A stretch of 64,000 bases of DNA, taken from the IMG/VR virus record IMGVR_UViG_3300043395_000420, positions 1 through 64,000 of that record. One strand, 5' to 3'. How positions within the stretch are numbered: position 1 is the first letter of the stretch; the number at the start of each line of letters is the position of its first letter. The notes beneath the pieces are model-generated. The model did not search any database and was not told where the DNA came from. It saw nothing but the letters and a program-made list of their open reading frames with translations. This DNA comes from a virus. Below, in pieces: positions 1 to 64,000 of the stretch. The position numbers and the translations under genes were made by a program.

Positions 1-14
1 AAAGGAGAAGAAAA

Positions 15-317
15 ATGAAAAATTATTATGTAATAGAAACACTTGGTCAGAGTGTTGAGTATATCATTACGGAAGCAGATACTGATGATGGTGTTATGTA
101 TCAATTACACCGTAGTCTTAATGAGACGTGGTCTGAGGATTGTCAAGGTGAGGTTGTTGTAACCATGATTGATGATGGTAATGGATATAAGTTTAAGTGG
201 AAACAAAAGGAAAAGAAACGTCTTGGTTATGATGAGATAGAGCATTTATATATTCTTATCAACCATGTACGTAGAGCTGATGATCCAACTAATTATAATA
301 TTTGTCAGTATGGGTAA
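15..317 (+). CDS. hypothetical protein
   Basis: 100-aa ORF, A-rich leader, in series with downstream genes. Confidence 0.7.
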   Translation: MKNYYVIETLGQSVEYIITEADTDDGVMYQLHRSLNETWSEDCQGEVVVTMIDDGNGYKFKWKQKEKKRLGYDEIEHLYILINHVRRADDPTNYNICQYG

Positions 318-588
318 GATACTAGACTCAGTATGGTTTGACAAGATAGGTATTGTCAAGGTAGATACCGGCTATGAAACTAAATGGTACATAGGTATAG
401 GTAAAGGTAACAACAAAGAGATTGATGAGAAAATCATCATGCATGGAGGCATGCAGGTACATCCTAAAGCTCTACAGTTATTCTTTAAGTCTATTAAAGA
501 ACAACAGAAAGAAGATGAACTTGAAGAGATTAAGATGCAGCATCTCAAAGAACTAGAAGAACAAATTAAAAAGAACCAAGAAAAATGA
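310..588 (+). CDS. hypothetical protein
   Basis: ORF 265..588; ATG at 310 (MGKILD) preferred because it minimises overlap with the previous gene. Confidence 0.65.
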   Translation: MGKILDSVWFDKIGIVKVDTGYETKWYIGIGKGNNKEIDEKIIMHGGMQVHPKALQLFFKSIKEQQKEDELEEIKMQHLKELEEQIKKNQEK

Positions 589-833
589 TATTAGCATTTG
601 TTTTAGTTATCTTAGCACTCAGTATAATAATACTGTGGCTATGTGCAAAAGTTGTAATGAAATCTGCAGAAATTGATATGGTTAGAGAGCATATCTGCTA
701 TGACAAGAAAGATCTACAGAATGCCTGGAATGGTGGTTTTGTAGAAGGTGTTCATAGTGAAGCAGGTCATAATGTAAAAACCTTTCATGAGTGGTATCAA
801 ATGCATAAATTCACAAAAAAGTATGGAAAGTAA
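585..833 (+). CDS. small membrane-anchored hypothetical protein
   Basis: N-terminal hydrophobic helix; ATGA overlap with previous stop. Confidence 0.7.
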   Translation: MILAFVLVILALSIIILWLCAKVVMKSAEIDMVREHICYDKKDLQNAWNGGFVEGVHSEAGHNVKTFHEWYQMHKFTKKYGK

Positions 834-1029
834 TAACGGTTTGTCTCTTAGTGCTGTAGTATTTATAGTACTATTAACTTTAAAATTATCAGATGTAATT
901 GATTGGTCATGGTGGTGGATAACTTTACCTCTATGGTGGTGGTTACCTATGATATTTCTTGTGATTATATTTGCATTAATAATAGTACTATTTGAACAAA
1001 TTGGAAACAAAGTAAGAGATCAAGATTAA
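823..1029 (+). CDS. small phage membrane protein (LKL..VIDWSWWW..P.W family)
   Basis: Two hydrophobic helices around the LKLSDVIDWSWWWITLPLW motif common in small phage membrane proteins; start at ATG 823. Confidence 0.7.
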   Translation: MESNNGLSLSAVVFIVLLTLKLSDVIDWSWWWITLPLWWWLPMIFLVIIFALIIVLFEQIGNKVRDQD

Positions 1030-1030
1030 C

Positions 1031-1354
1031 ATGACGGAAGAAGAAAAACTAAGAGTAGTACATCTTATGATGCATCTAGAAGTGTGCATACATGCATGCG
1101 ATAATACTGAAAGTATTAAATGGTTTAATAGACACAAGACTAAAGTAACTATGAAGAACTTTGTAGATACTGTTCTTAAGGAACATGGTCACTTGTTTAA
1201 AGCATTCTGGGATACTCCTGGTTTAGATATGACTGATTTTGTCAGAACAATTAGTGAGTTTGGTGATGAGGTAAGTACTGTTCCTTTAATGGATTTACCT
1301 GAGATTACCGCGATGATTAAAGAATATAAACAAAACAAATACAGTAAAAAATGA
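1031..1354 (+). CDS. hypothetical protein
   Basis: 107-aa ORF packed between neighbours. Confidence 0.7.
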   Translation: MTEEEKLRVVHLMMHLEVCIHACDNTESIKWFNRHKTKVTMKNFVDTVLKEHGHLFKAFWDTPGLDMTDFVRTISEFGDEVSTVPLMDLPEITAMIKEYKQNKYSKK

Positions 1355-1629
1355 TTACACCAATTTTAGTAGTCGCAACTATTTGCGCAACAGGTGCTGC
1401 AGTAATCTTTGCAGCCAAGGTAAAAACTCATAGTAAAGAAATCAATGATTTAGAAACTACCTATGATAAACTAGTAAATAAATATGCTGACAGTTTAGTA
1501 GAAAACCACGGTTTAAAAGCAGAGTTAGCAAAACTCAAGAGAAAACCACGTAAAGACAAAGGTCAACCAAGAAAAACATATGGCGGCAAACCTATTACCC
1601 GTAAGCGTAAAGTTCAAAAAGGAGAATAA
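1351..1629 (+). CDS. membrane-anchored coiled-coil protein with basic tail
   Basis: N-terminal TM helix, coiled coil, RKPRKDKGQPRK basic tail. Confidence 0.7.
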   Translation: MITPILVVATICATGAAVIFAAKVKTHSKEINDLETTYDKLVNKYADSLVENHGLKAELAKLKRKPRKDKGQPRKTYGGKPITRKRKVQKGE

Positions 1630-1960
1630 AGAACTAATAGTTTCTGATAAAATTAGTCAAGTTAAGTTGGACATGTTTGTTAAACAACTTGAAGAAGGTC
1701 AGAAGGTAGTAGTTACTTATGAAGTTGTAAATGATGATGCATCTTATGCTCAGTTAAGTAAACTGCATAAATGCATCAGGGAGTTAGCAGAATACTCCGG
1801 GATGTCTATGGATGACATGAAGTTGTATGTAAAGAACGAAGCTGGTCTTGTTAAAGGTGACAGTGTCGTATCTTTTGCAGATTGTAGTAAAGAAGAATTA
1901 AGTAGTGCTATACAAGCATGTATAAACATTGGTGATAAGATAGGATTCCCTCTTTATTGA
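1580..1960 (+). CDS. NinB/YbcN-like recombination-associated protein
   Basis: Q..KLH..IRELA..SG...DDMK...K...SFADCSKEEL pattern resembles NinB-like proteins. Confidence 0.5.
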   Translation: MAANLLPVSVKFKKENKELIVSDKISQVKLDMFVKQLEEGQKVVVTYEVVNDDASYAQLSKLHKCIRELAEYSGMSMDDMKLYVKNEAGLVKGDSVVSFADCSKEELSSAIQACINIGDKIGFPLY

Positions 1961-2274
1961 GGGGTCTTATCATCACCTAGTTTATCTAGATCAAGGGTTA
2001 CTTTTTCTACATGGCCTTGTTCTTTTGCAGCCTCTTCAAGAAGCAGCATTAAAGATAAGAATGTACGGAAATGATACGTATGTTGATCCTTATCATCTTT
2101 ACCTTGTTGTATATTTGTAAGGATTTCTTTTAGATGATCTTTGTCTCTTAAAGGAAAGAATTCAAATAGAAACTGATTAATTCTGTAATAGAAGTCAACA
2201 GGGATGTTAGCATTAATTACTACTCCCTTTTTCATGATTTCAACTTCCTTTGTGTTTGGTTTTACATCCGACAT
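1954..2274 (-). CDS. hypothetical protein (lone inverted gene)
   Basis: 106-aa ORF that fills the only gap in the + strand module. Confidence 0.7.
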   Translation of the reverse strand: MSDVKPNTKEVEIMKKGVVINANIPVDFYYRINQFLFEFFPLRDKDHLKEILTNIQQGKDDKDQHTYHFRTFLSLMLLLEEAAKEQGHVEKVTLDLDKLGDDKTPQ

Positions 2275-2297
2275 GTTATTAAAATTTATACAAACTT

Positions 2298-3014
2298 ATG
2301 TTAGAAACAGTAAACTTACAAGAAGTAAAAGATAAACTTTACGAAAAGATGAAAGTCTGTGGGTGGGGTCAGTATCTTAGAACATTTATGACCAGTTCTG
2401 ATATGGAAATCATATTAGAAAGGTTATTATTTGATGCAAGGGATAATAAAAGATTTACTCCTACAATGAAAGACTTACTACGGGCTTTTGAAGAATGTCC
2501 TTTTGATAAAGTTAATGTAGTATTTATAGGACAAGATCCTTATCCTCAGATGGATGTGGCAGATGGTCTTGCTTTTAGTTGTAGTAAACGAAACAGAGTA
2601 GAGTTATCTTTACATCATATTAATAATTCTATTAAAGATACTTATGATCCTAACTATAATGTAGATAGAACAGATCTTCTACCCTGGGCACAGCAAGGTG
2701 TATTATTATTAAACAGTGCATTTACAACAACTATAGGTAAGCCGGGTACGCATCAGTTATTATGGAAACCTTTTTTGGTAACAGTATTAGATGCATTAGT
2801 ATGGAACAGACCTAATCTTATTTATGTATTCATAGGAAAGCAAGCACAGCAATATGCTGATATTATTCCTGATAATAATTACAAGATTATGGTATCTCAT
2901 CCTGCTAGTGTAGCATATACTAGTACTGCTAAATGGAACTGTGAAAACTTATGGGGTAGAGTAAATGATTACCTAGAGAAACAAAATAAACCAAAGATTA
3001 TATGGGGAACATAG
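2298..3014 (+). CDS. ung: uracil-DNA glycosylase, family 1
   Basis: GQDPY, GLAFS, WAQQGVLLLN and SHP motifs. Confidence 0.93.
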   Translation: MLETVNLQEVKDKLYEKMKVCGWGQYLRTFMTSSDMEIILERLLFDARDNKRFTPTMKDLLRAFEECPFDKVNVVFIGQDPYPQMDVADGLAFSCSKRNRVELSLHHINNSIKDTYDPNYNVDRTDLLPWAQQGVLLLNSAFTTTIGKPGTHQLLWKPFLVTVLDALVWNRPNLIYVFIGKQAQQYADIIPDNNYKIMVSHPASVAYTSTAKWNCENLWGRVNDYLEKQNKPKIIWGT

Positions 3015-3262
3015 ATCATAGAAACGTAAGAGTTACTACAAGACTTACTAAGTATGGTGAAGTAGAATTTAAAGTAGTCACATCTAAAGGTAGTTTTGCT
3101 AATAAGTGTATACATGATGCATTATCCGAAGCAGGTATTAAGATGACTGGTATCGGTGGTATACTTGCAGCATATGAAACTAAACTAGATTTAAAAAGAG
3201 ATTTTAAAATATCAAGAAATGAATTCAGAAATACAAATAAAGGTGCAGGAGGCATTAGATAA
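3002..3262 (+). CDS. hypothetical protein
   Basis: 86-aa ORF overlapping both neighbours. Confidence 0.55.
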   Translation: MGNIDHRNVRVTTRLTKYGEVEFKVVTSKGSFANKCIHDALSEAGIKMTGIGGILAAYETKLDLKRDFKISRNEFRNTNKGAGGIR

Positions 3263-3710
3263 TGCAGTACTGGTATTAAATCAACAGTTGAATGGTGCAC
3301 TAAGAACATTTAGTAAGAATATAAGTATTGCCATTGAACAAAATGAAATAAGAAAGAAGATAACATACCATGATGTATTTATTGACTTTAAACTTTCACT
3401 TGATGATCTTGTTGAGGTTGCCCTTGAGATTAATCCTAAAGCAATTAATCTTCATAGAAACAATAAAGACAAAGGTAAAGCTAGTGTTAGACAGGTGCTT
3501 GCATACATTGCAGGTTCTATGGGTCATACAGATTCTGCTATTGCTGCTCATATTGGTTCTTGTCGTAGTACAGTTACTCTTGCACGCAAACGTGTAGAAG
3601 AAGCATTGTTATACAATGAGGTTCCAATGCGTAAATTGTATAATACTTTTCTTGAGAAATTAAGAAAACATCCCAACTCAGAAATACTAGATTACGTTAT
3701 TAATACTTAA
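3219..3710 (+). CDS. HTH protein resembling DnaA C-terminal (domain IV)
   Basis: RQVLAYIA..MGHTDSAIAAHIG..RSTV..A resembles the DnaA_C HTH (RQ.A.Y....IG..F.RDHSTV..A). Confidence 0.55.
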   Translation: MNSEIQIKVQEALDNAVLVLNQQLNGALRTFSKNISIAIEQNEIRKKITYHDVFIDFKLSLDDLVEVALEINPKAINLHRNNKDKGKASVRQVLAYIAGSMGHTDSAIAAHIGSCRSTVTLARKRVEEALLYNEVPMRKLYNTFLEKLRKHPNSEILDYVINT

Positions 3711-3724
3711 ATTAGCAGAAACGT

Positions 3725-4291
3725 ATGGACATGTTACAACTTTTTCAATACTTAGAAGATAACGGGTTAACACCTAATCAGTATTACTTACTATGGTCTA
3801 TTAAACATAAACGTGCTCCTAAACATATTAATAATATGCTAGAGAAACGTCAGCTTATTACAGCAGAACTAATAGACACATCGTTTGTTATTACTGATAA
3901 AGGTAATGATTTACTTAACTTAATTGAGGTACAGGTTATACCGGGTAAGGTTGTTGTTAAATCATTTGATGTTGATCAGTATCTAAACATTTTTCCTAAG
4001 ATTAAATTACCGTCAGGTAAACCGGCACGTATTAATAAAAAAGTTATAACAGAAGCATTCAACTGGTTCTTTAAACACTATGACTATGACTGGTCTGTAG
4101 TTTTACAGGCAACAAATGTATATGTTGATGAGTTTGAGGCTAATAACTATTTGTATATGCGTAACTCTCAGTACTTTATTCGTAAACAAAACTCAGATAA
4201 AACATGGGATTCTGAGTTAGCAAACTATTGTGACATGGTTATCAATGGTTTAGATAACACAACCCATCATTTTTCAGAAACAGTAGTATAA
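3725..4291 (+). CDS. putative replication initiator / helicase-loader-like protein
   Basis: N-terminal winged-HTH-like part, YLNIFP.K..SG motif, located just upstream of DnaB as in crAss-like phages. Confidence 0.45.
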   Translation: MDMLQLFQYLEDNGLTPNQYYLLWSIKHKRAPKHINNMLEKRQLITAELIDTSFVITDKGNDLLNLIEVQVIPGKVVVKSFDVDQYLNIFPKIKLPSGKPARINKKVITEAFNWFFKHYDYDWSVVLQATNVYVDEFEANNYLYMRNSQYFIRKQNSDKTWDSELANYCDMVINGLDNTTHHFSETVV

Positions 4292-4479
4292 TGACATTTA
4301 TAAAACGATTATTACTGTCTTGTGTCTTATCAATATTTTGTTGGTTAGTTATTAATAATTTGATTGTGGAGGTATCCTTTTTACGGTATTTATTTATAGA
4401 AATTCTCTTGCTTTTAAGCTCTAGTTTTTATAAATTTGCAGTACTTAGAACCAACTATCTCCCCAACATTAATGACTAA
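4291..4479 (+). CDS. small membrane protein
   Basis: 62 aa, two hydrophobic segments, TAATG coupling. Confidence 0.55.
   Translation: MTFIKRLLLSCVLSIFCWLVINNLIVEVSFLRYLFIEILLLLSSSFYKFAVLRTNYLPNIND
4407..4438 (+). promoter_or_regulatory. Bacteroidota sigma70-type promoter upstream of dnaB
   Basis: cTTG-N20-TAAATTTG matches the -33 TTTG / -7 TAnnTTTG consensus (one mismatch at -33). Confidence 0.5.
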
Positions 4480-5461
4480 ACAACATCTTTGGAAAGATCA
4501 AAGACAAGGGTTTAATGACTCCTTAAAGTACCTACAAGGTAGAATGCGTGGAGAAATAAGAAGCATTAAAACTCCTTGGCCTAAGTTTAACGATGCTACA
4601 ACTGATGGTCTGGAATGGCACTCCATGACTGTCATAGGCGGCCGACCTGGTAGTGGGAAGACTCTAATTAAAGACCAAATAGTTAGAGAGGCATTTAATC
4701 TAAACCCTGATGATAAATTTAGGGTATTAGAATTCCAGTTTGAGATGTTAGCAAGAACATCTGCTATACGTGAATACTCTAGTGTACTTGGCAAATCCTA
4801 TAAGTATTTATGTAGTGCAGATGGAAAACTAACACAGGAAGATTTCAACACATGTATTGCACATGCACGGGAACGTGTTAAGTACGCAATAGATATTGTT
4901 GAAGAACCCCTCACTGTAGGGGAATTTAAAGAGGTAATCATAGATTATATGAATACCCATGCAGTTAAGAACGAAGATGGGTCTGTAGTATTTACTAATA
5001 CTATTGTAACCCTAGACCACTCTCTTCTGTTAAAGAAGTCTACGTTCGAGAAAGACAAGTTTGATACCCTGTATAATTTGGGTGAGGCTATTACGGAACT
5101 TAAACGTAAGTACCCAATAGCATTTATTATACTTACTCAGTTAAATAGAGGTATTGATAATCCTGAAAGAAATGAGGATGGCAAGTATGGAAACTATGTT
5201 CTTGAATCAGATATATTTGGTTCGGATGCATTACTTCAGCATGCTGATACTCTTATTGGTATTAACCGACCAGCAAAACAAAAGATTAGATTTTACGGTC
5301 CTGACAGATACATTATTGAGGACGATAAAGTGCTGGTGTTGCATTTCTTAAAATGCCGTAATGGTGATAACCGTATGAGTTTCTTTAAAGCACAGTTTGA
5401 AAGAATGCGCATAGCAGAAATGTCTACCCCTCCTCAGCAAGAAAAAAGAATAAAAATTTAA
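4472..5461 (+). CDS. dnaB: DnaB-like replicative helicase
   Basis: Walker A GRPGSGKT, FEM, LDH, LTQLNR, SDIFGSDALLQHAD and KCR motifs; ATG 4472 preferred over TTG 4436. Confidence 0.9.
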   Translation: MTKQHLWKDQRQGFNDSLKYLQGRMRGEIRSIKTPWPKFNDATTDGLEWHSMTVIGGRPGSGKTLIKDQIVREAFNLNPDDKFRVLEFQFEMLARTSAIREYSSVLGKSYKYLCSADGKLTQEDFNTCIAHARERVKYAIDIVEEPLTVGEFKEVIIDYMNTHAVKNEDGSVVFTNTIVTLDHSLLLKKSTFEKDKFDTLYNLGEAITELKRKYPIAFIILTQLNRGIDNPERNEDGKYGNYVLESDIFGSDALLQHADTLIGINRPAKQKIRFYGPDRYIIEDDKVLVLHFLKCRNGDNRMSFFKAQFERMRIAEMSTPPQQEKRIKI

Positions 5462-5465
5462 AAGT

Positions 5466-5981
5466 ATGAGCCTGAAAAAAGATTATGCAATCGGAGAAGA
5501 AAAGAAAATGAAAGTTGCGGCACTAAGAGAAAAACATCAACCTATATTTGATGCATTAGGTATTCCTGATGCTATCTTCCATCCTAAGTTGGCATACAGA
5601 CCATCTGACAAGGAAGAACAATACATGGCATTTTTCCCTAGTGAGTTTAGAAGAAACGAAGATATTTACACAGAACATGTTAGTGCTAAATGTGACTCAG
5701 AAGATCCTACAAGAACTCTATGGAAGTGGAGATTTAACCCACATTGGGAGGAAGAATATGAGTACATTGATATTGCACCTGCTAGATATCTAGTACCTAT
5801 TAGCGAACTTGTTAAGGTTAATAGTCCTACAAAAACAGAGACTCCTACACAGTTAAGCTTTGATGATATGATGGATGATAATGATGCTCCGGTATCTGAG
5901 TTAACCATCCGTGACTTAGTAGCAATTTTACACAAGACTCCCGTAAGCAATAAACACTGGTTAAATAATTTATTAAAATAA
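5466..5981 (+). CDS. hypothetical protein (replication module)
   Basis: 171-aa ORF; C-terminal LTIRD..AI...PVS.K.WLN motif. Confidence 0.75.
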   Translation: MSLKKDYAIGEEKKMKVAALREKHQPIFDALGIPDAIFHPKLAYRPSDKEEQYMAFFPSEFRRNEDIYTEHVSAKCDSEDPTRTLWKWRFNPHWEEEYEYIDIAPARYLVPISELVKVNSPTKTETPTQLSFDDMMDDNDAPVSELTIRDLVAILHKTPVSNKHWLNNLLK

Positions 5982-5982
5982 A

Positions 5983-6726
5983 ATGGAGATTAAACTTCCT
6001 ACTAAAAAAGTTCCTGCTGAAAGTAGCAGTCCTAAGAACTTGATAATCTTTGCTAAACCTAAAACTGGTAAGACTAGTCTGTTAGCACAACTTGATAACT
6101 GTTTGATACTAGACCTGGAGAAAGGTTCTAAATATCTAGATGCAATGAAAGTTGAGGCTAATAGTATAGATGAAATTAAACAGATAGGTAAAGCAATTAA
6201 AGAGTCTGAACATAAGTATGACTATATAGCCGTAGATACTATTACCGCATTAGAAGAAATGTGTGTACCGTATGCAGAAGAGTTATATATGAAGACACCT
6301 ATGGGTAAGAACTGGTTAACAGATGGTAAACCAAAGTATGGTGGATTATTAAATCTACCTAATGGTGCCGGTTATCCATATCTTAGAGAAGCCTTTACAA
6401 AGGTTGTTACCTTTATTCAATCATGGGCCCCTAGAACTATACTAGTAGGACACGTTAAAGATACTGTTCTTGATAAGAATGGTTCTGAATTTAGTTCTTT
6501 AGATTTAGATTTGACAGGTAAATTAAAACGTATTACTGCGTCAAATTCAGATTCTATTGGCTATCTTTACCGCAAAGGTAAGAAGAATATTATTAGTTTT
6601 AAAACATCAGATGAGGTGGCATGTGGTGCAAGACCTGCCCATCTTAGTAATAAGGAAATTGTACTCTCTGAGATGGATGAAAATGGTAATATAGTTACAC
6701 ACTGGAAAGAAATATATATAGATTAA
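5983..6726 (+). CDS. AAA_24 / Sak4-like ATPase (ssDNA annealing)
   Basis: AKPKTGKT Walker A, LILDLEKG, IAVDTIT Walker B, LVGH. Confidence 0.85.
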   Translation: MEIKLPTKKVPAESSSPKNLIIFAKPKTGKTSLLAQLDNCLILDLEKGSKYLDAMKVEANSIDEIKQIGKAIKESEHKYDYIAVDTITALEEMCVPYAEELYMKTPMGKNWLTDGKPKYGGLLNLPNGAGYPYLREAFTKVVTFIQSWAPRTILVGHVKDTVLDKNGSEFSSLDLDLTGKLKRITASNSDSIGYLYRKGKKNIISFKTSDEVACGARPAHLSNKEIVLSEMDENGNIVTHWKEIYID

Positions 6727-6738
6727 AATTAAAAACAA

Positions 6739-7425
6739 ATGATTAGTAGTAAAGATTTAGGTTCTAGTGAAGGACCATCAGTATCCAAGACAATCAGTCC
6801 TGGTCAACACGTATGCAAGATTAACAAGATTACTCTTGAGAGACCTCCCTTTAATGCAGAGGCAATGAATGTAGTATTACACTTGGAAACAGAACCTATG
6901 GGTGATGACTTTGAGGGTTTCTATATTGATAAAGACAATCCTGAAAAGGGTCGTTATGAGGGTCAAGTTGGTCGTGTTAAAACTTCTGAGTATGCATACT
7001 TAGATGGTACAACTAAAACTGGTATCAAGGTTTCTCGTGATTTAGATATTGTCCGCATAGTAAAGAACATTTGTTCTGCTGCAAAATGTCTAAACTGGTT
7101 GGAAACAAATGACAACAAGTATGAAACTATTGAAGAATATGTTGAAGCATTTAATAGTGATAAACCTTTTGCTGATAGATATGTAAGATTCTGTGTTGGT
7201 GGTAAAGAGTATCTTAATAAGGAAGGTTATATTAACTATGATCTCCATTTAGTTCGTACTCAACGTGGTACATTTAACATGGAGGCAGCAGATGTTGATG
7301 AGAATAGCAGCAAGCTTGTTAAGTATGATGTTAATACTCATATCAAGAAAAAGAAAACTGATGTTGAATCCTTTGGTGGAAACGTAACTACTTCATCTTC
7401 AGTAGGTTCTGATTTTGATTTATAG
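6739..7425 (+). CDS. putative single-stranded DNA-binding protein
   Basis: Follows the Sak4-like gene; PG.H...I..I OB-like start; acidic-aromatic tail SDFDL. Confidence 0.6.
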   Translation: MISSKDLGSSEGPSVSKTISPGQHVCKINKITLERPPFNAEAMNVVLHLETEPMGDDFEGFYIDKDNPEKGRYEGQVGRVKTSEYAYLDGTTKTGIKVSRDLDIVRIVKNICSAAKCLNWLETNDNKYETIEEYVEAFNSDKPFADRYVRFCVGGKEYLNKEGYINYDLHLVRTQRGTFNMEAADVDENSSKLVKYDVNTHIKKKKTDVESFGGNVTTSSSVGSDFDL

Positions 7426-7446
7426 GAAAACAAACCATTAACCGAT

Positions 7447-7476
7447 GTAACAGGGGGTGTCATAGCCCCCTTTTAC
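7447..7476 (+). terminator. intrinsic terminator
   Basis: aGGGGGt-gtcata-gCCCCCt stem followed by T-run, in the intergenic gap. Confidence 0.75.
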
Positions 7477-7489
7477 TTTACTAAAACAT

Positions 7490-8482
7490 ATGATAAATTC
7501 TAGTTCTACTATTCTTAATATCAAGGATATTCCTACAGCATGGATATTTGAATACTATGGAAACCTTTCAGAGAAGTTGGTTGGACAAGATGTAAAAATC
7601 AAATCATTGTTTAATCCTAATGAAAGAACTCCTAGTTTCTGCATATATGTTTATAATAACTATTATAGATTTAAAGATTTTTCATCGGGTAAATTCGGTA
7701 CTGCGGAACAATTTGTCCAACAGTTATATGATATATCCTATGGAGAAGCAATAAATAAAATAGTATCTGACTATTCTAAGTTTCTTACTGATGGAAAAAT
7801 TACATCAGATATAGATTCATTTAAGAAACAAGCTAAGTATAAGATTACAAGTTTTACTAAAAGATCCTGGACTATATATGATGCACAATACTGGATGAAA
7901 TATAATATAGGTTCTACAGTATTGGATTATTATAATGTTATACCGGTTAGTAAAATAGTAATGGAAAAGGAAGAGGAGAACGATATAAGTAAACTTGATA
8001 TGACACTGCACATGTCTTACTTATATACAAGAGCTGATGGTACACCTTATCAGTTATACAGTCCTCTATCCACAAGTAAAAAGTTTTTAAAGGTAAAGAA
8101 TTATATACAGGGTACTGATCAATTGAAGTTTGAGAAACCTAATCTTATTATAACCAGTTCTTTAAAAGATATGATGTGTTTATCTACCTTTGGTTTTAAT
8201 GCAGAATTTGTTGCACCTACTAGTGAGACGGCTGTATTACCTAATGGAGTAATCACCATGTACAAAACTAAGTATGATAAGATAGTTACTTTATTTGATA
8301 ATGATGATGCGGGTAAAGCTGCAGCATTAAAGTATGAACTTATATATAATATACCTTCTGTAATACTACCTTTAAGTAAAGATCCATCTGATTCTGTAAA
8401 AGATTATGGTATGGATTATACAAGACAAACTCTTTATCCATTATTAAAAGAAGGAATTAAAAAATATGAGTTGGATTTATAA
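7490..8482 (+). CDS. DNA primase (Toprim; degenerate Cys-less CHC2-like N-terminus)
   Basis: SLFNPNERTPSF..FKDFSSG N-domain; IITSSLKD..LFDNDDAG..KDPSD Toprim motifs. Confidence 0.8.
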   Translation: MINSSSTILNIKDIPTAWIFEYYGNLSEKLVGQDVKIKSLFNPNERTPSFCIYVYNNYYRFKDFSSGKFGTAEQFVQQLYDISYGEAINKIVSDYSKFLTDGKITSDIDSFKKQAKYKITSFTKRSWTIYDAQYWMKYNIGSTVLDYYNVIPVSKIVMEKEEENDISKLDMTLHMSYLYTRADGTPYQLYSPLSTSKKFLKVKNYIQGTDQLKFEKPNLIITSSLKDMMCLSTFGFNAEFVAPTSETAVLPNGVITMYKTKYDKIVTLFDNDDAGKAAALKYELIYNIPSVILPLSKDPSDSVKDYGMDYTRQTLYPLLKEGIKKYELDL

Positions 8483-8891
8483 AGGTGTAGTATTTACACC
8501 AGACATGATACCTGAAGGTGCTGTCGGATTTGTATATGAGATGACTGCTATAATAGATGGCAAGTCTGTGTCTTACATAGGTAAGAAAAACTTTAACCGG
8601 GTTACTAAAAAGAAACTTGGTAAGAATGCGCCTGTAGATAAGCGTAAAAAGAATTATGTACGTGTTGCTAAACTAGCATATGAGAATTACTATAGTAGTA
8701 ATGCTGTATTGAAAGAAGCACACAAGAAGAAACTTCTGATTAATAGAGACATATTACACATATGTTATTCTAAGACAGAACTTACTTATATGGAAACCAA
8801 ATATCAATTTATTAGAGGAGTACTAGAGTCAGACTTATATCTGAATGGTAATATTCTCGGAAGGTTTTACAAACAAAAACAAAGATTATGA
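8466..8891 (+). CDS. GIY-YIG-like endonuclease
   Basis: GFVY..(9-12)..YIGKK, YYSS, LTYME, YLNGNI. Confidence 0.7.
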   Translation: MSWIYKGVVFTPDMIPEGAVGFVYEMTAIIDGKSVSYIGKKNFNRVTKKKLGKNAPVDKRKKNYVRVAKLAYENYYSSNAVLKEAHKKKLLINRDILHICYSKTELTYMETKYQFIRGVLESDLYLNGNILGRFYKQKQRL

Positions 8892-9247
8892 ATTTATTTG
8901 ATGATGATTTAGAAAAAGCAGCATTCTTCTCTGGACTAAAAGATTTAGGTGTTGAGAAACTAGTTGCAGACTATAGCGGGTCAGGTGACTCTGGTGCTAT
9001 AGATCATGTATATGCTGAGAATACTGAAGGGGATCATATAGACCTTGGTGATTTTCGTGACCGTGTAGAAGAGTTTATGTATGAAATCTTAAGTACTAAA
9101 TATGACCATGACTGGTACAATAATGAGGGTGGTAATGGTACTGTTTACTTTAATATTAATACTTTAGAGTATGATATTCATGGTTATGTAATGGAAGCTA
9201 GGGAAGCATTTCAAGATGGAATACTTGATATAGATGACATAAACTAA
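8888..9247 (+). CDS. DUF6878-like acidic protein
   Basis: YSGSGDSG and WYNNEGG.G motifs. Confidence 0.65.
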   Translation: MNLFDDDLEKAAFFSGLKDLGVEKLVADYSGSGDSGAIDHVYAENTEGDHIDLGDFRDRVEEFMYEILSTKYDHDWYNNEGGNGTVYFNINTLEYDIHGYVMEAREAFQDGILDIDDIN

Positions 9248-9248
9248 T

Positions 9249-9596
9249 ATGGCACATCCTTATGATCATGCACGTTCTAGTGCAAAGAAATGGGGAGGAC
9301 ACCCTCAAGAATATATGTTTATACACCAATGGTTTGATGAAACTAAAGCATGGGTTGGTCATTCTGATCACCGTATGTTTAGGCATCATTCAGAAGGTAT
9401 ATTTCAAGCAGAAGAAATCTTTGGTGAGTACTTCACAAACACAGTAGGCAAGAAAGTAATGGTTCGCTATGTAGGTGAACAACATGTAAAAGAGGATTGT
9501 AATAATTACATACCCTCAGCAAAGGAGTGGATACTCGCAATGAAGTCTAATGAACATCCACTATGGATGATTAAAACAATGAAAATAGATGACTAA
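9249..9596 (+). CDS. DUF6915-like His-rich protein
   Basis: HP..HA.SSAKKWGG..Y..IH.W.D..K..HR..RHH..GIF..EQHV.ED motif set. Confidence 0.75.
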   Translation: MAHPYDHARSSAKKWGGHPQEYMFIHQWFDETKAWVGHSDHRMFRHHSEGIFQAEEIFGEYFTNTVGKKVMVRYVGEQHVKEDCNNYIPSAKEWILAMKSNEHPLWMIKTMKIDD

Positions 9597-10068
9597 AAGT
9601 TTAGATGAGATGATTATTCTCAATGATTCTACGTATGACAGAGTATTGGATATGTTATGTAGTCCTGATAAGGACAATGTACAAGTTGCTGTTAGTATTA
9701 TTGAAGCTGTAGATTTTCAAAAGAATGCTCCGTATATCTTGTTGCTTGCAAAAGATGCAGAAGCAAAACTAAGTAGGGATAATAATCCTTTTAGAACAGA
9801 TATGTTTACTGAAGGAGTTGTTGAAGTTCCATCTAGTTTTAATCATGAGATTAGAACTATGATACAAGCATGTACTAATCAAGCTGATAAGTTAAACTAC
9901 AACGCCATGTATGAAGAACTTACCAGAATAAATACTGATACTGTTGCTATGAACTTCTTCTTAGAAAGATTTGCAGATGCATTAAAGGATCACCTTCTAC
10001 AATGGGGTTTCACATTTGTAAAAAGCATGGACTTAAAACTAGTACCTAAAAATAAAACTAATGAGTAA
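9589..10068 (+). CDS. hypothetical protein; stand-alone copy of the motif shared with 12512 and 13639
   Basis: LNDSTYDRVLDMLCSPDKDNVQVAVSII aligns with the C-terminal domains of the two downstream paralogs. Confidence 0.75.
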   Translation: MTKSLDEMIILNDSTYDRVLDMLCSPDKDNVQVAVSIIEAVDFQKNAPYILLLAKDAEAKLSRDNNPFRTDMFTEGVVEVPSSFNHEIRTMIQACTNQADKLNYNAMYEELTRINTDTVAMNFFLERFADALKDHLLQWGFTFVKSMDLKLVPKNKTNE

Positions 10069-11263
10069 TCAAGACAGTCTAGCAAAGACCAGTAAAGAAC
10101 TTATGTTGAAGGAACCATTCTATGGTTTACTTCTACTAAGTCTTAACAAAGAGTGGTCTAAAAGAGTTCCTACTGCAGGTGTCAGTAAGAATGCTATTAA
10201 TTTCCAACTTACTATTAATGAAGATTTCTGGAATTCTCTTAGTGAGAATCATAAGAGAGGTCTTCTTAAGCATGAGTTATTGCATATTGGTTTCTTCCAT
10301 CTACAATGTCAAGATGAGTTTCCTAATAAGAAACTAGCAAACATCGCTATGGACATTGAGATTAATCAGTACATTGATGAAGATGATTTACCTGAAGGTG
10401 GTTGTACTCTAGAAACATTTGCTCAGTATAACCTACCTCCTAAAGCTGGTTGTAGAGAATACTATAGACTACTACAGGAAGCTGCAGATAAAGAACAGCA
10501 ACAAGGAGGTGGTGGTAAATCTAAACTTGAAAAGATTCTTGATGCTATGTCACAGGGTCTATCTCATGATGAAGATGGAGACCCAGTTCCTGATCATAGT
10601 ACATGGGAAGAGTTTGAAAACATGAGTGAAGCTGAAAAGAAATTACTTCAGAGTCAGTCAGAGTATATCTTAAAAGAAATTGCAGAAGCTGTAGAAAAAT
10701 CTAGGGGTACTATTCCCGGAGAGTTCCAAGGTATTATTGAAAGACTAAGACACATAGAACCTCCCAAGTTTGATTGGCGTAGTTATGTTAGAAGATTTGC
10801 AGGTGGATCTAATGAAGTATTTACCAAGAAACTTAGACGTAAAGACAACAAGAGATTTGAAGAAAACCCTGGTCTCAAGATTAAAAACAAGAGACATCTA
10901 TTAGTTGCTATAGATACTAGTGGTTCTGTAAGTGATAAAGAAGTTAAGGAGTTCCTTAATGAGATTCATCACATACATAAAACTGGTAGTGAGGTAACTA
11001 TACTACAATGTGATACTACTATTAGGAGTATTGAAAAGTTTAAACCTAACCAAGACATCACCTTACATGGTCGTGGAGGTACTGACTTTGATCCTGTCTT
11101 AGAGTATTACAATGAGAACACAAGAAAGTATACGTGTATGTTCTATCTAACAGATGGTGAATGTGACACAACTGTAAAACCAAAAGGTAAAATGTTATGG
11201 GTAATCTCTACCCGTGGAGAAATCAACAAAGGTCTTCCAGGCCCACAAATTAAATTAAACTAA
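10061..11263 (+). CDS. metallopeptidase-like + vWA domain protein (DUF2201 type)
   Basis: HELLH zincin motif, NIAMDIEIN, MIDAS DTSGS, GRGGTDF, TDG. Confidence 0.88.
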   Translation: MSNQDSLAKTSKELMLKEPFYGLLLLSLNKEWSKRVPTAGVSKNAINFQLTINEDFWNSLSENHKRGLLKHELLHIGFFHLQCQDEFPNKKLANIAMDIEINQYIDEDDLPEGGCTLETFAQYNLPPKAGCREYYRLLQEAADKEQQQGGGGKSKLEKILDAMSQGLSHDEDGDPVPDHSTWEEFENMSEAEKKLLQSQSEYILKEIAEAVEKSRGTIPGEFQGIIERLRHIEPPKFDWRSYVRRFAGGSNEVFTKKLRRKDNKRFEENPGLKIKNKRHLLVAIDTSGSVSDKEVKEFLNEIHHIHKTGSEVTILQCDTTIRSIEKFKPNQDITLHGRGGTDFDPVLEYYNENTRKYTCMFYLTDGECDTTVKPKGKMLWVISTRGEINKGLPGPQIKLN

Positions 11264-11270
11264 AAAAGAA

Positions 11271-12455
11271 ATGGCACAAGTAAGTCTAAACACAGATGAG
11301 TTAAAGAACTTTGTTCAACACATTGTAGATAACAACAAGTATATTCAGGAGAATGGTAAAATTCCCGTTGCTGTAAATATTGAGGGTGAAGCAGGTATTG
11401 GTAAGACTAGTACTATCCTGCAGTTTGCTAAGGATAATAACATGCATTTTGTAAAATTATCTTTGAGTCAGCTCGAGGAGTTAGGTGACTTAGTAGGTTT
11501 TCCTATTAAGGAGTTTCAAGTTGTTAAGACTACAGATGATGGACAGAAGGTTACCAAGTGGATACCTGAGAACATTATGCCTATGTATATCCAGCAGAAG
11601 TATGTACCTACTGGGGAAAAGCGTATGACACATGCTCAACCAGAATGGATTCAAGGTAAGGGAGAGAATGGTCTCTTGATTCTTGATGACTATACTCGTG
11701 CAGATGCTAGGTTTATGCAAGCTACTATGGAAATCATTGACCGTCAGGAGTATGTATCATGGAAACTTCCTAAAGGATGGACTGTGTTACTTACTAGTAA
11801 TCCTGATAATGGTGATTACCAAGTAACATCTCTTGACAATGCTCAGAAGACTAGGTTTATTACAGCATATCTAAAGTTTGATATTGACTGTTGGGCTAGA
11901 TGGGCAGAAGAAAATGAGATTGATACTCGTTGTATTAACTTCATGTTGTTACATCCAGAACTAGTTAAAGATAAAACTAATGCTCGTAGTATTACCACAT
12001 TCTTTAACTCTATTTCTAGCTTTGAGAAGTTTGAAGATAGTCTTCCTATGATTCAGATGATTGGTGAAGGTTCTGTAGGTGGTGAGTTTGCTACTATGTT
12101 TACTATGTTCATTAACAACAAGTTAGATAAGTTGATTACACCAAAAGATGTATTGACTAATGCTAGTTGGGAATATGTAAAAGGTCAGCTTAATGGTTGT
12201 ATTGGTATGGCAGGTAACTACCGTGCAGATATTGCTAGCTTGATGACTACTCGTCTTATTAACTATGCAGTACACTATTCTAATGGTAATACTGTAGACC
12301 AAAAGATGATTGACCGTATTACTAATCTTATCACAGAAGATGTGTTTAGTAATGACCTTAAGTATTACATTGTTAAAGGTATACTTAATGGTAACAAACA
12401 GAAGTTTTCCAAGCTCATGCTTAACCCTGAAGTTGTGAAGATGACTGTGAAATAA
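11271..12455 (+). CDS. MoxR-like AAA+ ATPase
   Basis: GEAGIGKT, LILDDYTRA, TSNP, LDNAQKTRF, NARS; adjacent to the vWA partner. Confidence 0.85.
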   Translation: MAQVSLNTDELKNFVQHIVDNNKYIQENGKIPVAVNIEGEAGIGKTSTILQFAKDNNMHFVKLSLSQLEELGDLVGFPIKEFQVVKTTDDGQKVTKWIPENIMPMYIQQKYVPTGEKRMTHAQPEWIQGKGENGLLILDDYTRADARFMQATMEIIDRQEYVSWKLPKGWTVLLTSNPDNGDYQVTSLDNAQKTRFITAYLKFDIDCWARWAEENEIDTRCINFMLLHPELVKDKTNARSITTFFNSISSFEKFEDSLPMIQMIGEGSVGGEFATMFTMFINNKLDKLITPKDVLTNASWEYVKGQLNGCIGMAGNYRADIASLMTTRLINYAVHYSNGNTVDQKMIDRITNLITEDVFSNDLKYYIVKGILNGNKQKFSKLMLNPEVVKMTVK

Positions 12456-12462
12456 TAATAAC

Positions 12463-12498
12463 TGTTGGTGAGCCGGGAGAAATCCCGGTTCATTAACA
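12463..12498 (+). other. stable RNA hairpin (16-bp stem, GAAA tetraloop)
   Basis: tgttggtgagccggga-GAAA-tcccggttcattaaca pairs fully with 3 G-U wobbles; no U-tract. Confidence 0.75.
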
Positions 12499-12511
12499 TA
12501 ATCTTACAAAC

Positions 12512-13642
12512 ATGGTGACTAAACTAACAGATAAAATATCTGATTCTAGTATCCCCAGTAAATTAAAATTTGTAGAAGAAACTGTAAATTATATTTATCT
12601 ACCTGATATAGATAACTATAGAAGTAAGGTACTAGTTACTGAGTTACATCTAGTTAATAGAGAGTCTTATAACAAACTTGGAAATCTATTAGCAGGTAAT
12701 GACAAGTATACTATTCAAAAGAAAGACAGACTGTTTGTATTCCCCGGATGTACTATTCCCGCATATAAACTTAAAGAGTATGCTAAGAATGCAGGTGCTG
12801 TAATAGTAAAGGATATAGAAAAAGCAACTGTGTATCTAGGTAATACTAGTGGTTTGTTTGAACCCGGGTATGACGAAAGATACCAGCTTCCTGATAAAGC
12901 GCTAGCAGGTGTTATAACAAGTACTACGTTTATTCCCTGTAATGACCATACTAAAGATTTTGTGGCTAGTAAAAACATAACACATATCTTTGATGAAGAA
13001 CCTCATACGAGACTTAGTCATGGAAGGTATCTTATAGGAGGTGCTGTTACTAATCACTTTAGTAAGTACAATTATTGTCCTAATGATCTAATACTAGATA
13101 AGCCTAGTTCTGTTTGTGTAATAACTAATGGAGGTTTAGATCTTATATTTAAAATACTTGCTAACAAGATTCCTGTTGTTTCAGAAGAGCACTTCCTAAA
13201 GTCTCATGGTAAAATGATTCATCTAGATCAAGACTTATATAATAGTTTAGATATGATGTTCAACAGTCCATCTTCGGAAGATCATTTGACAGCATGTAAG
13301 ATTTTATTTAACTGTGATGTTACTGATGAGCCATATCTAATATGGAAACTTTCTAATAAGCATTACTATAAAATAGGTACGTCAGATAACAGAAGAACTA
13401 AAGACTATAAGTTATTTAATTCTCTTAGTAAGTTTGAGGACTATAATGGTATGGATGAGCACGAGTTACTCCCTGATCTTGCTAAGGCAGGTAGACTAAC
13501 TGAAGAAGACTATACCCGTATTGTTAATGACTTATCAGATCATGCCTATAAGTATTGTACAAACTTTGAAGATGAATATCTTAATCAAAGTTTTACATGG
13601 AAGTACACATATGAAGAATACATAAATAAATATTCAAAATGA
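12512..13642 (+). CDS. hypothetical protein with BRCT-like segment, paralog of 13639..14766
   Basis: KKDRLFVFPGCTIPAYKLK..AVIVKDIEKATVYL plus shared C-terminal motif. Confidence 0.8.
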   Translation: MVTKLTDKISDSSIPSKLKFVEETVNYIYLPDIDNYRSKVLVTELHLVNRESYNKLGNLLAGNDKYTIQKKDRLFVFPGCTIPAYKLKEYAKNAGAVIVKDIEKATVYLGNTSGLFEPGYDERYQLPDKALAGVITSTTFIPCNDHTKDFVASKNITHIFDEEPHTRLSHGRYLIGGAVTNHFSKYNYCPNDLILDKPSSVCVITNGGLDLIFKILANKIPVVSEEHFLKSHGKMIHLDQDLYNSLDMMFNSPSSEDHLTACKILFNCDVTDEPYLIWKLSNKHYYKIGTSDNRRTKDYKLFNSLSKFEDYNGMDEHELLPDLAKAGRLTEEDYTRIVNDLSDHAYKYCTNFEDEYLNQSFTWKYTYEEYINKYSK

Positions 13643-14766
13643 AAATACCATTTAAAACATTAGACTACGCATATGACGTAGATATTGTAGATCATGTTCC
13701 TTATTTAAAGACAAACCCTATTGAGATACTAGATGAAAAAGTTTTTACTGAAGATGGTAATTACTGGGGTATACAAAGAGCTGTAGAAAACTTATACAAA
13801 AGTACATTCTCTAATAAAGAACTAGATCTTAAACCAGGTAATACTATTTACTTTGATAAAGGATGCAAGGTATCTCGTGAGAAACTAAAAGGTTTACTTG
13901 AGAGAACTAACTGTAAAGTAATCCGTGATCATAGTAAAGCTGATATTGTTATTACATCCCTAAGTTCATTTGAGAGTGTATTTAAACGTACAAACTATCA
14001 TAAGTATAATACCTTAAACTATGTAAAACCTTTTAGTCATGATAAAAGATTTAATCACGGTATTCTTATGGAGCAAGATGCTGCAGAAAAGATTAGTGAG
14101 TTGATAAAGAATCATTACCCTAGTTTATTAGGTAAGAGACAGTCTTGGAGTAATATAAAAACTTGGTATGATGTAGGAACTAATAATGTTTTTCTAAAGT
14201 CTGATATCATGTCTAGTATTACTATGCTATATCATGAATCTAAGGGTAATGTATATGATGAATCCGCTATACTTAAACTAATGGGTGAGACAATCATTGA
14301 CTTAGATGGTTACAAAAGTATGTGTAGTATGATGGAATCCTCAGATAAGGGTAACCATAATATTGTAATGACGATCATGGCTAACTGTAACTATGAAAGA
14401 AGTATAGGTTATATTATGATGTTACTCTTTAACTATGGTTACAAGATGTGGGATAATCCTCTTAGAAACAGTGTAGCATTTAAAGGTGTTGTTTCATATG
14501 TAGGTCTTAATGCATACAAGCTTAACTATAACTACGGAAATGTTCTGAAGGTATGTTCTGAGAAAGGTATTCTTACCCAAGATATGATTGATATTATATA
14601 CGCAGAAGGTCTAAATGAAATCGGATATGATGAGCAGCATCTAACTATTACTAGTTATGATTTTAACCCAGAAGTAAAACAAAAACTTTATTCAAGATTA
14701 GAAAATGATAACAGACTTTCAAGCGGAGGAGAAGTTCTACAAGAAGAAGTTCAGCTTCAGTTATAG
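13639..14766 (+). CDS. hypothetical protein with BRCT-like segment, paralog of 12512..13642
   Basis: PGNTIYFDKGCKVSREKLK..KVIRDHSKADIVI plus shared C-terminal motif. Confidence 0.8.
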   Translation: MKIPFKTLDYAYDVDIVDHVPYLKTNPIEILDEKVFTEDGNYWGIQRAVENLYKSTFSNKELDLKPGNTIYFDKGCKVSREKLKGLLERTNCKVIRDHSKADIVITSLSSFESVFKRTNYHKYNTLNYVKPFSHDKRFNHGILMEQDAAEKISELIKNHYPSLLGKRQSWSNIKTWYDVGTNNVFLKSDIMSSITMLYHESKGNVYDESAILKLMGETIIDLDGYKSMCSMMESSDKGNHNIVMTIMANCNYERSIGYIMMLLFNYGYKMWDNPLRNSVAFKGVVSYVGLNAYKLNYNYGNVLKVCSEKGILTQDMIDIIYAEGLNEIGYDEQHLTITSYDFNPEVKQKLYSRLENDNRLSSGGEVLQEEVQLQL

Positions 14767-15673
14767 TAGTTTAAACAAACTACTTTTTGTACCAAACACA
14801 TTTTATAAACATTATATTCTCGGAGAACGTGAAGATAAACTTGATCCTCATTTAATTGAGGGTCGAGCTCTTCATTGCTTACTCCTTGAGGAAGAGAAGT
14901 TTAATGAATACTTTACGGTATCATTAGCAAATCTTCCTGGTGATAATGCACGTAAAGTTATTGACAAAGTATATTTTAACTCTTGCCAAGAAGGGTGCGA
15001 TCATATATCTTTGTCATCACATGAGGTAATCATACTTGATGTTCTGAGAGAGATTAATCTACACCAAAGTCTTAAGACTGATCAACAACGTGTAGAGAAA
15101 ATACTCACTGCAGAGAACATTAACTATTATGAGTTTCTTAAATCAAAGGGTTCCAAGACTGTTATAGATCAGGAAACCTATGATAAACTTAAAGGTTATG
15201 TAGAGATCATTCGTAGTAATGCATCTGTTACTAGCTTACTTCAGTTAGGTTCCCCTAACAGTTGGAGTGAGGTGCCACTAGAAGCAGATACACAGTATGC
15301 GTTTGGTTTGAAAGGTATCATAGATAATTATACCTATGATCCTGCTACTAAAGTTGTTACAATTAATGACTTTAAAACCACAGGTAAAACCATTGCCGAG
15401 TTTAAAGAAACTGTAGACTATTACAAGTACTGGTTACAAGCAGCCGTCTATTACAAACTAATAGAAGCAAATGTTAAAGATGTTTCAGAGATCAGATTTA
15501 ATTTCATAGTAATTGATAAGTACCAACAGGTATTCGCGTTTCCTGTATGTACTGCTACATTGCATAGCTGGATCTGGCAACTGGATGAATCTTTAATGAA
15601 GGCTGATTACCATTATAGTAATAGAAGATATGATTTACCTTATGAGTATATTGTAAATAAGGTAACCTTATAA
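14705..15673 (+). CDS. PD-(D/E)XK exonuclease (RecE/DUF3799-like)
   Basis: SYSSL, G.A.HC..LE, E..L..LKG.ID..DFKT, Y.LQAA.Y. Confidence 0.85.
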   Translation: MITDFQAEEKFYKKKFSFSYSSLNKLLFVPNTFYKHYILGEREDKLDPHLIEGRALHCLLLEEEKFNEYFTVSLANLPGDNARKVIDKVYFNSCQEGCDHISLSSHEVIILDVLREINLHQSLKTDQQRVEKILTAENINYYEFLKSKGSKTVIDQETYDKLKGYVEIIRSNASVTSLLQLGSPNSWSEVPLEADTQYAFGLKGIIDNYTYDPATKVVTINDFKTTGKTIAEFKETVDYYKYWLQAAVYYKLIEANVKDVSEIRFNFIVIDKYQQVFAFPVCTATLHSWIWQLDESLMKADYHYSNRRYDLPYEYIVNKVTL

Positions 15674-15676
15674 ATT

Positions 15677-16234
15677 ATGATTAAACAAGTCTTTACATCC
15701 TATACTCAAAAATCCAGGTTATTCCTGTTTCCTTTATTAGGGTTTCCTAGAAATTCTACAACTAATCCGTTACAAACATATATATCCTGGGAAGGAATAT
15801 ATGCAGTATCTGATATGAATTTAATATGTGAATATCCTAATAGATTAGATAAAGACTTTAAGGACTTTGAAAAGAAAATGTTGAATCATATCTATTTTCT
15901 TGATTACAAAGAAACTGAAAACGACAGCAGCGTGTACATATTTGATATGAATGCATATGCTGATGCGTGGGGAAAGTTTCTGACAGGTAAATATTCAAAC
16001 TTTGACGTAAGTCATAAAAAGAAAATAAGATATTACTTTTCAAATAATGCAACATCTTCTGAGTATATCGACAGTTATTTCTCTCCTGAAAGATACTATA
16101 ATCAGTATAGTAAGATATTAGGAGTAGAAACTTCTTTATTAGAAAGTGTCGGAGAATTGTGCAGTATTCCTGATTTAGTCCAGGAAAATCTAATAATTAA
16201 AATCAAGGATGTAGAATTTTCTAACTTTGGTTAG
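15677..16234 (+). CDS. hypothetical protein (crAss-like conserved neighbour of the nuclease)
   Basis: KS..FLFPLLG..F..GKYS pattern; 185 aa. Confidence 0.75.
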   Translation: MIKQVFTSYTQKSRLFLFPLLGFPRNSTTNPLQTYISWEGIYAVSDMNLICEYPNRLDKDFKDFEKKMLNHIYFLDYKETENDSSVYIFDMNAYADAWGKFLTGKYSNFDVSHKKKIRYYFSNNATSSEYIDSYFSPERYYNQYSKILGVETSLLESVGELCSIPDLVQENLIIKIKDVEFSNFG

Positions 16235-16242
16235 TATATTTG
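16235..16242 (+). promoter_or_regulatory. Bacteroidota -7 promoter element (TATATTTG)
   Basis: Exact TAnnTTTG in the intergenic gap 18 nt before the ORF-polB unit; -33 element not evident. Confidence 0.5.
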
Positions 16243-16260
16243 AAACCCTAAAACCAATTT

Positions 16261-16647
16261 ATGAATAATATGTTATTAATCACATCCTCATGGAAAGAGG
16301 GTAAAACATTCAAAATGATTCCTACAACTAAGGATTGTCCTTTTGTAGAATGTATTTATGATCAACAAGTACAAGTATTAGCCGTGATCGGTTCCTCTAA
16401 GAAGGATACTTTTCATATGCTGACTAAACTTGATGCTAATGGAGATCCTGAAACAAGAAAAATTCCAGCACGTAATGGTAATCCTTTTAAGGAAGAACGT
16501 CGCAGTGTTGAAACTTTTCAAGAATACTACATTGAAAACCTAGATGAGATACGTGCGTTTATCAAAATGTTTGCTACTAATGCAGCAACTTTTGACTACG
16601 AACAGTATCTTACATTGCCTACATCAGAGGTTAATACTGCAGAGTAA
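16261..16647 (+). CDS. hypothetical protein
   Basis: 128 aa, TAATG-coupled to polB. Confidence 0.75.
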   Translation: MNNMLLITSSWKEGKTFKMIPTTKDCPFVECIYDQQVQVLAVIGSSKKDTFHMLTKLDANGDPETRKIPARNGNPFKEERRSVETFQEYYIENLDEIRAFIKMFATNAATFDYEQYLTLPTSEVNTAE

Positions 16648-18638
16648 TGGCTAACTGGGTAATGGACTATGAAACTCTTATCAATTGTTTTGTAGCAGTA
16701 TTTACTAATCATAAAGAAGATCAAACTAAAGTATTTGTAGTACATAAACTACGTGATGACTTTAAAGAGTTTCATGAGTTCCTACATGACAATAAGTTTG
16801 ATCAGTCATGGCATGTATCTTTTAATGGTATAGCATTTGACTCTCAGATTACTGAATATCTACTACGAGAAGGTGATGAGTTACTAGGTCAAGACCCAGA
16901 GTTTATTGCGCATAGTATTTATCTAAAGGCACAAGAAACTATAGAGCGTGCTAATGCTGAGGAATTTCCAGTATATTCTGAGAGAGACCTCAGCATACGG
17001 CAGCTTGATCTATACAAACTAAACCATTGGGATAATCCCGCAAAAAGGTCTAGTCTTAAATGGATTCAGTTTTCTATGGACTGGCATAATGTAAGAGATA
17101 TGCCTATTCATCATAGTACGTTTATCAAAACACAGAAAGAGATTGATACTATTATAAGTTATTGTATTAATGACGTGGCTAGTACTAAACAGATTATGAT
17201 GCTCAGTAAAGAGCAGATACTGTTACGTAAAGCCTTGACTAACGAGTACAATATAAACTTATATAGTGCTTCAGAACCCCGGATATCTAAGGAGTTATTC
17301 TTACACTTCTTGAGTGCCAAGACTGGGATAAAGAAGTATGATCTCAAACAAATGCGTACTAGAAGATCTGAGATTAAGGTGGGAGATATTATTTTACCAT
17401 ATGTAAACTTTAAACGTAAAGAGTTTAATAATCTACATGATAAGTTTAAATCTCTTGTTATAGATCCTCAAAACTTAAAAGGTGCCTTTAAATATTCTAT
17501 TACTCATAAAGGAGTAAAAACAGACTTTGGTTTTGGTGGTGTACATGGTGCTACTAAAGCTGGTATATATGAAGCAAAAGATGGTATGATCATCATGACT
17601 TCAGATGTTACTAGTTTCTATCCTAATCTAGCTATTAGAAACGGATGGTCTCCTGCACATATTCCAAAACATGAATTCTGTGAGCAGTATGAATGGTTCT
17701 TTGAAGAAAGAAAGAAGATACCTAAGAAAGATCCTAAGAACTATGTATATAAGATTATTCTTAATAGTACATATGGTCTTAGTAATGAGGAGAATAGTTT
17801 CTTGTATGATCCTGAGTTTACTATGCGTATAACTATGAATGGTCAACTTAGTCTAATGATGTTATATGAGATGCTATCAGAAGCAATTCCTGGTAGTATT
17901 CCATTGATGCAAAATACAGACGGTCTAGAGATGATGATTCCCGCTAGTTACAAAGATGTATATCTTGATGTATGTAGTAAATGGGAAGAGATAACAATGC
18001 TTCAACTAGAACATGATCAGTATGAGAAAATGATTATCGGTGATGTAAATAATTACATTGCTGTGTTTAAAGAAAAAGAACTGTCTAAAGAAGATTGGGA
18101 GAATATGAAAAAGAAAACTCCTTATTATGTTTATAAACAAAGAGATGGTAAATATTTCTTTAACGCCACTAAATGTAAGGGTAGATTTGAATTCTCTGAT
18201 CTGGCCCTGCATAAAAATAAGTCTGCCTTGATAGTTCCTAAAACTATCTATCAATATTTTGTACATAATCAGGTCCCTGAAGTATATATGCAGAGTAACC
18301 GAAATATCTTTGACTATCTAAAAGGTGTAAAGAAGAAGGGAGACTGGCATTTTATAATGACCTGTTTTACTAAAGGTAAACGAATTGACACAGAGTTACA
18401 GACTATTGTAAGATATTATGTATCTAATAAAGGTTGTAAAATTATTAAAGTCAATAAGTCTGATGGTAGAGAAATACAAGTAGAGTCTGGTAAATGGTTA
18501 CAAACAGAGTTTAATCTTTATGAAATTAAACCTTGGGATGACTATGATATTAATGATGAGTATTATCTAGCACAAGTATATCGTGAGATAAACCTGATTA
18601 GTAAAAAGAAAGAAAATTCACAACTAACTTTATTTTAG
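16647..18638 (+). CDS. polB: DNA polymerase family B with 3'-5' exonuclease
   Basis: ExoI DYE, FNG..FD, YCINDV; motif A DVTSFYP, motif B KIILNSTYG, motif C NTDG. Confidence 0.93.
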   Translation: MANWVMDYETLINCFVAVFTNHKEDQTKVFVVHKLRDDFKEFHEFLHDNKFDQSWHVSFNGIAFDSQITEYLLREGDELLGQDPEFIAHSIYLKAQETIERANAEEFPVYSERDLSIRQLDLYKLNHWDNPAKRSSLKWIQFSMDWHNVRDMPIHHSTFIKTQKEIDTIISYCINDVASTKQIMMLSKEQILLRKALTNEYNINLYSASEPRISKELFLHFLSAKTGIKKYDLKQMRTRRSEIKVGDIILPYVNFKRKEFNNLHDKFKSLVIDPQNLKGAFKYSITHKGVKTDFGFGGVHGATKAGIYEAKDGMIIMTSDVTSFYPNLAIRNGWSPAHIPKHEFCEQYEWFFEERKKIPKKDPKNYVYKIILNSTYGLSNEENSFLYDPEFTMRITMNGQLSLMMLYEMLSEAIPGSIPLMQNTDGLEMMIPASYKDVYLDVCSKWEEITMLQLEHDQYEKMIIGDVNNYIAVFKEKELSKEDWENMKKKTPYYVYKQRDGKYFFNATKCKGRFEFSDLALHKNKSALIVPKTIYQYFVHNQVPEVYMQSNRNIFDYLKGVKKKGDWHFIMTCFTKGKRIDTELQTIVRYYVSNKGCKIIKVNKSDGREIQVESGKWLQTEFNLYEIKPWDDYDINDEYYLAQVYREINLISKKKENSQLTLF

Positions 18639-18640
18639 TT

Positions 18641-19693
18641 ATGCCCTTTAAATTAACAATGGGTGCATCTCCGGAGAGTTATCTTCGGGATGCATCTCTC
18701 ATACCCTCTCATGGTGGAAGGTATAAAGTAATTACAAATTCAAGTATTATTGATTTAGTAAAACAAGAACTAGCAGCAGCTAATCTTGTGGTAGACAAAT
18801 CATTGTACTCTTCTAATGGAAATGTTTCAATAGGTAACCACTATATATCTTATGGTACAACTGAGAATATAGGTATGGTATTTACCTGGGTTAACTCTTA
18901 TGATAAGTCTACAAGATTCCATTGTAGTATTGGTCTACACTTTAAAGACACAGATGGTATCATGATTACTTCTGATATGGCATTCTTTATGCGTAAGCAT
19001 ACTGGTACCGCAGATGTAGAAATGGTTGATGCTGTAAAGGACCAGATATCTAGAGCTGACTATTTATATAATGAGTTGCTAAATAGAAAGTCTCAACTAG
19101 AAACCCAGATCATAAGTAAAGATGAGATGGGTGATATTATTGGTAGAGCATTTGTTAATGATCATCTAAAGCCAGACCAACTTACTTCTGTTAAATGGAG
19201 ATATGAGAAGGCAGGTAATGATGATATTACTCTATGGAATGCTTATCTAATTCTAGCAGCATCTATTCAGCACTCACATCCAAAGAGTTATACCAGATCT
19301 CATATTGGTTGTTTTGATGTAGTATATGAAAAGTACTTAACTAGGTATGCATTAAGTCTAACACCTAATCAGATTAGTGAACAAGTAGCATTGTCTATAA
19401 CTCCGGAAGTTGCTGATAATCAGATGAGTATCTTTGATGTCATTGATGAGCAAGATTCAGAAATACAGGTAGACATGACTAATGATTTACTAATTCCTGG
19501 TTTTGATTATGATGTAGATAAACAAGAAGTATTTGACTTTGAAGAAGAAGTTGTACCCTTTGATACTACACCAGTACCAGATGCATTCTATGAAGATCAA
19601 GTTACAGAAGAAAAAGTAGAAAATAATTTGCCAGAATCTGATGAATTATTTAACTTTGATGGCGTAGACCAACTTGATTTACCTGAACTTTAA
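18641..19693 (+). CDS. DUF932-like protein with long acidic tail
   Basis: Y..I.N, NSYDKS, RKHTG, TLWNAY motifs; D/E-rich C-terminus. Confidence 0.6.
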   Translation: MPFKLTMGASPESYLRDASLIPSHGGRYKVITNSSIIDLVKQELAAANLVVDKSLYSSNGNVSIGNHYISYGTTENIGMVFTWVNSYDKSTRFHCSIGLHFKDTDGIMITSDMAFFMRKHTGTADVEMVDAVKDQISRADYLYNELLNRKSQLETQIISKDEMGDIIGRAFVNDHLKPDQLTSVKWRYEKAGNDDITLWNAYLILAASIQHSHPKSYTRSHIGCFDVVYEKYLTRYALSLTPNQISEQVALSITPEVADNQMSIFDVIDEQDSEIQVDMTNDLLIPGFDYDVDKQEVFDFEEEVVPFDTTPVPDAFYEDQVTEEKVENNLPESDELFNFDGVDQLDLPEL

Positions 19694-19698
19694 TATAT

Positions 19699-19748
19699 GA
19701 CCCGGGGGTGTGCAGACCCTTGCATGCCCCTTCTGGGTCTAACTTTTT
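19699..19748 (+). terminator. GC-rich hairpin / probable terminator
   Basis: gacccgggggtgtgca-gaccct-tgcatgccccttctgggtc followed by taactttttg. Confidence 0.6.
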
Positions 19749-19752
19749 GATT

Positions 19753-20283
19753 ATGAATAAGATAGAATTCAACAAACAAGTAGATGAGCGTATTAGACTT
19801 ATCCAATCTGTATTACAAAAGAAAGGTGCTGAGTATGCTAATGATAAAGATGTATTCCACAACTTTGAAGAAGGTACTAAGATGTCCTTTCATAATGTAC
19901 GCGAAATGGTAGCATGGGAGTATATGATGAAACATATGATATCTATTAAAGATATGATATCTAATAAACAAGCATACTCTGAGTCTATAATTCGTGAGAA
20001 GTTTGGAGATGCTATAAACTATCTAATTTTAATGGAGGTTATGATGTTAGAATCTAACGGTGTTCAACAGAGGTTTTGTAATGCTGTAAAAGAAACTAGT
20101 CAAAAGGCCGAAAAAAAGATAGAGCAACTACGTACAGAGGCTTATGAAAGAGGTATAGATCAAATGGGTCTTCCTAAACTACCTAGTAACGGTACGCCTG
20201 ATAAAACAGGTTACTCAATAGATAAACTTAAATTACAACAACTACCACATAACTATGATGAGTGGTACTATTCTAGTTATTAA
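19753..20283 (+). CDS. nucleotide-modification-associated (Nmad1/DUF1599-like) domain protein
   Basis: L.KK.AEY....F.NF...KH...D.INY motif; ATG 19753 preferred. Confidence 0.6.
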   Translation: MNKIEFNKQVDERIRLIQSVLQKKGAEYANDKDVFHNFEEGTKMSFHNVREMVAWEYMMKHMISIKDMISNKQAYSESIIREKFGDAINYLILMEVMMLESNGVQQRFCNAVKETSQKAEKKIEQLRTEAYERGIDQMGLPKLPSNGTPDKTGYSIDKLKLQQLPHNYDEWYYSSY

Positions 20284-20284
20284 T

Positions 20285-20668
20285 ATGCAAGAAATAATTA
20301 ATGCTGTAAAGCAATTCCATGATGTGTTTGGACAACATTATGCATCAGAACCAAGTTTAATTAAAGAAAAAGAATATCAACTAAGACATGACCTACAAGC
20401 TGAAGAACTTTATGAATATCTTATGGCTTGCCGGGAGAATGATCTGGTGGGTATTGCTGATGCTCTTGGTGATCAGTTATATATACTGGTGGGCACCATT
20501 CTTAAACATGGTTTGCAAGATAAGATCGTCGAAGTATTTGAAGAGATCCAAAGATCTAACATGAGTAAGTTAGGAGAGGATGGTCTACCTCTTCTTAGAG
20601 AAGATGGTAAGATCCTGAAAGGACCTAACTATACTAAACCAGATATTAAAAAGATATTAGGAGTCTAA
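20285..20668 (+). CDS. MazG-like (DR2231/PRA-PH-type) dNTP pyrophosphohydrolase, possibly dUTPase
   Basis: EE..E..DALGD..Y..G, SNMSKL, REDGKILKGPNY..PD. Confidence 0.85.
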   Translation: MQEIINAVKQFHDVFGQHYASEPSLIKEKEYQLRHDLQAEELYEYLMACRENDLVGIADALGDQLYILVGTILKHGLQDKIVEVFEEIQRSNMSKLGEDGLPLLREDGKILKGPNYTKPDIKKILGV

Positions 20669-20805
20669 CCTTGACCTCTATACCGTTTCAAGTAGTTTTT
20701 ACTTGTTTTTAGTTTACTTGATTTCTTTTTAGCTACAACCCCAGGACGTCTTTTACGGGCGTTCTTGGGTGCGTAGTTATTCTTTGCAGTATTTACTCTA
20801 GCCAT
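20665..20805 (-). CDS. 46-aa very basic protein ending YRGQG (absent from ORF track)
   Basis: Translates MARVNTAKNNYAPKNARKRRPGVVAKKKSSKLKTSKNYLKRYRGQG*; TAATG-coupled to the upstream gene. Confidence 0.8.
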   Translation of the reverse strand: MARVNTAKNNYAPKNARKRRPGVVAKKKSSKLKTSKNYLKRYRGQG

Positions 20806-21272
20806 TACTTCTTTTTCTTTTTAGTAGATCCACCTTTCTTAAAACCAATAGGAGGAGCACCTGCAGCAGCCATACCTGCTTTCATAGCTAACTTGGTTAT
20901 ATCTTCTTTGGGAATACCTGTTTTATTACTAGCATAACCTACAGGATCTTGACCTATTCCACTAAGTTCTTTACCAATATTTTGCATACTGCCGGATAGA
21001 TAATCTTTAGCTAAATTATTTTTATACCTCATGCTTGCAAATGGTTTAAATATACCAAGACCACTAGTAGCTTTTTTTTCTAGTTTTTGTGTCTTAGCAC
21101 TTTTTTCAAAACCTGCTCCTTTCATCAAACCACCTGCAGCAGTATTTATTCTATTATCTATAAGCTTGTTACCAATAAAGTTAAGACCCATTCCTGCTTT
21201 AGGTAACTGTCTTGCTTGTTTAGCAATAGCATCCAGATTATTGTTATCTGGTTTCATTTTTTTATTCTTCAT
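20805..21272 (-). CDS. basic late protein with FKKGG tail
   Basis: K-rich, low complexity, ends GFKKGGSTKKKKK. Confidence 0.75.
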   Translation of the reverse strand: MKNKKMKPDNNNLDAIAKQARQLPKAGMGLNFIGNKLIDNRINTAAGGLMKGAGFEKSAKTQKLEKKATSGLGIFKPFASMRYKNNLAKDYLSGSMQNIGKELSGIGQDPVGYASNKTGIPKEDITKLAMKAGMAAAGAPPIGFKKGGSTKKKKK

Positions 21273-21907
21273 TATTTCTTTTTTTTAGAATACATACGTT
21301 GAACTTGATCCATAGATGTAACAGGTCCTCCTTTTTTAAAACTAACAAATCCTTTAACAGGACCTTTAACTGGAGTTGATGTTTGTTTCATCCTTTGAAT
21401 ATTATCTTTTATTCTACCTATAAAAGTAGGTTTATCAGATTTATATCTAGTTTTTGATTCAGCTAATCTTTCTTTTTCTTGCTGAGTTCTTGTATTTTTT
21501 TCATCATAACCTGCATCAGATGCATATCCTCCTGATGTTTTTCTACTTTTACCTTGCATATTATCTCTACCACTCCATGCTCTTTCTTCATTTGCTTTTG
21601 ATGCTTTACGTGCTTCAGCAGATTTTTTCATTTCATTAATACTGCTTTTAACTTTTGCAGCAGATGCTTGAAGTTCTTCTTTTTTATTTTTAAAACCTGA
21701 AGCAACTGAAGCAGCCACACTACCTTTAAGCATTTGAGGGCTACCTGAATATGAATCATGTACAATATTTCTATTGTAGTCATAACCTTGTTCAGCAGCT
21801 CTTGCTTTTTCTTCTTTGCGTGATTGACTATTCATTTTAATAGTATCAATTGCAGACTTAACAGGTCCTGGCCCTCCTACCTGATACTTTTTTATTTTCT
21901 TTTTCAT
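21272..21907 (-). CDS. basic late protein bracketed by YQVGG and FKKGG motifs
   Basis: K-rich, TAATG-coupled to the next gene. Confidence 0.75.
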   Translation of the reverse strand: MKKKIKKYQVGGPGPVKSAIDTIKMNSQSRKEEKARAAEQGYDYNRNIVHDSYSGSPQMLKGSVAASVASGFKNKKEELQASAAKVKSSINEMKKSAEARKASKANEERAWSGRDNMQGKSRKTSGGYASDAGYDEKNTRTQQEKERLAESKTRYKSDKPTFIGRIKDNIQRMKQTSTPVKGPVKGFVSFKKGGPVTSMDQVQRMYSKKKK

Positions 21908-21919
21908 ATACTAATATAG

Positions 21920-22075
21920 TTAAGATCCGCAATATAAACAACCATCGTCTTCATTATCATACCAATCGTTGTTTTTTTCCATTATGCGTTTAACCTCTTC
22001 GTTAATTTGTTCTTGTGACCAGGTTGGGTTCATAGCTCTGATCTGTGCTCTTAAAAAGTAGTAGTTTCCATCCAT
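21920..22075 (-). CDS. 51-aa protein with C-terminal CxxC (EDDGCLYCGS) (absent from ORF track)
   Basis: MDGNYYFLRAQIRAMNPTWSQEQINEEVKRIMEKNNDWYDNEDDGCLYCGS*; TAATG-coupled to the upstream gene. Confidence 0.75.
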   Translation of the reverse strand: MDGNYYFLRAQIRAMNPTWSQEQINEEVKRIMEKNNDWYDNEDDGCLYCGS

Positions 22076-22539
22076 TAGTTTGTGAGTATAAGTAGTAGTC
22101 CTAATATTAAGGTACTACAACCTAACCCAATATTCCAATTAATAGACTTAGAATGTTGCAATTTTAACGTATTATGTTCTTCAATAAACTTATTATGTAC
22201 TTCTAAGAGACTATTATAATTCTGAGCATAGACTTTTGCATCACCTATACATTTGTTATACTTTGTTGTTAATAACTTAAGTTCAAAGTTTTTGTCATCT
22301 ATAGCATTATTCAAATCTAGGATTATGCTATCCTTTAGAAGTATACTATTAGAACAATACTTATAGTCTATAAGTGCTTCAAGTAATACTTTCTCCTGAG
22401 CAGGAGTTAATATTACACCAGGATTACCATTAATGGTTAATCTTTGGGGAGTAAATTGTCCAAAGACTGTCAAGTTGCTTATCAGTAGCATACTTAACAA
22501 TAGCACGGTCATCATCACGTTTCTTTTTGTTTGCATCAT
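22075..22539 (-). CDS. putative spanin component (signal peptide, coiled coil, C-terminal TM)
   Basis: Signal peptide ending FG-Q, coiled coil, C-terminal hydrophobic helix; overlaps the upstream gene by 110 nt. Confidence 0.5.
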   Translation of the reverse strand: MMQTKRNVMMTVLLLSMLLISNLTVFGQFTPQRLTINGNPGVILTPAQEKVLLEALIDYKYCSNSILLKDSIILDLNNAIDDKNFELKLLTTKYNKCIGDAKVYAQNYNSLLEVHNKFIEEHNTLKLQHSKSINWNIGLGCSTLILGLLLILTN

Positions 22540-22786
22540 CTTTATTATTAAGTTTTTTAATATGTAATGCTCTTAGACTATCTACATGAGCAAGACTGTC
22601 ATGAGTAATCTTCATCTTTAAAGAATCAATAGTTAGACTATCAGCACTGAGTTTACTTTTGTAAGTAACAGCATCTTTGTGGTCTTTACCACAGCAAACT
22701 ATCTCATACATAAATACTGTTCCTACAATAGCAATCAGTACTAGTATGACTATTTCTTTAATTTGATACTGAGTCTCCTCCGTCAT
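22430..22786 (-). CDS. putative spanin component (N-terminal TM, coiled coil)
   Basis: TM helix followed by CC and DSL-repeat coiled coil; follows the holin. Confidence 0.5.
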   Translation of the reverse strand: MTEETQYQIKEIVILVLIAIVGTVFMYEIVCCGKDHKDAVTYKSKLSADSLTIDSLKMKITHDSLAHVDSLRALHIKKLNNKDDANKKKRDDDRAIVKYATDKQLDSLWTIYSPKINH

Positions 22787-23024
22787 TGTTAGTTGGTTTA
22801 TGGTGTTTCTTATCAAATATCTTCTCGATTACGGTAAGGCCTAGTCCTCCACCTGCAATTAAACATAATGCATCATACATAAACTCAGGGGTGATATGAT
22901 CATCATTTCTGAATGTAGCAATATATGCTAGTATAATAACATTTACTAATGTGAAAACAGCAGATACTCTCTTACTAGAGAGTTCTCCCTTTGAACTGAA
23001 CATATCGTAAAAGAACTTCTTCAT
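22758..23024 (-). CDS. putative holin
   Basis: 88 aa, SSKR motif, two TM helices, directly after the endolysin. Confidence 0.6.
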   Translation of the reverse strand: MKKFFYDMFSSKGELSSKRVSAVFTLVNVIILAYIATFRNDDHITPEFMYDALCLIAGGGLGLTVIEKIFDKKHHKPTNNDGGDSVSN

Positions 23025-23569
23025 TAGAATTCTTTCAAAAGAGTATATGTAAATCTTCTGAATCCAGACTTCTTACATTTATCTAATAATTGAGCAAACT
23101 GCTTTGGATCATTAAGTACTTGACATCCCGCAGACCATTTGTCAATAAGTTTAGATACTATACTAGGATTAGCACGGTGGATATTGATACCAAATAATCC
23201 AGTCTCTGTTACTGCGGATTCTTCTGCTATATCATTCTTGTTACCATCTCTATATACAGTAACGGGTTTGCACTGAGTCAATGCTTCGTACTTACCTTGG
23301 TGCATACCAACTTGCCAACAATCATCCCATTGTCCGGGTTTAAGTAATGCTGCTCCTTTTGGATTAAGTAGGTTCTGTAACCAGTGAGTACCCGGATTAG
23401 TAGTACAAGTATACCATGTGATGTTATCTTTCTCAACTACACCAATAAGATCGTCAAACTGATTCTTAGCATTAGCATTAGATCTGATACCTATAAGATG
23501 AAATACCGGCCATGAATAACCTAGTCTTTCAAACTCTACTTTAAGTTCCTTTGCGGTATACTGTCTCAT
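23024..23569 (-). CDS. putative endolysin, L,D-transpeptidase (YkuD)-like cysteine enzyme
   Basis: GINIHRA...WSAGCQV (H..S.GC catalytic signature), TT.PG, adjacent to holin/spanins. Confidence 0.65.
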   Translation of the reverse strand: MRQYTAKELKVEFERLGYSWPVFHLIGIRSNANAKNQFDDLIGVVEKDNITWYTCTTNPGTHWLQNLLNPKGAALLKPGQWDDCWQVGMHQGKYEALTQCKPVTVYRDGNKNDIAEESAVTETGLFGINIHRANPSIVSKLIDKWSAGCQVLNDPKQFAQLLDKCKKSGFRRFTYTLLKEF

Positions 23570-23570
23570 A

Positions 23571-23990
23571 TTAATTAAATATCCAAAAGTGTATATCTCC
23601 TGTGATACGATTAGGTATTGTAGGATTTACATAAAACCTCAAATCATTTGTATTTGCTGTATCTCTTACCATTACTAAGTCAGATTTTAACTGAGTCAGT
23701 TCGGTAGTATTTGTAGGTACAATATGATAAAAAATTATGCTATTTTCATTAACATATGAGTTTTGTAAAACTATAGCTGTTCCAATATTCATATTAACAT
23801 TTTGAATAATACCTGCTTTTTTATTTAAAGGAACAGTAATAGTTGCAGCCGTTGATGATTGAACATCATATGTACCAACGGTAGGTGCAATTATCTCAGC
23901 AAGAGCATTCACGTGCCCGTATCTAGCAAGCAACGCATCTGTCTTTTCTTTTATATAGTCAGACAGTTTGTATATATTTACAAAAGCCAT
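23571..23990 (-). CDS. fibre/decoration-like protein, paralog 3 (ARxGHVN family)
   Basis: N-terminal MAFVNI..Y..D..LARYGHVN; beta-rich C-terminus. Confidence 0.6.
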   Translation of the reverse strand: MAFVNIYKLSDYIKEKTDALLARYGHVNALAEIIAPTVGTYDVQSSTAATITVPLNKKAGIIQNVNMNIGTAIVLQNSYVNENSIIFYHIVPTNTTELTQLKSDLVMVRDTANTNDLRFYVNPTIPNRITGDIHFWIFN

Positions 23991-23991
23991 A

Positions 23992-24393
23992 TTATAATAC
24001 TATAAAATTAATCTTTAATGCTCCTGTTGTTGATGTTGTTGTAGACCAAGCAATGTCAAAACCGCCATCAACAACATTTACAGGTGCTGTAAATACTAAG
24101 TCTGCTCTATCTCCAATATTTGAATACTCTATACTAGCAATAACAACACTATCTGTTTTTACTCTATTGTTATCTACTCTAAAAGAGTTAGAACCAGATA
24201 ATGCACCAAACATAGTTATCTGTCCTACTGGAGCATTAATTTCTACAGGAGTAGTATTACTAATCAACTGAGTTACATACTCAACAGGAGTAACCTTTTC
24301 TGCAAGTTTGTTAACGTGTCCTACTCTTGCTACAGTTGCGTCAGAAGATTTCTTAAAATACTTCTTATAATTAAAGATGTCGATAAAAGCCAT
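23992..24393 (-). CDS. fibre/decoration-like protein, paralog 2 (ARxGHVN family)
   Basis: MAFIDI..KY..DA.VARVGHVN. Confidence 0.6.
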   Translation of the reverse strand: MAFIDIFNYKKYFKKSSDATVARVGHVNKLAEKVTPVEYVTQLISNTTPVEINAPVGQITMFGALSGSNSFRVDNNRVKTDSVVIASIEYSNIGDRADLVFTAPVNVVDGGFDIAWSTTTSTTGALKINFIVL

Positions 24394-24411
24394 ATATTTA
24401 TTTTTTAAAGT

Positions 24412-25101
24412 TTATGCATTATATATTGGTAATATTAAATGAAAATAAAATTCAACTGCCGTATTAGTTAGCAAAGACTGTTTCGTTCTTTTTACAACAC
24501 CTGTTTGTACTACGTAATCAGATAAAACTAAATCAATAGATCCACTACTATAGCCTGTAACGGGTAATAATTCATAAGCTTGCATACTAAGACTATAAAT
24601 ATTTGATGCATTAACAGCATATGTAATCATACCATTTCTATAATAATCTTGTACAAAATTACTCATAGATAACGTAATATGAAAGTTACCACTACTAGGT
24701 TCTGTTATATTACAATCCCATTCAGCAGGAGTTTCAACATCAGCTAATGCTGTATTAACATTAATTCCTAATGCAGGTTTAGCTGTTCCATTATTTACTG
24801 CTAATTGTATTGTACCAATAACTTCATGATAGGGTACTGCAATACCCAGATTAACTGTAGAATCATCTATATAAGTAGAAGTTACTTTATAATTTTCATT
24901 AATAGAACTATATCTATCAGAATAGATTTGTACAGATCCTTTATATGGACCTTCTCCATTAATTGATATTTCATTAACTCCTCCGCCAGCACCTCCGGCT
25001 AATGCATCATATACAGCATTAACATGCCCAATACGTGCTACTTCAGCATCTGTACCTCTTCTAATATATTTCTTTAAGTTTTGCCAATTAATAAATCCCA
25101 T
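24412..25101 (-). CDS. fibre/decoration-like protein, paralog 1 (ARxGHVN family)
   Basis: MGFINW..KY..DAEVARIGHVN, Gly linker, V..ING..G.V repeat-type segment; start at 25101 by paralog alignment. Confidence 0.6.
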   Translation of the reverse strand: MGFINWQNLKKYIRRGTDAEVARIGHVNAVYDALAGGAGGGVNEISINGEGPYKGSVQIYSDRYSSINENYKVTSTYIDDSTVNLGIAVPYHEVIGTIQLAVNNGTAKPALGINVNTALADVETPAEWDCNITEPSSGNFHITLSMSNFVQDYYRNGMITYAVNASNIYSLSMQAYELLPVTGYSSGSIDLVLSDYVVQTGVVKRTKQSLLTNTAVEFYFHLILPIYNA

Positions 25102-25116
25102 ACTTTTTAATCTTAC

Positions 25117-25132
25117 ATATATAATATACAAA
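25117..25132 (-). promoter_or_regulatory. candidate late promoter (TTTGTATATTATATAT)
   Basis: TAT[A/C]TT[A/T] core recurs in the - strand intergenic gaps at 21911, 25117, 53022, 57861 and 57876. Confidence 0.4.
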
Positions 25133-25139
25133 AAAATTC

Positions 25140-28100
25140 TTATCCTCCACCTTGCATGTTCCTAATACTTATAAAATTTTTAGTCGCAAGTATTGGATCT
25201 GTTTGTGTACCTGTAATACCAAAGAACTTAAATCCTGTATTAAGAAACTTAGGAGAACCTTCTTTTTGGAAACTATAGGGTCCGACATCTCTTACATAGT
25301 AAGCCTTGTCATCTCCTTGTGCTAAGTCAACTAGTTGTCCTAATAACTTAACAAGATTTCCCGCAGTTTGAGTAACAGCTAAACTCTTGAAAGTCAGCAT
25401 TTCAATATAGTTATTAAGACCTACTCCGGGTAAAGGTATCCAGTTCATTTGCTCTTGTCTAGTCTTTAACATAAGGGCTAACATACTATTTGACATATAA
25501 CCTCCTAGTTTAAAAGGGTGTTCTGGATCCTCAACTGTTTCAAATATGCCCATGTTCAGTGGCAATGCACCTGACTTCTTTCTGAGTTTTTCATACTTAT
25601 CTTCATCATCTGCATCAAATCCGAAGAGTAAAGCAATCATAAGACTCATACCTACTAGTATACCTGCTTCCATGATTACTTTAGCAAATGCTTGCTTTTG
25701 TTCTGGAAGAAGAGAAGAAAAAGACTTACCTCCTGTAGCAATACCTTCTTTTAATGCACGTATTGCTTCTATGTAATAACCAAGATATGAATCATTAAGA
25801 CCTACATCATATCTTGCTTTAGGATCAAGTAGGTTTCCACGGAATTGAAAACGGTTAAGTAACATACGTAAGAAGAATCTTTTTAAGAACATAATCTGTC
25901 TATAGAAAAAGAATCTATCTGCCTGAGAGTAGTCAAACTTACCAAATGCACCATTTACGTTATTAGATACAGCCTGTATTTTATTACGGTACATTTTAAA
26001 TTTAGATCCTCCTATACCCCATTCTGGATCAATACCTTCTCTTAATTGAATATTACCATCTTTAAGTTCCCATGCTTCTATGTATGGAATCATTTTCTTT
26101 TCTCCGTCAATAGTTATTTCTACTAACTGAGCATGCATCATAGCACCAAATAAACTTAAGTTGGCATTAAGTTCTGTCCATTTACGAGTATTAGTAAGAA
26201 GATTGGCTGGTTCTAGTAAATCTTTAGCAAAGGTTCTTGTTAGGTTTTCTCCTAGTTTTTCTTCAAATCTTCCGGATGTTGGATCAAATATTTCTGTGAG
26301 TTGTACATCCAATGACTTAGGTCCATACTTATATATCTGAAAAGATATTTCTGCCATAGTTTTGTTAGACCATATTGTACCCTTTGCGTAGTCCCTGTTA
26401 CTATAAAATCTTCCGGCTGCTCCTTCAATTACTGACTGTATTCTTGCACTTAAAGAGTTACGTACTGCAGACTCTATGTTTACAGCAAAGAATCCTAATG
26501 CAGATGTCTTCAGCATTGATGTAGCTATACTGTTTGCTAGTTTACTTTCAGAGAATATACCCGTATTATATTTACCTTCAAACTCTCGTTCTATAAATGC
26601 GTTAATTGCCTGGGCTCTAGTAGATAAACCTTTTTTGTTAAGGGGTTTTTCTATGGCTCTATTAATCATGTTTTTCTTTTGGTACTGATTAATAATATCT
26701 AGTTGTTCTGGGTCATTAACTAGATTTTGAAGAGTTCTTGCTACAGGACTCATCTCTCTCAACTTAGCATTACGTTCTAGAGAAAACATATATCTCATAG
26801 TACCCGTTAGTACATCTAATGAGGTGTCATCTAATGATAAGTAGTATTTACCTTGAATAGGTATTTTGTTTACTTGGTCATCAAACATATCTAACTTAGC
26901 ATATTCAATACGTTCTTGTGCATTGAATCCGCGTTCTTGGTCATCTGCTGTACGTTGAAAGAATTCTTTTACCTTTTGTGAAAATGTAGATATAGGATTT
27001 TGTTTTACTAAGTTACCGGCTTCGTCTATAAAGTCTTTATTTTGTACTGCTTCTAGGTTGGACATACGGAATCTTGGTATCTCTAAACCTAAACGTTCTT
27101 CGGGTGCTTTATCTTCTTGTAATTCTAAATGTAAATCTATTAGTTTCATTAATAGATTATATGTATTAACATCAGAATTCTTAAGTTTAAAGAACTCATT
27201 GTTTACATATGTGGTATCAGGAGTACCATCATCGTTACGTACATCAAGTTTTGGTAGCCAGTTGTAACCATCCCAGTTTGCTTTAGTAATATCTCCCATT
27301 GCTATGGCTTGACGGATACTAACTTTTTCTGTCATGTATCCTGCTGCAGGATCACGTTTAACTTGATATGTAAAGTATTTACTAGTTGGTATTCCGGGTA
27401 TTGTTCTCTTACTACCGTCAGGTTCTGTGATTACAGTAGACTCATACATGTTAGAATCGGCCGGTCTAGTTATATTCCATGCTGAGGTTCTAACATATCT
27501 AGGACTAGATAATCTAAACTGTTTACTATATACATCTTTTAAGATATGATTAGCATCAAACCATTCTCTGAATTCTTTAGAGTTTGCACGCATCATATCT
27601 ACAAATGCTGTATTCTCTAGTATAATGTCATCAATGTTTGTTGCATCAAATTCTCTAATGTTTAATGCCTGAAATGCTTGTTGAATATCATCTCCAAAAT
27701 AGTTATAGAAACTATTCATTATATCTAAGTAATCCGAGGTAGGTTCTGTTTTTTGTAACTCATCTAACTCTGTATACTTAGTAAGTATCTCTTCATTAAT
27801 TTTTGTTTCTTCTACAAGCAGTGCTTTGTCTAATGGATCAAGAGACTTATTACGTCTGTTTAATACTAGTTTTTCTAGTTCCTCAAGTCTATCTTGTTCA
27901 TCTATTGTAAGTTTTGCAGTAGTATCTCCTCTTCTATATTTTATTCTTTGTGTTACAAGTTCTTGATACTCTTTTTGTTCTATCTTAGTAAGACCTGTTC
28001 TTGTAATAGATTTTTCTTTTTCTTCAAGGATTTGCTCATCCAGTTTTTTAATTTCTGCAAGAACGTCTTCAGGCATTTCCAAACCTGATGTTTGATTATC

Positions 28101-30767
28101 TTTATCCTTATATCTGCCTAGTAATAGATTACGTTTATCATACAGATCTAATAACTTATCATTGCTTATGTCTACGGCAAGTCTTAGTAGTATTTCTTTT
28201 TGTCTTTCTTTTAGGGTAACAAGTTCTGCCATGATTGCAGCACGTCTTGTATAATACTCAGGTTTAATTCTAACCCTAGTATTATTTTTTAACCATTCGT
28301 CTACCTTAGAATCGTAAAGATTTGTACCTGGTTTAATATTATTATCAATTAACTGCTGTACAAATTTCTTATATGCACTTTGAAATACTCCGTTTAGAGG
28401 TATCTCATCATACATATCTTTTGTCTTGGCGTTGTATTCCTGTAGACGTAATGCTATTTCTTTTTCTTTACCTGTCTTTTTGTTACCGTTAGAATCTATC
28501 AATGAAGATAGTTCTTTCTTTTCTCTTTTATATTCTTTTAGTTCATCTAGTAAGTCTTGATTATCTTCATCCTTACTAATGATACGTTCTATGTCTCTTA
28601 TCTTAGTATTAATTGCCGTAAGTCTTTCACCGGCTTCTACACCAATAGCATCTTTTTCTAATAAGAACTGACGTTCGTAGTACTTATCTGTATACTCTGT
28701 ATGAAAATACTTACGTTCCCATTTAAGTTTATCCTGAATAAGTTGTCTTACTACAGAATAGTCTCCGGATTTTGCTGCTTCCTCTTTTGCTTTTTCTATT
28801 TCATAGTTCTTTTGATCTATGTCTTTTTTATAATTCATCCAAGGATTTGCATATGTATAAACCTGCCTTTCCTTGAACTCGTTGTTTTCTCTACCACCTA
28901 CTGTATCTCTAAATGTAACTCTTCTACCAAGTTCTCCAATATTAGTTGGATTAAATCCAGCAGCATCAAGAAATGGCTTAAGAGCAGTTGCATACTCATT
29001 GGCTCTTCTTTGTGCCTTAGTCTGCATGTCTATAAAGTTATTCTTTACGTATAAAGAAAACCCAAAGATTACGGGGTCTTGATTATTCATGTACCCTTCT
29101 AAGAAAGAATTAAGAGCATGAGCATCTCCGAGTTCTCCTTTAAGAAGAGACTCTATCTTTTCAGGAGATAGTTTTAGTTCTTCCCATTCTCTAGTACGTG
29201 CTTTAATTACTTGTTCTGGAGCACCTTTCCTAGTAAGATAGTCTATTGCTGCAGAATACTTAGCATCTATCGCTTCCTTGAGAGGGATAAGAGTATCATA
29301 AAGTATTTCGGAAACACCATCTGTATAAATACTATTTGTATGTACTTTACTTTGTACCATCCTACTACGAATCTTTGTGATAAGTTCGTATAAGGGACTG
29401 TCACTATCTATACCTGCTTTAGTAAATGTCTTCTCATATTCTTTAATAAGAGACTCCATAGTACTAAGTAATGAGTTAAGATAGAACGCAGTTTTTAAAC
29501 TGTCTTTGTTATTTACATCTTTAGATATTTCTCTTAGTTGGTCATTAATACGTTTAACCATAACATCCAACTGCTCTATACTATTAATAAACGCGAGCAT
29601 TTGTGCACGTTCATAGGTAGCATCCTGCATTGCTTGGTCTATACCGTTTTGGTAATCCTTTAGTAAAGATCTAATCTCATTAATATCTTTACGTTCATAT
29701 TCATTCTTAAGTTCCGACAGGGCCTCTCTAAACTCCCGGTCATTCTTCATCTTCTTAAGTATAGATTGTACACGGTCATATAAGCTACTAATAGAACTCT
29801 GTAGTTTACCTTCATTACGAAGAGTAATCAGGTCATTAATAAACTTATCATGGTCAGCCGCATATGCCGCAAAAGAGTCATCAGTTACAAGTTCTTTATT
29901 AAAGGTAAACTGGTTATTGGCCTCAAGCATCCGGGCTAATTCAAGTATAGAAGTAGATTCAGATAAGGAAGATATGTCAATACGTTTACCAAAGATCTTA
30001 CGTAGTGCTTGTTTAATAGCATATAATATTTTCTGTACTATGGATGAGAGATTGGGAGAAATATTTTGTTGTAGAGATTTTAGGTTGGCAATGTCAGTTA
30101 ACGTTTTTACTATCACCTCCTCTGCAAAGTATTCTGTCCCTTCTGCTAATGACGGATGAGATGCCTTGACATCTTCAATAATCTGTGGGTTGGTAGCAGA
30201 TATTTCAGCATATAGTTTATCAAACAAAGATTTATTTTCTTTTGCTAGGGCCCTTACTATAGGATGACAGAACTCATGGAATACTGTCTTAGCCGTTACA
30301 AAGTCATTTACTAGATATACTGTATCTCCTAGAAAGAATCCGGGTTTACCATTTCTATACTGGTTTTCCGGTGCTAGATTAGCAGTTATTGCTGCTGCTT
30401 CTTCTGCTGTAACCATTCTATACTGTATACCAAGGTTACGTTGTAATGCTTCTGCTATTTCTATTATTGCAGATCTAGATGACAGGTCTTTAAATACTTC
30501 TTTGTTTACTACAGGTTCTGCCATTACATGGTAGTCAGGTCTTCCGGCAACATATTGTCCGAAACCATCATACGTATCTGTAACTACTTGTTTATCAGAT
30601 AGTTCTAATGCATAACCTTGATCGTTTAGTACAGGTAAGAACTCTTCAGGGGTAGGTAAACTATCCATGTTACGTTCTTTAGCATAGCGTAATGCCTTGT
30701 CAGCAAGATGCTGTCCAAACTTTTCTTTTAACGCGTCAAATTCCGGGGTGTTTCTACTGCAAGCCAT
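25140..30767 (-). CDS. giant virion cargo/ejection protein with zincin domain (1875 aa)
   Basis: HEFCH..EE zincin motif, long helical body, C-terminal TM-like segment; third gene of the crAss-like giant-protein trio. Confidence 0.8.
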   Translation of the reverse strand: MACSRNTPEFDALKEKFGQHLADKALRYAKERNMDSLPTPEEFLPVLNDQGYALELSDKQVVTDTYDGFGQYVAGRPDYHVMAEPVVNKEVFKDLSSRSAIIEIAEALQRNLGIQYRMVTAEEAAAITANLAPENQYRNGKPGFFLGDTVYLVNDFVTAKTVFHEFCHPIVRALAKENKSLFDKLYAEISATNPQIIEDVKASHPSLAEGTEYFAEEVIVKTLTDIANLKSLQQNISPNLSSIVQKILYAIKQALRKIFGKRIDISSLSESTSILELARMLEANNQFTFNKELVTDDSFAAYAADHDKFINDLITLRNEGKLQSSISSLYDRVQSILKKMKNDREFREALSELKNEYERKDINEIRSLLKDYQNGIDQAMQDATYERAQMLAFINSIEQLDVMVKRINDQLREISKDVNNKDSLKTAFYLNSLLSTMESLIKEYEKTFTKAGIDSDSPLYELITKIRSRMVQSKVHTNSIYTDGVSEILYDTLIPLKEAIDAKYSAAIDYLTRKGAPEQVIKARTREWEELKLSPEKIESLLKGELGDAHALNSFLEGYMNNQDPVIFGFSLYVKNNFIDMQTKAQRRANEYATALKPFLDAAGFNPTNIGELGRRVTFRDTVGGRENNEFKERQVYTYANPWMNYKKDIDQKNYEIEKAKEEAAKSGDYSVVRQLIQDKLKWERKYFHTEYTDKYYERQFLLEKDAIGVEAGERLTAINTKIRDIERIISKDEDNQDLLDELKEYKREKKELSSLIDSNGNKKTGKEKEIALRLQEYNAKTKDMYDEIPLNGVFQSAYKKFVQQLIDNNIKPGTNLYDSKVDEWLKNNTRVRIKPEYYTRRAAIMAELVTLKERQKEILLRLAVDISNDKLLDLYDKRNLLLGRYKDKDNQTSGLEMPEDVLAEIKKLDEQILEEKEKSITRTGLTKIEQKEYQELVTQRIKYRRGDTTAKLTIDEQDRLEELEKLVLNRRNKSLDPLDKALLVEETKINEEILTKYTELDELQKTEPTSDYLDIMNSFYNYFGDDIQQAFQALNIREFDATNIDDIILENTAFVDMMRANSKEFREWFDANHILKDVYSKQFRLSSPRYVRTSAWNITRPADSNMYESTVITEPDGSKRTIPGIPTSKYFTYQVKRDPAAGYMTEKVSIRQAIAMGDITKANWDGYNWLPKLDVRNDDGTPDTTYVNNEFFKLKNSDVNTYNLLMKLIDLHLELQEDKAPEERLGLEIPRFRMSNLEAVQNKDFIDEAGNLVKQNPISTFSQKVKEFFQRTADDQERGFNAQERIEYAKLDMFDDQVNKIPIQGKYYLSLDDTSLDVLTGTMRYMFSLERNAKLREMSPVARTLQNLVNDPEQLDIINQYQKKNMINRAIEKPLNKKGLSTRAQAINAFIEREFEGKYNTGIFSESKLANSIATSMLKTSALGFFAVNIESAVRNSLSARIQSVIEGAAGRFYSNRDYAKGTIWSNKTMAEISFQIYKYGPKSLDVQLTEIFDPTSGRFEEKLGENLTRTFAKDLLEPANLLTNTRKWTELNANLSLFGAMMHAQLVEITIDGEKKMIPYIEAWELKDGNIQLREGIDPEWGIGGSKFKMYRNKIQAVSNNVNGAFGKFDYSQADRFFFYRQIMFLKRFFLRMLLNRFQFRGNLLDPKARYDVGLNDSYLGYYIEAIRALKEGIATGGKSFSSLLPEQKQAFAKVIMEAGILVGMSLMIALLFGFDADDEDKYEKLRKKSGALPLNMGIFETVEDPEHPFKLGGYMSNSMLALMLKTRQEQMNWIPLPGVGLNNYIEMLTFKSLAVTQTAGNLVKLLGQLVDLAQGDDKAYYVRDVGPYSFQKEGSPKFLNTGFKFFGITGTQTDPILATKNFISIRNMQGGG

Positions 30768-33700
30768 TATATACTACAACTTAAAATATCATTTAATATG
30801 TCATTAGTTACTTCGGTGTCTGATACTACCTGGTCTCTTTGAACTTTTTCCGACATCTCTACAGAACCTTTAGCAAATACTCGTGGTAAAGAATTAGGAT
30901 TTATATAACCAAATGCATCATACAGCCTCTCAGACAAATATACGAAAGTTTTAGGTGCGGATTGTGGATTTGCCGGTACATTTTCTTCAACAGAACCTAT
31001 AACCATTCCATTTTCTTCCCATCTATTAATCATAGACTGACCCATACCTCTAAAATTAAATCTTAATACTTTGTCAGGATTAAGTTTCATTTTTTCTACT
31101 AGGGCCTGAATAGCAGCATCTATCTGTTGAATGTTATAGTTATACTCTTCTTCAGTTTCTTCTACTAGTAAACCTGAAGGTGTAATAGTATTAGTTGTTT
31201 TATTCAATGTTCCCTTTGGTTTTCCTGTTTTAGGATCTACGGGTATTGCTAAGAACTTAGTAGGTATTCCAAAATAGTTATCTGGTCCTAGACCTGCTAA
31301 AACGGCTGATGTTTTATTTAGATCTGTAGTATTAGCAGTACGGCCAGGTTTTGCCATTACGGTATCAGTTACAAATATTACATTAGGATTAGCCTCTTTA
31401 ATCTTTTGAATATCAACAGGTTTAAGATTATCAGGAGTTAATGTAAAATCATATACAGGTATGCCGGTTCCGTTTTGTAAACCTACCATGAACCCATTAG
31501 GATTAGATGCTTGTGTAGGTTGAGTAATAGTAGACTTTGATACTATTTGCTGGTTAGTACTTACAGAAATTTGAGTAGGTTTAGACCAAGTACCAATAAC
31601 TTGTCCATCTACTGTAATTTCAGAGTAATTATATCCAGCTTGTTTCATAGCATCATATAATCTTTTTTCTCCTGTGTTATAGTCACTAGCGTCAGTATAG
31701 GCTTTGTTATCTGTAAGAATAGTAGCACCTGCTTCAACAGCCTTAATAGCTTCAGCTATTGTTCTATCTTGTTGAGTTTTTTGCTGTTCTTCAGTACCTC
31801 TTTTACCACCAATAGATACAAAAATTACATCATTAACTGAATAGTTACCTGTATTAGCAAAATTACCAGCTTGTTCTCTATATAAATCTGTAGAACTGCC
31901 CTTTATACCTTCTCCAAATCCTATATATTGTGTAGCTATGCTGGCTTTAATAACTGCTTTTTTATCAGCAGCTTGTATAGGTTTTACCGTAAATATATTT
32001 TTCTTAGTAAATTTATCACCTGTACTTACAGGAGCTTGTGATTGAGATGGTTGTACTACTTCAAATTCTATAGCATAAGGATAATTACCCACATGTCTAT
32101 CTGTAACAGATTTAACCCAACCTTCTTTTTGCCAAGTAGCATCTTGATACTCTTGTGTAAAAGGAGATACTTTAGTAATTCTAGTATAAACTTGTCTACC
32201 TGTATTATCAGTCATCCGGATAACTTTACCAACTAAGTCTTCAATTTTAGAAAGATTATAGTCTTTCATCATTCTAGAAACATCAGTCTTAGCTCTAGTA
32301 GTTCTAGTTCTATCTCCAGAAATAATAAGATCCATGGTAGATTTATCTTTAAACTGTGGTTGCATAGTTCTTGTTTTCCACACATCTCCTTCTTTATATT
32401 TAGAACCATCGGCAAAATTTTGTTCAATAGCTGGTAAACTATCAGCTACAATAAACTCATTACTTACAGGTTCTTGTGCAGGTTCTTCACCAACAATTTC
32501 TGGAGTACCTAATTTTTGACTAGTAGCAATATAGACCATATCAGTTGCTCTAGATACAGCCACATATTTTAATTCTTGCTGTACGTTTTTGTCTTTGAAA
32601 CTGTTAATAGTATCATCTAATATCAATACTTTAGTATAAGTACCTCCTTGAGATTTGTGAATAGTATGAGCATACCCGTAGTCAAAAGTTTGATTAAATA
32701 AAGTTTTACCATTTTGAATAACAGGTTTCATTGAAGTTATGGCATTTTCATAGTCAGATGCTTTTTGAAAATATGATGCTGCAGCACGAATATCTCCATC
32801 TTTTTTTAACCTAGCCCCTGCTTCTCTTAAATCTTTAATAGTTTTTGATAATCTTATTAGTTTAGAATCATCATCATTAACATCTGCTACAAATATTACT
32901 TCTGGTTTTTCATCGGCTTTTCCTAATAGATTTTGAATAGTTACCTTATAACCTTTAAATTCAACTTTATCACCCAATAAATCTAAAGTTACAGTAGAAG
33001 GTTTTATATCTAATACTTCATAGTCACCACTATTCATTATTTTATACTGACCTGTTCTATAATTTTTATCAAAGTTACTTCTTCCCATTATCAGGTCTCC
33101 GACAACAAGTTGCTGTTGAGCAGCATCTCCAAAAAGTAATTTTCTAACTTCTTTATTTTTAGCAGTTACTACAGCATTAGTAGCAGATAAAATTCTAAAG
33201 TATAACTTATTTTTTGCAAACTCTGGACTTAAGAAGTTTTCTTTAACAGCTTCGTTTACAAATGTATTGTTATCACCATAAACTACTCCTATACCATTAA
33301 CTACTTTTGTTTTATAGTTAAGTTCTTTACCATTACGCAAATTAGTAGACTCTTCTAAAATAGGGTTGTCTCCTGTTCTTTCTACCTTAGTTAATTGCAA
33401 CTGGGTTCCTTTATCAAAAACTTTTGATAGGTTATCTTGTCCTACAGGTCTTAACTGTGCAGGATCTCCCATGTATATAATTTTAAGATTAGAATTTTTC
33501 TTTTTTTCTTCTTGAATAAAAGCAAATAAACCATCAGCAACCATTGATGCTTCGTCTAGTATAAGCACGGTAGACTCGTCTGGTTTTAATACACCTTTAT
33601 TTTGTTTAGCAAAGTTTAGTTTTGCAAGATCATACTCTTCTTCAAAATTAAAATCAGGATTTAAACCAAACAATGAATGTAATGTATACACTCTTACATC

Positions 33701-36700
33701 TGGATTTTTAAGTTTTGTTACAGCATTTGCTCTATTAGTAGGAGATGTATAAATAATAGAATCTAATGATACCCTTTGCAGGTATGCATCAAATATTTTC
33801 ATAATACTAGTCTTACCTGTACCGGCATATCCTTTTAAAGTAATCTGATTATCATAAGCAGCAGGGTTTTTATAAAACTTTTCTAGTTCTAATAAAGCCT
33901 CTGTCTGTTGATCATTTAATTTAAACGGTGTGCTAATAGTAACACCGTCACTAAATGTCATAGTATTAGCAGGTTGTGATTGATTAGGACTAATTTGACT
34001 AGACTTAGGCTGTCTGAATGGTTGTTTATTTTGAGGATCAATATTTGGATTATTATTATAAGCAGCTAATAATTTTTCTTTTGCTGACTTTTTACCCTTA
34101 TAGTTTAATACATCAACACCAACACCGTTTTCTACTTTTATTTTATACATTGCTCCAAAGTACTTATAGTCATCTTCAAAAGATGTAGGTGTTTCTTCAA
34201 ATAATTCAAATATGCTTTCTTCTTCAGTTTCAAACTTGTAACCTGTTTTCTCTAGAATATCTACAAACTCTTTAATAACAGCATCTTTTTTAGAACTAAG
34301 TACAACATTTGCAAAGTTTGGATCATAGAAAGTTCTAAATCTCTTCGCAATATTACTTTTTGCTTGAGAGTTAGTTCCTATAAATATCTTTCTATACTGA
34401 TCAAATAATAGTTCTGTTAGTTTATTATTTGAATTAGGTACTGCTTCTAACTGAGTTACGGTATCAATAAACTTACTAACTGGTTCAGCTAGTAGTTCTG
34501 ATATAACTTTGCTATCTGCAATACTTAATATACTAAATGTACTATTAGGATTACTTCCACTTTGTAAGTATGCAACAACATCAAATCTATTAAAGAACTT
34601 ACTGATATTCTCAGCATCAATGGCAGATATACCAAACTTATCTTGTAGAATACTAGGGTTCTTTAGTTCATTTAAGTTTTCAGAATATAGATTCTTCTGG
34701 TCAATTTCTAATAATGTATCCCTAAACCGTAATGTATTTACGTTTGCTTTAACATAACTAGAATATGATGATGCCATACTAGAGAATACATCTACTTCTA
34801 ATGCAGATAATAGATCATAGTATTCTGTAATCTTTTTGAAAGCCGGATTAGATACAATTTGATCATACTGATATGCATAAGAGTTATTTCCGGTAAATAT
34901 CCAATACGGTAGATTTATATTATTAAGAGCATGATTACGTAAATATGTTTCATACGCCCAAAGTTTTACAGTTTCCTTATTAATGGTGGTAGATTCACCC
35001 TTACGTAGTAAAGTTTTGTCTAGATATTTTTCAGATAGTTCTTTTTCTATCTTCATGTACTCTGCACTTAATGCAACAACAGAGTATTTATAGTTAGGTA
35101 ATGCTCTTAAACTCTCTCTTTCATATAAGTATTTCTTGTACATATCTGCTTCATTTACTCCGGTAAACACATTAGCAGGTAAAGGAGCAACATCTGCATC
35201 TAAATACTGTAACTCATTGGAATAGAACTTGTTATATAAGTTTTCAGCTATAGAGTTTTGATCAACATATATCTTTCCGTCTTTATAAATAGCTGCTCTT
35301 CTTGCATAAGGAACTGTAGCAACATCTAACTCAGAGTTTAATACATAACTTCTATAGTGTTTATTACTAGGTAATGTAAAGTACCAGTTATAAAATATAT
35401 AAGGACTAAGTTGCTTCTTGAAATTATCAATTACGGAAGCCTTATCAAATGTTACATTTACTCTAGTTTCTCCCATTCTCATACCACTTATATAAGATTC
35501 AATATTGGGTTTAGCAAAATATGAATTTATAGAAGTTGAGTTACTTAAAGGGAAGAAAGGTTCGTATAAACCAATCATAAACTCTTGTATTTTAAAACTA
35601 CCGATAGGTGAGTTTTTAATAATACTTTCATAAACATCAGGATCCAAACCTTTAAACTGAGATGCTTTAATATCTTTTCTTAACTGAACTCTAGCATCGT
35701 GTAAAGAACTACTTCTTGTAGTATCAAATTTAGTAGCCTGCTTAATCTCTGTTAAACCTTTAGACATCTCCAGGATTTCCATAAAATGTAAAAATACATT
35801 TCTATCAAAATCTGTATATACGTCTTTGGTTTTATCATCATTAAGGTTATCTAAATTATCTTCTAATGCCTTTTCATTAAAATAGTTTTCATCAAGATTA
35901 GTAAGAGCAATACGGAAATAGTCGTATAGTTTATTTTTAGCAACTCTTACTTTACCATTAATAGCATTGTATCTATAGTTCTTTGAGTTATCAGGATAAA
36001 AACTTTCTTCATTTAATCCAAATCCGTATTTAGAATTTTCTCCAAACAAAATACTATCTCTAGCATCAGTATTATGCTGATTAAGTTCAGACTCTTTTCC
36101 TAGTACACTAGAGAAAGTTCCTTTTCTAGAACGAGCATCTGTAATATACTCACGTATAATTGGTTGTGATAAGAATAATACAGCTTGGTTAATGGGTACC
36201 CCGGTTTGAATTAAGAATAATAATACAGGAGTAAGTTCTTTATTACCCTGTAAGTCAAAGATCCATTCGTCTTTTTCTACGTCAACCCAACCATTAATCA
36301 ACTGGTTAAACAAGTCAGATATCTTATAGAAGTTATTTTTATCATAACTATGTGATAATGAGATTCTTTGTTCTCCATTTACATTCATAGTATTATGAGG
36401 TAATAATAACACATTACGCATTAAATCACCTGCTTCATTAATTACTTTTACATCTGACATGTAAGCACCGATACGGTTAAATACTACGTTAAATGTATTA
36501 TCTACTGCACCAATACCAAGGGCTTGTTTACCTACAGAGTTATACTCTAATTTAGCAAGGTTATACAAAGGCTCATATATACGAGTAGGAGAGAATCCGT
36601 TTGGTTCTCCGTTAAATCTTTTCTTTGACGAGTATACACGAGTTTTGTCTCTGAGTTTTTCTGATATAGGTTTAACAATAGTTGTACTATTAGGGGTAAT

Positions 36701-39700
36701 TAAACTTACAAAGTTTTCAGGATCTAATATAAGATCTTTAGTAGCAAGTAATAACTGGTTTTCATATGCAGCCTCATTATCCATTTTCTTAATGAAGGCC
36801 TCTTCTGATGTAGCAAGATTATAGTTTTTAAGTATTTCTATAATTTCACTTTCAGTATAACCCATATCAAACCATTCTTCTCCTAGAGCAGCAGTAAGTA
36901 TTGTATTTAATAGTTTATTAGACTGTTCAATATCAGTAGAGAATCTTTTAACAGTAGGACTTACATCACGCGTTAAAGCTCTACGTACAACATCTTTATC
37001 ATATACTAAGTTACCTAGTTCATCTACAGTACTATTAATTACTTTAAACTCTTCAACTTCTATTGCTTTAGATTTTAAATTTTGGTATAGTTCTTTAAGG
37101 GCTGCTTCACCTCTAACATTTGCTATAGTTAGTTTTGAATTACCTTTTAGACCTTCCCATCTTAGTACTGGCATTTGAATACTAAGTTTATCAATGTCAA
37201 AGTCAGCACCAGACTTAGCAACAATTTCAGTTGCTGGTATGATCATATTACCTGCTTCTTCTGGTAAGAATTCTGCAACATGCATTACTTCCATAGAGTT
37301 CAAACCTTGTACAGGAATACGAACCCCTACCATAGTTATCATGTCACGGTTTTTAGATAACCATTTCTCATCTCTAATAATACTGTTTAGAGCATCTAGT
37401 TTAGAAATGTTTTCTGCTTTTGCTTTTCTTGTAACCTCGGGTAAACTAAGTAACTTTTTAAAATGACCTTGTATAGATATTTTAACCTCCATACCATTAC
37501 CAGGAGTATAGAACTTCAAATCATTTGTACCAGAGTACTTTCTTCTTTCTTCTTCTGTTGCATTTCTAAACTTACCTGCCTTTTCAAATCCAGCACTTGA
37601 TGCCTGAATTAATGCTTCTCCGGTAACTTTTTGACGGATTAATCTTTTATTTACTACAGCCGTTAAAAGTTTTTCTATCTGTGAACTAAAGTTAGACAGA
37701 TCAAGATTAACCATAGGGGCACTCTTTAATGCATCTATGAACTCTAACTCGTTATCAGATATTTCTTGACGGGTAAGTTGTTTTTCTATAAAGTCAATAA
37801 ACTTAGTAAGATCTTTAGGACCTTTATCTGTCCAACCTAATTCTTCAACAAGTTGTTTTTTCTTAAACTCTGTAAGTTGTTTTAGAGCAGACTCATATCT
37901 TAAAATCTTAGTATATAGTTTAGACTCTGATTTTTTTACAGATTCATCTTTTATAGCATTCCATGCATCATATCTTTCTGTTAAGTCTGTAATTTCTGGT
38001 TTAAAATCTACAGGTACTCCATTTTCAAAAGAACCTTCTTCTACAAGTTTACGTAACTGAGTAGAGAATATAATCTTCTCTTTAAACTCTGGCGCAACTT
38101 CTACTTGGTCTTTTAAATAATCTAAATAGATAACGTTCTTGCTAAAGGTAAATTCTGGTTCATTTAAAGCCAACCAACCTTCTTTGTTTGCATAAAACTT
38201 ATCAAAGTTTCCATCATTAGTAACAGTTGCAAGTTTAGATCCTGATGCAAATACAGCATAATCTATATCTTGCTCTACCATTTTATTATGTAGTTGTTCT
38301 AGTTTAGTACCTTTAACTACTGTAGGGATTAATGGCATTAATGAAAACTTATGAAATGCTTCTACAGGTAAACCGGTTGTAGCCAATGTTCCCCAGTACT
38401 GCATCTTTTTAATAGGAAAGAAGTTTGCAATATCTTCTGCAGAGACATCATCTCCATTTAGAATTCTAACATATAACTTTTCATGAAGAGTTGTCCATTT
38501 ATCTAAACCTCTCATCATCAATCTATAAGCATCAAAACTAATCCATCCTTGAGCATCTCCTTCTTTCATTCCAGCATATGCATCATCAAATATATTATCT
38601 ATATTTTGCATTGCTTTATTAATAGTATCCTGAGACGCGTTGGTTTTAGCAAGACGTTTTCTTTCTTTATCTTTTGCTGCTTTCTTATACTCATCAATAT
38701 ATACAGATGTGCTTACTACATCGGCTAATACTGCAGTATTAAATGTACCATTATAATCACGTTGACCTACAGTTGTACCATCTGCTTTTGTTTTGGGTCC
38801 GGTGTACCATGCAGATTCGGCATACTTACCTTTCTTAGCAGGTTTATTTACATAGTTTTGGAAATGTATGTCTGTTCTAGGAGTTTCTCCAGTTGATCCG
38901 ATACCGGCATTACGTTTATGATACTCTTCTTTTGAGTGATTATATATACCAGGATCTCCATAGTATACAAGACCTGTTTCAATATTATGTAATAACTGAT
39001 TAGCTGTATATGCTTCTATCAATTGACGGCTAAGTTCTTCTCGAGTATACTCTTTTGTGTCTCCTACAATTTTTAATATATTAGGAGATAATAAATATCT
39101 AGAATCAAAAATACCTTCTTTTTTAAACTTATCTATTACTTGTTGATATTGATTCTCTAAGTAACTATTTACCTGATTCTGATATGTATTAGCAAACTTT
39201 TCATTAGTATTTAATAGGTTCTTGAAATCTGCTGCTGTGGTAATAGTTCCCTTATCAATAAGGTTATAAATTTCTGTTTTTTGATCTTCGGTTAAGATAT
39301 CATCAAACATGATAAACTTAGAACCTACTTCTGCAAGAGTTACAGGTTTACCTTTCTTTTCATATAAAACTATATTTTTAGCATCAGGATCTGTTTTTGC
39401 CTTATGAATTCTTTCAACTTCAGAACTTAAATAACCCATGTATGCAGCAAGAACTTTAGATTTTCCTGTACTAGATGTTGGATCTTTTGATGCAAACATT
39501 TTAGGATTAACATAGTGCTTTGATCCATCTGCGTGTATAATCTGATATAGGAAAGTACTACTCTTACCTGCGTGACGTGTTGCTTCAGATGTACCATAGA
39601 TCATCATCATATAGAAGTCTTGTAGCATTTTAGTAGTCATATCCGAGTCTGATGACTTAAGACCTACTAAATCTATTTGCTCTCCTATACGCATCTTTGT

Positions 39701-42700
39701 GCCGTCCATATCAAGAATATTAATTCTTGCATTTAAAACTTTACCGGTAGCAGTTACACCTTGGCGTTTAATTTTTTCAGGAGTACTCATGTCAAAAAGA
39801 ATGTTCATGAGCATACTGTTTTGCATCCAAGGATTTCTATTCAATGAAAGATTATTCATTATGTAAATAGGCATACCATTTACATTCTCTGTATTGTCTC
39901 TTACTAAATCTTCATAATTAATAGCATTGTTGATACTATCTGTTTTTCTGGTAATTGTGTTGGGTAATGAGTTTTCATACTTAGTTTTACCAGTAGTAGT
40001 TGTAATTGTACTATTAGAAAAATCTCCTGTCCACTGTAAATATAAATTACCTAATGTAGTTTTAAAACCTGTAAAAGGTTGAAAAGTAGATTCTTTATAC
40101 TGAGATTCTTGTTTTAAAAAGGCTTCTCTTAGAGACTTATCTTGTACAAGTTTATCAAATGATTTATCAAGTAAGTCTGTTACTCTTGTAAGTTTTATAG
40201 GTTCTGCACCTGGTCTATTTAATTTTAACCAGGTATTAAATGCATTTATTGCTCTTACTTTATTTTTTAAACCGTTGATTTCGTACAAGTTACCGTTTTC
40301 TTTACTAGACAAAGCATTCTTAACAACACTTAATTCTGGCATATATAAACCAATAGCCTTTAAAAATGTAATAGGATCTTTTGAAATTACACTAGTAGAC
40401 ATGTATAGGTCTGATGTAAGTTGTTCAATATTAATACTTACAGCCCCTGTATCAGATGCCTTTACTCTATAAGGTTCTGTTTCACCAGATCTTGTAAATC
40501 TAGAGTTAAACAACTTAAATACTTTACTGCTTTCACGACTAGCATTTCCAGGACGGATTGTTATATAACTTATATTACCCTTACTGTCTTTAGTTTGCTC
40601 AATATCTAAGTTTACAACATTAATTCTAGGTAAGGTAAACAGTTTATTTATTTGTCCCCACATACTGTTTTCTAACTCACCTTTAATATTATCAGGATTA
40701 CCAACCTTCTTTAAGAATGCTTTTACAATAGGAAATAGTTCTTCTACTTCCTTTAGTTTATCATAAATTTCTTTAGGGTTACGGGCCCCTTGTGTAATAT
40801 TTATTAATAAGTTTTGTGCAGTACGTGCTGGTACCATCTTAGGGAAACCTAAGTCATTCTTCTCAACCTCTCCATTATCATTATATGCTATTAATGTAGA
40901 CAATGTATAAGATAACTTCTTGTCTATCATGTTATTAATAGAAACTTCATTTCCGGACTTATCAGCATATTCTGATCTAGATGTTGTATTATCGTCTTTA
41001 TCAGCCATGTCTGGTTCAAATGACTGGATATAGTTTTTTTCATAGTAACTAAGGATTGTTTCTCCTTCTTTAGGATTCATAGGATCCCCGAAGTTGTCTA
41101 ACATCCATGTTGCTAAATCTATACGGCTTTTTATTTTAATCTTTCTTTTTTCTGCAGCCTTCTCATATTTTTCTTTTAAACTCTCAATATGGTTTACTAG
41201 CTTTTCCTGTACTTTTAAATATGCTGCCTTACGCATTGATGCCTCAGATATAATACCTATAGTTAAACCTTTAGTATTATACTCATCATTAAGGTCATCA
41301 ATACTTTCTGACATCAAACCATTCATGCTTTTCATGATAACAGCAGTGTCGGATAATGATCTGTTTTTAATTTTATTAAGACCGGTTTCTATAAATACAG
41401 CATCTGGTTCAAAGACCGGCTCTCCTAATTTACCTACAGCAAGTTTTTCAAACATCTCTGCTACTTTAGCATTTGCTGTATAGTCTGCTTGGGTTTCTCT
41501 AATAGTTGTGTTACTAAATAAATACTGTAATAACTCAAATATCTTACTGAAAATCTCTGCAATAATACCTTTGCTCTTGGAGTACTTACCTTTTCCACCA
41601 CGTAGCATGTGTTCGCGGAACTGTTCTGCTAACCATTCTTCTTTTTCTAACTTGGTAGCATTTTTAAATTCAACAGTTTTACCGTTATAATTTTCAAATG
41701 ATCCTTTCATTTGACCAACTGCGTTGTAAAGATCTTCTCTTTGTTTAGCAGTTAAAAATATTTGAGAAAATGCATGCCATGCCTCATGGTATAAATCAGA
41801 AGCATCTGCCCCTTGCCATAAAGTAATACCTGCTAAATTCCAATGTGCTACTACAGAAGGATCTGTATTAACTGCATCAAACATTACTGATATCGGTACT
41901 ACATCTGATAACATTCTACCATCAGCAAGTCTGATACTATTATACCAGGGTAATGCTGCATTAATAACATCTTGAGATGACTTAGCAGTACTTGGTTTTC
42001 TACCTGCTCTTAGTAACAAACTGTCATCTATAAGATTATTTTTCTTGATTGTATTACTTGCAGATTGGGTTTTAGTTTCAGGTTTTACTTCAGGTATTTT
42101 CATACCTAAACTTTCTAAAGCTCGTTTATTAATTTCGTTTTCATAATCTGCTGTTGTGGTTGTGCCAGAAACAGATTTATCAAACTCAGTTCTTGAAAGT
42201 TGAGAATGTTGATATTCATGTTCTATAACAAAAGACTCCCATTCTTCATATGTTTTAAACATATCTTCAGGAAAGGCATTTGCACTAGAACCATCTTTTT
42301 GTATGCGGGGTGTTGTCCAGGCTTTACTTTCAAACTTACTTTTTAATACTGGTTTATTAACGTATATGGTATTATTAGTGCTATTATACTGTGCTCCACC
42401 TGGTTCTCCTGTCTTAGAAGTTATTGCCTTTTCTATAATAGGAACACCTTTATAATTTTCTTGAGTACTTTTTGTAATTTCTTTTTTAGTTACTGTACCT
42501 GGCATGAATTCTAAATAAGCATTCATTGGTACAAAGTCTCCATTTTCAACTTTATTTGCTACATAAGCATGCTGTCTTATAAATTCACCATAAGGAATAG
42601 TATCAATTTTTGCAGTATATGTACCATCAGCGTTTTGACGTACATTACTAAATGTACGCACGGTTGTCATATTATTTTTATATAGATATAGACCGCCTCC

Positions 42701-44026
42701 CTCGTTATTTACTATAGCATCTGCTATTAAATCTCTAGCATTTGTTGTTGTACTGTCTACAGTTTTACCATCTATCTTAATAGAAAGTTCTTCTCCTTTC
42801 TTCATTAATACTATACGACCACTTCCTACAGGTAAAAAGTAAAAGAAGTTTGCTTTATCACTTTCTTTTAGAGTAACCGTCTGTTCCTTTTTTTGATATG
42901 ATATAGGATTAAGAAGAAAATCCGCCATTTCCAGTGCCTCCTCCATAGTAATGCTGTCCATATATATTTGGACATCTTTATTCATAGATGGAGAACTGAT
43001 GTATATAGAATTATCAGGGCCCTTTTTTAAATTTAGATTTGGGTATATTGTTTTAGATAAATCCGTTAATCTTGTTTTATCTGCAGCCATTGTTAAGAAA
43101 CCAACGTCACCGTTAGTTATCTCATTGATAATGATGTTATTAGCAGGATCTCTTGCAATAGAACTTGTCATTTTGTCTACTGTTTCTTTCTGCTTACGTT
43201 TTTCTTCTGTATTTGGATTTTGTACAGTTTCTAACTTGGTTCTTACATAAAAGTATACAGGCTTACCATTTGTTTCAACATATTCACCATTACTATTAAA
43301 CTCTAAAGGATTTCCTTGAGCATCTGTAAGTACCTGTATATAAATTTGATCTAAGTATCTTAGTAGTTCAGGATTATCTTCTATATCTGCAAGTTGTCTG
43401 CTGTCTAATTTATCTAGTGGAATTCTGCTTAATGCCATTGTTGTAAGATATACCTTTCCAGAATATCCTTTAATGGTCATATTAGCAGCCATCATGTTTC
43501 TGATAATTGTATAAAACATTTCTACAGAAAAGTTTTCTTCTTGTCCTGTAGTAGTAAACATGCTGTCTGGAACAGGATAGTCTACTTGTTTTATCAATTG
43601 TGAGTTTACTTTAGCATTAACATCATCTTCTGCTTGCTGGTTTCCGGCAATAGTTGCTGCTTCTTGCAGGTCAGTTTTAGTTATAGTTTCAACACTGATA
43701 TATTTGGCAACAGTGTTTAGATCTGGATTAGTTCTCCATTCTTTTGCTAACTTGTTATTACCATTAAGATCAAAATTAGTATCCGTCATATAATCAGATA
43801 CGGCAACATATCCTGCAGCCTGTCTAATCATATCGGGTACTAGATGGGCATATGACAATGCCTTATCTTTATCTTTAGACTTTTCTAAAACATAGTCATA
43901 CAATTCTTTAGCAATTGCTTGAGGATCAATGTTTTGTTTTTTGTTTTTTACATCTTCTATAGATTCTCTAACAAATCTATATACGGATGCTAAGGATTCA
44001 TTACTGTCTATTGCGCAAAAAGCCAT
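30767..44026 (-). CDS. virion RNA polymerase (two-barrel, crAss-like) polyprotein, 4419 aa
   Basis: RIP.QG..S and GADFDIDK catalytic motif (37190-37204), DAQG, KQALG..A; two HExxH zincins; fused SF1 helicase and further C-terminal domains. Confidence 0.9.
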   Translation of the reverse strand: MAFCAIDSNESLASVYRFVRESIEDVKNKKQNIDPQAIAKELYDYVLEKSKDKDKALSYAHLVPDMIRQAAGYVAVSDYMTDTNFDLNGNNKLAKEWRTNPDLNTVAKYISVETITKTDLQEAATIAGNQQAEDDVNAKVNSQLIKQVDYPVPDSMFTTTGQEENFSVEMFYTIIRNMMAANMTIKGYSGKVYLTTMALSRIPLDKLDSRQLADIEDNPELLRYLDQIYIQVLTDAQGNPLEFNSNGEYVETNGKPVYFYVRTKLETVQNPNTEEKRKQKETVDKMTSSIARDPANNIIINEITNGDVGFLTMAADKTRLTDLSKTIYPNLNLKKGPDNSIYISSPSMNKDVQIYMDSITMEEALEMADFLLNPISYQKKEQTVTLKESDKANFFYFLPVGSGRIVLMKKGEELSIKIDGKTVDSTTTNARDLIADAIVNNEGGGLYLYKNNMTTVRTFSNVRQNADGTYTAKIDTIPYGEFIRQHAYVANKVENGDFVPMNAYLEFMPGTVTKKEITKSTQENYKGVPIIEKAITSKTGEPGGAQYNSTNNTIYVNKPVLKSKFESKAWTTPRIQKDGSSANAFPEDMFKTYEEWESFVIEHEYQHSQLSRTEFDKSVSGTTTTADYENEINKRALESLGMKIPEVKPETKTQSASNTIKKNNLIDDSLLLRAGRKPSTAKSSQDVINAALPWYNSIRLADGRMLSDVVPISVMFDAVNTDPSVVAHWNLAGITLWQGADASDLYHEAWHAFSQIFLTAKQREDLYNAVGQMKGSFENYNGKTVEFKNATKLEKEEWLAEQFREHMLRGGKGKYSKSKGIIAEIFSKIFELLQYLFSNTTIRETQADYTANAKVAEMFEKLAVGKLGEPVFEPDAVFIETGLNKIKNRSLSDTAVIMKSMNGLMSESIDDLNDEYNTKGLTIGIISEASMRKAAYLKVQEKLVNHIESLKEKYEKAAEKRKIKIKSRIDLATWMLDNFGDPMNPKEGETILSYYEKNYIQSFEPDMADKDDNTTSRSEYADKSGNEVSINNMIDKKLSYTLSTLIAYNDNGEVEKNDLGFPKMVPARTAQNLLINITQGARNPKEIYDKLKEVEELFPIVKAFLKKVGNPDNIKGELENSMWGQINKLFTLPRINVVNLDIEQTKDSKGNISYITIRPGNASRESSKVFKLFNSRFTRSGETEPYRVKASDTGAVSINIEQLTSDLYMSTSVISKDPITFLKAIGLYMPELSVVKNALSSKENGNLYEINGLKNKVRAINAFNTWLKLNRPGAEPIKLTRVTDLLDKSFDKLVQDKSLREAFLKQESQYKESTFQPFTGFKTTLGNLYLQWTGDFSNSTITTTTGKTKYENSLPNTITRKTDSINNAINYEDLVRDNTENVNGMPIYIMNNLSLNRNPWMQNSMLMNILFDMSTPEKIKRQGVTATGKVLNARINILDMDGTKMRIGEQIDLVGLKSSDSDMTTKMLQDFYMMMIYGTSEATRHAGKSSTFLYQIIHADGSKHYVNPKMFASKDPTSSTGKSKVLAAYMGYLSSEVERIHKAKTDPDAKNIVLYEKKGKPVTLAEVGSKFIMFDDILTEDQKTEIYNLIDKGTITTAADFKNLLNTNEKFANTYQNQVNSYLENQYQQVIDKFKKEGIFDSRYLLSPNILKIVGDTKEYTREELSRQLIEAYTANQLLHNIETGLVYYGDPGIYNHSKEEYHKRNAGIGSTGETPRTDIHFQNYVNKPAKKGKYAESAWYTGPKTKADGTTVGQRDYNGTFNTAVLADVVSTSVYIDEYKKAAKDKERKRLAKTNASQDTINKAMQNIDNIFDDAYAGMKEGDAQGWISFDAYRLMMRGLDKWTTLHEKLYVRILNGDDVSAEDIANFFPIKKMQYWGTLATTGLPVEAFHKFSLMPLIPTVVKGTKLEQLHNKMVEQDIDYAVFASGSKLATVTNDGNFDKFYANKEGWLALNEPEFTFSKNVIYLDYLKDQVEVAPEFKEKIIFSTQLRKLVEEGSFENGVPVDFKPEITDLTERYDAWNAIKDESVKKSESKLYTKILRYESALKQLTEFKKKQLVEELGWTDKGPKDLTKFIDFIEKQLTRQEISDNELEFIDALKSAPMVNLDLSNFSSQIEKLLTAVVNKRLIRQKVTGEALIQASSAGFEKAGKFRNATEEERRKYSGTNDLKFYTPGNGMEVKISIQGHFKKLLSLPEVTRKAKAENISKLDALNSIIRDEKWLSKNRDMITMVGVRIPVQGLNSMEVMHVAEFLPEEAGNMIIPATEIVAKSGADFDIDKLSIQMPVLRWEGLKGNSKLTIANVRGEAALKELYQNLKSKAIEVEEFKVINSTVDELGNLVYDKDVVRRALTRDVSPTVKRFSTDIEQSNKLLNTILTAALGEEWFDMGYTESEIIEILKNYNLATSEEAFIKKMDNEAAYENQLLLATKDLILDPENFVSLITPNSTTIVKPISEKLRDKTRVYSSKKRFNGEPNGFSPTRIYEPLYNLAKLEYNSVGKQALGIGAVDNTFNVVFNRIGAYMSDVKVINEAGDLMRNVLLLPHNTMNVNGEQRISLSHSYDKNNFYKISDLFNQLINGWVDVEKDEWIFDLQGNKELTPVLLFLIQTGVPINQAVLFLSQPIIREYITDARSRKGTFSSVLGKESELNQHNTDARDSILFGENSKYGFGLNEESFYPDNSKNYRYNAINGKVRVAKNKLYDYFRIALTNLDENYFNEKALEDNLDNLNDDKTKDVYTDFDRNVFLHFMEILEMSKGLTEIKQATKFDTTRSSSLHDARVQLRKDIKASQFKGLDPDVYESIIKNSPIGSFKIQEFMIGLYEPFFPLSNSTSINSYFAKPNIESYISGMRMGETRVNVTFDKASVIDNFKKQLSPYIFYNWYFTLPSNKHYRSYVLNSELDVATVPYARRAAIYKDGKIYVDQNSIAENLYNKFYSNELQYLDADVAPLPANVFTGVNEADMYKKYLYERESLRALPNYKYSVVALSAEYMKIEKELSEKYLDKTLLRKGESTTINKETVKLWAYETYLRNHALNNINLPYWIFTGNNSYAYQYDQIVSNPAFKKITEYYDLLSALEVDVFSSMASSYSSYVKANVNTLRFRDTLLEIDQKNLYSENLNELKNPSILQDKFGISAIDAENISKFFNRFDVVAYLQSGSNPNSTFSILSIADSKVISELLAEPVSKFIDTVTQLEAVPNSNNKLTELLFDQYRKIFIGTNSQAKSNIAKRFRTFYDPNFANVVLSSKKDAVIKEFVDILEKTGYKFETEEESIFELFEETPTSFEDDYKYFGAMYKIKVENGVGVDVLNYKGKKSAKEKLLAAYNNNPNIDPQNKQPFRQPKSSQISPNQSQPANTMTFSDGVTISTPFKLNDQQTEALLELEKFYKNPAAYDNQITLKGYAGTGKTSIMKIFDAYLQRVSLDSIIYTSPTNRANAVTKLKNPDVRVYTLHSLFGLNPDFNFEEEYDLAKLNFAKQNKGVLKPDESTVLILDEASMVADGLFAFIQEEKKKNSNLKIIYMGDPAQLRPVGQDNLSKVFDKGTQLQLTKVERTGDNPILEESTNLRNGKELNYKTKVVNGIGVVYGDNNTFVNEAVKENFLSPEFAKNKLYFRILSATNAVVTAKNKEVRKLLFGDAAQQQLVVGDLIMGRSNFDKNYRTGQYKIMNSGDYEVLDIKPSTVTLDLLGDKVEFKGYKVTIQNLLGKADEKPEVIFVADVNDDDSKLIRLSKTIKDLREAGARLKKDGDIRAAASYFQKASDYENAITSMKPVIQNGKTLFNQTFDYGYAHTIHKSQGGTYTKVLILDDTINSFKDKNVQQELKYVAVSRATDMVYIATSQKLGTPEIVGEEPAQEPVSNEFIVADSLPAIEQNFADGSKYKEGDVWKTRTMQPQFKDKSTMDLIISGDRTRTTRAKTDVSRMMKDYNLSKIEDLVGKVIRMTDNTGRQVYTRITKVSPFTQEYQDATWQKEGWVKSVTDRHVGNYPYAIEFEVVQPSQSQAPVSTGDKFTKKNIFTVKPIQAADKKAVIKASIATQYIGFGEGIKGSSTDLYREQAGNFANTGNYSVNDVIFVSIGGKRGTEEQQKTQQDRTIAEAIKAVEAGATILTDNKAYTDASDYNTGEKRLYDAMKQAGYNYSEITVDGQVIGTWSKPTQISVSTNQQIVSKSTITQPTQASNPNGFMVGLQNGTGIPVYDFTLTPDNLKPVDIQKIKEANPNVIFVTDTVMAKPGRTANTTDLNKTSAVLAGLGPDNYFGIPTKFLAIPVDPKTGKPKGTLNKTTNTITPSGLLVEETEEEYNYNIQQIDAAIQALVEKMKLNPDKVLRFNFRGMGQSMINRWEENGMVIGSVEENVPANPQSAPKTFVYLSERLYDAFGYINPNSLPRVFAKGSVEMSEKVQRDQVVSDTEVTNDILNDILSCSI

Positions 44027-44036
44027 TGTATTATAA

Positions 44037-47000
44037 TTAGCAAATGTTAATGTTATTCTTTGCGGAGTTTTTATCTCCGTTAACTTCTTTTTCTATTTGG
44101 TTTTTAGTTTCTTCAGTAAGTTCTGCTATACTTGCAGATATATTTTCTGCGGCCTGTTTTTGTGCTTCAGGGTCTGATACAGCACCAGGCATAGCTAGGT
44201 CTCCTGTTTGACTATATACACCTATAATAGTTTTGTCAAATACATTTTTAGTCATTGGTGCACCTGTTCCTTTCATACCTATTTTTTTATAATATAATTT
44301 AGACTTGTACATACCGGTAACATATAGTAGTTCACCGGTATTCGTTACTAAGATATGGCCTTTTTTTACATCTACAAAATTAGGAGTAGAAGAAACTTGT
44401 TCTAATTTTTCTTGTAGTTTTTTCTCTGCTTCTAATCTACTGACTCCTATGAAGTTATAGTCATCATCAGTAAATAAACTAAGTTCATACATCATATCTT
44501 TGACCGCAGTCATAGAGTCTAAACTGTCAATTTGCTCTAGCAAAGGTTTGCTTGTAAGGTTTAGAGTAGTTCCTTGTGGAGAAACGTTTCCTTCTAGTAC
44601 ATCTAATACATTATCTGTATCTACTGTAGCATATTTTTTATCTTTTCTTGCTAACAACTCATAGGATCTTCTGTTTTGTACAATGTCTGGATCAGACTCA
44701 GTTCTAAAATATACAGAAGTATCTTTAGGCACTATTACTAAATCTATTTTACCAATGTATAAAGGTGATAAATAGTTTTGTGAACTTGTAACAACAGTGT
44801 ATCCTTTATTTGCTTCTCTTCGCATTGCATCTAAGGCAGCACCATATGCTGATTGTATTGCATCACGTTGAGCATTTCCTGCAGGATCATTTGCCAAGGA
44901 GTCAAAGAATTCTTTAACTTTTTGATACATGTTTTCTTTAGTAACATCTTGAAATAACTCTATACCAGAATTTTTAAATGCTTCTACTATAAAGTCATCT
45001 CCAGATATTATGGCAGCATCTGTATCAAATGCTGTTTGCGTATCCATACCGGAACTTACATATACAATACTTCCTTTGAACATATCCAAAACTTTTGAAT
45101 CTGGATTAACATCAGGTATACTAGTTTGTACCGGTGCTTGTTCTTCTTCTGTAAAGTTCCACTCATTACTATTTAATAAAGCCGTAAATACAGTCTCTGC
45201 ATTTTTAATAGGTGTAACTACTGGTGTAAGAGTTCCTTGTTGATTAACTTCTTCTGCTGAAACTATCTTACCCTCTTCAACTTTAAATACAATAGATCTA
45301 GACATTGATGGTCCGTTACCTTTCCAATTTGCTGTAACTTCACCATTTGTAATAGTAATTTCAAATGCTGGAGTTGTAACAGGTACAAGTTTAGGAGCAT
45401 TGGTAACTTTCATACCAGATCCTTGATAATTATCTATAACATCATACTGCGTTACATCAATATTCTCATCCTGTTCTACAAAACGATATCCTGTAGGAGG
45501 TATGACAACATTATCCGGTTTAGTTCTATTTGTCAGAATTATATCTCTAGCTTCTTCAGGAGTCATTGCGTTAATATCATCAGGACTATACTTTAATCTT
45601 CTTAATGTATTTTTCTCCTTTGGTGTCAAAGGATTAGGTCCTGTCATAGTACCTGCTGCTGGAGTAGGTTGTGCAGCACTTGCTACTGAAGCATTATAGT
45701 CAGATATTATTTTAGCAGAATATGAACTAGTTTTAACCCATTCTTCAAAATCATCTTCTTCTCCATTATATGCAGATCTTAACTGATTTTTTAATTCAGT
45801 TGGCATTGCATTATAAGGTGTATTTACTGTAATCTCTTGATCTGTTTTAGCAATAGTTTCTTTAAAATATACTCCAGAAGGTTCTAACTTATTGGAAGCC
45901 AATGCAATAGTCTCATCTAAAATAGTATTTTCATTACTTACACCTAATATACTACGAAGTACTTGCCTAACTGCCTCAACAAAGTCTTCCCATAAAGTAG
46001 TTGTTTTCTTTTCAGTTTTTACTAATTCAAGTAGTTGCTGAAATGCAGGATTAGTCAATGCTTCTGTAACAAAAGATTCTATACTATCTACAGGCATCAT
46101 AGCACCTTCTAATCCTAAACTCTTTAGACTATTATCAAGATTACCATTATCTAATGCATTTTTAAATTCTGCTATAAGATTATTAATGGCTGTATTAAAC
46201 TCTGCATTAGTACTACTTTCTGATATCATCATTGTAGTAATACCATTAATTAAAGAATACTCAAAGTTAACATTACCTCCTTGATATTCGAACGTAGAGT
46301 ATCTAGGATCTATAATTAATCCGTTAACAGGATCATATGTATTATAGTTTGTATGATCTAGTTTAATAGTTGCTTTTCTATCTCCTACTAATGGTCTTAG
46401 TCTTTGTGCTAATTTTTTAGCAACTATACTGCTTTCAGAAGAGTTAATAATAAAATCTAATAGTTTCTTTAACTCTACTTCTCCACCGGTCTTTGGGTCA
46501 AACCCTAGTTCTTTTGCTAGGTCTGCTATAGTTCTATTATCGTTAGTATCTCTTCTAGGACTAAACTTACCCATTGGTACATTAGCACCTGTAATGGGTT
46601 TATTGGTTGCAGTCTTTCCGGTTAACTGTTCTAACTTATCTACTAACTCTATTATCTTTTGATATCTTTCATCATTAGGTAATATTTGTTTAAGGGTAGT
46701 TGCATCATAAAAAGAATCTGGAATTCTATTTTTATCTACTAAAGCATCTACATCTTTAGGATCAAAAAATACATTCATGTTCTGTAACTCATTGATAAAC
46801 ATATTATTAATATGCATCTCCATGAATTTTTCAGACATTTCTTTTACTTTAGCCTTTGCAATTTTTTGAGATTCTTCAATAGCCGTTTTAATACGTTGAC
46901 TCATTGTAGCAAAGTACTCAGGATCTATTAATCTGTTTACAAACTCTGCAGCAGATCTTGCATCACTATCTAAATCATAGTAATCTAAAATAGCAGCAAA

Positions 47001-49826
47001 TGCCTGTTGCAACTGATCTTCGTCTATAATATCATTGTTAGATTCTGCTAATACTTTTATATAATCTTGGAAACTCTTATATGCCATTGCACGAGACTCT
47101 TCCACATTTCTTGTTTGTGGAGCACCCTCTTCATCTAATTCTTCATCAGTAAAAAGAGGTTCACCTACTAGTGCTACTTTTTCTTTGGCTAATGTTTTTT
47201 GTTTTCTCTTACCAGTCTTGCTATCTATAAACTCTAAGGTTACTTTACCATCTCGTACCCTTTTAACTTTACCTTTAACTCGTTTTCCACCCTTACCTTC
47301 AAATTCTACAGCAGCGCCTTTTACAAAGGTTTTTCTCTCCTGACGCATTCTTTGTTCTTCTTCAGGATTTAATGCTGCTTTCTTTGCAGCAACCATATCA
47401 CTGATATGTAAGAATAATCCGGAACTTAAATCTTTAAGAGTATCATATTGCTTTTGGAGATTTGCTGCCTTTTTTTGTTGAGTAGCATCTCCTTGACTAT
47501 ATATTTTAATTTCTGTATCTAGTCTCTTTAGTTCTTGTTGTATAAGATCTTCACTTACAAGAGATGTTAGTTTACCAGCTTCTATTTTACCTAATGGTTT
47601 TAATACATTTAATAAATCAGTTACTTTCTGAATACCGTCTACAGCTCTTTCAAAACTGTAATTATTATATATAGCATACTTTACGGCTTCTTCATGGGCT
47701 AACCAATCATAGAATTCTGTATTCTTATTATAAGTATTAGGTAGTCTTTCTTTGTAATAATCATACCTGTCTTTAATAGTTTCTGCTTTTTTAATTGCGG
47801 AATCTATCCTGCCACGAATATCTTTATTATAATTATTTTGAGTAGTATTAGTAGAATCATTATCACCGAATGCTTCTACTAATTCATCATCTGTCATATT
47901 CTGCATATCCTTCATCGCATCTATAAAGAAATCAACCTTGCCACTGCGTATTAAAGTATGTATATGATTAAACATTGAATCATCTAAAGTACCATTATAA
48001 TCTTTCTTATCTCCTCTTGCTTCAGCATCTGCAGCAATCTGTACTAGGTTATTTTGCAATGCCATATTTTGTGCCATAGCACTTGCATACTTTTCAGGAT
48101 TATTAGCAATATGGGTCATTGCTTTTTCTAGTTCTACTCTTGCTTTTTCTCTTGCATCATCTGCATCTTTTAGAGTAGTTTGACCTGTAAAGTAATCTGA
48201 AGTCTTTGCTAAAAACCTACTACCTTTTGTAAATATTACATTTTGAGCAGGTCCTAAAAAACCTCCCATAGCAAAACCAGAAAGGAATACCTCAAGACCC
48301 ATGTCATTTTTATCTAGTTCTTCAGAACCCATAGCTAGAGTATTGAGTATATCTGCCTCAATTACTCTACCGTTACCAAAATAACTATCTGTATATTGTT
48401 TAATTAATCCTGCAGATAATGATTCTTGATAAAGTTCTTGAGTACCTTCCATTAGGTTTGCGGATGTATATCTTAAAGCATTACCTGCAATTCTACTTGG
48501 AGTCATACCCTTACCTACTGCTTTCCAGTAAGCACCTTTATCTAAACCAAATACACCTTTAATATGCGTACCCCATTTTTGTTTATCTAAAACAGTCACA
48601 ACCTTTTGACCACCTTTTTTACTAATAGACTCCATAAAACCTAGAGCACTATCTTCCATAATATTTCTAAAAGGTTTAAATCCTTTTAAGGCTGTTTCTA
48701 ATACAATTTTATTTGATACATATATACCAGCAAGGTTTGCCATGAAAGTTTTACCGGCTGCTTCTGTTGCACTAGCAGAAATCTTATTTAACTCTTGAGT
48801 ATTAGGAACACGTTTATATAGTTCGTAATGTTTATCAATTAACTTATTAGTTACTTCATTTTGAACCATACCGGCTTCTAGTTTAGCTTCTGAACTAACC
48901 AGATTTATTGCACGTAAGTCTTTTATGAATGCACCTGCTGTACGTGTAGCCAGGGCAAGTTTAGATAAATCTTTATATCCTTCTAAACCTCTGTTTACAC
49001 CTCTATATAACGTAGTAAGATTTTCAGCAGGATTAATAAAGTTCATAGAAGCATTCCATAGTTTACGTGCTCCTGATATAGTTTCTCCTGCTTTTACAGA
49101 ATTATATAATCCTTTTGTTAAACGTGCTAAGTTTTTAGCACTTCTTATTGCTAAAAGTTCTGAGGCACCTCCGCCTGTAAGAGCTGTTGCAGCAAATAAA
49201 CCTAATTCTTCTAAACCGATCTCTCCTAATAAACCTACAGTATATGCAGAGTTTAAATAAAAGTTTGTAAATCCTGCGCCAAATCCTTTTTTAGAACTAG
49301 AACCAATAGCCATTGCTTTTTCCATCTCCCATGCAGATTCTCTATCTGCAGCAGCCGATGATAAAGATCCCCAGTTTTTAAATACACTGGTAAAACCTGT
49401 TCCTAATAATGTTGGATATTGTTTACTTGCTCTTACAAAGTCTTGTCCCCATGTAGAATTATTATTATAAATCTTTTCATTATCTCTAAAAGGACTGAAG
49501 CCTAACTTATTAAAGTTGCCATGTGAATAGTATCTATCAAAATTTAAACCTGTATGTGTTGCATCTATACTAACACCTTTTGCAGAATATAAAGGATCTT
49601 TCTTAGTATTAAGTAACGCATCATTAAGACGAGCATTAGTTGCTTTTAAAAGAGCGTCTGCTGATGAATAACTAGTTTTATTAAGAGGGCCTGTAGTAGG
49701 ATTACCTACATTCATTACACGGTTGTCTATTACAGCACCTGCCTTATTAGGTATATCTATACCTTTTGCTTTTAATACTTGCTGGTTAAAATTTTGTTCA
49801 GCAGCTTCATCTCTTAAAAAATCCAT
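44037..49826 (-). CDS. giant virion cargo/ejection protein (1929 aa)
   Basis: Gly/Ala-rich hydrophobic helices, EG.QE..Q motif, decayed zincin; first gene of the trio. Confidence 0.8.
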   Translation of the reverse strand: MDFLRDEAAEQNFNQQVLKAKGIDIPNKAGAVIDNRVMNVGNPTTGPLNKTSYSSADALLKATNARLNDALLNTKKDPLYSAKGVSIDATHTGLNFDRYYSHGNFNKLGFSPFRDNEKIYNNNSTWGQDFVRASKQYPTLLGTGFTSVFKNWGSLSSAAADRESAWEMEKAMAIGSSSKKGFGAGFTNFYLNSAYTVGLLGEIGLEELGLFAATALTGGGASELLAIRSAKNLARLTKGLYNSVKAGETISGARKLWNASMNFINPAENLTTLYRGVNRGLEGYKDLSKLALATRTAGAFIKDLRAINLVSSEAKLEAGMVQNEVTNKLIDKHYELYKRVPNTQELNKISASATEAAGKTFMANLAGIYVSNKIVLETALKGFKPFRNIMEDSALGFMESISKKGGQKVVTVLDKQKWGTHIKGVFGLDKGAYWKAVGKGMTPSRIAGNALRYTSANLMEGTQELYQESLSAGLIKQYTDSYFGNGRVIEADILNTLAMGSEELDKNDMGLEVFLSGFAMGGFLGPAQNVIFTKGSRFLAKTSDYFTGQTTLKDADDAREKARVELEKAMTHIANNPEKYASAMAQNMALQNNLVQIAADAEARGDKKDYNGTLDDSMFNHIHTLIRSGKVDFFIDAMKDMQNMTDDELVEAFGDNDSTNTTQNNYNKDIRGRIDSAIKKAETIKDRYDYYKERLPNTYNKNTEFYDWLAHEEAVKYAIYNNYSFERAVDGIQKVTDLLNVLKPLGKIEAGKLTSLVSEDLIQQELKRLDTEIKIYSQGDATQQKKAANLQKQYDTLKDLSSGLFLHISDMVAAKKAALNPEEEQRMRQERKTFVKGAAVEFEGKGGKRVKGKVKRVRDGKVTLEFIDSKTGKRKQKTLAKEKVALVGEPLFTDEELDEEGAPQTRNVEESRAMAYKSFQDYIKVLAESNNDIIDEDQLQQAFAAILDYYDLDSDARSAAEFVNRLIDPEYFATMSQRIKTAIEESQKIAKAKVKEMSEKFMEMHINNMFINELQNMNVFFDPKDVDALVDKNRIPDSFYDATTLKQILPNDERYQKIIELVDKLEQLTGKTATNKPITGANVPMGKFSPRRDTNDNRTIADLAKELGFDPKTGGEVELKKLLDFIINSSESSIVAKKLAQRLRPLVGDRKATIKLDHTNYNTYDPVNGLIIDPRYSTFEYQGGNVNFEYSLINGITTMMISESSTNAEFNTAINNLIAEFKNALDNGNLDNSLKSLGLEGAMMPVDSIESFVTEALTNPAFQQLLELVKTEKKTTTLWEDFVEAVRQVLRSILGVSNENTILDETIALASNKLEPSGVYFKETIAKTDQEITVNTPYNAMPTELKNQLRSAYNGEEDDFEEWVKTSSYSAKIISDYNASVASAAQPTPAAGTMTGPNPLTPKEKNTLRRLKYSPDDINAMTPEEARDIILTNRTKPDNVVIPPTGYRFVEQDENIDVTQYDVIDNYQGSGMKVTNAPKLVPVTTPAFEITITNGEVTANWKGNGPSMSRSIVFKVEEGKIVSAEEVNQQGTLTPVVTPIKNAETVFTALLNSNEWNFTEEEQAPVQTSIPDVNPDSKVLDMFKGSIVYVSSGMDTQTAFDTDAAIISGDDFIVEAFKNSGIELFQDVTKENMYQKVKEFFDSLANDPAGNAQRDAIQSAYGAALDAMRREANKGYTVVTSSQNYLSPLYIGKIDLVIVPKDTSVYFRTESDPDIVQNRRSYELLARKDKKYATVDTDNVLDVLEGNVSPQGTTLNLTSKPLLEQIDSLDSMTAVKDMMYELSLFTDDDYNFIGVSRLEAEKKLQEKLEQVSSTPNFVDVKKGHILVTNTGELLYVTGMYKSKLYYKKIGMKGTGAPMTKNVFDKTIIGVYSQTGDLAMPGAVSDPEAQKQAAENISASIAELTEETKNQIEKEVNGDKNSAKNNINIC

Positions 49827-49828
49827 AG

Positions 49829-52800
49829 TTATTTTTTTCTTCTAGCATTAACTTGTTGGTCATCGTACTGCGCAAGCATTAAAATATTTTGATCTAAGGC
49901 ACTACGTAGTGTAGATAAATCTCCACCGGGTCCTAACTGAGGATATAATTCTGAACCATAATATCCTCCAGGATTAGCTAAAACATATTCACCGTCTTTA
50001 TATACTTTTGTATTATCGTATAAAACTCTATTCCCATTGATATCTTGTTTAATTTCATAATAACCAAACCTACTATTAGGGTTACCGATCATAATAGATC
50101 CTGTTAAATTAAGAGCAGCCTCATCTGTTGTAAGTTTAAACTGATTAAACATCTGTGAATTAGCAGCACTCTTATCAAATATCATAGTAACTGCTCCTGT
50201 TGGATTAGGATTCTCATCTGCGGATCCAAGTAAATCATCCCATGCCGTTTTATTTTTTTTGCCAGAATTAGCATTCAAATAACCTGTATTAGGTATAAAA
50301 GTTATAGCAACTTTGTTTCCATCATTTGCTGCAATATTAAAGGCCTGCATTTTAAATGCTGCTCTATCTGCTTTACCTTTAGAATCTTTTTTACTAGAGT
50401 TCATAAATGCATCAACCAACTGAGCCATTGCCTGTTTTGCAGCAAATTGACTTTCCTCAGATATGTCTTCAAGATTTTCTTTCATAATATCTGCACCTGA
50501 TCCTGGTACGAATATAGCATTCATATCATATGGATATTCTAATGCACGCATCACATCTGTCTGTATAGCATTAATTGCTAGTAGGTTTTCATTACTTGAT
50601 GCTCCTAACATAGGATCAACATTATAACTCATACCTGTAGAAGTTTGTCCTGATGTACCTCCCATAGGATTAACATCAGTTCTAAGATATTTATTATATC
50701 TACCATCTTTGTTTGCCTTCCATAATGTTTCGGTCAAATTTTCATATACTTCCTCAGCATCACTCTTCATAACATCCATTCTAAATTTACTTACATCATA
50801 TGGTCCTATACGTCCTACTTTTTGAGTAGGGTATGTTTGTAGATCATTCATGTATGCTTCTTGATACCTTTTTACAAACTCTTCTTTAGTAACTTGCCAA
50901 CCGTTATCAGGATTAATAAGTAAACCAAATCTCCAGTCATCTGCTTTTAGGTTATCTACAATATAATTAAGATTATATTTACGTGCTTCATTGTATTGAT
51001 TTTCAATCTTTTGGCCTTGTTCATATGATGTTATAAGTCTATCATATGCTGTACCCATTTCACTTGCAGCAGAGTAGTATAAATCATTAAAGTCCTTAGA
51101 GTTTCTAAATGCCTTAATTCTTTCCATAGTTGATTTATAGTTGGAAGGATCATTAAAGTCATTTCTTTTATCTTGATTAGGATTAAATACATAATTGCCA
51201 TTAGCATCTTTTGTTACATATCCTCCTTTTATAGTTACTGTTTTGTATGGATTTTCATCACCTACTGCCCAATCATATACTGCTTCAGGACCTGCTTGTA
51301 GCCAGTCCCATGCTCTTCTTCCAAAAGAACCTAGTTTATTTCTTGAATAGTCAAATGCTCCTGCTCCGGGTGATATACCTTGAACATAATTTTCAAAACT
51401 ATTGCCAAACTCTGCCTTTGCATTAGCATCTAGTTCATCCCAGTCTTGTCTTAAATTTTCTTCATAGTTACCTATTTGTTCTTGTTTAAATTCTCCAACA
51501 CCAAATAACTCTTCTATTTTTTTAGCAGCATACTGTTTTTGAGCAGCATTTCCATTTTGATGTAAATGATTTAAACTTTCAAAAATAGACTGAAAAGTAG
51601 CAGTTGATACTTCTCCTATACCTTGTTGAATTTGACTAATCTTTTCTTGTAATATTTCATCAGCCATTTTATTAGGATCTGTATTACCTTTACCATCTGG
51701 TATAGGTCTACCATTACCATTAGAACCCATTAGTTCCCTCATCATCTTTTCTTCATCTGCGTTCCTTTTTCTGGTAAGTTTATCTTCATAATCCATTTCT
51801 GCTATACGCAGTCTATGATTATAGTCGGCCATTGCATAGGGGTCTGCTTCAGTTTTAACCTTTTTAGTACCCATTGCATAATCTCTAGCAGCCTTACCAA
51901 TAGTTTCTGCATTATATAATTCTGATTTTAAATAATCAGCACGTCTACGTAATACATCTAAACTAACTCCTTCATTTACAGAAGGATCTGTCATTCCGGT
52001 TACATTATCAGCATCTGTTTTAGCCTGCTCAATAACTTTTTTCTGTTCATCTAATCCAAATAGTTGTTCCATGATATCACCATCTGTATCAGGATCAACA
52101 CCATATGTAGCAGCATTAGACTTTTTGATAGTCTTTTTGTCTTCTACATCTTTTAAATCTTGAGTAAGACTTTGCTGTAATGATTTATTATATTCATCTG
52201 CTGCTGTAAATACAGAGTTAATGTATTCTCTTTCAGCAGCCTCTTCTCCTACTTCAGCAGCTTTACTTGCTACATAACTTTTTCTATCTACATAAGACTG
52301 GGTATCATACATCCTTCTAATTTGAGGATCTTTACCAATTGTCATACTAAGATATGATTCTAAAGTAGGTATTAATTGCTCACCATTTGTGGTTATCATT
52401 TTATATCTACCATCTTTAGTAAGACTTGGATACTCCATATTAAACATATCTTTATATTTATATATGGTGTCCATTGCCGTTTTATACGCATTGGTATATG
52501 GTACGTATTCTGGATTCTGTATATTGAAGATATCATCTTTGGATGCCTTCATAAAATCCTGCTCTAAGTAACTTAATGCAGAATCCCCTACATCCCACCA
52601 TCTTCCACCGCATTCTTTTTCATCCATGCAGTTTTTAAAATAGTTACTTCTTCCCCTCTGAACATCCATTGCTCTACTAAATACTATGTCTCTTTGTAGA
52701 TACTTATCATCTAAAAGGGGTTGAAATACCTGTAAAGCATTATTTACATTCTCTATTTTAGATAGATCCATACCAGAGTACTTCTCTATATCATTTTGAA

Positions 52801-53011
52801 TTCTGGTAAAGTAATCATCTCGAGCATCTGTAGTATCTTGTCTGGTAAGTCTTGAATTAAGAAGACTGCCATACAAACTACTTATCTTATTATATCCTGC
52901 CTGATACTGTGCTTGTTTTGCTTCAAGTAGATTTTGGTAAAAATTAAAATCCGGCTGAAACGGTTGTATCTGCGGAATGTAGTCTGTTGAACCTTGTAGA
53001 TATGTTGCCAT
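49829..53011 (-). CDS. virion cargo protein (1060 aa)
   Basis: MATY.QG..DYIP..QP..PD N-terminus, helical/coiled-coil; position typical of crAss-like cargo genes. Confidence 0.7.
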   Translation of the reverse strand: MATYLQGSTDYIPQIQPFQPDFNFYQNLLEAKQAQYQAGYNKISSLYGSLLNSRLTRQDTTDARDDYFTRIQNDIEKYSGMDLSKIENVNNALQVFQPLLDDKYLQRDIVFSRAMDVQRGRSNYFKNCMDEKECGGRWWDVGDSALSYLEQDFMKASKDDIFNIQNPEYVPYTNAYKTAMDTIYKYKDMFNMEYPSLTKDGRYKMITTNGEQLIPTLESYLSMTIGKDPQIRRMYDTQSYVDRKSYVASKAAEVGEEAAEREYINSVFTAADEYNKSLQQSLTQDLKDVEDKKTIKKSNAATYGVDPDTDGDIMEQLFGLDEQKKVIEQAKTDADNVTGMTDPSVNEGVSLDVLRRRADYLKSELYNAETIGKAARDYAMGTKKVKTEADPYAMADYNHRLRIAEMDYEDKLTRKRNADEEKMMRELMGSNGNGRPIPDGKGNTDPNKMADEILQEKISQIQQGIGEVSTATFQSIFESLNHLHQNGNAAQKQYAAKKIEELFGVGEFKQEQIGNYEENLRQDWDELDANAKAEFGNSFENYVQGISPGAGAFDYSRNKLGSFGRRAWDWLQAGPEAVYDWAVGDENPYKTVTIKGGYVTKDANGNYVFNPNQDKRNDFNDPSNYKSTMERIKAFRNSKDFNDLYYSAASEMGTAYDRLITSYEQGQKIENQYNEARKYNLNYIVDNLKADDWRFGLLINPDNGWQVTKEEFVKRYQEAYMNDLQTYPTQKVGRIGPYDVSKFRMDVMKSDAEEVYENLTETLWKANKDGRYNKYLRTDVNPMGGTSGQTSTGMSYNVDPMLGASSNENLLAINAIQTDVMRALEYPYDMNAIFVPGSGADIMKENLEDISEESQFAAKQAMAQLVDAFMNSSKKDSKGKADRAAFKMQAFNIAANDGNKVAITFIPNTGYLNANSGKKNKTAWDDLLGSADENPNPTGAVTMIFDKSAANSQMFNQFKLTTDEAALNLTGSIMIGNPNSRFGYYEIKQDINGNRVLYDNTKVYKDGEYVLANPGGYYGSELYPQLGPGGDLSTLRSALDQNILMLAQYDDQQVNARRKK

Positions 53012-53021
53012 AGTTTATATT

Positions 53022-53075
53022 GTAAAGATACGAATAAACTTTATAAGTTTTAATAAAAGTTTTAAAGTTTAAAGT
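53022..53075 (-). promoter_or_regulatory. candidate promoter with AAACTT/AAGTTT operator-like array
   Basis: CGTATCTTTAC box preceded by palindrome AAACTT-tat-AAGTTT and two more AAGTTT copies. Confidence 0.4.
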
Positions 53076-53079
53076 ACTG

Positions 53080-55659
53080 TTAGTCTTGTTCTTCTTCTAA
53101 GTTTGGATATGATGTTAATGCTGGATTTCCATATATACCTCTTTGCATATTATACCAATCAGAATCATTACTAGATTTTGCACTACGTGATGATGTTCTC
53201 TTATTATAACCCGCCATCTCTTTTGCAATATCTGCTATTTCTTCAGAACTTAATTCTCCTAGTCTTTCATCTTCTCTTAGTCTAGCATAAATGTCTGCAA
53301 AACTATTTGCAACACCTGGCTCCATAGGAGTAGGTTTGTAATAGTATAATGCTCCTGCTGCTGCCGGTGATATTTGATAATTAGGATATAGCATATTAAG
53401 ATTATATGCCTGTGCCTCATTAGTTTTAGCCTGCACAAGATTATTTACAAATTCATTAGCTGCGGCACGTGTTGAGTTATCATAGTTTTGATTAACTGCT
53501 GTAAGTTCATCATAATATGTTTTAGCAAGTTGTACATTAGCAAGTCTTTCTTGATTTTCTACTGCTGCTTTTTGTTGTGCATAATTATTATATATACCAA
53601 TGTTGGCATTATGAACTTGTCCAATAACATTAGCAGCATTTTCAAACATATTACCAGACATACCGGTCATTTTACCGGGTATCTGTTGTGGAGAACTTGC
53701 TGCCAACGCATCTTTCATAATAGCAAGTTGTTCATTTCCAGCAGCAATCTGTCTTTCTGGAGTAAGATATGCTACCTCGGGAGACATTAAATCTACACTA
53801 AATTTATTAGGCATAAACTTTTGTAGACTTGCTAAGTTTCCTAATGCTTGAGCCATCTTTAACTGATCCTGTAAAAACATTTCAGGAGGTGTATAAGATG
53901 GAACTTCTTGATCTTCTACAGGTTCGTATTCATAATCATACTCATCATATGCATTTTCTTCTAATGTAGGATCTCCTTTAATACCTGCTAATTGTCCAGA
54001 TGTTGTATTAGTATAAACAGCATCTACGGGAGATATATAAGGATTTTTGCCACCTTCATCTCCTTTACCTCTTTGAGCTTTCTTAAAATCAGGTAGAATA
54101 TCGGTATCTGCGATATTTTCAAATGCCCAGTATGCGGCTTGTTGTGCAGCAGCATTTGTTGCATTAGGCATTTCTATACCTACATTCTTAGCATATTCAT
54201 TTAGTGTTTTATTACTTACACCATATAACTTTTTAGTTAAATCATTGTCAGGACTATTAGGTGCTTTAGAAACATCATAACCATGTGCTACAAATGCAAG
54301 ATTTCTTTTTTGCATTTCTAAGAACTGGTCTCTTACTTCTTCCGGACTTAGTTTTTTAAGATCTTCTATTTCAACACCTCTTTGCGTTAAACTCTGTTCT
54401 CTATATGCTTTTTTATCATCAAATACTTTTGAATACTCATTATATAAAGCATCCATTACAGCAGGATCTTGAAGACGTTGCTTTAAATATTCATACCTAT
54501 TAGCAATATCTTTTTTACCCTTAAATGTTTTATCAAGATCATCCCCTGTATATTCCGGAAACTGAAATGCTTTACTTACAACTTTTTTATAATTACCGTC
54601 TTTGTCTAAAATAAAGACTTTACTTTTATCAGATGCTGCATTATATTTTTCTCTTTTAGCTTTTTGGTATGCTGCTTCTGTATCATAATCAGCTCTTCTA
54701 ATAATAATAGCATCTTTTGGAATAGGTCTTTTTACTTTTTTCTTTTTTCTTGTTCCTCCACCCGATGCATATTCTACTAAACCACCGTTTTTAAACTCAT
54801 CAGGCATGATACCTTCAGGTGCCGGATTACCATTTCCATCATAGAATACGGGTCCTCCTTCTTCCATATAAAGATACACTCCTTGTGTAGGATCGAATTC
54901 ATTATTCTTTTTACGGATACCTTGAATAAAATTATTAAGACGTGCTGTACGTCCTCCATATTTCATAGGTGCTTCATCAAGTTCTTCTTCATACATTTCA
55001 GGAGACTCTTCCATTTCTTCTTGAGGAAGTTGTCCTTGATTATTCATTCCAGGAACTGGAGGTAGTACATCTTCTGGACGTACTCCAATACTCATTAAAT
55101 ATGGAGTTGCTATTACAGGAATACCTCCAGGGTATCCTTTCATAGATTCTTGAATTAAGGCTAACTTTCCTAGTTTAAGATTAAACTGCTTAATCATATT
55201 TTCAGCAGTAAGTTTTGCTAATTTATCTTCAGTAGGATCCGCAAGTATTTGTCTATATTTATTAATGTTATAGTTCTTAGCAATCTCTGCTGGAGTATAA
55301 CCTTTCTTTTTTATAGGCATACTAAACTCTTTCTGTATATCAGGATCTTTAATACGCATACTTGCTGTATCACTAAATATAAAAGAGTCCGGTGGTACGG
55401 ATAAAGGCACACCTCCCTCATAGTGACGTTTACCGTTTATTTTATAATGAGCTGGTAAGTCATCAACATTAGGAACATATACTGTCTCTCCTCCCTCTGC
55501 TTCTATATTTGCTTCGTCTCTTGGTACTCCGGATAAACTGCTTCTAAGACTTATAGGTTTCTCTGAACTATTATTTTGAATATAGGTAGGTGCCATTTGT
55601 GTAAATGGAAATCCTCCTTTTTTCATATTAGGTAATGAAGTTATTTTAACTTTTTTCAT
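53080..55659 (-). CDS. virion structural/cargo protein (859 aa) with multiple xxGG motifs
   Basis: NIEAEGGE..G.RH..GGV..IFSD N-domain typical of crAss-like structural proteins. Confidence 0.75.
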   Translation of the reverse strand: MKKVKITSLPNMKKGGFPFTQMAPTYIQNNSSEKPISLRSSLSGVPRDEANIEAEGGETVYVPNVDDLPAHYKINGKRHYEGGVPLSVPPDSFIFSDTASMRIKDPDIQKEFSMPIKKKGYTPAEIAKNYNINKYRQILADPTEDKLAKLTAENMIKQFNLKLGKLALIQESMKGYPGGIPVIATPYLMSIGVRPEDVLPPVPGMNNQGQLPQEEMEESPEMYEEELDEAPMKYGGRTARLNNFIQGIRKKNNEFDPTQGVYLYMEEGGPVFYDGNGNPAPEGIMPDEFKNGGLVEYASGGGTRKKKKVKRPIPKDAIIIRRADYDTEAAYQKAKREKYNAASDKSKVFILDKDGNYKKVVSKAFQFPEYTGDDLDKTFKGKKDIANRYEYLKQRLQDPAVMDALYNEYSKVFDDKKAYREQSLTQRGVEIEDLKKLSPEEVRDQFLEMQKRNLAFVAHGYDVSKAPNSPDNDLTKKLYGVSNKTLNEYAKNVGIEMPNATNAAAQQAAYWAFENIADTDILPDFKKAQRGKGDEGGKNPYISPVDAVYTNTTSGQLAGIKGDPTLEENAYDEYDYEYEPVEDQEVPSYTPPEMFLQDQLKMAQALGNLASLQKFMPNKFSVDLMSPEVAYLTPERQIAAGNEQLAIMKDALAASSPQQIPGKMTGMSGNMFENAANVIGQVHNANIGIYNNYAQQKAAVENQERLANVQLAKTYYDELTAVNQNYDNSTRAAANEFVNNLVQAKTNEAQAYNLNMLYPNYQISPAAAGALYYYKPTPMEPGVANSFADIYARLREDERLGELSSEEIADIAKEMAGYNKRTSSRSAKSSNDSDWYNMQRGIYGNPALTSYPNLEEEQD

Positions 55660-55660
55660 A

Positions 55661-57853
55661 TTAATCTATATATTCAATAATTGCACCGCCTGCTTTTAGT
55701 TGTTTAATGGTAGCATCATCAAGGAAGTATACACCTCCTTCTTCATACATTTCTCCACCTGACTTTCCGTAGTACATGTTGAAATTACGTTTGTCGGGGA
55801 ACTGATTACCAAATTGATCATATACTCCTTTATCACCGGTAACAGGATTGACAAGATTTTCATATCCAAACTTGTTCATTACGTCACCTTTTTTCTGTTT
55901 TGCAGCATCTCTTCTATTAGCTGCCATTTCCATAATAGGAGCAATGTAGGCACCCATTCCAAAGTTTTGACCCATTGTAATATCCTGACCAGTATTTATC
56001 CAGTTTTGTTCAGGAAGTTCTGGTGCTTTACCTATAGGCATTGTTGTTTGAGCAGTAGCTGCTTGATTATAACCTAAACCTTGGTTATTACCAACATCTT
56101 CTCCTGTGTCAATCTCCCACATACCGGGATCAAATACCTCACTAGGTCCTTGGTCTCCCTGATACTTTCTCATGAATTTAGTAAGACCTCCTCTTCTGTA
56201 TGTTTCTACCATAGGAGACATACCTTGTTGTCTAATAGGACCGTAGGGCATGTCATCTGGTGAAAGATTAACAGGCGTACCATCATATACGTCAGAAAAC
56301 GTTACTATTCTATTTGATGGATTTGCTGTATTTATTCTAGCAGGTATAGGAGTAGGATTATCTATCCATTCACTATCCATTTCCTGTTGTTTCAATGCTT
56401 CTATTTCGGCCTTTAACTCTTCTGTTGTTCTTGGTATATCAGATGATACAAAATTCATAGGAGTACCAAAAGGATTTTGGGGAGTAGATATACCACCTAT
56501 CGGATTTGTAGTTGTAATCTTTGCAGGAGGTACAACTCTAGGTAAAAATCCAGGTTTTACTGGAGAACTTGGCATTTTATCTTTATTTCCTAAAACCAAA
56601 CCTTCCCATTCATCAGGATATATATTATAAGGATCTTTAGGATTGACCGGTTTAGTCTCAGTAGTTTTTTTATTATCACCTACCCCAGGAGCATTTTGCC
56701 ATTTCTTCCATACATCACTGTTATCTGCTATAATAGATGCTGCACCATTGGGCATAGATGCCATACCAGACATCATTGCAGGAGGCATCTGACCTTTCTT
56801 ACCAAACTCATAATGGTATGTTCTTTCTCTAAGTTGTCCGGGACGACCGGGATCAGAACTACCTGTTAATAAGTTTCCAAATCTACTTGCCGCATTCCAT
56901 CTATATTTATCTCTAATATCCATAACAGACAATCTTGCCTGCATATCTTTTACACTACTTTCATTATTTTTGATATCTTCTTCTTCATCAGCAATTTCTT
57001 GTTCTTCTTCCGGAGAACAGTTACCTGATGCACATTTAGATTTCTTACCTTCTAATGCTTCTATTCTTTTATTTTGTTCATCAATCTTTGCTAATAACTC
57101 CTCATTAGTTAAGGGTTTACTTTCTTCTTGCTTTTCTCCTGTATCAACGTCTGACTGAAATGTTTGAAGACCATACTTAGCTAAACCTAAGTCTTTAGGT
57201 AACATTGCTTTATATGGATCAGGCATGTTAATAGGTTGCGCATCTTCTTGCATATATGGATTAGCAAGATCATATGTATGTATTTTTTTAGCATAAGGTG
57301 TAGAATTAGCCATTGCGGTCATACGCATGTTATTTGCTAAATCATATACCTTATCGGCATTTACCTTACTATACATATTATTATAGTTATTCAAAAAGTT
57401 GCTGGCCTTACTAAAGTCCATACCTGTAAAGGCATCACTATTAGATACTGTATGTGGACCCCCATCTTGAAACACACCTTTCTCTTGAGCCATGTTCATG
57501 GCATCTTCCATTAACCTTTTTTCATTTGCCCGGGCTGCCATATCCTTGACTTTACCCATAAACTTATCTAGTTTATTAATATAGAAGTTTGGTGCTACAT
57601 GGTTATTAGTAATACCTCCTTCGGCCATATATCCCATTCTTGCAGCATCAGATACTTGTCTATCTATAAAACTAGAACCCATGTTCATCATAGGAAGTTG
57701 TCCGGTTTGCATTGCCATGTTAGACATTCCGGAAGTCATACTTCCTCCTACCTGCATGGTAAATGGTACTTGTGGGGTAGGATGTCCATAGTTAAAGAAC
57801 TGTTGCATTGATGCTACTTGAGGAAATACCTCTCTGTTTGTACGCTTATTCAT
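55661..57853 (-). CDS. low-complexity Met/Pro-rich late protein (730 aa) with multiple xxGG motifs
   Basis: ORF; MQVGG, MAEGG, FQDGG, YRRGG, YEEGG. Confidence 0.75.
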   Translation of the reverse strand: MNKRTNREVFPQVASMQQFFNYGHPTPQVPFTMQVGGSMTSGMSNMAMQTGQLPMMNMGSSFIDRQVSDAARMGYMAEGGITNNHVAPNFYINKLDKFMGKVKDMAARANEKRLMEDAMNMAQEKGVFQDGGPHTVSNSDAFTGMDFSKASNFLNNYNNMYSKVNADKVYDLANNMRMTAMANSTPYAKKIHTYDLANPYMQEDAQPINMPDPYKAMLPKDLGLAKYGLQTFQSDVDTGEKQEESKPLTNEELLAKIDEQNKRIEALEGKKSKCASGNCSPEEEQEIADEEEDIKNNESSVKDMQARLSVMDIRDKYRWNAASRFGNLLTGSSDPGRPGQLRERTYHYEFGKKGQMPPAMMSGMASMPNGAASIIADNSDVWKKWQNAPGVGDNKKTTETKPVNPKDPYNIYPDEWEGLVLGNKDKMPSSPVKPGFLPRVVPPAKITTTNPIGGISTPQNPFGTPMNFVSSDIPRTTEELKAEIEALKQQEMDSEWIDNPTPIPARINTANPSNRIVTFSDVYDGTPVNLSPDDMPYGPIRQQGMSPMVETYRRGGLTKFMRKYQGDQGPSEVFDPGMWEIDTGEDVGNNQGLGYNQAATAQTTMPIGKAPELPEQNWINTGQDITMGQNFGMGAYIAPIMEMAANRRDAAKQKKGDVMNKFGYENLVNPVTGDKGVYDQFGNQFPDKRNFNMYYGKSGGEMYEEGGVYFLDDATIKQLKAGGAIIEYID

Positions 57854-57893
57854 AATTGCGCTAATATACTGTTTATATATAAGATATTAAAAT

Positions 57894-60800
57894 TTACTTG
57901 TTTTTCCTAGGAAGACTCTTGATCTTTACTTTCTTTATAGCACCACCGTTCTTTTTAAAATAAAAGTCTCTACCATCAGGATTTGATATACCATCAGGTA
58001 TCATGTTTTTAGCTGAAGTTTTATATAAAATTTCTTCTTTACTTTTATTAGGTATAGGTAATAATCCAATTGTTGCACCATATGCATTATTAAATATATC
58101 TTCTAATGCTTCTCTTCCTTTATACTTTAATGGTCTATTATCATTAAATATTGTACCTAGTTCATGTCCTACTCCCATAGCATTTGCACCTAACCAACCT
58201 AATGCTGGAGAAATTACAGGTATGTTTCCTGTTTTCTTTGCTATAGCTTGTTGAGTATACATACCAGCTAAAGGATGTCTAAAATTATCTACTGGATCTT
58301 CTCCTGGTTCTATTCCTTCTTCTGCTTCACGAGCTGCTTTACCCATAGGATCTCCTAATGATTTATTTAATCTATCCTCATATGACATTCTTGTTTCAAT
58401 AACAGGTAAAGATCTTTCACTATGCGTAGATTCCCAGATATCATTTTCCGGATTATATATCATAGAAAACTTTTGCAATTCTGTATTAGGAATAACATTA
58501 CCTTTTGAATCTATATATCTAGCATATGTTTTAAAATTCGGATCTAAATATATACTTTCACCTGTTGGTGTTTTGTATTCTTTACCTTTAGCACCACCAT
58601 CTTGCATTCTTACTAGACCTCCATTCTTAAATTCATATTGACCTAGATAGCTACCACCATTTTTGAAACTAACAAACTGTTTATTGACAGCTGGTTTATC
58701 TGTTTGACTTTCATAAAGTTTAGAACCTAGATAACCTGCACCTATTGCAGGTACTGCAACTGGTAATATTTTAATTGCAGCTCTTTTTTCTGCTAAAGAT
58801 GTTTCTGGTTTAAAATGTTTATTGAGATTTCCTTCTTCAATTAAGTAATCTGTAAAATCATCTCTATCCTGTTTAAGAATTTTTACAGCTTCTTCCATAG
58901 ATATACCGTGATCTTTCATCATATCTTTAGCAGTTTTTAATCTAGCTTTACCTAATTCTGAATGTAATTCTCCAAGACCTGATAACCATGTTTGATAAGT
59001 ATATTTACCATTATCAGGAGCGGTTGGTTCTACCATAATACTTTTAAACATTTTAGCTAAATCATTTTTATCATGATTTACATAATAAGCGTAATTAGGA
59101 TCATGGTGTTGTACAGCATCTATCCAGTTATTAATTAACTGTCTATCATGATTTATTTCATGAATACCTACCCCACCTACTTCAGTAGGATTAACCAACA
59201 TATTTTGCTCTAAATCAACTAATGATTTTTTAGTTTTTGTTTTAAAAGGATTTGACCAACTCCAAGGTAATTTTTCTTTTTTTATGTGAGTTGTTATAAT
59301 AGGTTTTTTTCTAGTACCTAATGTAATTGTACTATTATTTAGTCTAACACCGCCTATATCGTCAATATTTTGTCTTAAAAAGAGTTTTTCAAGTTCTAAC
59401 AAGTTTTGAAAACTAGGGTCATCCTCATTAAAATATACTAACTTGTTTCTTTCATCATTTGGTAAAACCACTTGTAGTTTATCAATATCATAATCATTAT
59501 TTGCTTTCTTTAACTCTAATGCTTTTCTTTCAAATTCAGGATCATATATACTAATACTATTTTTTAAATCATCTATGGCTTTATCTAATTCGGCTTTTTC
59601 ATTAAAAGTAGTTAACCATAGAGTATTTTCTTGTCTTTCTAATGCTTCTTTTTCATCTGTTAATCTTGCAAGATTTTTTCCTTCTGTATCACTAGCTAAT
59701 TCTAATTCTATTTCATTAGATCTTTTATCCAACTCAGCTACTTTATCATAATATTCTTTATCTTTAATAGCTTTTGCATCCTTAAGTTTTTGTATTTCAG
59801 GTTTTATTTTTTCATAATCTTCTAAACCTTGCTTACTATATGTCCATAATTTATCAAACTCTGTAGCTTCATCAAATGCTTTTTGTTGGTCTGCTCTTGT
59901 AAAACTTTTTGAATAACCCGATTCAGGTACTCTGTCTATACTTACTTTTTGACGTTCTAAATCTTGCAGACCTTCTAACTCTATTTCGTCTAAACTCTTA
60001 CCAATTTTGTTTTCTTTAAAAAATTCATCTATAGTACGATTGTTATATACTTTAGAAGGTATGTTTTTTGAAACTTTTTTTGCAATTGACCCAAATGGTA
60101 AAAATCCTGCAATGTTTAGTCCTGCTTCTCCAGCACCACCCCAAGTAGTATATGTTTCTTTTTCTCCTAAGTCTCTACCAACTCTTCCTATATCCATTAG
60201 TACAGATGCAGGATTGAATGCTCCTATTATATCACTCATAGGAGATGATGTAGGATAGTTACCACTTAGGTTACCTTGTGGTATATAACCTCTTTGTATC
60301 AATGATCCTAATGCATCAAGAGGTTGATCCATTGCATAAATAAACTGGTGCTTTAATCTTTCAAAACCTTCAGGTGCAGGTTTAAGAGTCCCTTGTTGAT
60401 CTGCCAAATATTTTTCAAAATCTTCTTTTTTAGTATCTATTACTAAAGGTGCCATTGATGTACCAGATTCCCATATATTATCTTGCACATCAAATAAAGA
60501 CATGTTCTGATCTGGCGTTATAGCATTACCTTTTTCATCTACATAGTAACGTTGGTTCTTAAACCTAGGATCTAAATATAAACTTTGTCCTGTAGGAGTT
60601 TTATACTCTCTCCAACCTTTACCTTTAGGACTAACTTGACTTGGTGAGTCATCTCCCTGCATCTTTACTAACCCACCGTTTCTAAACATATACTTTCCTA
60701 AGTAAATACCTCCACCGGTTTCCATTGCACTTAAACCTTTAGTATATAAATTCTGATGACCTCTTGATCTATTCTCCCATTTTTCAGGAGTAATTCTCCA

Positions 60801-63800
60801 ACTTCTAATAGGTTCAAGTGCTTTTTCACCAGGTGTTCCTAAATGAATATAATGCGCATATTTATTAACAGGGTCATAATCCGGATGATGAGTTTTCATA
60901 TAATCCTGAACACTTTGATTATATAACTCATTTGTTTCTTGTTCTAATCTTTTAATTTGTTCTCTGATAGGTTGCTGTTCTTCCCACGTGTATTTGCTTA
61001 ATGATTCTCCTAATTCACGCGCCTTTTTCATTTTTTCCTGATAAGGTTGAGTCTTTAACCATTCAGATAAATTTTTACTAGTACCTTCTTTTTTAATTAA
61101 AAAATCAAAAGCATCTGTTGCCTGATTTGATCTTTCTGTTCTTAATAGTTTTTTATCATATGTTAGAGGGGGAAATAATTCATCCATTTTAGCCTGTTTT
61201 ACTGCCGCAAACTCATCCATAAAATCATCTAGTACATCGTCAGGTACAAATTCACCATCAGCAACACCATATTTTTTTCTTAAATCTTTTTGTAATTTTG
61301 GAACCTCATCTAAAAATGTATTTAATCTATCATATTTTTCTTGGCTTATACTACCTCTTTCTAGATAATGTTTAAGATCGTCTCTTGTAACACCTCTTAA
61401 AGTTTCTAAACTAACTCCTCTTTCACCAGCTTTAGGTAAATATTCATCATAGTACTCGGGTCTATTTTCAGTTATCCAGTCTTGTCTATTAGCTGATGAA
61501 AAGTTTGTAGGTCGTTTTGCTTTAACAATATAACCGTTACCATAAGTGTATCCTTCAGCTGTACGCATTGAGTTACTTGTATACAAACCTTCTAAACCCC
61601 TACCTAAGTAATGATTATCTAATGATGCTCTTCCATATCCTGTACTTATAGGAATATGCGTTGCCATATATTCAGCTGCACCTTGAGGGTTATTTATATA
61701 ATCTATACCATTTTTTTCAAAATTGTCTGTAATGTTTTTCCATAGTTCTTTACCTTTTTCAGGTCCGTATTCTCTAACTAATGCTTTTTGTAATTCATCC
61801 CAATTAGTACTTATACCTCTTACAAAAGTATTATGTCTATTCATTAAACCTCTAATAGTTCTATTAGTTAGTTCATCTGATTGTGCTATTCTTTCTAGGT
61901 TAGCAGGAAGTTCGTATCCATATTGATTTGCAAATTCTTGTAACTTTTGAAGATCTTCTAAATTTTTAGATGCATTTGCAGAAGAACTTGTCACATTTTT
62001 TAACAGGGTTTCTGTAGTAATAAATTTACCGGTTTGTTTTGCACCACTTATAGCAGCTTTTCCTATACCTACACCAACAAAGTCTAATGCATTTAGTCCT
62101 GTTGCAATTGCTGCATCTGTAATATTTGATGTTGTAGGATTATCAACAGCTTTAGATATTATATTATATGTATGTGGTAATTGAGTAATTCCGTATCCTG
62201 TACCTAATGCAGCTATTGTATTACCTACTGTAATTCCAGGAACTGCAGAACCTGCTACAATCATTGGTGCTTCTAATGATCCTATTACAGCTGGTGCCGC
62301 AAATGGTGCTGCTAATACTCCAGTTGCTAATGCTGACTTCTGTACAAAATCTTTTTGATTATCAATAATGTACTGTCTAGCTTTTTCAGGAGTCATTTTT
62401 GTTACGTCCTTTTTTATCTTACCAACTATTTTTTTATCTTGCTGATCCCATGTACGTTTATCTTTAGATAAAGTTTTAGTAGTCTGATCTACTTCAGTTT
62501 GTTGATCAGGTTTTAAAAAATGTAAAGTTCTAGTATGTGGATTATACCCACCTTTTCCTTCATAAACTAGTTTACGAATTTGTGCGTCATATCTATCATC
62601 TCCAGAATACATTGCACGATTATCAAACCATTCAGGATTATCTTTATAAGTAAGAACTTGATTAGGATATGTATTAAGGTCTACTTGTCCTTTGTCTTGA
62701 TATTTTACAAGTCCCCCATACTGTTTCTGAATTTTATTCTTTTCATTGTAGTAATCTTTTTCTTCAGACTCTACAGCTCTCATAACATATTTCTTATTTA
62801 CATTATCCCAGACAGCTTCATAGTTTGGTTGCTGACCTGTTCTATTGCCATAATTAAGTTGACCAATGTTTTGAGATTTTCTAAAAGTCTTACCCAGACC
62901 TATATTAGTATCAATGTTCTTTAAACTAGGTACTGTTACTGGTAATCTTTTAAGAGGTAATGGTTCTATCCTGTTTAATGTTTCATCATCTACTATTCCT
63001 AGTCCAATATTTGGATCAAAATTAGGATCTCCTGTCCATACTGGTATTGTTTTAGGAGCAGCATATCTAGGACTCCATGCTCTACCATCCCAGTAAACTC
63101 CTACAGGTCTAATTTTAGGATGTACAACATCTGCTGATGTATGATACATAATATTATCATCAGTAAGTCCTAAAGATTTGTAATACTTAATAAGGTCTCT
63201 GTCTTCTTTTGTGACAAAGTAGTTATCAGTAAACATATCTTTTTCATTTATAAAGTCTTTAGCCATTGGGCCGTAACTTTCTAAACCTGGAACAACTCTT
63301 GGAATTCTATTATTTTTTAAATTTTTTACACTAAAGTCTGAAATAGGTGGTGCATTTTTTATACTTTTTCTTGCAGCTGTGTATTGGTTACTAGGAGCAT
63401 TTTTATTCATTAACCTATTCTGCATAACCATAGCTTGATTCAAAATAGTACTATCTTGATATGCAGCAAATGCTTTTAAGAACTCATCTTTATCATCAAT
63501 ATATCGTGGTACTTGTCCTTTCTTCTGATATTTAGTAAGTCCCCCGTATTGCTTTTTAATTTTATTTTTCTCATTATAGTAATTTTGTTCTTCTGGTTCT
63601 ATTTCCTGCATAGTCCATTTTTTATTTGTGTTGTCCCATACGGCTTTATAATTTGGTTGTTGACCCGTACGATTTCCATAATTTAATTGACCTATACTTT
63701 GAGAATCAAATCTACCTTTACCTAAACCTATTCTTGTATCAATTGATCTTAACTGTGGTACAGTTACTGGTAATTTAGTTAGTGGTTTAGATTCTATTCT

Positions 63801-64000
63801 TTCTAATGGCGGTTCAAATACTACAGGTTGAGTTGGTTTTTTATAAACTGGAGCATTTGGATCAGATAAAGGTAATCCCCAACCATACCAACTACCCCTT
63901 ATTGGTTCTAATTCTTCTTTATTTAAGTCTTCTAGTCTATCAAAAGCATCATGAACATTTCTGGGTACAAAACCACGTGTTGTTAGTATTTCTCTTGCTT
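57894..64000 (-). CDS. modular polyvalent protein (5'-truncated; more than 2030 aa) with internal repeats and ART-like, zincin and DxxRH..NN domains
   Basis: The frame of ORF 57894..63611 stays open to the window edge (129 further codons, including a repeat copy). Confidence 0.85.
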   Translation of the reverse strand, partial: AREILTTRGFVPRNVHDAFDRLEDLNKEELEPIRGSWYGWGLPLSDPNAPVYKKPTQPVVFEPPLERIESKPLTKLPVTVPQLRSIDTRIGLGKGRFDSQSIGQLNYGNRTGQQPNYKAVWDNTNKKWTMQEIEPEEQNYYNEKNKIKKQYGGLTKYQKKGQVPRYIDDKDEFLKAFAAYQDSTILNQAMVMQNRLMNKNAPSNQYTAARKSIKNAPPISDFSVKNLKNNRIPRVVPGLESYGPMAKDFINEKDMFTDNYFVTKEDRDLIKYYKSLGLTDDNIMYHTSADVVHPKIRPVGVYWDGRAWSPRYAAPKTIPVWTGDPNFDPNIGLGIVDDETLNRIEPLPLKRLPVTVPSLKNIDTNIGLGKTFRKSQNIGQLNYGNRTGQQPNYEAVWDNVNKKYVMRAVESEEKDYYNEKNKIQKQYGGLVKYQDKGQVDLNTYPNQVLTYKDNPEWFDNRAMYSGDDRYDAQIRKLVYEGKGGYNPHTRTLHFLKPDQQTEVDQTTKTLSKDKRTWDQQDKKIVGKIKKDVTKMTPEKARQYIIDNQKDFVQKSALATGVLAAPFAAPAVIGSLEAPMIVAGSAVPGITVGNTIAALGTGYGITQLPHTYNIISKAVDNPTTSNITDAAIATGLNALDFVGVGIGKAAISGAKQTGKFITTETLLKNVTSSSANASKNLEDLQKLQEFANQYGYELPANLERIAQSDELTNRTIRGLMNRHNTFVRGISTNWDELQKALVREYGPEKGKELWKNITDNFEKNGIDYINNPQGAAEYMATHIPISTGYGRASLDNHYLGRGLEGLYTSNSMRTAEGYTYGNGYIVKAKRPTNFSSANRQDWITENRPEYYDEYLPKAGERGVSLETLRGVTRDDLKHYLERGSISQEKYDRLNTFLDEVPKLQKDLRKKYGVADGEFVPDDVLDDFMDEFAAVKQAKMDELFPPLTYDKKLLRTERSNQATDAFDFLIKKEGTSKNLSEWLKTQPYQEKMKKARELGESLSKYTWEEQQPIREQIKRLEQETNELYNQSVQDYMKTHHPDYDPVNKYAHYIHLGTPGEKALEPIRSWRITPEKWENRSRGHQNLYTKGLSAMETGGGIYLGKYMFRNGGLVKMQGDDSPSQVSPKGKGWREYKTPTGQSLYLDPRFKNQRYYVDEKGNAITPDQNMSLFDVQDNIWESGTSMAPLVIDTKKEDFEKYLADQQGTLKPAPEGFERLKHQFIYAMDQPLDALGSLIQRGYIPQGNLSGNYPTSSPMSDIIGAFNPASVLMDIGRVGRDLGEKETYTTWGGAGEAGLNIAGFLPFGSIAKKVSKNIPSKVYNNRTIDEFFKENKIGKSLDEIELEGLQDLERQKVSIDRVPESGYSKSFTRADQQKAFDEATEFDKLWTYSKQGLEDYEKIKPEIQKLKDAKAIKDKEYYDKVAELDKRSNEIELELASDTEGKNLARLTDEKEALERQENTLWLTTFNEKAELDKAIDDLKNSISIYDPEFERKALELKKANNDYDIDKLQVVLPNDERNKLVYFNEDDPSFQNLLELEKLFLRQNIDDIGGVRLNNSTITLGTRKKPIITTHIKKEKLPWSWSNPFKTKTKKSLVDLEQNMLVNPTEVGGVGIHEINHDRQLINNWIDAVQHHDPNYAYYVNHDKNDLAKMFKSIMVEPTAPDNGKYTYQTWLSGLGELHSELGKARLKTAKDMMKDHGISMEEAVKILKQDRDDFTDYLIEEGNLNKHFKPETSLAEKRAAIKILPVAVPAIGAGYLGSKLYESQTDKPAVNKQFVSFKNGGSYLGQYEFKNGGLVRMQDGGAKGKEYKTPTGESIYLDPNFKTYARYIDSKGNVIPNTELQKFSMIYNPENDIWESTHSERSLPVIETRMSYEDRLNKSLGDPMGKAAREAEEGIEPGEDPVDNFRHPLAGMYTQQAIAKKTGNIPVISPALGWLGANAMGVGHELGTIFNDNRPLKYKGREALEDIFNNAYGATIGLLPIPNKSKEEILYKTSAKNMIPDGISNPDGRDFYFKKNGGAIKKVKIKSLPRKNK
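58428..58668 (-). repeat. internal repeat B, copy 2
   Basis: Matches 60465..60725. Confidence 0.85.
60465..60725 (-). repeat. internal repeat B, copy 1
   Basis: GG.YLG.Y.F.NGGLV.MQ...EYKTPTG.S.YLDP.FK...Y.D.KGN.I...IWES. Confidence 0.85.
62682..62978 (-). repeat. 99-aa internal repeat A, copy 2
   Basis: LNRIEP..LPVTVP..IGLGK..IGQLNYGNRTGQQPNY.AVWDN..YYNEKNKI.KQYGGL.KYQ.KGQV. Confidence 0.9.
63510..63806 (-). repeat. 99-aa internal repeat A, copy 1
   Basis: Ungapped match to 62682..62978; period 828 nt. Confidence 0.9.

Follow-up and report, generated by a model that had tools for sequence, protein, structure and literature searches.

The window analysed here comprises 64,000 nucleotides (positions 1-64,000) of a 93,245 bp contig from an uncultured crAss-like phage, whose genome is 78% complete. 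A short Gly-Gly motif recurs in three adjacent genes, encoding proteins of 859, 730, and 2162 amino acids (aa), and in small basic proteins (Table 1). Gene order runs from Pfam matches to Ring 2 (70586-71254) and Ring 1 (69681-70583) through a 1765-aa virion structural gene to the three carriers, which follow the muzzle-like gene and occupy the cargo slot (in crAss001 the site of the C1 and C2 genes), and on to the giant proteins of the RNA polymerase block. This order equals that of gp44 to gp50 in crAss001, and the carriers hold the genomic position characteristic of crAss_CARG1; the portal-binding profile of that family (PF25725) had no match at E ≤ 1 in five genomes. Judged by synteny with crAss001, the carriers are probably protein cargo that is packed in the particle and injected.

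Table 1. Motif carriers, individual motif sites, and control block
Feature	Position	Strand	Description
155-aa Gly/Ala-rich protein	20805..21272	-	ends with FKKGG and a seven-residue K-rich tail
211-aa basic protein	21272..21907	-	motif 11-12 residues from the N-terminus and 18 residues before the K-rich C-terminus
1060-aa protein and three giant RNA-polymerase-block proteins	25140..53011	-	negative control; not enriched (shuffles; position split)
859-aa cargo-slot protein	53080..55659	-	five motif copies
Disordered linker of 859-aa protein	54754..54966	-	MKYGG, MEEGG, FKNGG, YASGG
N-terminal tag of 859-aa protein	55612..55659	-	basic strand K-K-V-K-I-x-S-L-P, then MKKGG
730-aa cargo-slot protein	55661..57853	-	fast evolving; six motif copies
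Conserved C-terminal module of 730-aa family	55664..55768	-	tandem GG motifs, helix, GG, terminal strand
2162-aa modular protein	57894..64000 (start at 64382, outside the window)	-	resembles polyvalent protein
C-terminal KKNGG and basic tail, 2162-aa	57897..57956	-	
Triple joint FKNGG, FKNGG-L-V-R-M-Q, DGG, 2162-aa	58593..58667	-	
HEINH in module 4, 2162-aa	59148..59162	-	possible zincin metal-binding site; no Pfam match
Joint with METGG and FRNGG-L-V-K-M-Q, 2162-aa	60654..60725	-	
Joint KQYGG-L-V-K-Y-Q-D-K-G, 2162-aa	62688..62726	-	repeat A, copy 2
Joint KQYGG-L-T-K-Y-Q-K-K-G, 2162-aa	63516..63554	-	repeat A, copy 1

The initial annotation had described about 20 copies of the motif in five genes, and all 22 pentapeptides listed there were found in the respective proteins (one in the 155-aa, two in the 211-aa, five in the 859-aa, six in the 730-aa, and eight in the 2162-aa 'polyprotein'). 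Counts of [FMY]xxGG were compared with 500 shuffles of each protein. An excess was detected for the 859-aa (5 observed vs 0.47 expected, p < 0.002), 730-aa (5 vs 0.78, p < 0.002), 2162-aa (5 vs 1.17, p = 0.008), and 211-aa proteins (2 vs 0.15, p = 0.008); the 155-aa protein (1 vs 0.27) was not significant alone. Corresponding values for the control block were 2 vs 0.56 (1875-aa), 1 vs 1.41 (4419-aa), 1 vs 0.77 (1929-aa), and 0 vs 0.62 (1060-aa). The 1875-aa protein also carries a C-terminal M-Q-G-G-G, which was rejected as a conserved tag, being not conserved in two relatives.

Phe, Met, or Tyr occupied position -3 of Gly-Gly in 15 of 29 pairs in the three cargo-slot genes and in 4 of 32 pairs in the giant neighbours, at a background of 12%. 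Splitting the genes by genome position, not by motif count, gave 4.0 motifs per 1000 aa in the cargo slot vs 0.36 for the polymerase block together with the muzzle-like gene, and a Fisher test on the share of Gly-Gly pairs that have F/M/Y at -3 gave p = 0.002. The plus-strand replication genes held three [FMY]xxGG copies in total. The tandem form xxGG-L-[VT]-[KRE]-[YM]-Q was found at five places.

Comparable patterns were found in about 79 divergent relatives, where the motif was enriched 4.0-fold, 6.1-fold, and 4.0-fold in the three cargo-slot genes; the strongest enrichment was that of the 730-aa equivalent (485 observed vs 79 expected). Genes downstream of the cargo slot showed observed/expected ratios of 0.36-0.87. 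Among 1697 distinct Gly-Gly contexts in the relatives, 38.6% had F/M/Y at -3 (background 11%), vs 6.5% in the downstream control proteins, a mild depletion (0.6-fold). The family logo prefers F/M/Y/H at -3 and Q/K/R/A at -2; the motif as a whole reads roughly [LIV]-x-[KR]-[YMF]-[QK]-x-G-G-x-[VTLI], and tandem copies 7-8 residues apart are common in the family. No description of this motif was found in the literature searched.

The initial annotation would have been refuted by a lack of enrichment over a composition-matched background; both the shuffles and the relatives show enrichment. Chance, a composition effect, or a nucleotide signal, e.g. a Shine-Dalgarno-like AAAGGAGG, might still be invoked for copies that read AAA GGA GGA, or for the 155-aa protein taken alone. 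However, a composition artefact was rejected by the shuffles and by replication in 79 relatives. A nucleotide signal or internal ribosome-binding site was likewise rejected, because the Gly codons at the sites vary (28 GGT, 28 GGA, 5 GGG, and 1 GGC) and the constraint therefore acts on the protein. An origin of this kind is extremely improbable. Selection acts at the protein level, and the motif is restricted to these genes in about 80 phages.

The 859-aa protein has more than 1300 homologs. Its AF2 model contains folded parts at residues 40-200, 310-470, and 590-757, and all five motif copies lie between folded domains where pLDDT is below 50 (residues 1-37 and 203-308). Of 22 aligned homologs, nearly all share the starting sequence M-x-[KR]-K-V-[KR]-I, and the homolog in P0008 has an extra module of about 430 aa inserted directly after this N-terminal tag. 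Within the linker, the number of aromatic-x-x-GG copies differs among homologs. For the 730-aa protein, only 15 representative homologs were found, and a search for related loci with this protein alone gave no match. In an alignment of 36 diverse homologs of its C-terminal module both Gly-Gly pairs are invariant. The AF2 model of this module (helix 93-101, A-G-G, extended end) reaches a pLDDT of about 90 only in the last ~22 residues.

Motif joints of the 2162-aa protein are located at residues 277, 553, 1220-1243, 1906-1930, and 2143, and its basic C-terminal tail carries a repeat (K-K-V-K-I-K-S-L-P) of the tag that starts the 859-aa protein. Its N-terminal ~80 aa are conserved in 52 loci; the remainder is variable, with modules swapped freely among relatives. 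Across homologs, similarity ended within five residues of a motif in 10.6% of cases vs 4.8% for random positions. The described location of the motif at protein ends and module joints thus agrees with the carrier positions, the AF2 model, and the clustering of similarity ends. Copies lie in disordered linkers and termini, or in turns of small folded elements: MEEGG of the 859-aa protein is at the tip of a beta-hairpin (residues 261-274) that is weakly predicted, and LKAGG of the 730-aa protein lies between helix and strand. The motif in the five genes is real, but because of such turns the set is heterogeneous. Taken together, it is a real, selected signal at the ends and joints of fast-evolving proteins.

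These features could also be read as a passive seam without a reader, i.e. an autonomous beta-turn or hinge that is kept since neighbouring modules fold independently, swapping is tolerated, and the chain passes unfolded through portal and tail. Two-residue turns are readily formed by Gly-Gly, Asn-Gly, and Asp-Gly, and the modelled turns, the module swapping, and the clustered similarity ends fit such a role. A plain hinge, however, leaves the residue preferences at -3 and -2 unexplained; conserved tags stand at the extreme ends of small proteins, with nothing there to hinge; and the linkers of the giant proteins lack the motif although the giants are ejected as well. We therefore regard a mere seam as unlikely.

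The presence of the motif in genes of the window was confirmed, but it also occurs beyond the window, in proteins of 96, 117, 135, and 103 aa at 80-83 kb. In small basic head-module proteins from three genomes only an N-terminal tag and a C-terminal K-K-G-G tag are conserved; the C-terminal Gly-Gly is followed by a constant tail of 6-7 residues, and length and charge are conserved. The 155-aa and 211-aa proteins had no homologs in two complete relatives. A collection scan with the small-protein tags was uninformative because only two relatives could be confirmed among more than 600 pattern matches. Carriers of terminal tags contain 18-24% Lys plus Arg, and their terminal copies are flanked by Lys runs. 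Basic versions (F-K-K-G-G-x-V-K-K-K) might accordingly be small DNA-binding arms linking internal proteins to packaged DNA or to the leading end of the genome. In T7 gp7.3, K84 and K85, which follow a G-G (82-83), are labelled at the dsDNA contact in the tail channel, and the basic N-terminal part of the protein also wraps the DNA end. Against this, many internal copies with the same core are acidic (MEEGG, MAEGG, YEEGG, and FQDGG), so that the basic flanks are not part of the common element. A role of the basic versions as DNA-binding arms is very unlikely.

Homology searches on the carriers returned little. Neither Pfam nor PHROGs gave a match, and nothing was retrieved by a PDB sequence search with the 859-aa and muzzle-like proteins, nor from deposited phages by megablast with region 53000-64000 (cargo) or by tblastn with the 859-aa protein. 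The model of the 859-aa protein gave only generic helical-hairpin matches in Foldseek and VIA-align (Z of 8 or less). ESM-Atlas look-alikes of the 2162-aa protein belonged to LPD23, LPD5, and MuF_C clusters (score 0.90) with only 137-149 shared features, and are a lead only. The protein resembles the polyvalent proteins of Iyer et al. (2017, PMC5512222) in having variable modules behind a conserved N-terminal part and in lying among virion genes; it differs in that no LPD, MuF, or MPTase Pfam domain reached threshold, LPD being seen only in the Atlas look-alikes. Self-processing by zincin domains is predicted for polyvalent proteins; the words 'linker' and 'glycine' have 0 occurrences each in that paper (PMC5512222).

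The initial annotation had proposed protease cleavage or head targeting as the function of the motif. A protease of the phage or host might act behind Gly-Gly, either while the head matures or once injection has taken place. Cargo modules would be released in this way, and the small proteins would lose their basic ends, much as adenovirus core proteins do under adenain. In core and cement precursors of adenovirus, adenain (C5) recognises (M/I/L)-X-G-G|X, whose bulky residue is P4, and the enzyme trims basic internal core proteins near both ends. The likeness lies in the bulky residue before Gly-Gly and in sites near both ends of small basic proteins as well as inside larger ones. Other features also point towards cutting: the motif is position-independent (near N-termini, near C-termini, and at internal joints), similarity ends near it twice as often as at random positions, and the co-packaged giants are depleted of it. 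Moreover, the 2162-aa protein resembles polyvalent proteins, a class with predicted zincin self-processing, and holds an HExxH, of which about 0.06 sites are expected by chance in a protein of this length (our own estimate). The replication module encodes, at 10061-11263, a putative metallopeptidase of the DUF2201_N type that also has a vWA-like domain.

A search for a cysteine or Ulp/C39-like protease, as suggested by the initial annotation, found none. Protease profiles were run on this genome and four relatives (each at least 99% complete), and PF02902 on this genome. C5 (PF00770) had no match at E ≤ 1 in the five genomes, where a very remote homolog is possible; C39 (PF03412) gave nothing above cut-off in them; the prohead proteases S78 (PF04586) and S77 (PF03420) were absent from all five; and C48 (PF02902) was absent from this genome. 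A sub-threshold C39 match (11.9 bits, 71365-71538, this genome only) was discarded, as hmmscan did not confirm it. The 409-aa gene between the portal and capsid genes matched solely a PHROG of unknown function. Apart from the DUF2201_N putative metallopeptidase, Pfam scans of nearly all remaining ORFs revealed no protease above threshold, with a weak match to the non-catalytic domain Peptidase_S49_N (E = 0.0056).

Site chemistry also speaks against cutting. The bulky residue, three residues before the first Gly, would be at P5 in this genome and in the family logo, one position further upstream than the P4 of adenain and C39 sites. In the C39 system, the peptidase usually resides on an ABC transporter and leaders of 15-30 aa have hydrophobic residues at -4, -7, and -12; the N-terminal tags here are 11-16 aa long, basic, and without this spacing. 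Pro directly follows Gly-Gly (P1') at 4 of 31 local and 27 of 783 family sites. In folded elements some copies form turns; cuts at sites 7-8 residues apart would leave tiny peptides; and both length and charge are conserved in the tail that follows Gly-Gly. Finally, at the one comparable joint in a solved crassvirus virion, gp45 residues 425-428 of crAss001, density is continuous (PMC10172136) and the chain uncut. The cleavage half of the original proposal is thus unsupported, and we regard it as fairly unlikely. Head targeting or loading remains the best reading, though an inferred one.

For Bacteroides phage crAss001 (Bayfield et al. 2023), the comparison is with gp45 (cargo C1), which has five A-[YF]-G-G copies and ends in G-G and a Lys run. 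This protein occupies the same slot (after the muzzle gene and before the RNA polymerase block), is virion-internal, and has aromatic-G-G at the edges of partner-bound segments: the resolved portal-bound segment 425-552 (PMC10172136) begins with one uncut copy, and the tail-barrel segment 214-245 begins just after another. It differs in that the aromatic residue adjoins Gly-Gly, whereas here the bulky residue stands three positions upstream. No sequence similarity between gp45 and the carriers was detected (hhalign probability 0.1% for the 859-aa family), and the crAss001 paper makes no mention of the motif (PMC10172136). In T7, gp6.7 is described as an adapter and gp7.3 as a scaffold (PMC11784390); F-G-G starts the resolved gp15-binding loop of gp6.7 (residues 34-50), and the protein ends with F-G-G-K-K. 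Both are small, largely disordered, basic virion proteins that act via short linear segments, bridging portal, core, and tail; gp7.3 makes DNA contacts as well (PMC11784390). T7 belongs to another phage family, its proteins are not homologous to the carriers and have just one or two copies, and the motif is not known to have been proposed as a shared tag.

We consider it close to an even chance that the motif stays uncut and gives internal virion proteins a handle for docking or assembly. It would be a short linear element, a tight Gly-Gly turn between short strand-like stretches, placed in disordered ends and linkers of the three cargo-slot and several small basic head-module proteins. The bulky residue, together with the strand next to it, may bind a shared site in the assembling particle, candidates being the portal wing, the tail-barrel rings, the capsid interior, or another cargo protein, and several copies per protein could provide avidity. 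Small basic proteins in which only the two terminal tags are conserved might act as two-ended tethers or adapters, like T7 gp6.7 and gp7.3. Such a handle is favoured because (i) enrichment is confined to the cargo slot here and in 79 relatives; (ii) variable Gly codons place the constraint on the protein; (iii) all five 859-aa copies sit in low-pLDDT stretches between folded domains; (iv) the small basic proteins conserve just terminal tags with a constant tail; (v) closely spaced tandem copies suit multivalent binding better than cutting; (vi) the G-G motifs of gp45 and T7 gp6.7 edge partner-bound segments; and (vii) a recognisable protease was not found. On these grounds we infer that a partner reads the motif, which stays uncut.

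Several observations stand against a handle. The giant polymerase-block proteins must be packaged too, yet lack the motif, and avoidance such as their mild depletion is typical for protease sites. The polyvalent-like 2162-aa protein with its HExxH and the precedent of adenain, which trims basic adenovirus core proteins near both ends, weigh in the same direction. The evidence from crAss001 is one site with a differently flavoured motif in a distant phage, and the present genome is 78% complete. On the whole, docking by an uncut handle seems a better description of the motif than cutting by a protease.

Short terminal peptides on unrelated cargo of an HK97-fold shell are known from the T4 capsid-targeting sequence and from encapsulin cargo-loading peptides; these are single terminal tags, whereas here the element is also internal and repeated. 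A more far-reaching and tentative possibility, on balance doubtful, is that the motif is a transferable, position-independent loading code, read by one conserved receptor site in the assembling crassvirus particle. Such a code would set which proteins are packed, their copy number, and their order, as the phage counterpart of encapsulin targeting peptides, common to hundreds of crAss-like phages with otherwise unrelated cargo.

Crassviruses are among the most abundant phages known (PMC10172136). Their particles carry megadaltons of protein cargo including the RNA polymerase, and the crAss001 structure raises the question of how cargo is chosen, arranged, and released. A tag of five to eight residues on otherwise unrelated, fast-evolving cargo is a concrete handle on this question. 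A cut site, should the motif prove to be one, would suggest a kind of protease not yet recognised in these phages and offer another explanation for gp45 parts being seen in two compartments. The tag may also help to annotate uncultured crAss-like genomes, flagging internal virion proteins where Pfam and PHROGs give no match.

The window covers bases 1-64000 of a 93,245-bp contig (estimated completeness 78%). PHROG and Pfam matches and the late-gene layout identify the source virus as a divergent, uncultured crAss-like phage: terminase, portal, and major head protein were recognized by PHROGs, CrAss_Ring_1 and CrAss_Ring_2 by Pfam, and a 1765-aa virion structural gene precedes several giant genes in a row, one of which, for the 4419-aa protein of the polymerase block, has an embedded SF1 helicase (AAA_30 and UvrD_C_2, residues ~3390-3834). 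The late operon order agrees with that of crAss001, i.e. gp44 (muzzle), gp45 (cargo C1), gp46 (cargo C2), and polymerase-associated gp47/49/50 (PMC10172136). The three main motif carriers, the 2162-, 730-, and 859-aa proteins, thus sit in the cargo slot, an assignment based on synteny, not homology; crAss001 gp45 and the cargo-slot proteins displayed no sequence similarity, and the PF25725 profile was absent from this clade. Small head-module genes include one with an endonuclease VII domain (Pfam E=2e-15), close to which lie a DUF5856 gene and, among small ORFs, a DUF6321 match (E=9e-19).

Contig positions of the features, with late-operon genes in operon order, and [FMY]xxGG counts against shuffled proteins
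Feature	Position	Strand	Observed	Expected
Ring 2, Ring 1	69681-71254	-		
1765 aa (muzzle-like)		-		
2162 aa	57894-64382	-	5	1.17
HEINH, module 4 of 2162 aa	59148-59162	-		
C-terminal repeat of 2162 aa	57897-57956	-		
730 aa	55661-57853	-	5	0.78
859 aa	53080-55659	-	5	0.47
N-terminal tag of 859 aa	55612-55659	-		
1060 aa		-		
1929 aa		-		
4419 aa (SF1 helicase)	30767-44026	-		
1875 aa		-		
Several small genes		-		
211 aa		-	2	0.15
155 aa		-		
DUF2201_N region	10061-12455	+		
Endonuclease VII domain	80350-80772	-		
DUF5856	78918-79343			

All 22 pentapeptides listed in the initial annotation were found in the sequence. As it had proposed, the motif [FMY]xxGG (a bulky residue at -3 from Gly-Gly) marks a subset of late proteins: compared with 500 shuffles per protein, it was over-represented in the 859-, 730-, 2162-, and 211-aa proteins and was not enriched in the giant proteins or the replication genes. 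When proteins were split by genome position, F/M/Y occupied -3 in 15 of 29 cargo-slot Gly-Gly pairs vs 4 of 32 in the muzzle-like and polymerase-block proteins (Fisher p 0.002; background F/M/Y frequency 11.7%). The signal reaches outside the window, to small basic head-module proteins of 96, 117, 135, and 103 aa, the first with three copies vs 0.09 expected. Glycine codons at motif sites were mixed (28 GGT, 28 GGA, 5 GGG, 1 GGC), pointing to a constraint on the protein and ruling out a Shine-Dalgarno-like nucleotide word as the cause.

Homologs of the 859-aa protein number more than 1300; in the 120 best, 312 motif copies were counted vs 88 expected. Around such homologs, all plus-strand ORFs of 80 viral loci were scored by position. 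Observed/expected ratios were 4.0 and 6.1 for genes -2 and -1, 4.0 for the homolog, and 0.87, 0.62, and 0.36 for the next three downstream genes. Among distinct Gly-Gly contexts, F/M/Y stood at -3 in 38.6% of 1697 from cargo vs 6.5% of 697 from downstream genes (background ~11%), contexts whose shared descent makes p-values overstate significance. The family logo reads H/M/F/Y at -3, Q/K/R/A at -2, Gly-Gly, and T/V/L/I two residues on. Two complete relatives (capsid protein 83-89% identical) showed the same pattern genome-wide, the enriched ORFs being those of the cargo slot and one for a small basic protein that lies close to the capsid gene. Among relatives (G001-G005, compared with this contig), the major capsid protein was 83-93% identical, and cargo-slot proteins were only 30-40% identical or unalignable; cargo thus changes much faster than the enclosing shell.

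Internal joints (G-G-L-V-K-Y-Q-x-K-G and G-G-L-V-R-M-Q-D-G-G) and N-terminal tags (M-A-K-K-L-V-K-K-Q-x-G-G and M-K-K-K-I-K-K-Y-Q-V-G-G) have [LI]-[VK]-[KR]-[KYM]-Q-x-G-G in common, so that the element is longer than five residues. In the small basic proteins, conservation across three genomes was confined to the two ends, namely the N-terminal tag and, at the C-terminus, K-K-G-G-[SAT]-[VI]-K with a Lys-rich tail of 6-7 residues; the middle is variable. That the copies are DNA-binding arms, or a product of chance, are readings that share a slim likelihood between them. P0008 (1265 aa), which is homologous to the 859-aa protein, has an additional ~430-aa module (by eye, a putative peptidoglycan-binding repeat and a Cys-containing amidase-like part) immediately behind the N-terminal tag, which thus stays terminal as modules are added.

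In the AF2 model of the 859-aa protein (mean pLDDT 70.6), all five copies fell where pLDDT was below 50 (residues 1-37 and 203-308), in stretches flanking or separating confidently folded parts. The number of aromatic-x-x-GG copies in its linker varies among homologs, alongside one near-constant [RKQ]-Y-G-G site in which another residue sometimes takes the place of the second Gly. Copies are heterogeneous; MEEGG and LKAGG are predicted to belong to turns of folded elements. The former is the tip of a weak predicted hairpin, opposite non-Gly-Gly turns in aligned homologs; the latter lies within a module that the 730-aa family conserves at its C-terminus, where both Gly-Gly pairs are invariant (36 diverse sequences) and the last ~22 residues form a predicted helix, Gly-Gly, and an extended strand (pLDDT near 90). 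Of the ends of similarity between cargo homologs, 10.6% lay no more than five residues from a motif, vs 4.8% of random positions. We consider it rather improbable that the motif is a passive turn or seam.

The 859-aa family also has a very strongly conserved N-terminal domain (residues 40-200), with 30 invariant positions at residues 53-186 (22 sequences, 30-77% identity), including three Glu, one His, one Ser, and one Asp. Comparisons with Pfam, PDB sequences, and known folds matched nothing; the domain could have an enzymatic role or provide an important structural contact.

The N-terminal ~80 aa of the 2162-aa protein recur in 52 loci; the modules behind them are variable, and modules 4 and 5 contain a paralogous stretch (~150 aa, 35% identity). 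Its C-terminal ~15 residues (K-K-V-K-I-K-S-L-P) repeat the conserved tag at the N-terminus of the 859-aa protein, encoded two genes downstream; they may be a further tag that both proteins have in common or the remnant of a gene fusion or fission. A similar start, R-K-V-R-I-T, is present at its own N-terminus.

The initial annotation had read the motif as a protease-cleavage or capsid-loading code; the loading half is the better supported, and the protease half gained no support. Adenain trims basic core proteins, a layout resembling the one here, and a cleavage site would also suit the independence of the motif from position in the protein and its mild depletion in the co-packaged giants. The 2162-aa protein, in addition, combines an HExxH with a polyvalent-like build (ESM Atlas look-alikes were polyvalent-protein clusters, a lead only), a class predicted to be self-processing (PMC5512222). 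However, neither this genome nor four relatives contained PF00770, PF03412, PF04586, or PF03420, and PF02902 was absent here. When nearly all other ORFs were scanned against Pfam, the only peptidase-type matches were a weak Peptidase_S49_N (E=0.0056, a non-catalytic N-terminal domain) and DUF2201_N. The latter is a putative metallopeptidase of the replication module, fused to a vWA-like domain, and no other gene of the contig is clearly peptidase-like; next to it lies a weak match to a MoxR-type AAA protein (AAA_3, E=0.0027, 18 bits vs a 27-bit cut-off). Further points against cleavage are that (i) the bulky residue occupies P5, not P4; (ii) in 4 of 31 local sites the residue right after Gly-Gly is Pro; (iii) some copies are structural turns; (iv) tandem copies are often only 7-8 residues apart; and (v) tails after Gly-Gly keep their length and charge. 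We therefore regard cleavage as unlikely.

Tentatively, we favor a handle for docking or assembly that stays uncut. Direct structural evidence on cutting comes solely from crAss001 gp45, which has five A-[YF]-G-G copies and a Gly-Gly/Lys-rich C-terminus. Its portal-bound segment resolved in the virion (residues 425-552) opens with the copy at 425-428, through which the chain is continuous, and its tail-barrel segment (214-245) starts just past the copy at 207-210 (PMC10172136). The terms 'cleav', 'protease', and 'proteoly' are absent from the text of that atlas (PMC10172136), and the motif was not described in any paper retrieved by full-text searches on the cargo, processing, and motifs of crassviruses.

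By analogy, T7 gp6.7 and gp7.3 offer a functional precedent for such a handle. The small disordered core protein gp6.7 places loop I on the portal barrel, contacts gp14, and places loop II on the gp15 cylinder; gp7.3 is anchored via a short C-terminal loop, its basic part holding the DNA end (PMC11784390). Loop II (residues 34-50) opens with F-G-G, and gp6.7 ends in F-G-G-K-K. In the T7 sequence (V01146), the C-terminus of gp13 is K-G-G, and G-G-K-K lies close to the resolved C-terminal loop of gp7.3. Small internal proteins of podophages may more generally tend to end in Gly-Gly plus Lys.

Follow-up and report, generated by a model that had tools for sequence, protein, structure and literature searches.

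Three consecutive giant genes, all on the minus strand of a 64-kb stretch of DNA from an uncultured phage, encode proteins that are almost free of cysteine, and the few cysteines kept lie mainly where the end of one protein faces the start of the next. This locus raises the question of whether the facing cysteines join the three proteins to one another and, if so, by what bond. The stretch was positions 1–64,000 of IMG/VR record IMGVR_UViG_3300043395_000420 and is called the window below. Crassviruses are the most abundant human gut phages, and the arrangement bears on how a megadalton cargo passes through a narrow podovirus tail, in what order and with what stoichiometry.

The three cargo genes of the window and their cysteines

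Gene A (44037–49826, minus strand, as for all features below) encodes a 1929-aa protein, the first link of the putative chain. Its sole cysteine is its last residue, Cys1929 (codon TGC, 44040–44042, with the stop directly after it). Gene B (30767–44026), the middle link, encodes 4419 aa with cysteines only at positions 4 (TGC, 44015–44017) and 4417 (TGT, 30776–30778; third residue counted from the end of B). Gene C (25140–30767), the last link, encodes 1875 aa with two cysteines, Cys3 (TGC, 30759–30761) and Cys167; the latter lies within HEFCH (aa 164–168, 30264–30278), the HExxH motif of a zincin-like domain. The stop of B and the start of C overlap by one base (TAATG). The N-terminus of A and the C-terminus of C have no cysteine.

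Together A, B and C contain 5 cysteines per 8223 aa (0.06%), compared with 0.85% in control ORFs of related loci. If the five were placed uniformly, the probability that four would land in the 16 terminal positions that face a junction would be about 7e-11; at the 0.85% background, 0.14 cysteines were expected in these positions, and the probability of at least four was about 1e-5. When the sequence was rechecked, all cysteine residues and coordinates given for A, B and C in an earlier note on this DNA proved exact, as did its observation that four of the five lie near mutually facing ends and that the outer ends have none.

The RNA polymerase of B matched PDB 6vr4 (E 1.8e-21, aa 1813–2326). 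Its catalytic motif DFDxD was located at aa 2275–2279 (37190–37204), and D526, F527, D528 and D530 were invariant in the RNA polymerase alignment A1, the first row of which begins at B aa 1750. B was a two-barrel RNA polymerase with the DFDxD motif, one of the features by which a crAss-type RNA polymerase cargo block is recognized. This crAss-type virion RNA polymerase is fused to a Dda-like SF1 helicase domain (aa 3281–3836, 32519–34186), which matched PHROG 325 (E 4.6e-82), Pfam AAA_30 and UvrD_C_2, and PDB 3upu. An A-domain profile, seeded partly by the N-terminal 750 aa of the window A protein, also matched phi14:2 g067 and crAss001 gp47. BLAST matched the HExxH region of C (aa 94–283) to the cr118_1 C protein (E 8e-11) and window C to the C portions of two fused proteins, those of LMMB and L049; the C proteins of cr118_1, phi14:2 (g065) and crAss001 (gp49) matched one another. 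By these profile and BLAST links, the giant genes flanking B are homologous to phi14:2 g067/g065 and crAss001 gp47/gp49. Judged by sequence homology, the three proteins make up the crAss-type virion cargo block, in which A is the RNA polymerase-associated protein, B the RNA polymerase itself and C the protein with the zincin. The products of phi14:2 g067-g066-g065 and crAss001 gp47-gp50-gp49 were all detected in virions by mass spectrometry, and by analogy A, B and C would also be packed in the virion and ejected in this uncultured phage.

No match was obtained among 50,697 phage records, whether the block was searched by megablast or the terminal 600 aa of B and of C by tblastn. A pattern scan with the B N-terminus found no relative, and none in the relatives' own records either. 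The relatives were found through C, through the RNA polymerase core, and by walking along contigs; the profile of the A N-terminal domain missed some fusions that BLAST picked up.

Pairing of terminal cysteines among relatives and at fused genes

The survey set consisted of 64 non-redundant representatives clustered at 70% identity. The earlier note had proposed checking whether a C-terminal cysteine is always paired with an N-terminal cysteine in the next protein, and this held in the survey: among 134 junctions of consecutive large genes in the 64 relatives, 106 had both cysteines, 26 had neither, none had only the C-terminal one, and two had only the N-terminal one (Fisher p 1e-25, uncorrected for phylogeny). 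All true junctions with neither cysteine fell outside the chain. The 169 chain proteins (377,345 aa) contained 236 cysteines, of which 214 were terminal, and the cysteine content at their internal positions was 0.0058%, against 0.85% in controls. The outer ends of the chain had no cysteine (0/37 C-termini and 0/14 true N-termini), while control ORFs had a terminal cysteine at 11% of either end. Apparent outer N-terminal cysteines in L019 and L072 were rejected as artefacts: in L019 the truncated upstream A fragment does bear its cysteine, and in L072 the A cysteine is present, exceptionally 19 residues from the end.

The position of the cysteine varied (3–6 from the start; 0–9 residues from the end) with the residue itself invariant. 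The overhang past the C-terminal cysteine was 0–4 residues at 101 of the 106 paired junctions, and 2–5 residues stood ahead of the N-terminal cysteine. When 43 A homologues were aligned over their last 200 aa and 43 B homologues over their first 200 aa, only one column in each alignment reached 80% conservation, that of Cys1929 in A (42/43) and that of Cys4 in B (40/43). Alignment A2 (55 rows, mean identity 11%) had a single invariant column, Cys4417 of B, as did alignment A3 (55 rows), Cys3 of C. Both TGT and TGC were used as codons of the terminal cysteines, which points to selection on the residue. Cys167 of C behaved otherwise: the aligned motif read HEF[S/A]H in most relatives, and the form with cysteine, HEFCH, was confined to the window, L002 and L003. 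By this alignment, Cys167 is a lineage-specific S/A-to-C replacement and no part of the terminal rule.

In two relatives with 23–37% identity (G001 and G002), the sole cysteine of A was penultimate, B had Cys4 and a last-residue cysteine, and C had Cys3. In phi14:2, g067 had a cysteine only as its last residue, g066 had Cys3 and Cys2179 of 2180, and g065 had Cys3 only. In crAss001, gp47 had only Cys2339 of 2341, gp50 had Cys5, Cys1334 and Cys2404 of 2412, and gp49 had only Cys5. The gp47 gene of crAss001 lies on the opposite strand, as does gene A of cr116_1, and the pattern was kept in both. At the level of sequence, these comparisons showed that the pattern is conserved across the order and depends on the protein termini, not on gene order. 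The intergenic gap at paired junctions had a median of 3 nt, with 23 of the 106 overlapping, which is consistent with coupled, equimolar synthesis. No description of a terminal-cysteine rule was found in the literature on Crassvirales.

The same note had expected the pair to vanish where the genes are fused, and this was borne out for A+B, B+C and A+B+C fusions. A+B fusion dropped the C-terminal cysteine of A and the N-terminal cysteine of B, and the C-terminal cysteine of B and the N-terminal cysteine of C stayed; in B+C fusion the converse cysteines were lost. The A+B fusions of L047, L061 and L073 (4065–4686 aa) each had a single, C-terminal cysteine, and that of FpV4 had only Cys4286. In Suoliviridae and cr108_1 A+B fusions the junction pair was likewise absent. 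For L050, L074, FpV4 and several Suoliviridae, the assignment as A+B fusions was made from length and context rather than from proven homology. The junction pair was also absent from the B+C fusion of Intestiviridae, and the A+B+C fusion of L049 (5002 aa) was without terminal or junction cysteines. Conversely, split or inserted proteins in L016, L060, L033 and L083 had new cysteine pairs at both of their ends. On the tree of the RNA polymerase core, at least six changes were placed at A|B and two at B|C. For each junction taken singly there were only 4–6 contrasts independent in evolution, all of them concordant (p 0.125 by the sign test alone). A cysteine-free split of B in L079 was rejected as a protein boundary; it was a frameshift with overlapping frames. 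We read these comparisons as indicating that a peptide bond and a cysteine-pair link are interchangeable in the evolution of the block.

The rule is of use in annotation. A boundary cysteine pair would mark a true protein boundary within the cargo block, a break without such a pair would indicate an intron or frameshift (L079, cr108_1), and the rule also shows how far the chain extends into the neighbouring genes. Because it predicts from sequence which protein ends are joined, it also provides a map for mass spectrometry, mutagenesis and cryo-EM.

A probable inter-protein link and its nature

By sequence and by analogy, the facing cysteines probably join consecutive cargo proteins head to tail, most likely through a disulfide in the virion. 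The cargo proteins are purged of cysteine, like ejected phage proteins of other families, and retain it solely at termini facing their neighbour in the block. The C-terminus of A with the N-terminus of B, and the C-terminus of B with the N-terminus of C, would each provide one covalent inter-protein link. Disulfides formed in the assembled particle would string A, B and C into a "pseudo-polyprotein" of about 0.9 MDa. The link may serve 1:1:1 packaging, stability of the core before ejection or sequential passage through the tail, and would then be reduced in the host cytoplasm. The earlier note had proposed that the terminal cysteines couple A, B and C. Its head-to-tail pairing was strongly supported by the co-occurrence, fusion and new-boundary data; for the coupling as a whole the support was partial, and we infer both the existence of the link in crassvirus virions and, from analogy, its disulfide nature.

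The assembly of phage particles in the reducing cytoplasm and the anoxic gut habitat were counted against a disulfide. No Erv1/ALR thiol oxidase, thioredoxin or glutaredoxin was found in the phage's own record, which is 78% complete; the Erv1 search was run without a positive control. Inter-subunit disulfides are present in the tail and portal vertex of crAss001 virions; in the atlas of this phage the RNA polymerase cargo proteins went unresolved (PMC10172136).

A metal bridge (for example Zn, Cu(I) or Fe) between the facing cysteines, possibly joining termini of at least two copies of the chain in the manner of a Rad50-type zinc hook, is an improbable alternative but the best placed of those considered. 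The comparative data speak to pairing and not to the kind of bond, the reducing cytoplasm of assembly would allow a metal bridge, and C has a zinc-protease-like domain. However, each terminus has one conserved cysteine with no conserved His, Asp or second cysteine alongside, residue profiles around the terminal cysteines are weak, and the only structure solved for such a signature, that of phage A4 (see below), shows a disulfide.

It is less probable still that the terminal cysteines bond elsewhere, to a second copy (homodimers), the portal, the capsid or another cargo protein, with the concordance reflecting a shared requirement of the termini. Orphan terminal cysteines do occur in the cargo region outside the chain, as Cys860 of an 861-aa protein in crAssphage LMMB and Cys5 of a 598-aa protein in FpV4; the cr11_1 protein at the same place as that of LMMB has no terminal cysteine. 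Bonding to non-neighbours is at odds with the perfect concordance (106 junctions with both against none with the C-terminal cysteine alone), with the cysteine-free outer ends, with the removal by each fusion of exactly the cysteines of its own junction, and with the cysteines at both ends of every inserted protein.

A cysteine switch of the kind found in the pro-domains of matrix metalloproteinases is very unlikely; the zincin-like protease of C would then be held inactive up to ejection by a terminal cysteine of B or C sitting on its catalytic zinc. HEFCH does lie close to the N-terminus of C. An AF2 model of this N-terminal part (pLDDT 78) had no significant Foldseek match in the PDB, the weak matches (best E 0.14) being mostly zinc proteases. 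However, the rule also holds at the A|B junction, where zincin is absent, and Cys3 is not tied to HExxH: Cys3 was invariant, whereas HExxH was present in the first 300 aa of only 28 of 55 C homologues. In Intestiviridae the zincin is in the A-like protein, and there too the cysteine pair just marks the boundary between genes.

Chance, relaxed selection acting on disordered termini, and a junction signal in the nucleotides (translational coupling) that happens to encode cysteine would fit the tightly packed or overlapping genes, but were refuted by the comparative data, namely gene A on the opposite strand and away from the B start in crAss001 and cr116_1 with the pattern kept, the use of both codons, the variable position of an invariant residue, and the low frequency of terminal cysteines in control ORFs.

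A disulfide as the head-to-tail link would tie the release of the RNA polymerase to its entry into the reducing cytoplasm. Ordered threading and reductive release are what we infer from such a link. As a wider and only tentative proposal, which we consider less likely to be right than wrong, the injected proteins of crassviruses, including the RNA polymerase, might travel as one redox-cleavable thread of about 1 MDa, link by link through the tail channel, as the short overhangs around the cysteines would permit, to be cut into active parts by the host cytoplasm; disulfide and peptide bond would be evolutionarily interchangeable and, together with A4, this might be a general principle of podophage ejection machines.

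Comparison with known systems

The cargo blocks of phi14:2 (RNA polymerase structure PDB 6VR4) and crAss001 consist of homologous proteins with the terminal-cysteine pattern of the window; B of the window differs in being twice as long as the RNA polymerase of the cultured crassviruses and in carrying a helicase. No mention of cysteines or an inter-protein link was found in the published work consulted on these two cargo blocks.

The ejection proteins of Schitoviridae (N4 gp50 and DEV gp71-gp73) are, like A, B and C, strongly depleted of cysteine, and the depletion was ascribed to passage through the oxidising periplasm (PMC11445570). The same paper states that N4 vRNAP has no cysteine, as the earlier note had said. 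The Schitoviridae proteins are essentially cysteine-free, whereas the block of the window keeps a fixed set of terminal cysteines despite the depletion.

In the pre-ejectosome of cyanopodophage A4 (Anabaena phage A-4L), cryo-EM revealed a disulfide in the virion between gp27 Cys1715 and gp26 Cys5 (PNAS 2025, PMC12002296). In the A-4L record, these are the sole cysteines of gp27 (1717 aa) and gp26 (1114 aa). A4 and the window are alike in having a sole cysteine near a C-terminus followed by a sole or near-sole N-terminal cysteine in the next product. BLAST detected no similarity between the A4 proteins and those of the window block (best E 0.095, no consistent match), and the likeness is one of analogy, not homology. 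A4 also differs in having a single link rather than a chain and in not involving an RNA polymerase, and in PMC12002296 its disulfide is presented as a structural detail by which a pentameric ring is stabilised, not as a rule linked to the fusion and splitting of genes.

Drobysheva et al. (bioRxiv 10.1101/2020.03.07.982082) noted that the crAss RNA polymerase block also occurs as a fused polyprotein. In the fused forms (L049, Suoliviridae and Intestiviridae) domains of the block lie in one polypeptide. Cleavage of the polyprotein was proposed in the literature for such forms, whereas the cysteine rule suggests that physical joining, by a peptide bond or by a cysteine pair, is the conserved state of the block.

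Cysteines of proteins A, B and C in the window

ORF calling gave three adjacent ORFs on the minus strand (25140-49826) encoding the giant cargo proteins A (1929 aa), B (4419 aa) and C (1875 aa); the source record was a 93-kb viral contig. Translation yielded exactly the cysteines listed in the earlier note, and its codon coordinates for the terminal ones were correct. A had a single Cys, the final residue (Cys1929); B had Cys4 and Cys4417 and none elsewhere; C had Cys3 and Cys167, the latter within HEFCH. The N-terminus of A and the C-terminus of C were free of Cys, and the stop of B overlapped the start of C by one base (TAATG). The four large ORFs upstream were also Cys-poor, and their termini carried no Cys. 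With uniform placement over 8223 aa, the probability of finding 4 of 5 Cys in the 16 junction-facing terminal positions was about 7e-11; at the 0.85% background Cys rate of neighbouring genes, the probability of four or more Cys there was still about 1e-5. The comparative test described below is stronger than this chance arithmetic on the window alone.

B matched the crAss-like RNA polymerase of phi14:2 (PDB 6vr4, E 1.8e-21), with the DFDxD motif at B aa 2275-2279, and contained a Dda-like SF1 helicase domain (32519-34186, minus strand; B aa 3281-3836; PHROG 325, E 4.6e-82). BLAST matched the helicase region to counterparts in cr118_1 and locus L049, within their giant proteins that contain B. 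Because the helicase is fused to B and is matched in these proteins, an injected helicase may travel together with the virion RNA polymerase. The HEFCH Cys of C was a local replacement of the customary Ser or Ala; the model of the C N-terminal domain had a pLDDT of 78, and its fold matches were weak and zinc-protease-like.

The 1060-aa ORF upstream of A (49829-53011, minus strand) had only two Cys, a C-x5-C pair (Cys128 and Cys134); in this further Cys-poor cargo protein, the pair could be an intramolecular disulfide or bind a metal at a small site. Similar-looking proteins of the IMG/VR contigs G001 and G002 had close pairs at 128/134 and 127/133. The upstream cargo-region proteins crAss001 gp45 (390/398) and phi14:2 g069 (369/378) likewise had one close Cys pair only. 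At about 20300-20800, the GC and AT skews flipped sign and the gene strand changed from plus to minus, at the border of two divergent gene blocks.

Terminal cysteines among crassviruses

Megablast and tblastn searches of 50,697 phage records revealed no match among named phages to the B/C terminal regions or to the block. G001 and G002 (23-37% identity) showed the same terminal pattern as the window: the sole Cys of A was the penultimate residue, B started with MNIC or MNVC and ended in Cys, and C started with MFC. In the cultured phage phi14:2, the only Cys of g067 was the last residue, g066 had Cys3 and Cys2179 (of 2180), and the only Cys of g065 was Cys3. In crAss001, gp47 had only Cys2339 (of 2341), gp50 had Cys5, Cys1334 and Cys2404 (of 2412), and gp49 had only Cys5. 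Gene A lay on the opposite strand, far from the start of B, in crAss001 and cr116_1 and still followed the rule (C-terminal Cys upstream, N-terminal Cys in the next protein); the rule is therefore a property of the proteins, not of the gene junction.

Eighty IMG/VR loci were recruited by RNAP-core alignment; together with the window, phi14:2 and FpV4, and with B clustered at 70% identity, the survey set comprised 64 representatives. A junction was defined by two consecutive ORFs on one strand, each of 250 aa or more, and Cys was scored among the final 10 residues of the upstream product and the first 8 of the downstream one. The earlier note had proposed counting whether a C-terminal Cys co-occurs with an N-terminal Cys in the next protein, and this pairing was found: among 134 junctions, 106 had both Cys, 26 had neither, none was C-only and two were N-only. 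All but one of the 26 fell outside the chain of cargo proteins, the exception being a frameshift inside B of L079. In the N-only cases, the Cys of A sat 19 residues from the end (L072), or Cys5 was the orphan and sole Cys of a 598-aa FpV4 protein outside the RNAP chain (L091:6192-7988). Another orphan outside the chain was Cys860, the sole Cys of an 861-aa protein of crAssphage LMMB (L008:5660-8245); the protein in the corresponding position of cr11_1 had no Cys at either end.

The 169 chain proteins contained 236 Cys in 377,345 aa, 214 of them terminal. The N-terminal Cys was at position 3, 4, 5 or 6, and of the 106 C-terminal Cys, 101 had 0-4 residues after them. Outer chain ends had no Cys (0/37 C-termini, 0/14 true N-termini); among control ORFs, 11% of ends bore one. 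Alignment of the last 250 aa of B and the first 300 aa of C (55 rows, 11% mean column identity) showed that the terminal Cys was the sole invariant column, and in the A tail and B head it was the only column at the 80% conservation level. Both Cys codons were in use at these positions. Gene spacing was tight or overlapping (median 3 nt), which fits equimolar synthesis of the chain proteins. The observation was confirmed in every crassvirus family sampled and in FpV4.

Fusions, splits and breaks

The pair had also been expected to vanish on gene fusion, as was borne out in A+B, B+C and A+B+C fusions. A+B single ORFs had no Cys at the N-terminus or the internal junction, while the C-terminal Cys and Cys3 of the next protein were retained. 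Homology to A was shown for the fusions in L047, L061, L073 and L049; cr118_1 and cr108_1 were shown by BLAST, and L050, L074, FpV4 and other Suoliviridae were assigned by context. Intestiviridae (crAssphage LMMB, cr11_1) had B fused to C and the zincin on the A-like protein, with one Cys pair left, at the sole remaining boundary. The 5002-aa A+B+C fusion of L049 had two internal Cys and none at the termini or junctions. L016 split B and L060 split C, with a new Cys pair at each new boundary; the unsplit relatives L039 and L042 had no Cys at these places. In L033 and L083, a further protein with Cys near both termini was inserted between B and C. Because A+B fusion drops exactly the A C-terminal and B N-terminal Cys, B+C fusion does the converse and inserts carry both ends, only head-to-tail pairing explains the pattern without re-pairing.

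On the RNAP-core FastTree, whose deep nodes were weakly supported, state changes numbered at least six at A|B and two at B|C. All six independent contrasts were concordant, four of them on supported branches; the sign test on one junction alone gave p 0.125, too few contrasts for significance. Counting the B|C events as well as the four splits/inserts, there were roughly ten concordant events and none discordant. Of the core proposal that A, B and C are joined head to tail, the pairing of terminal Cys is strongly supported by this comparison of sequences, fusions and splits.

In L079 (10700-11200), B was cut into 2181-aa and 1226-aa ORFs with overlapping frames and no Cys pair; it was rejected as a protein boundary and looks like a frameshift, from sequencing error or programmed. 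The Cys rule may be useful for telling frameshifts from protein boundaries. The RNA polymerase gene of cr108_1 was interrupted within the GSDFDID catalytic motif (L010:21380-21671), and the breaks in cr116_1 (L098:18579-19420) and cr131_1 (L094:19137-19932) held a small ORF of 215-242 aa. Since no Cys pair formed at any of them, these breaks fit introns, not protein boundaries; the single Cys at the tail of the first piece in cr116_1 may stem from the frame reading on into the insert. In five Suoliviridae records (L092, L093, L094, L096, L097), translation of the annotated cargo genes with table 11 met 4-78 in-frame stops, pointing to stop-codon recoding in the late genes; the Cys rule was kept in the annotated frames.

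Probable nature of the proposed link and comparison with cyanophage A4

No mention of these crassvirus terminal cysteines was found in the literature. Schitoviridae are known to suppress Cys in their ejected proteins (PMC11445570), and the crAss001 atlas, in which gp47, gp49 and gp50 were not resolved, describes disulfides linking subunits in the tail and at the portal vertex (PMC10172136). No thiol oxidoreductase of the Erv1/ALR, thioredoxin or glutaredoxin families was found in the phage's own record (78% complete; Erv1 search run with no positive control). If it forms in crassvirus particles, the link would be a disulfide or, less likely, a metal bridge. It might staple the pre-ejection core as in A4, or might fix a 1:1:1 stoichiometry. 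We infer that it might also draw the proteins through the tail in sequence, and that reduction would release them.

Cryo-EM of the pre-ejectosome of cyanophage A4 (Anabaena phage A-4L) showed a disulfide between gp27 Cys1715 and gp26 Cys5 (PMC12002296), and in the A-4L record these were the only Cys of gp27 (1717 aa) and of gp26 (1114 aa). The signature thus has one experimentally solved instance, a disulfide. BLAST revealed no similarity of gp27 or gp26 to A, B or C. The two systems share the same signature, and by analogy the proposed crassvirus link is probably a disulfide.
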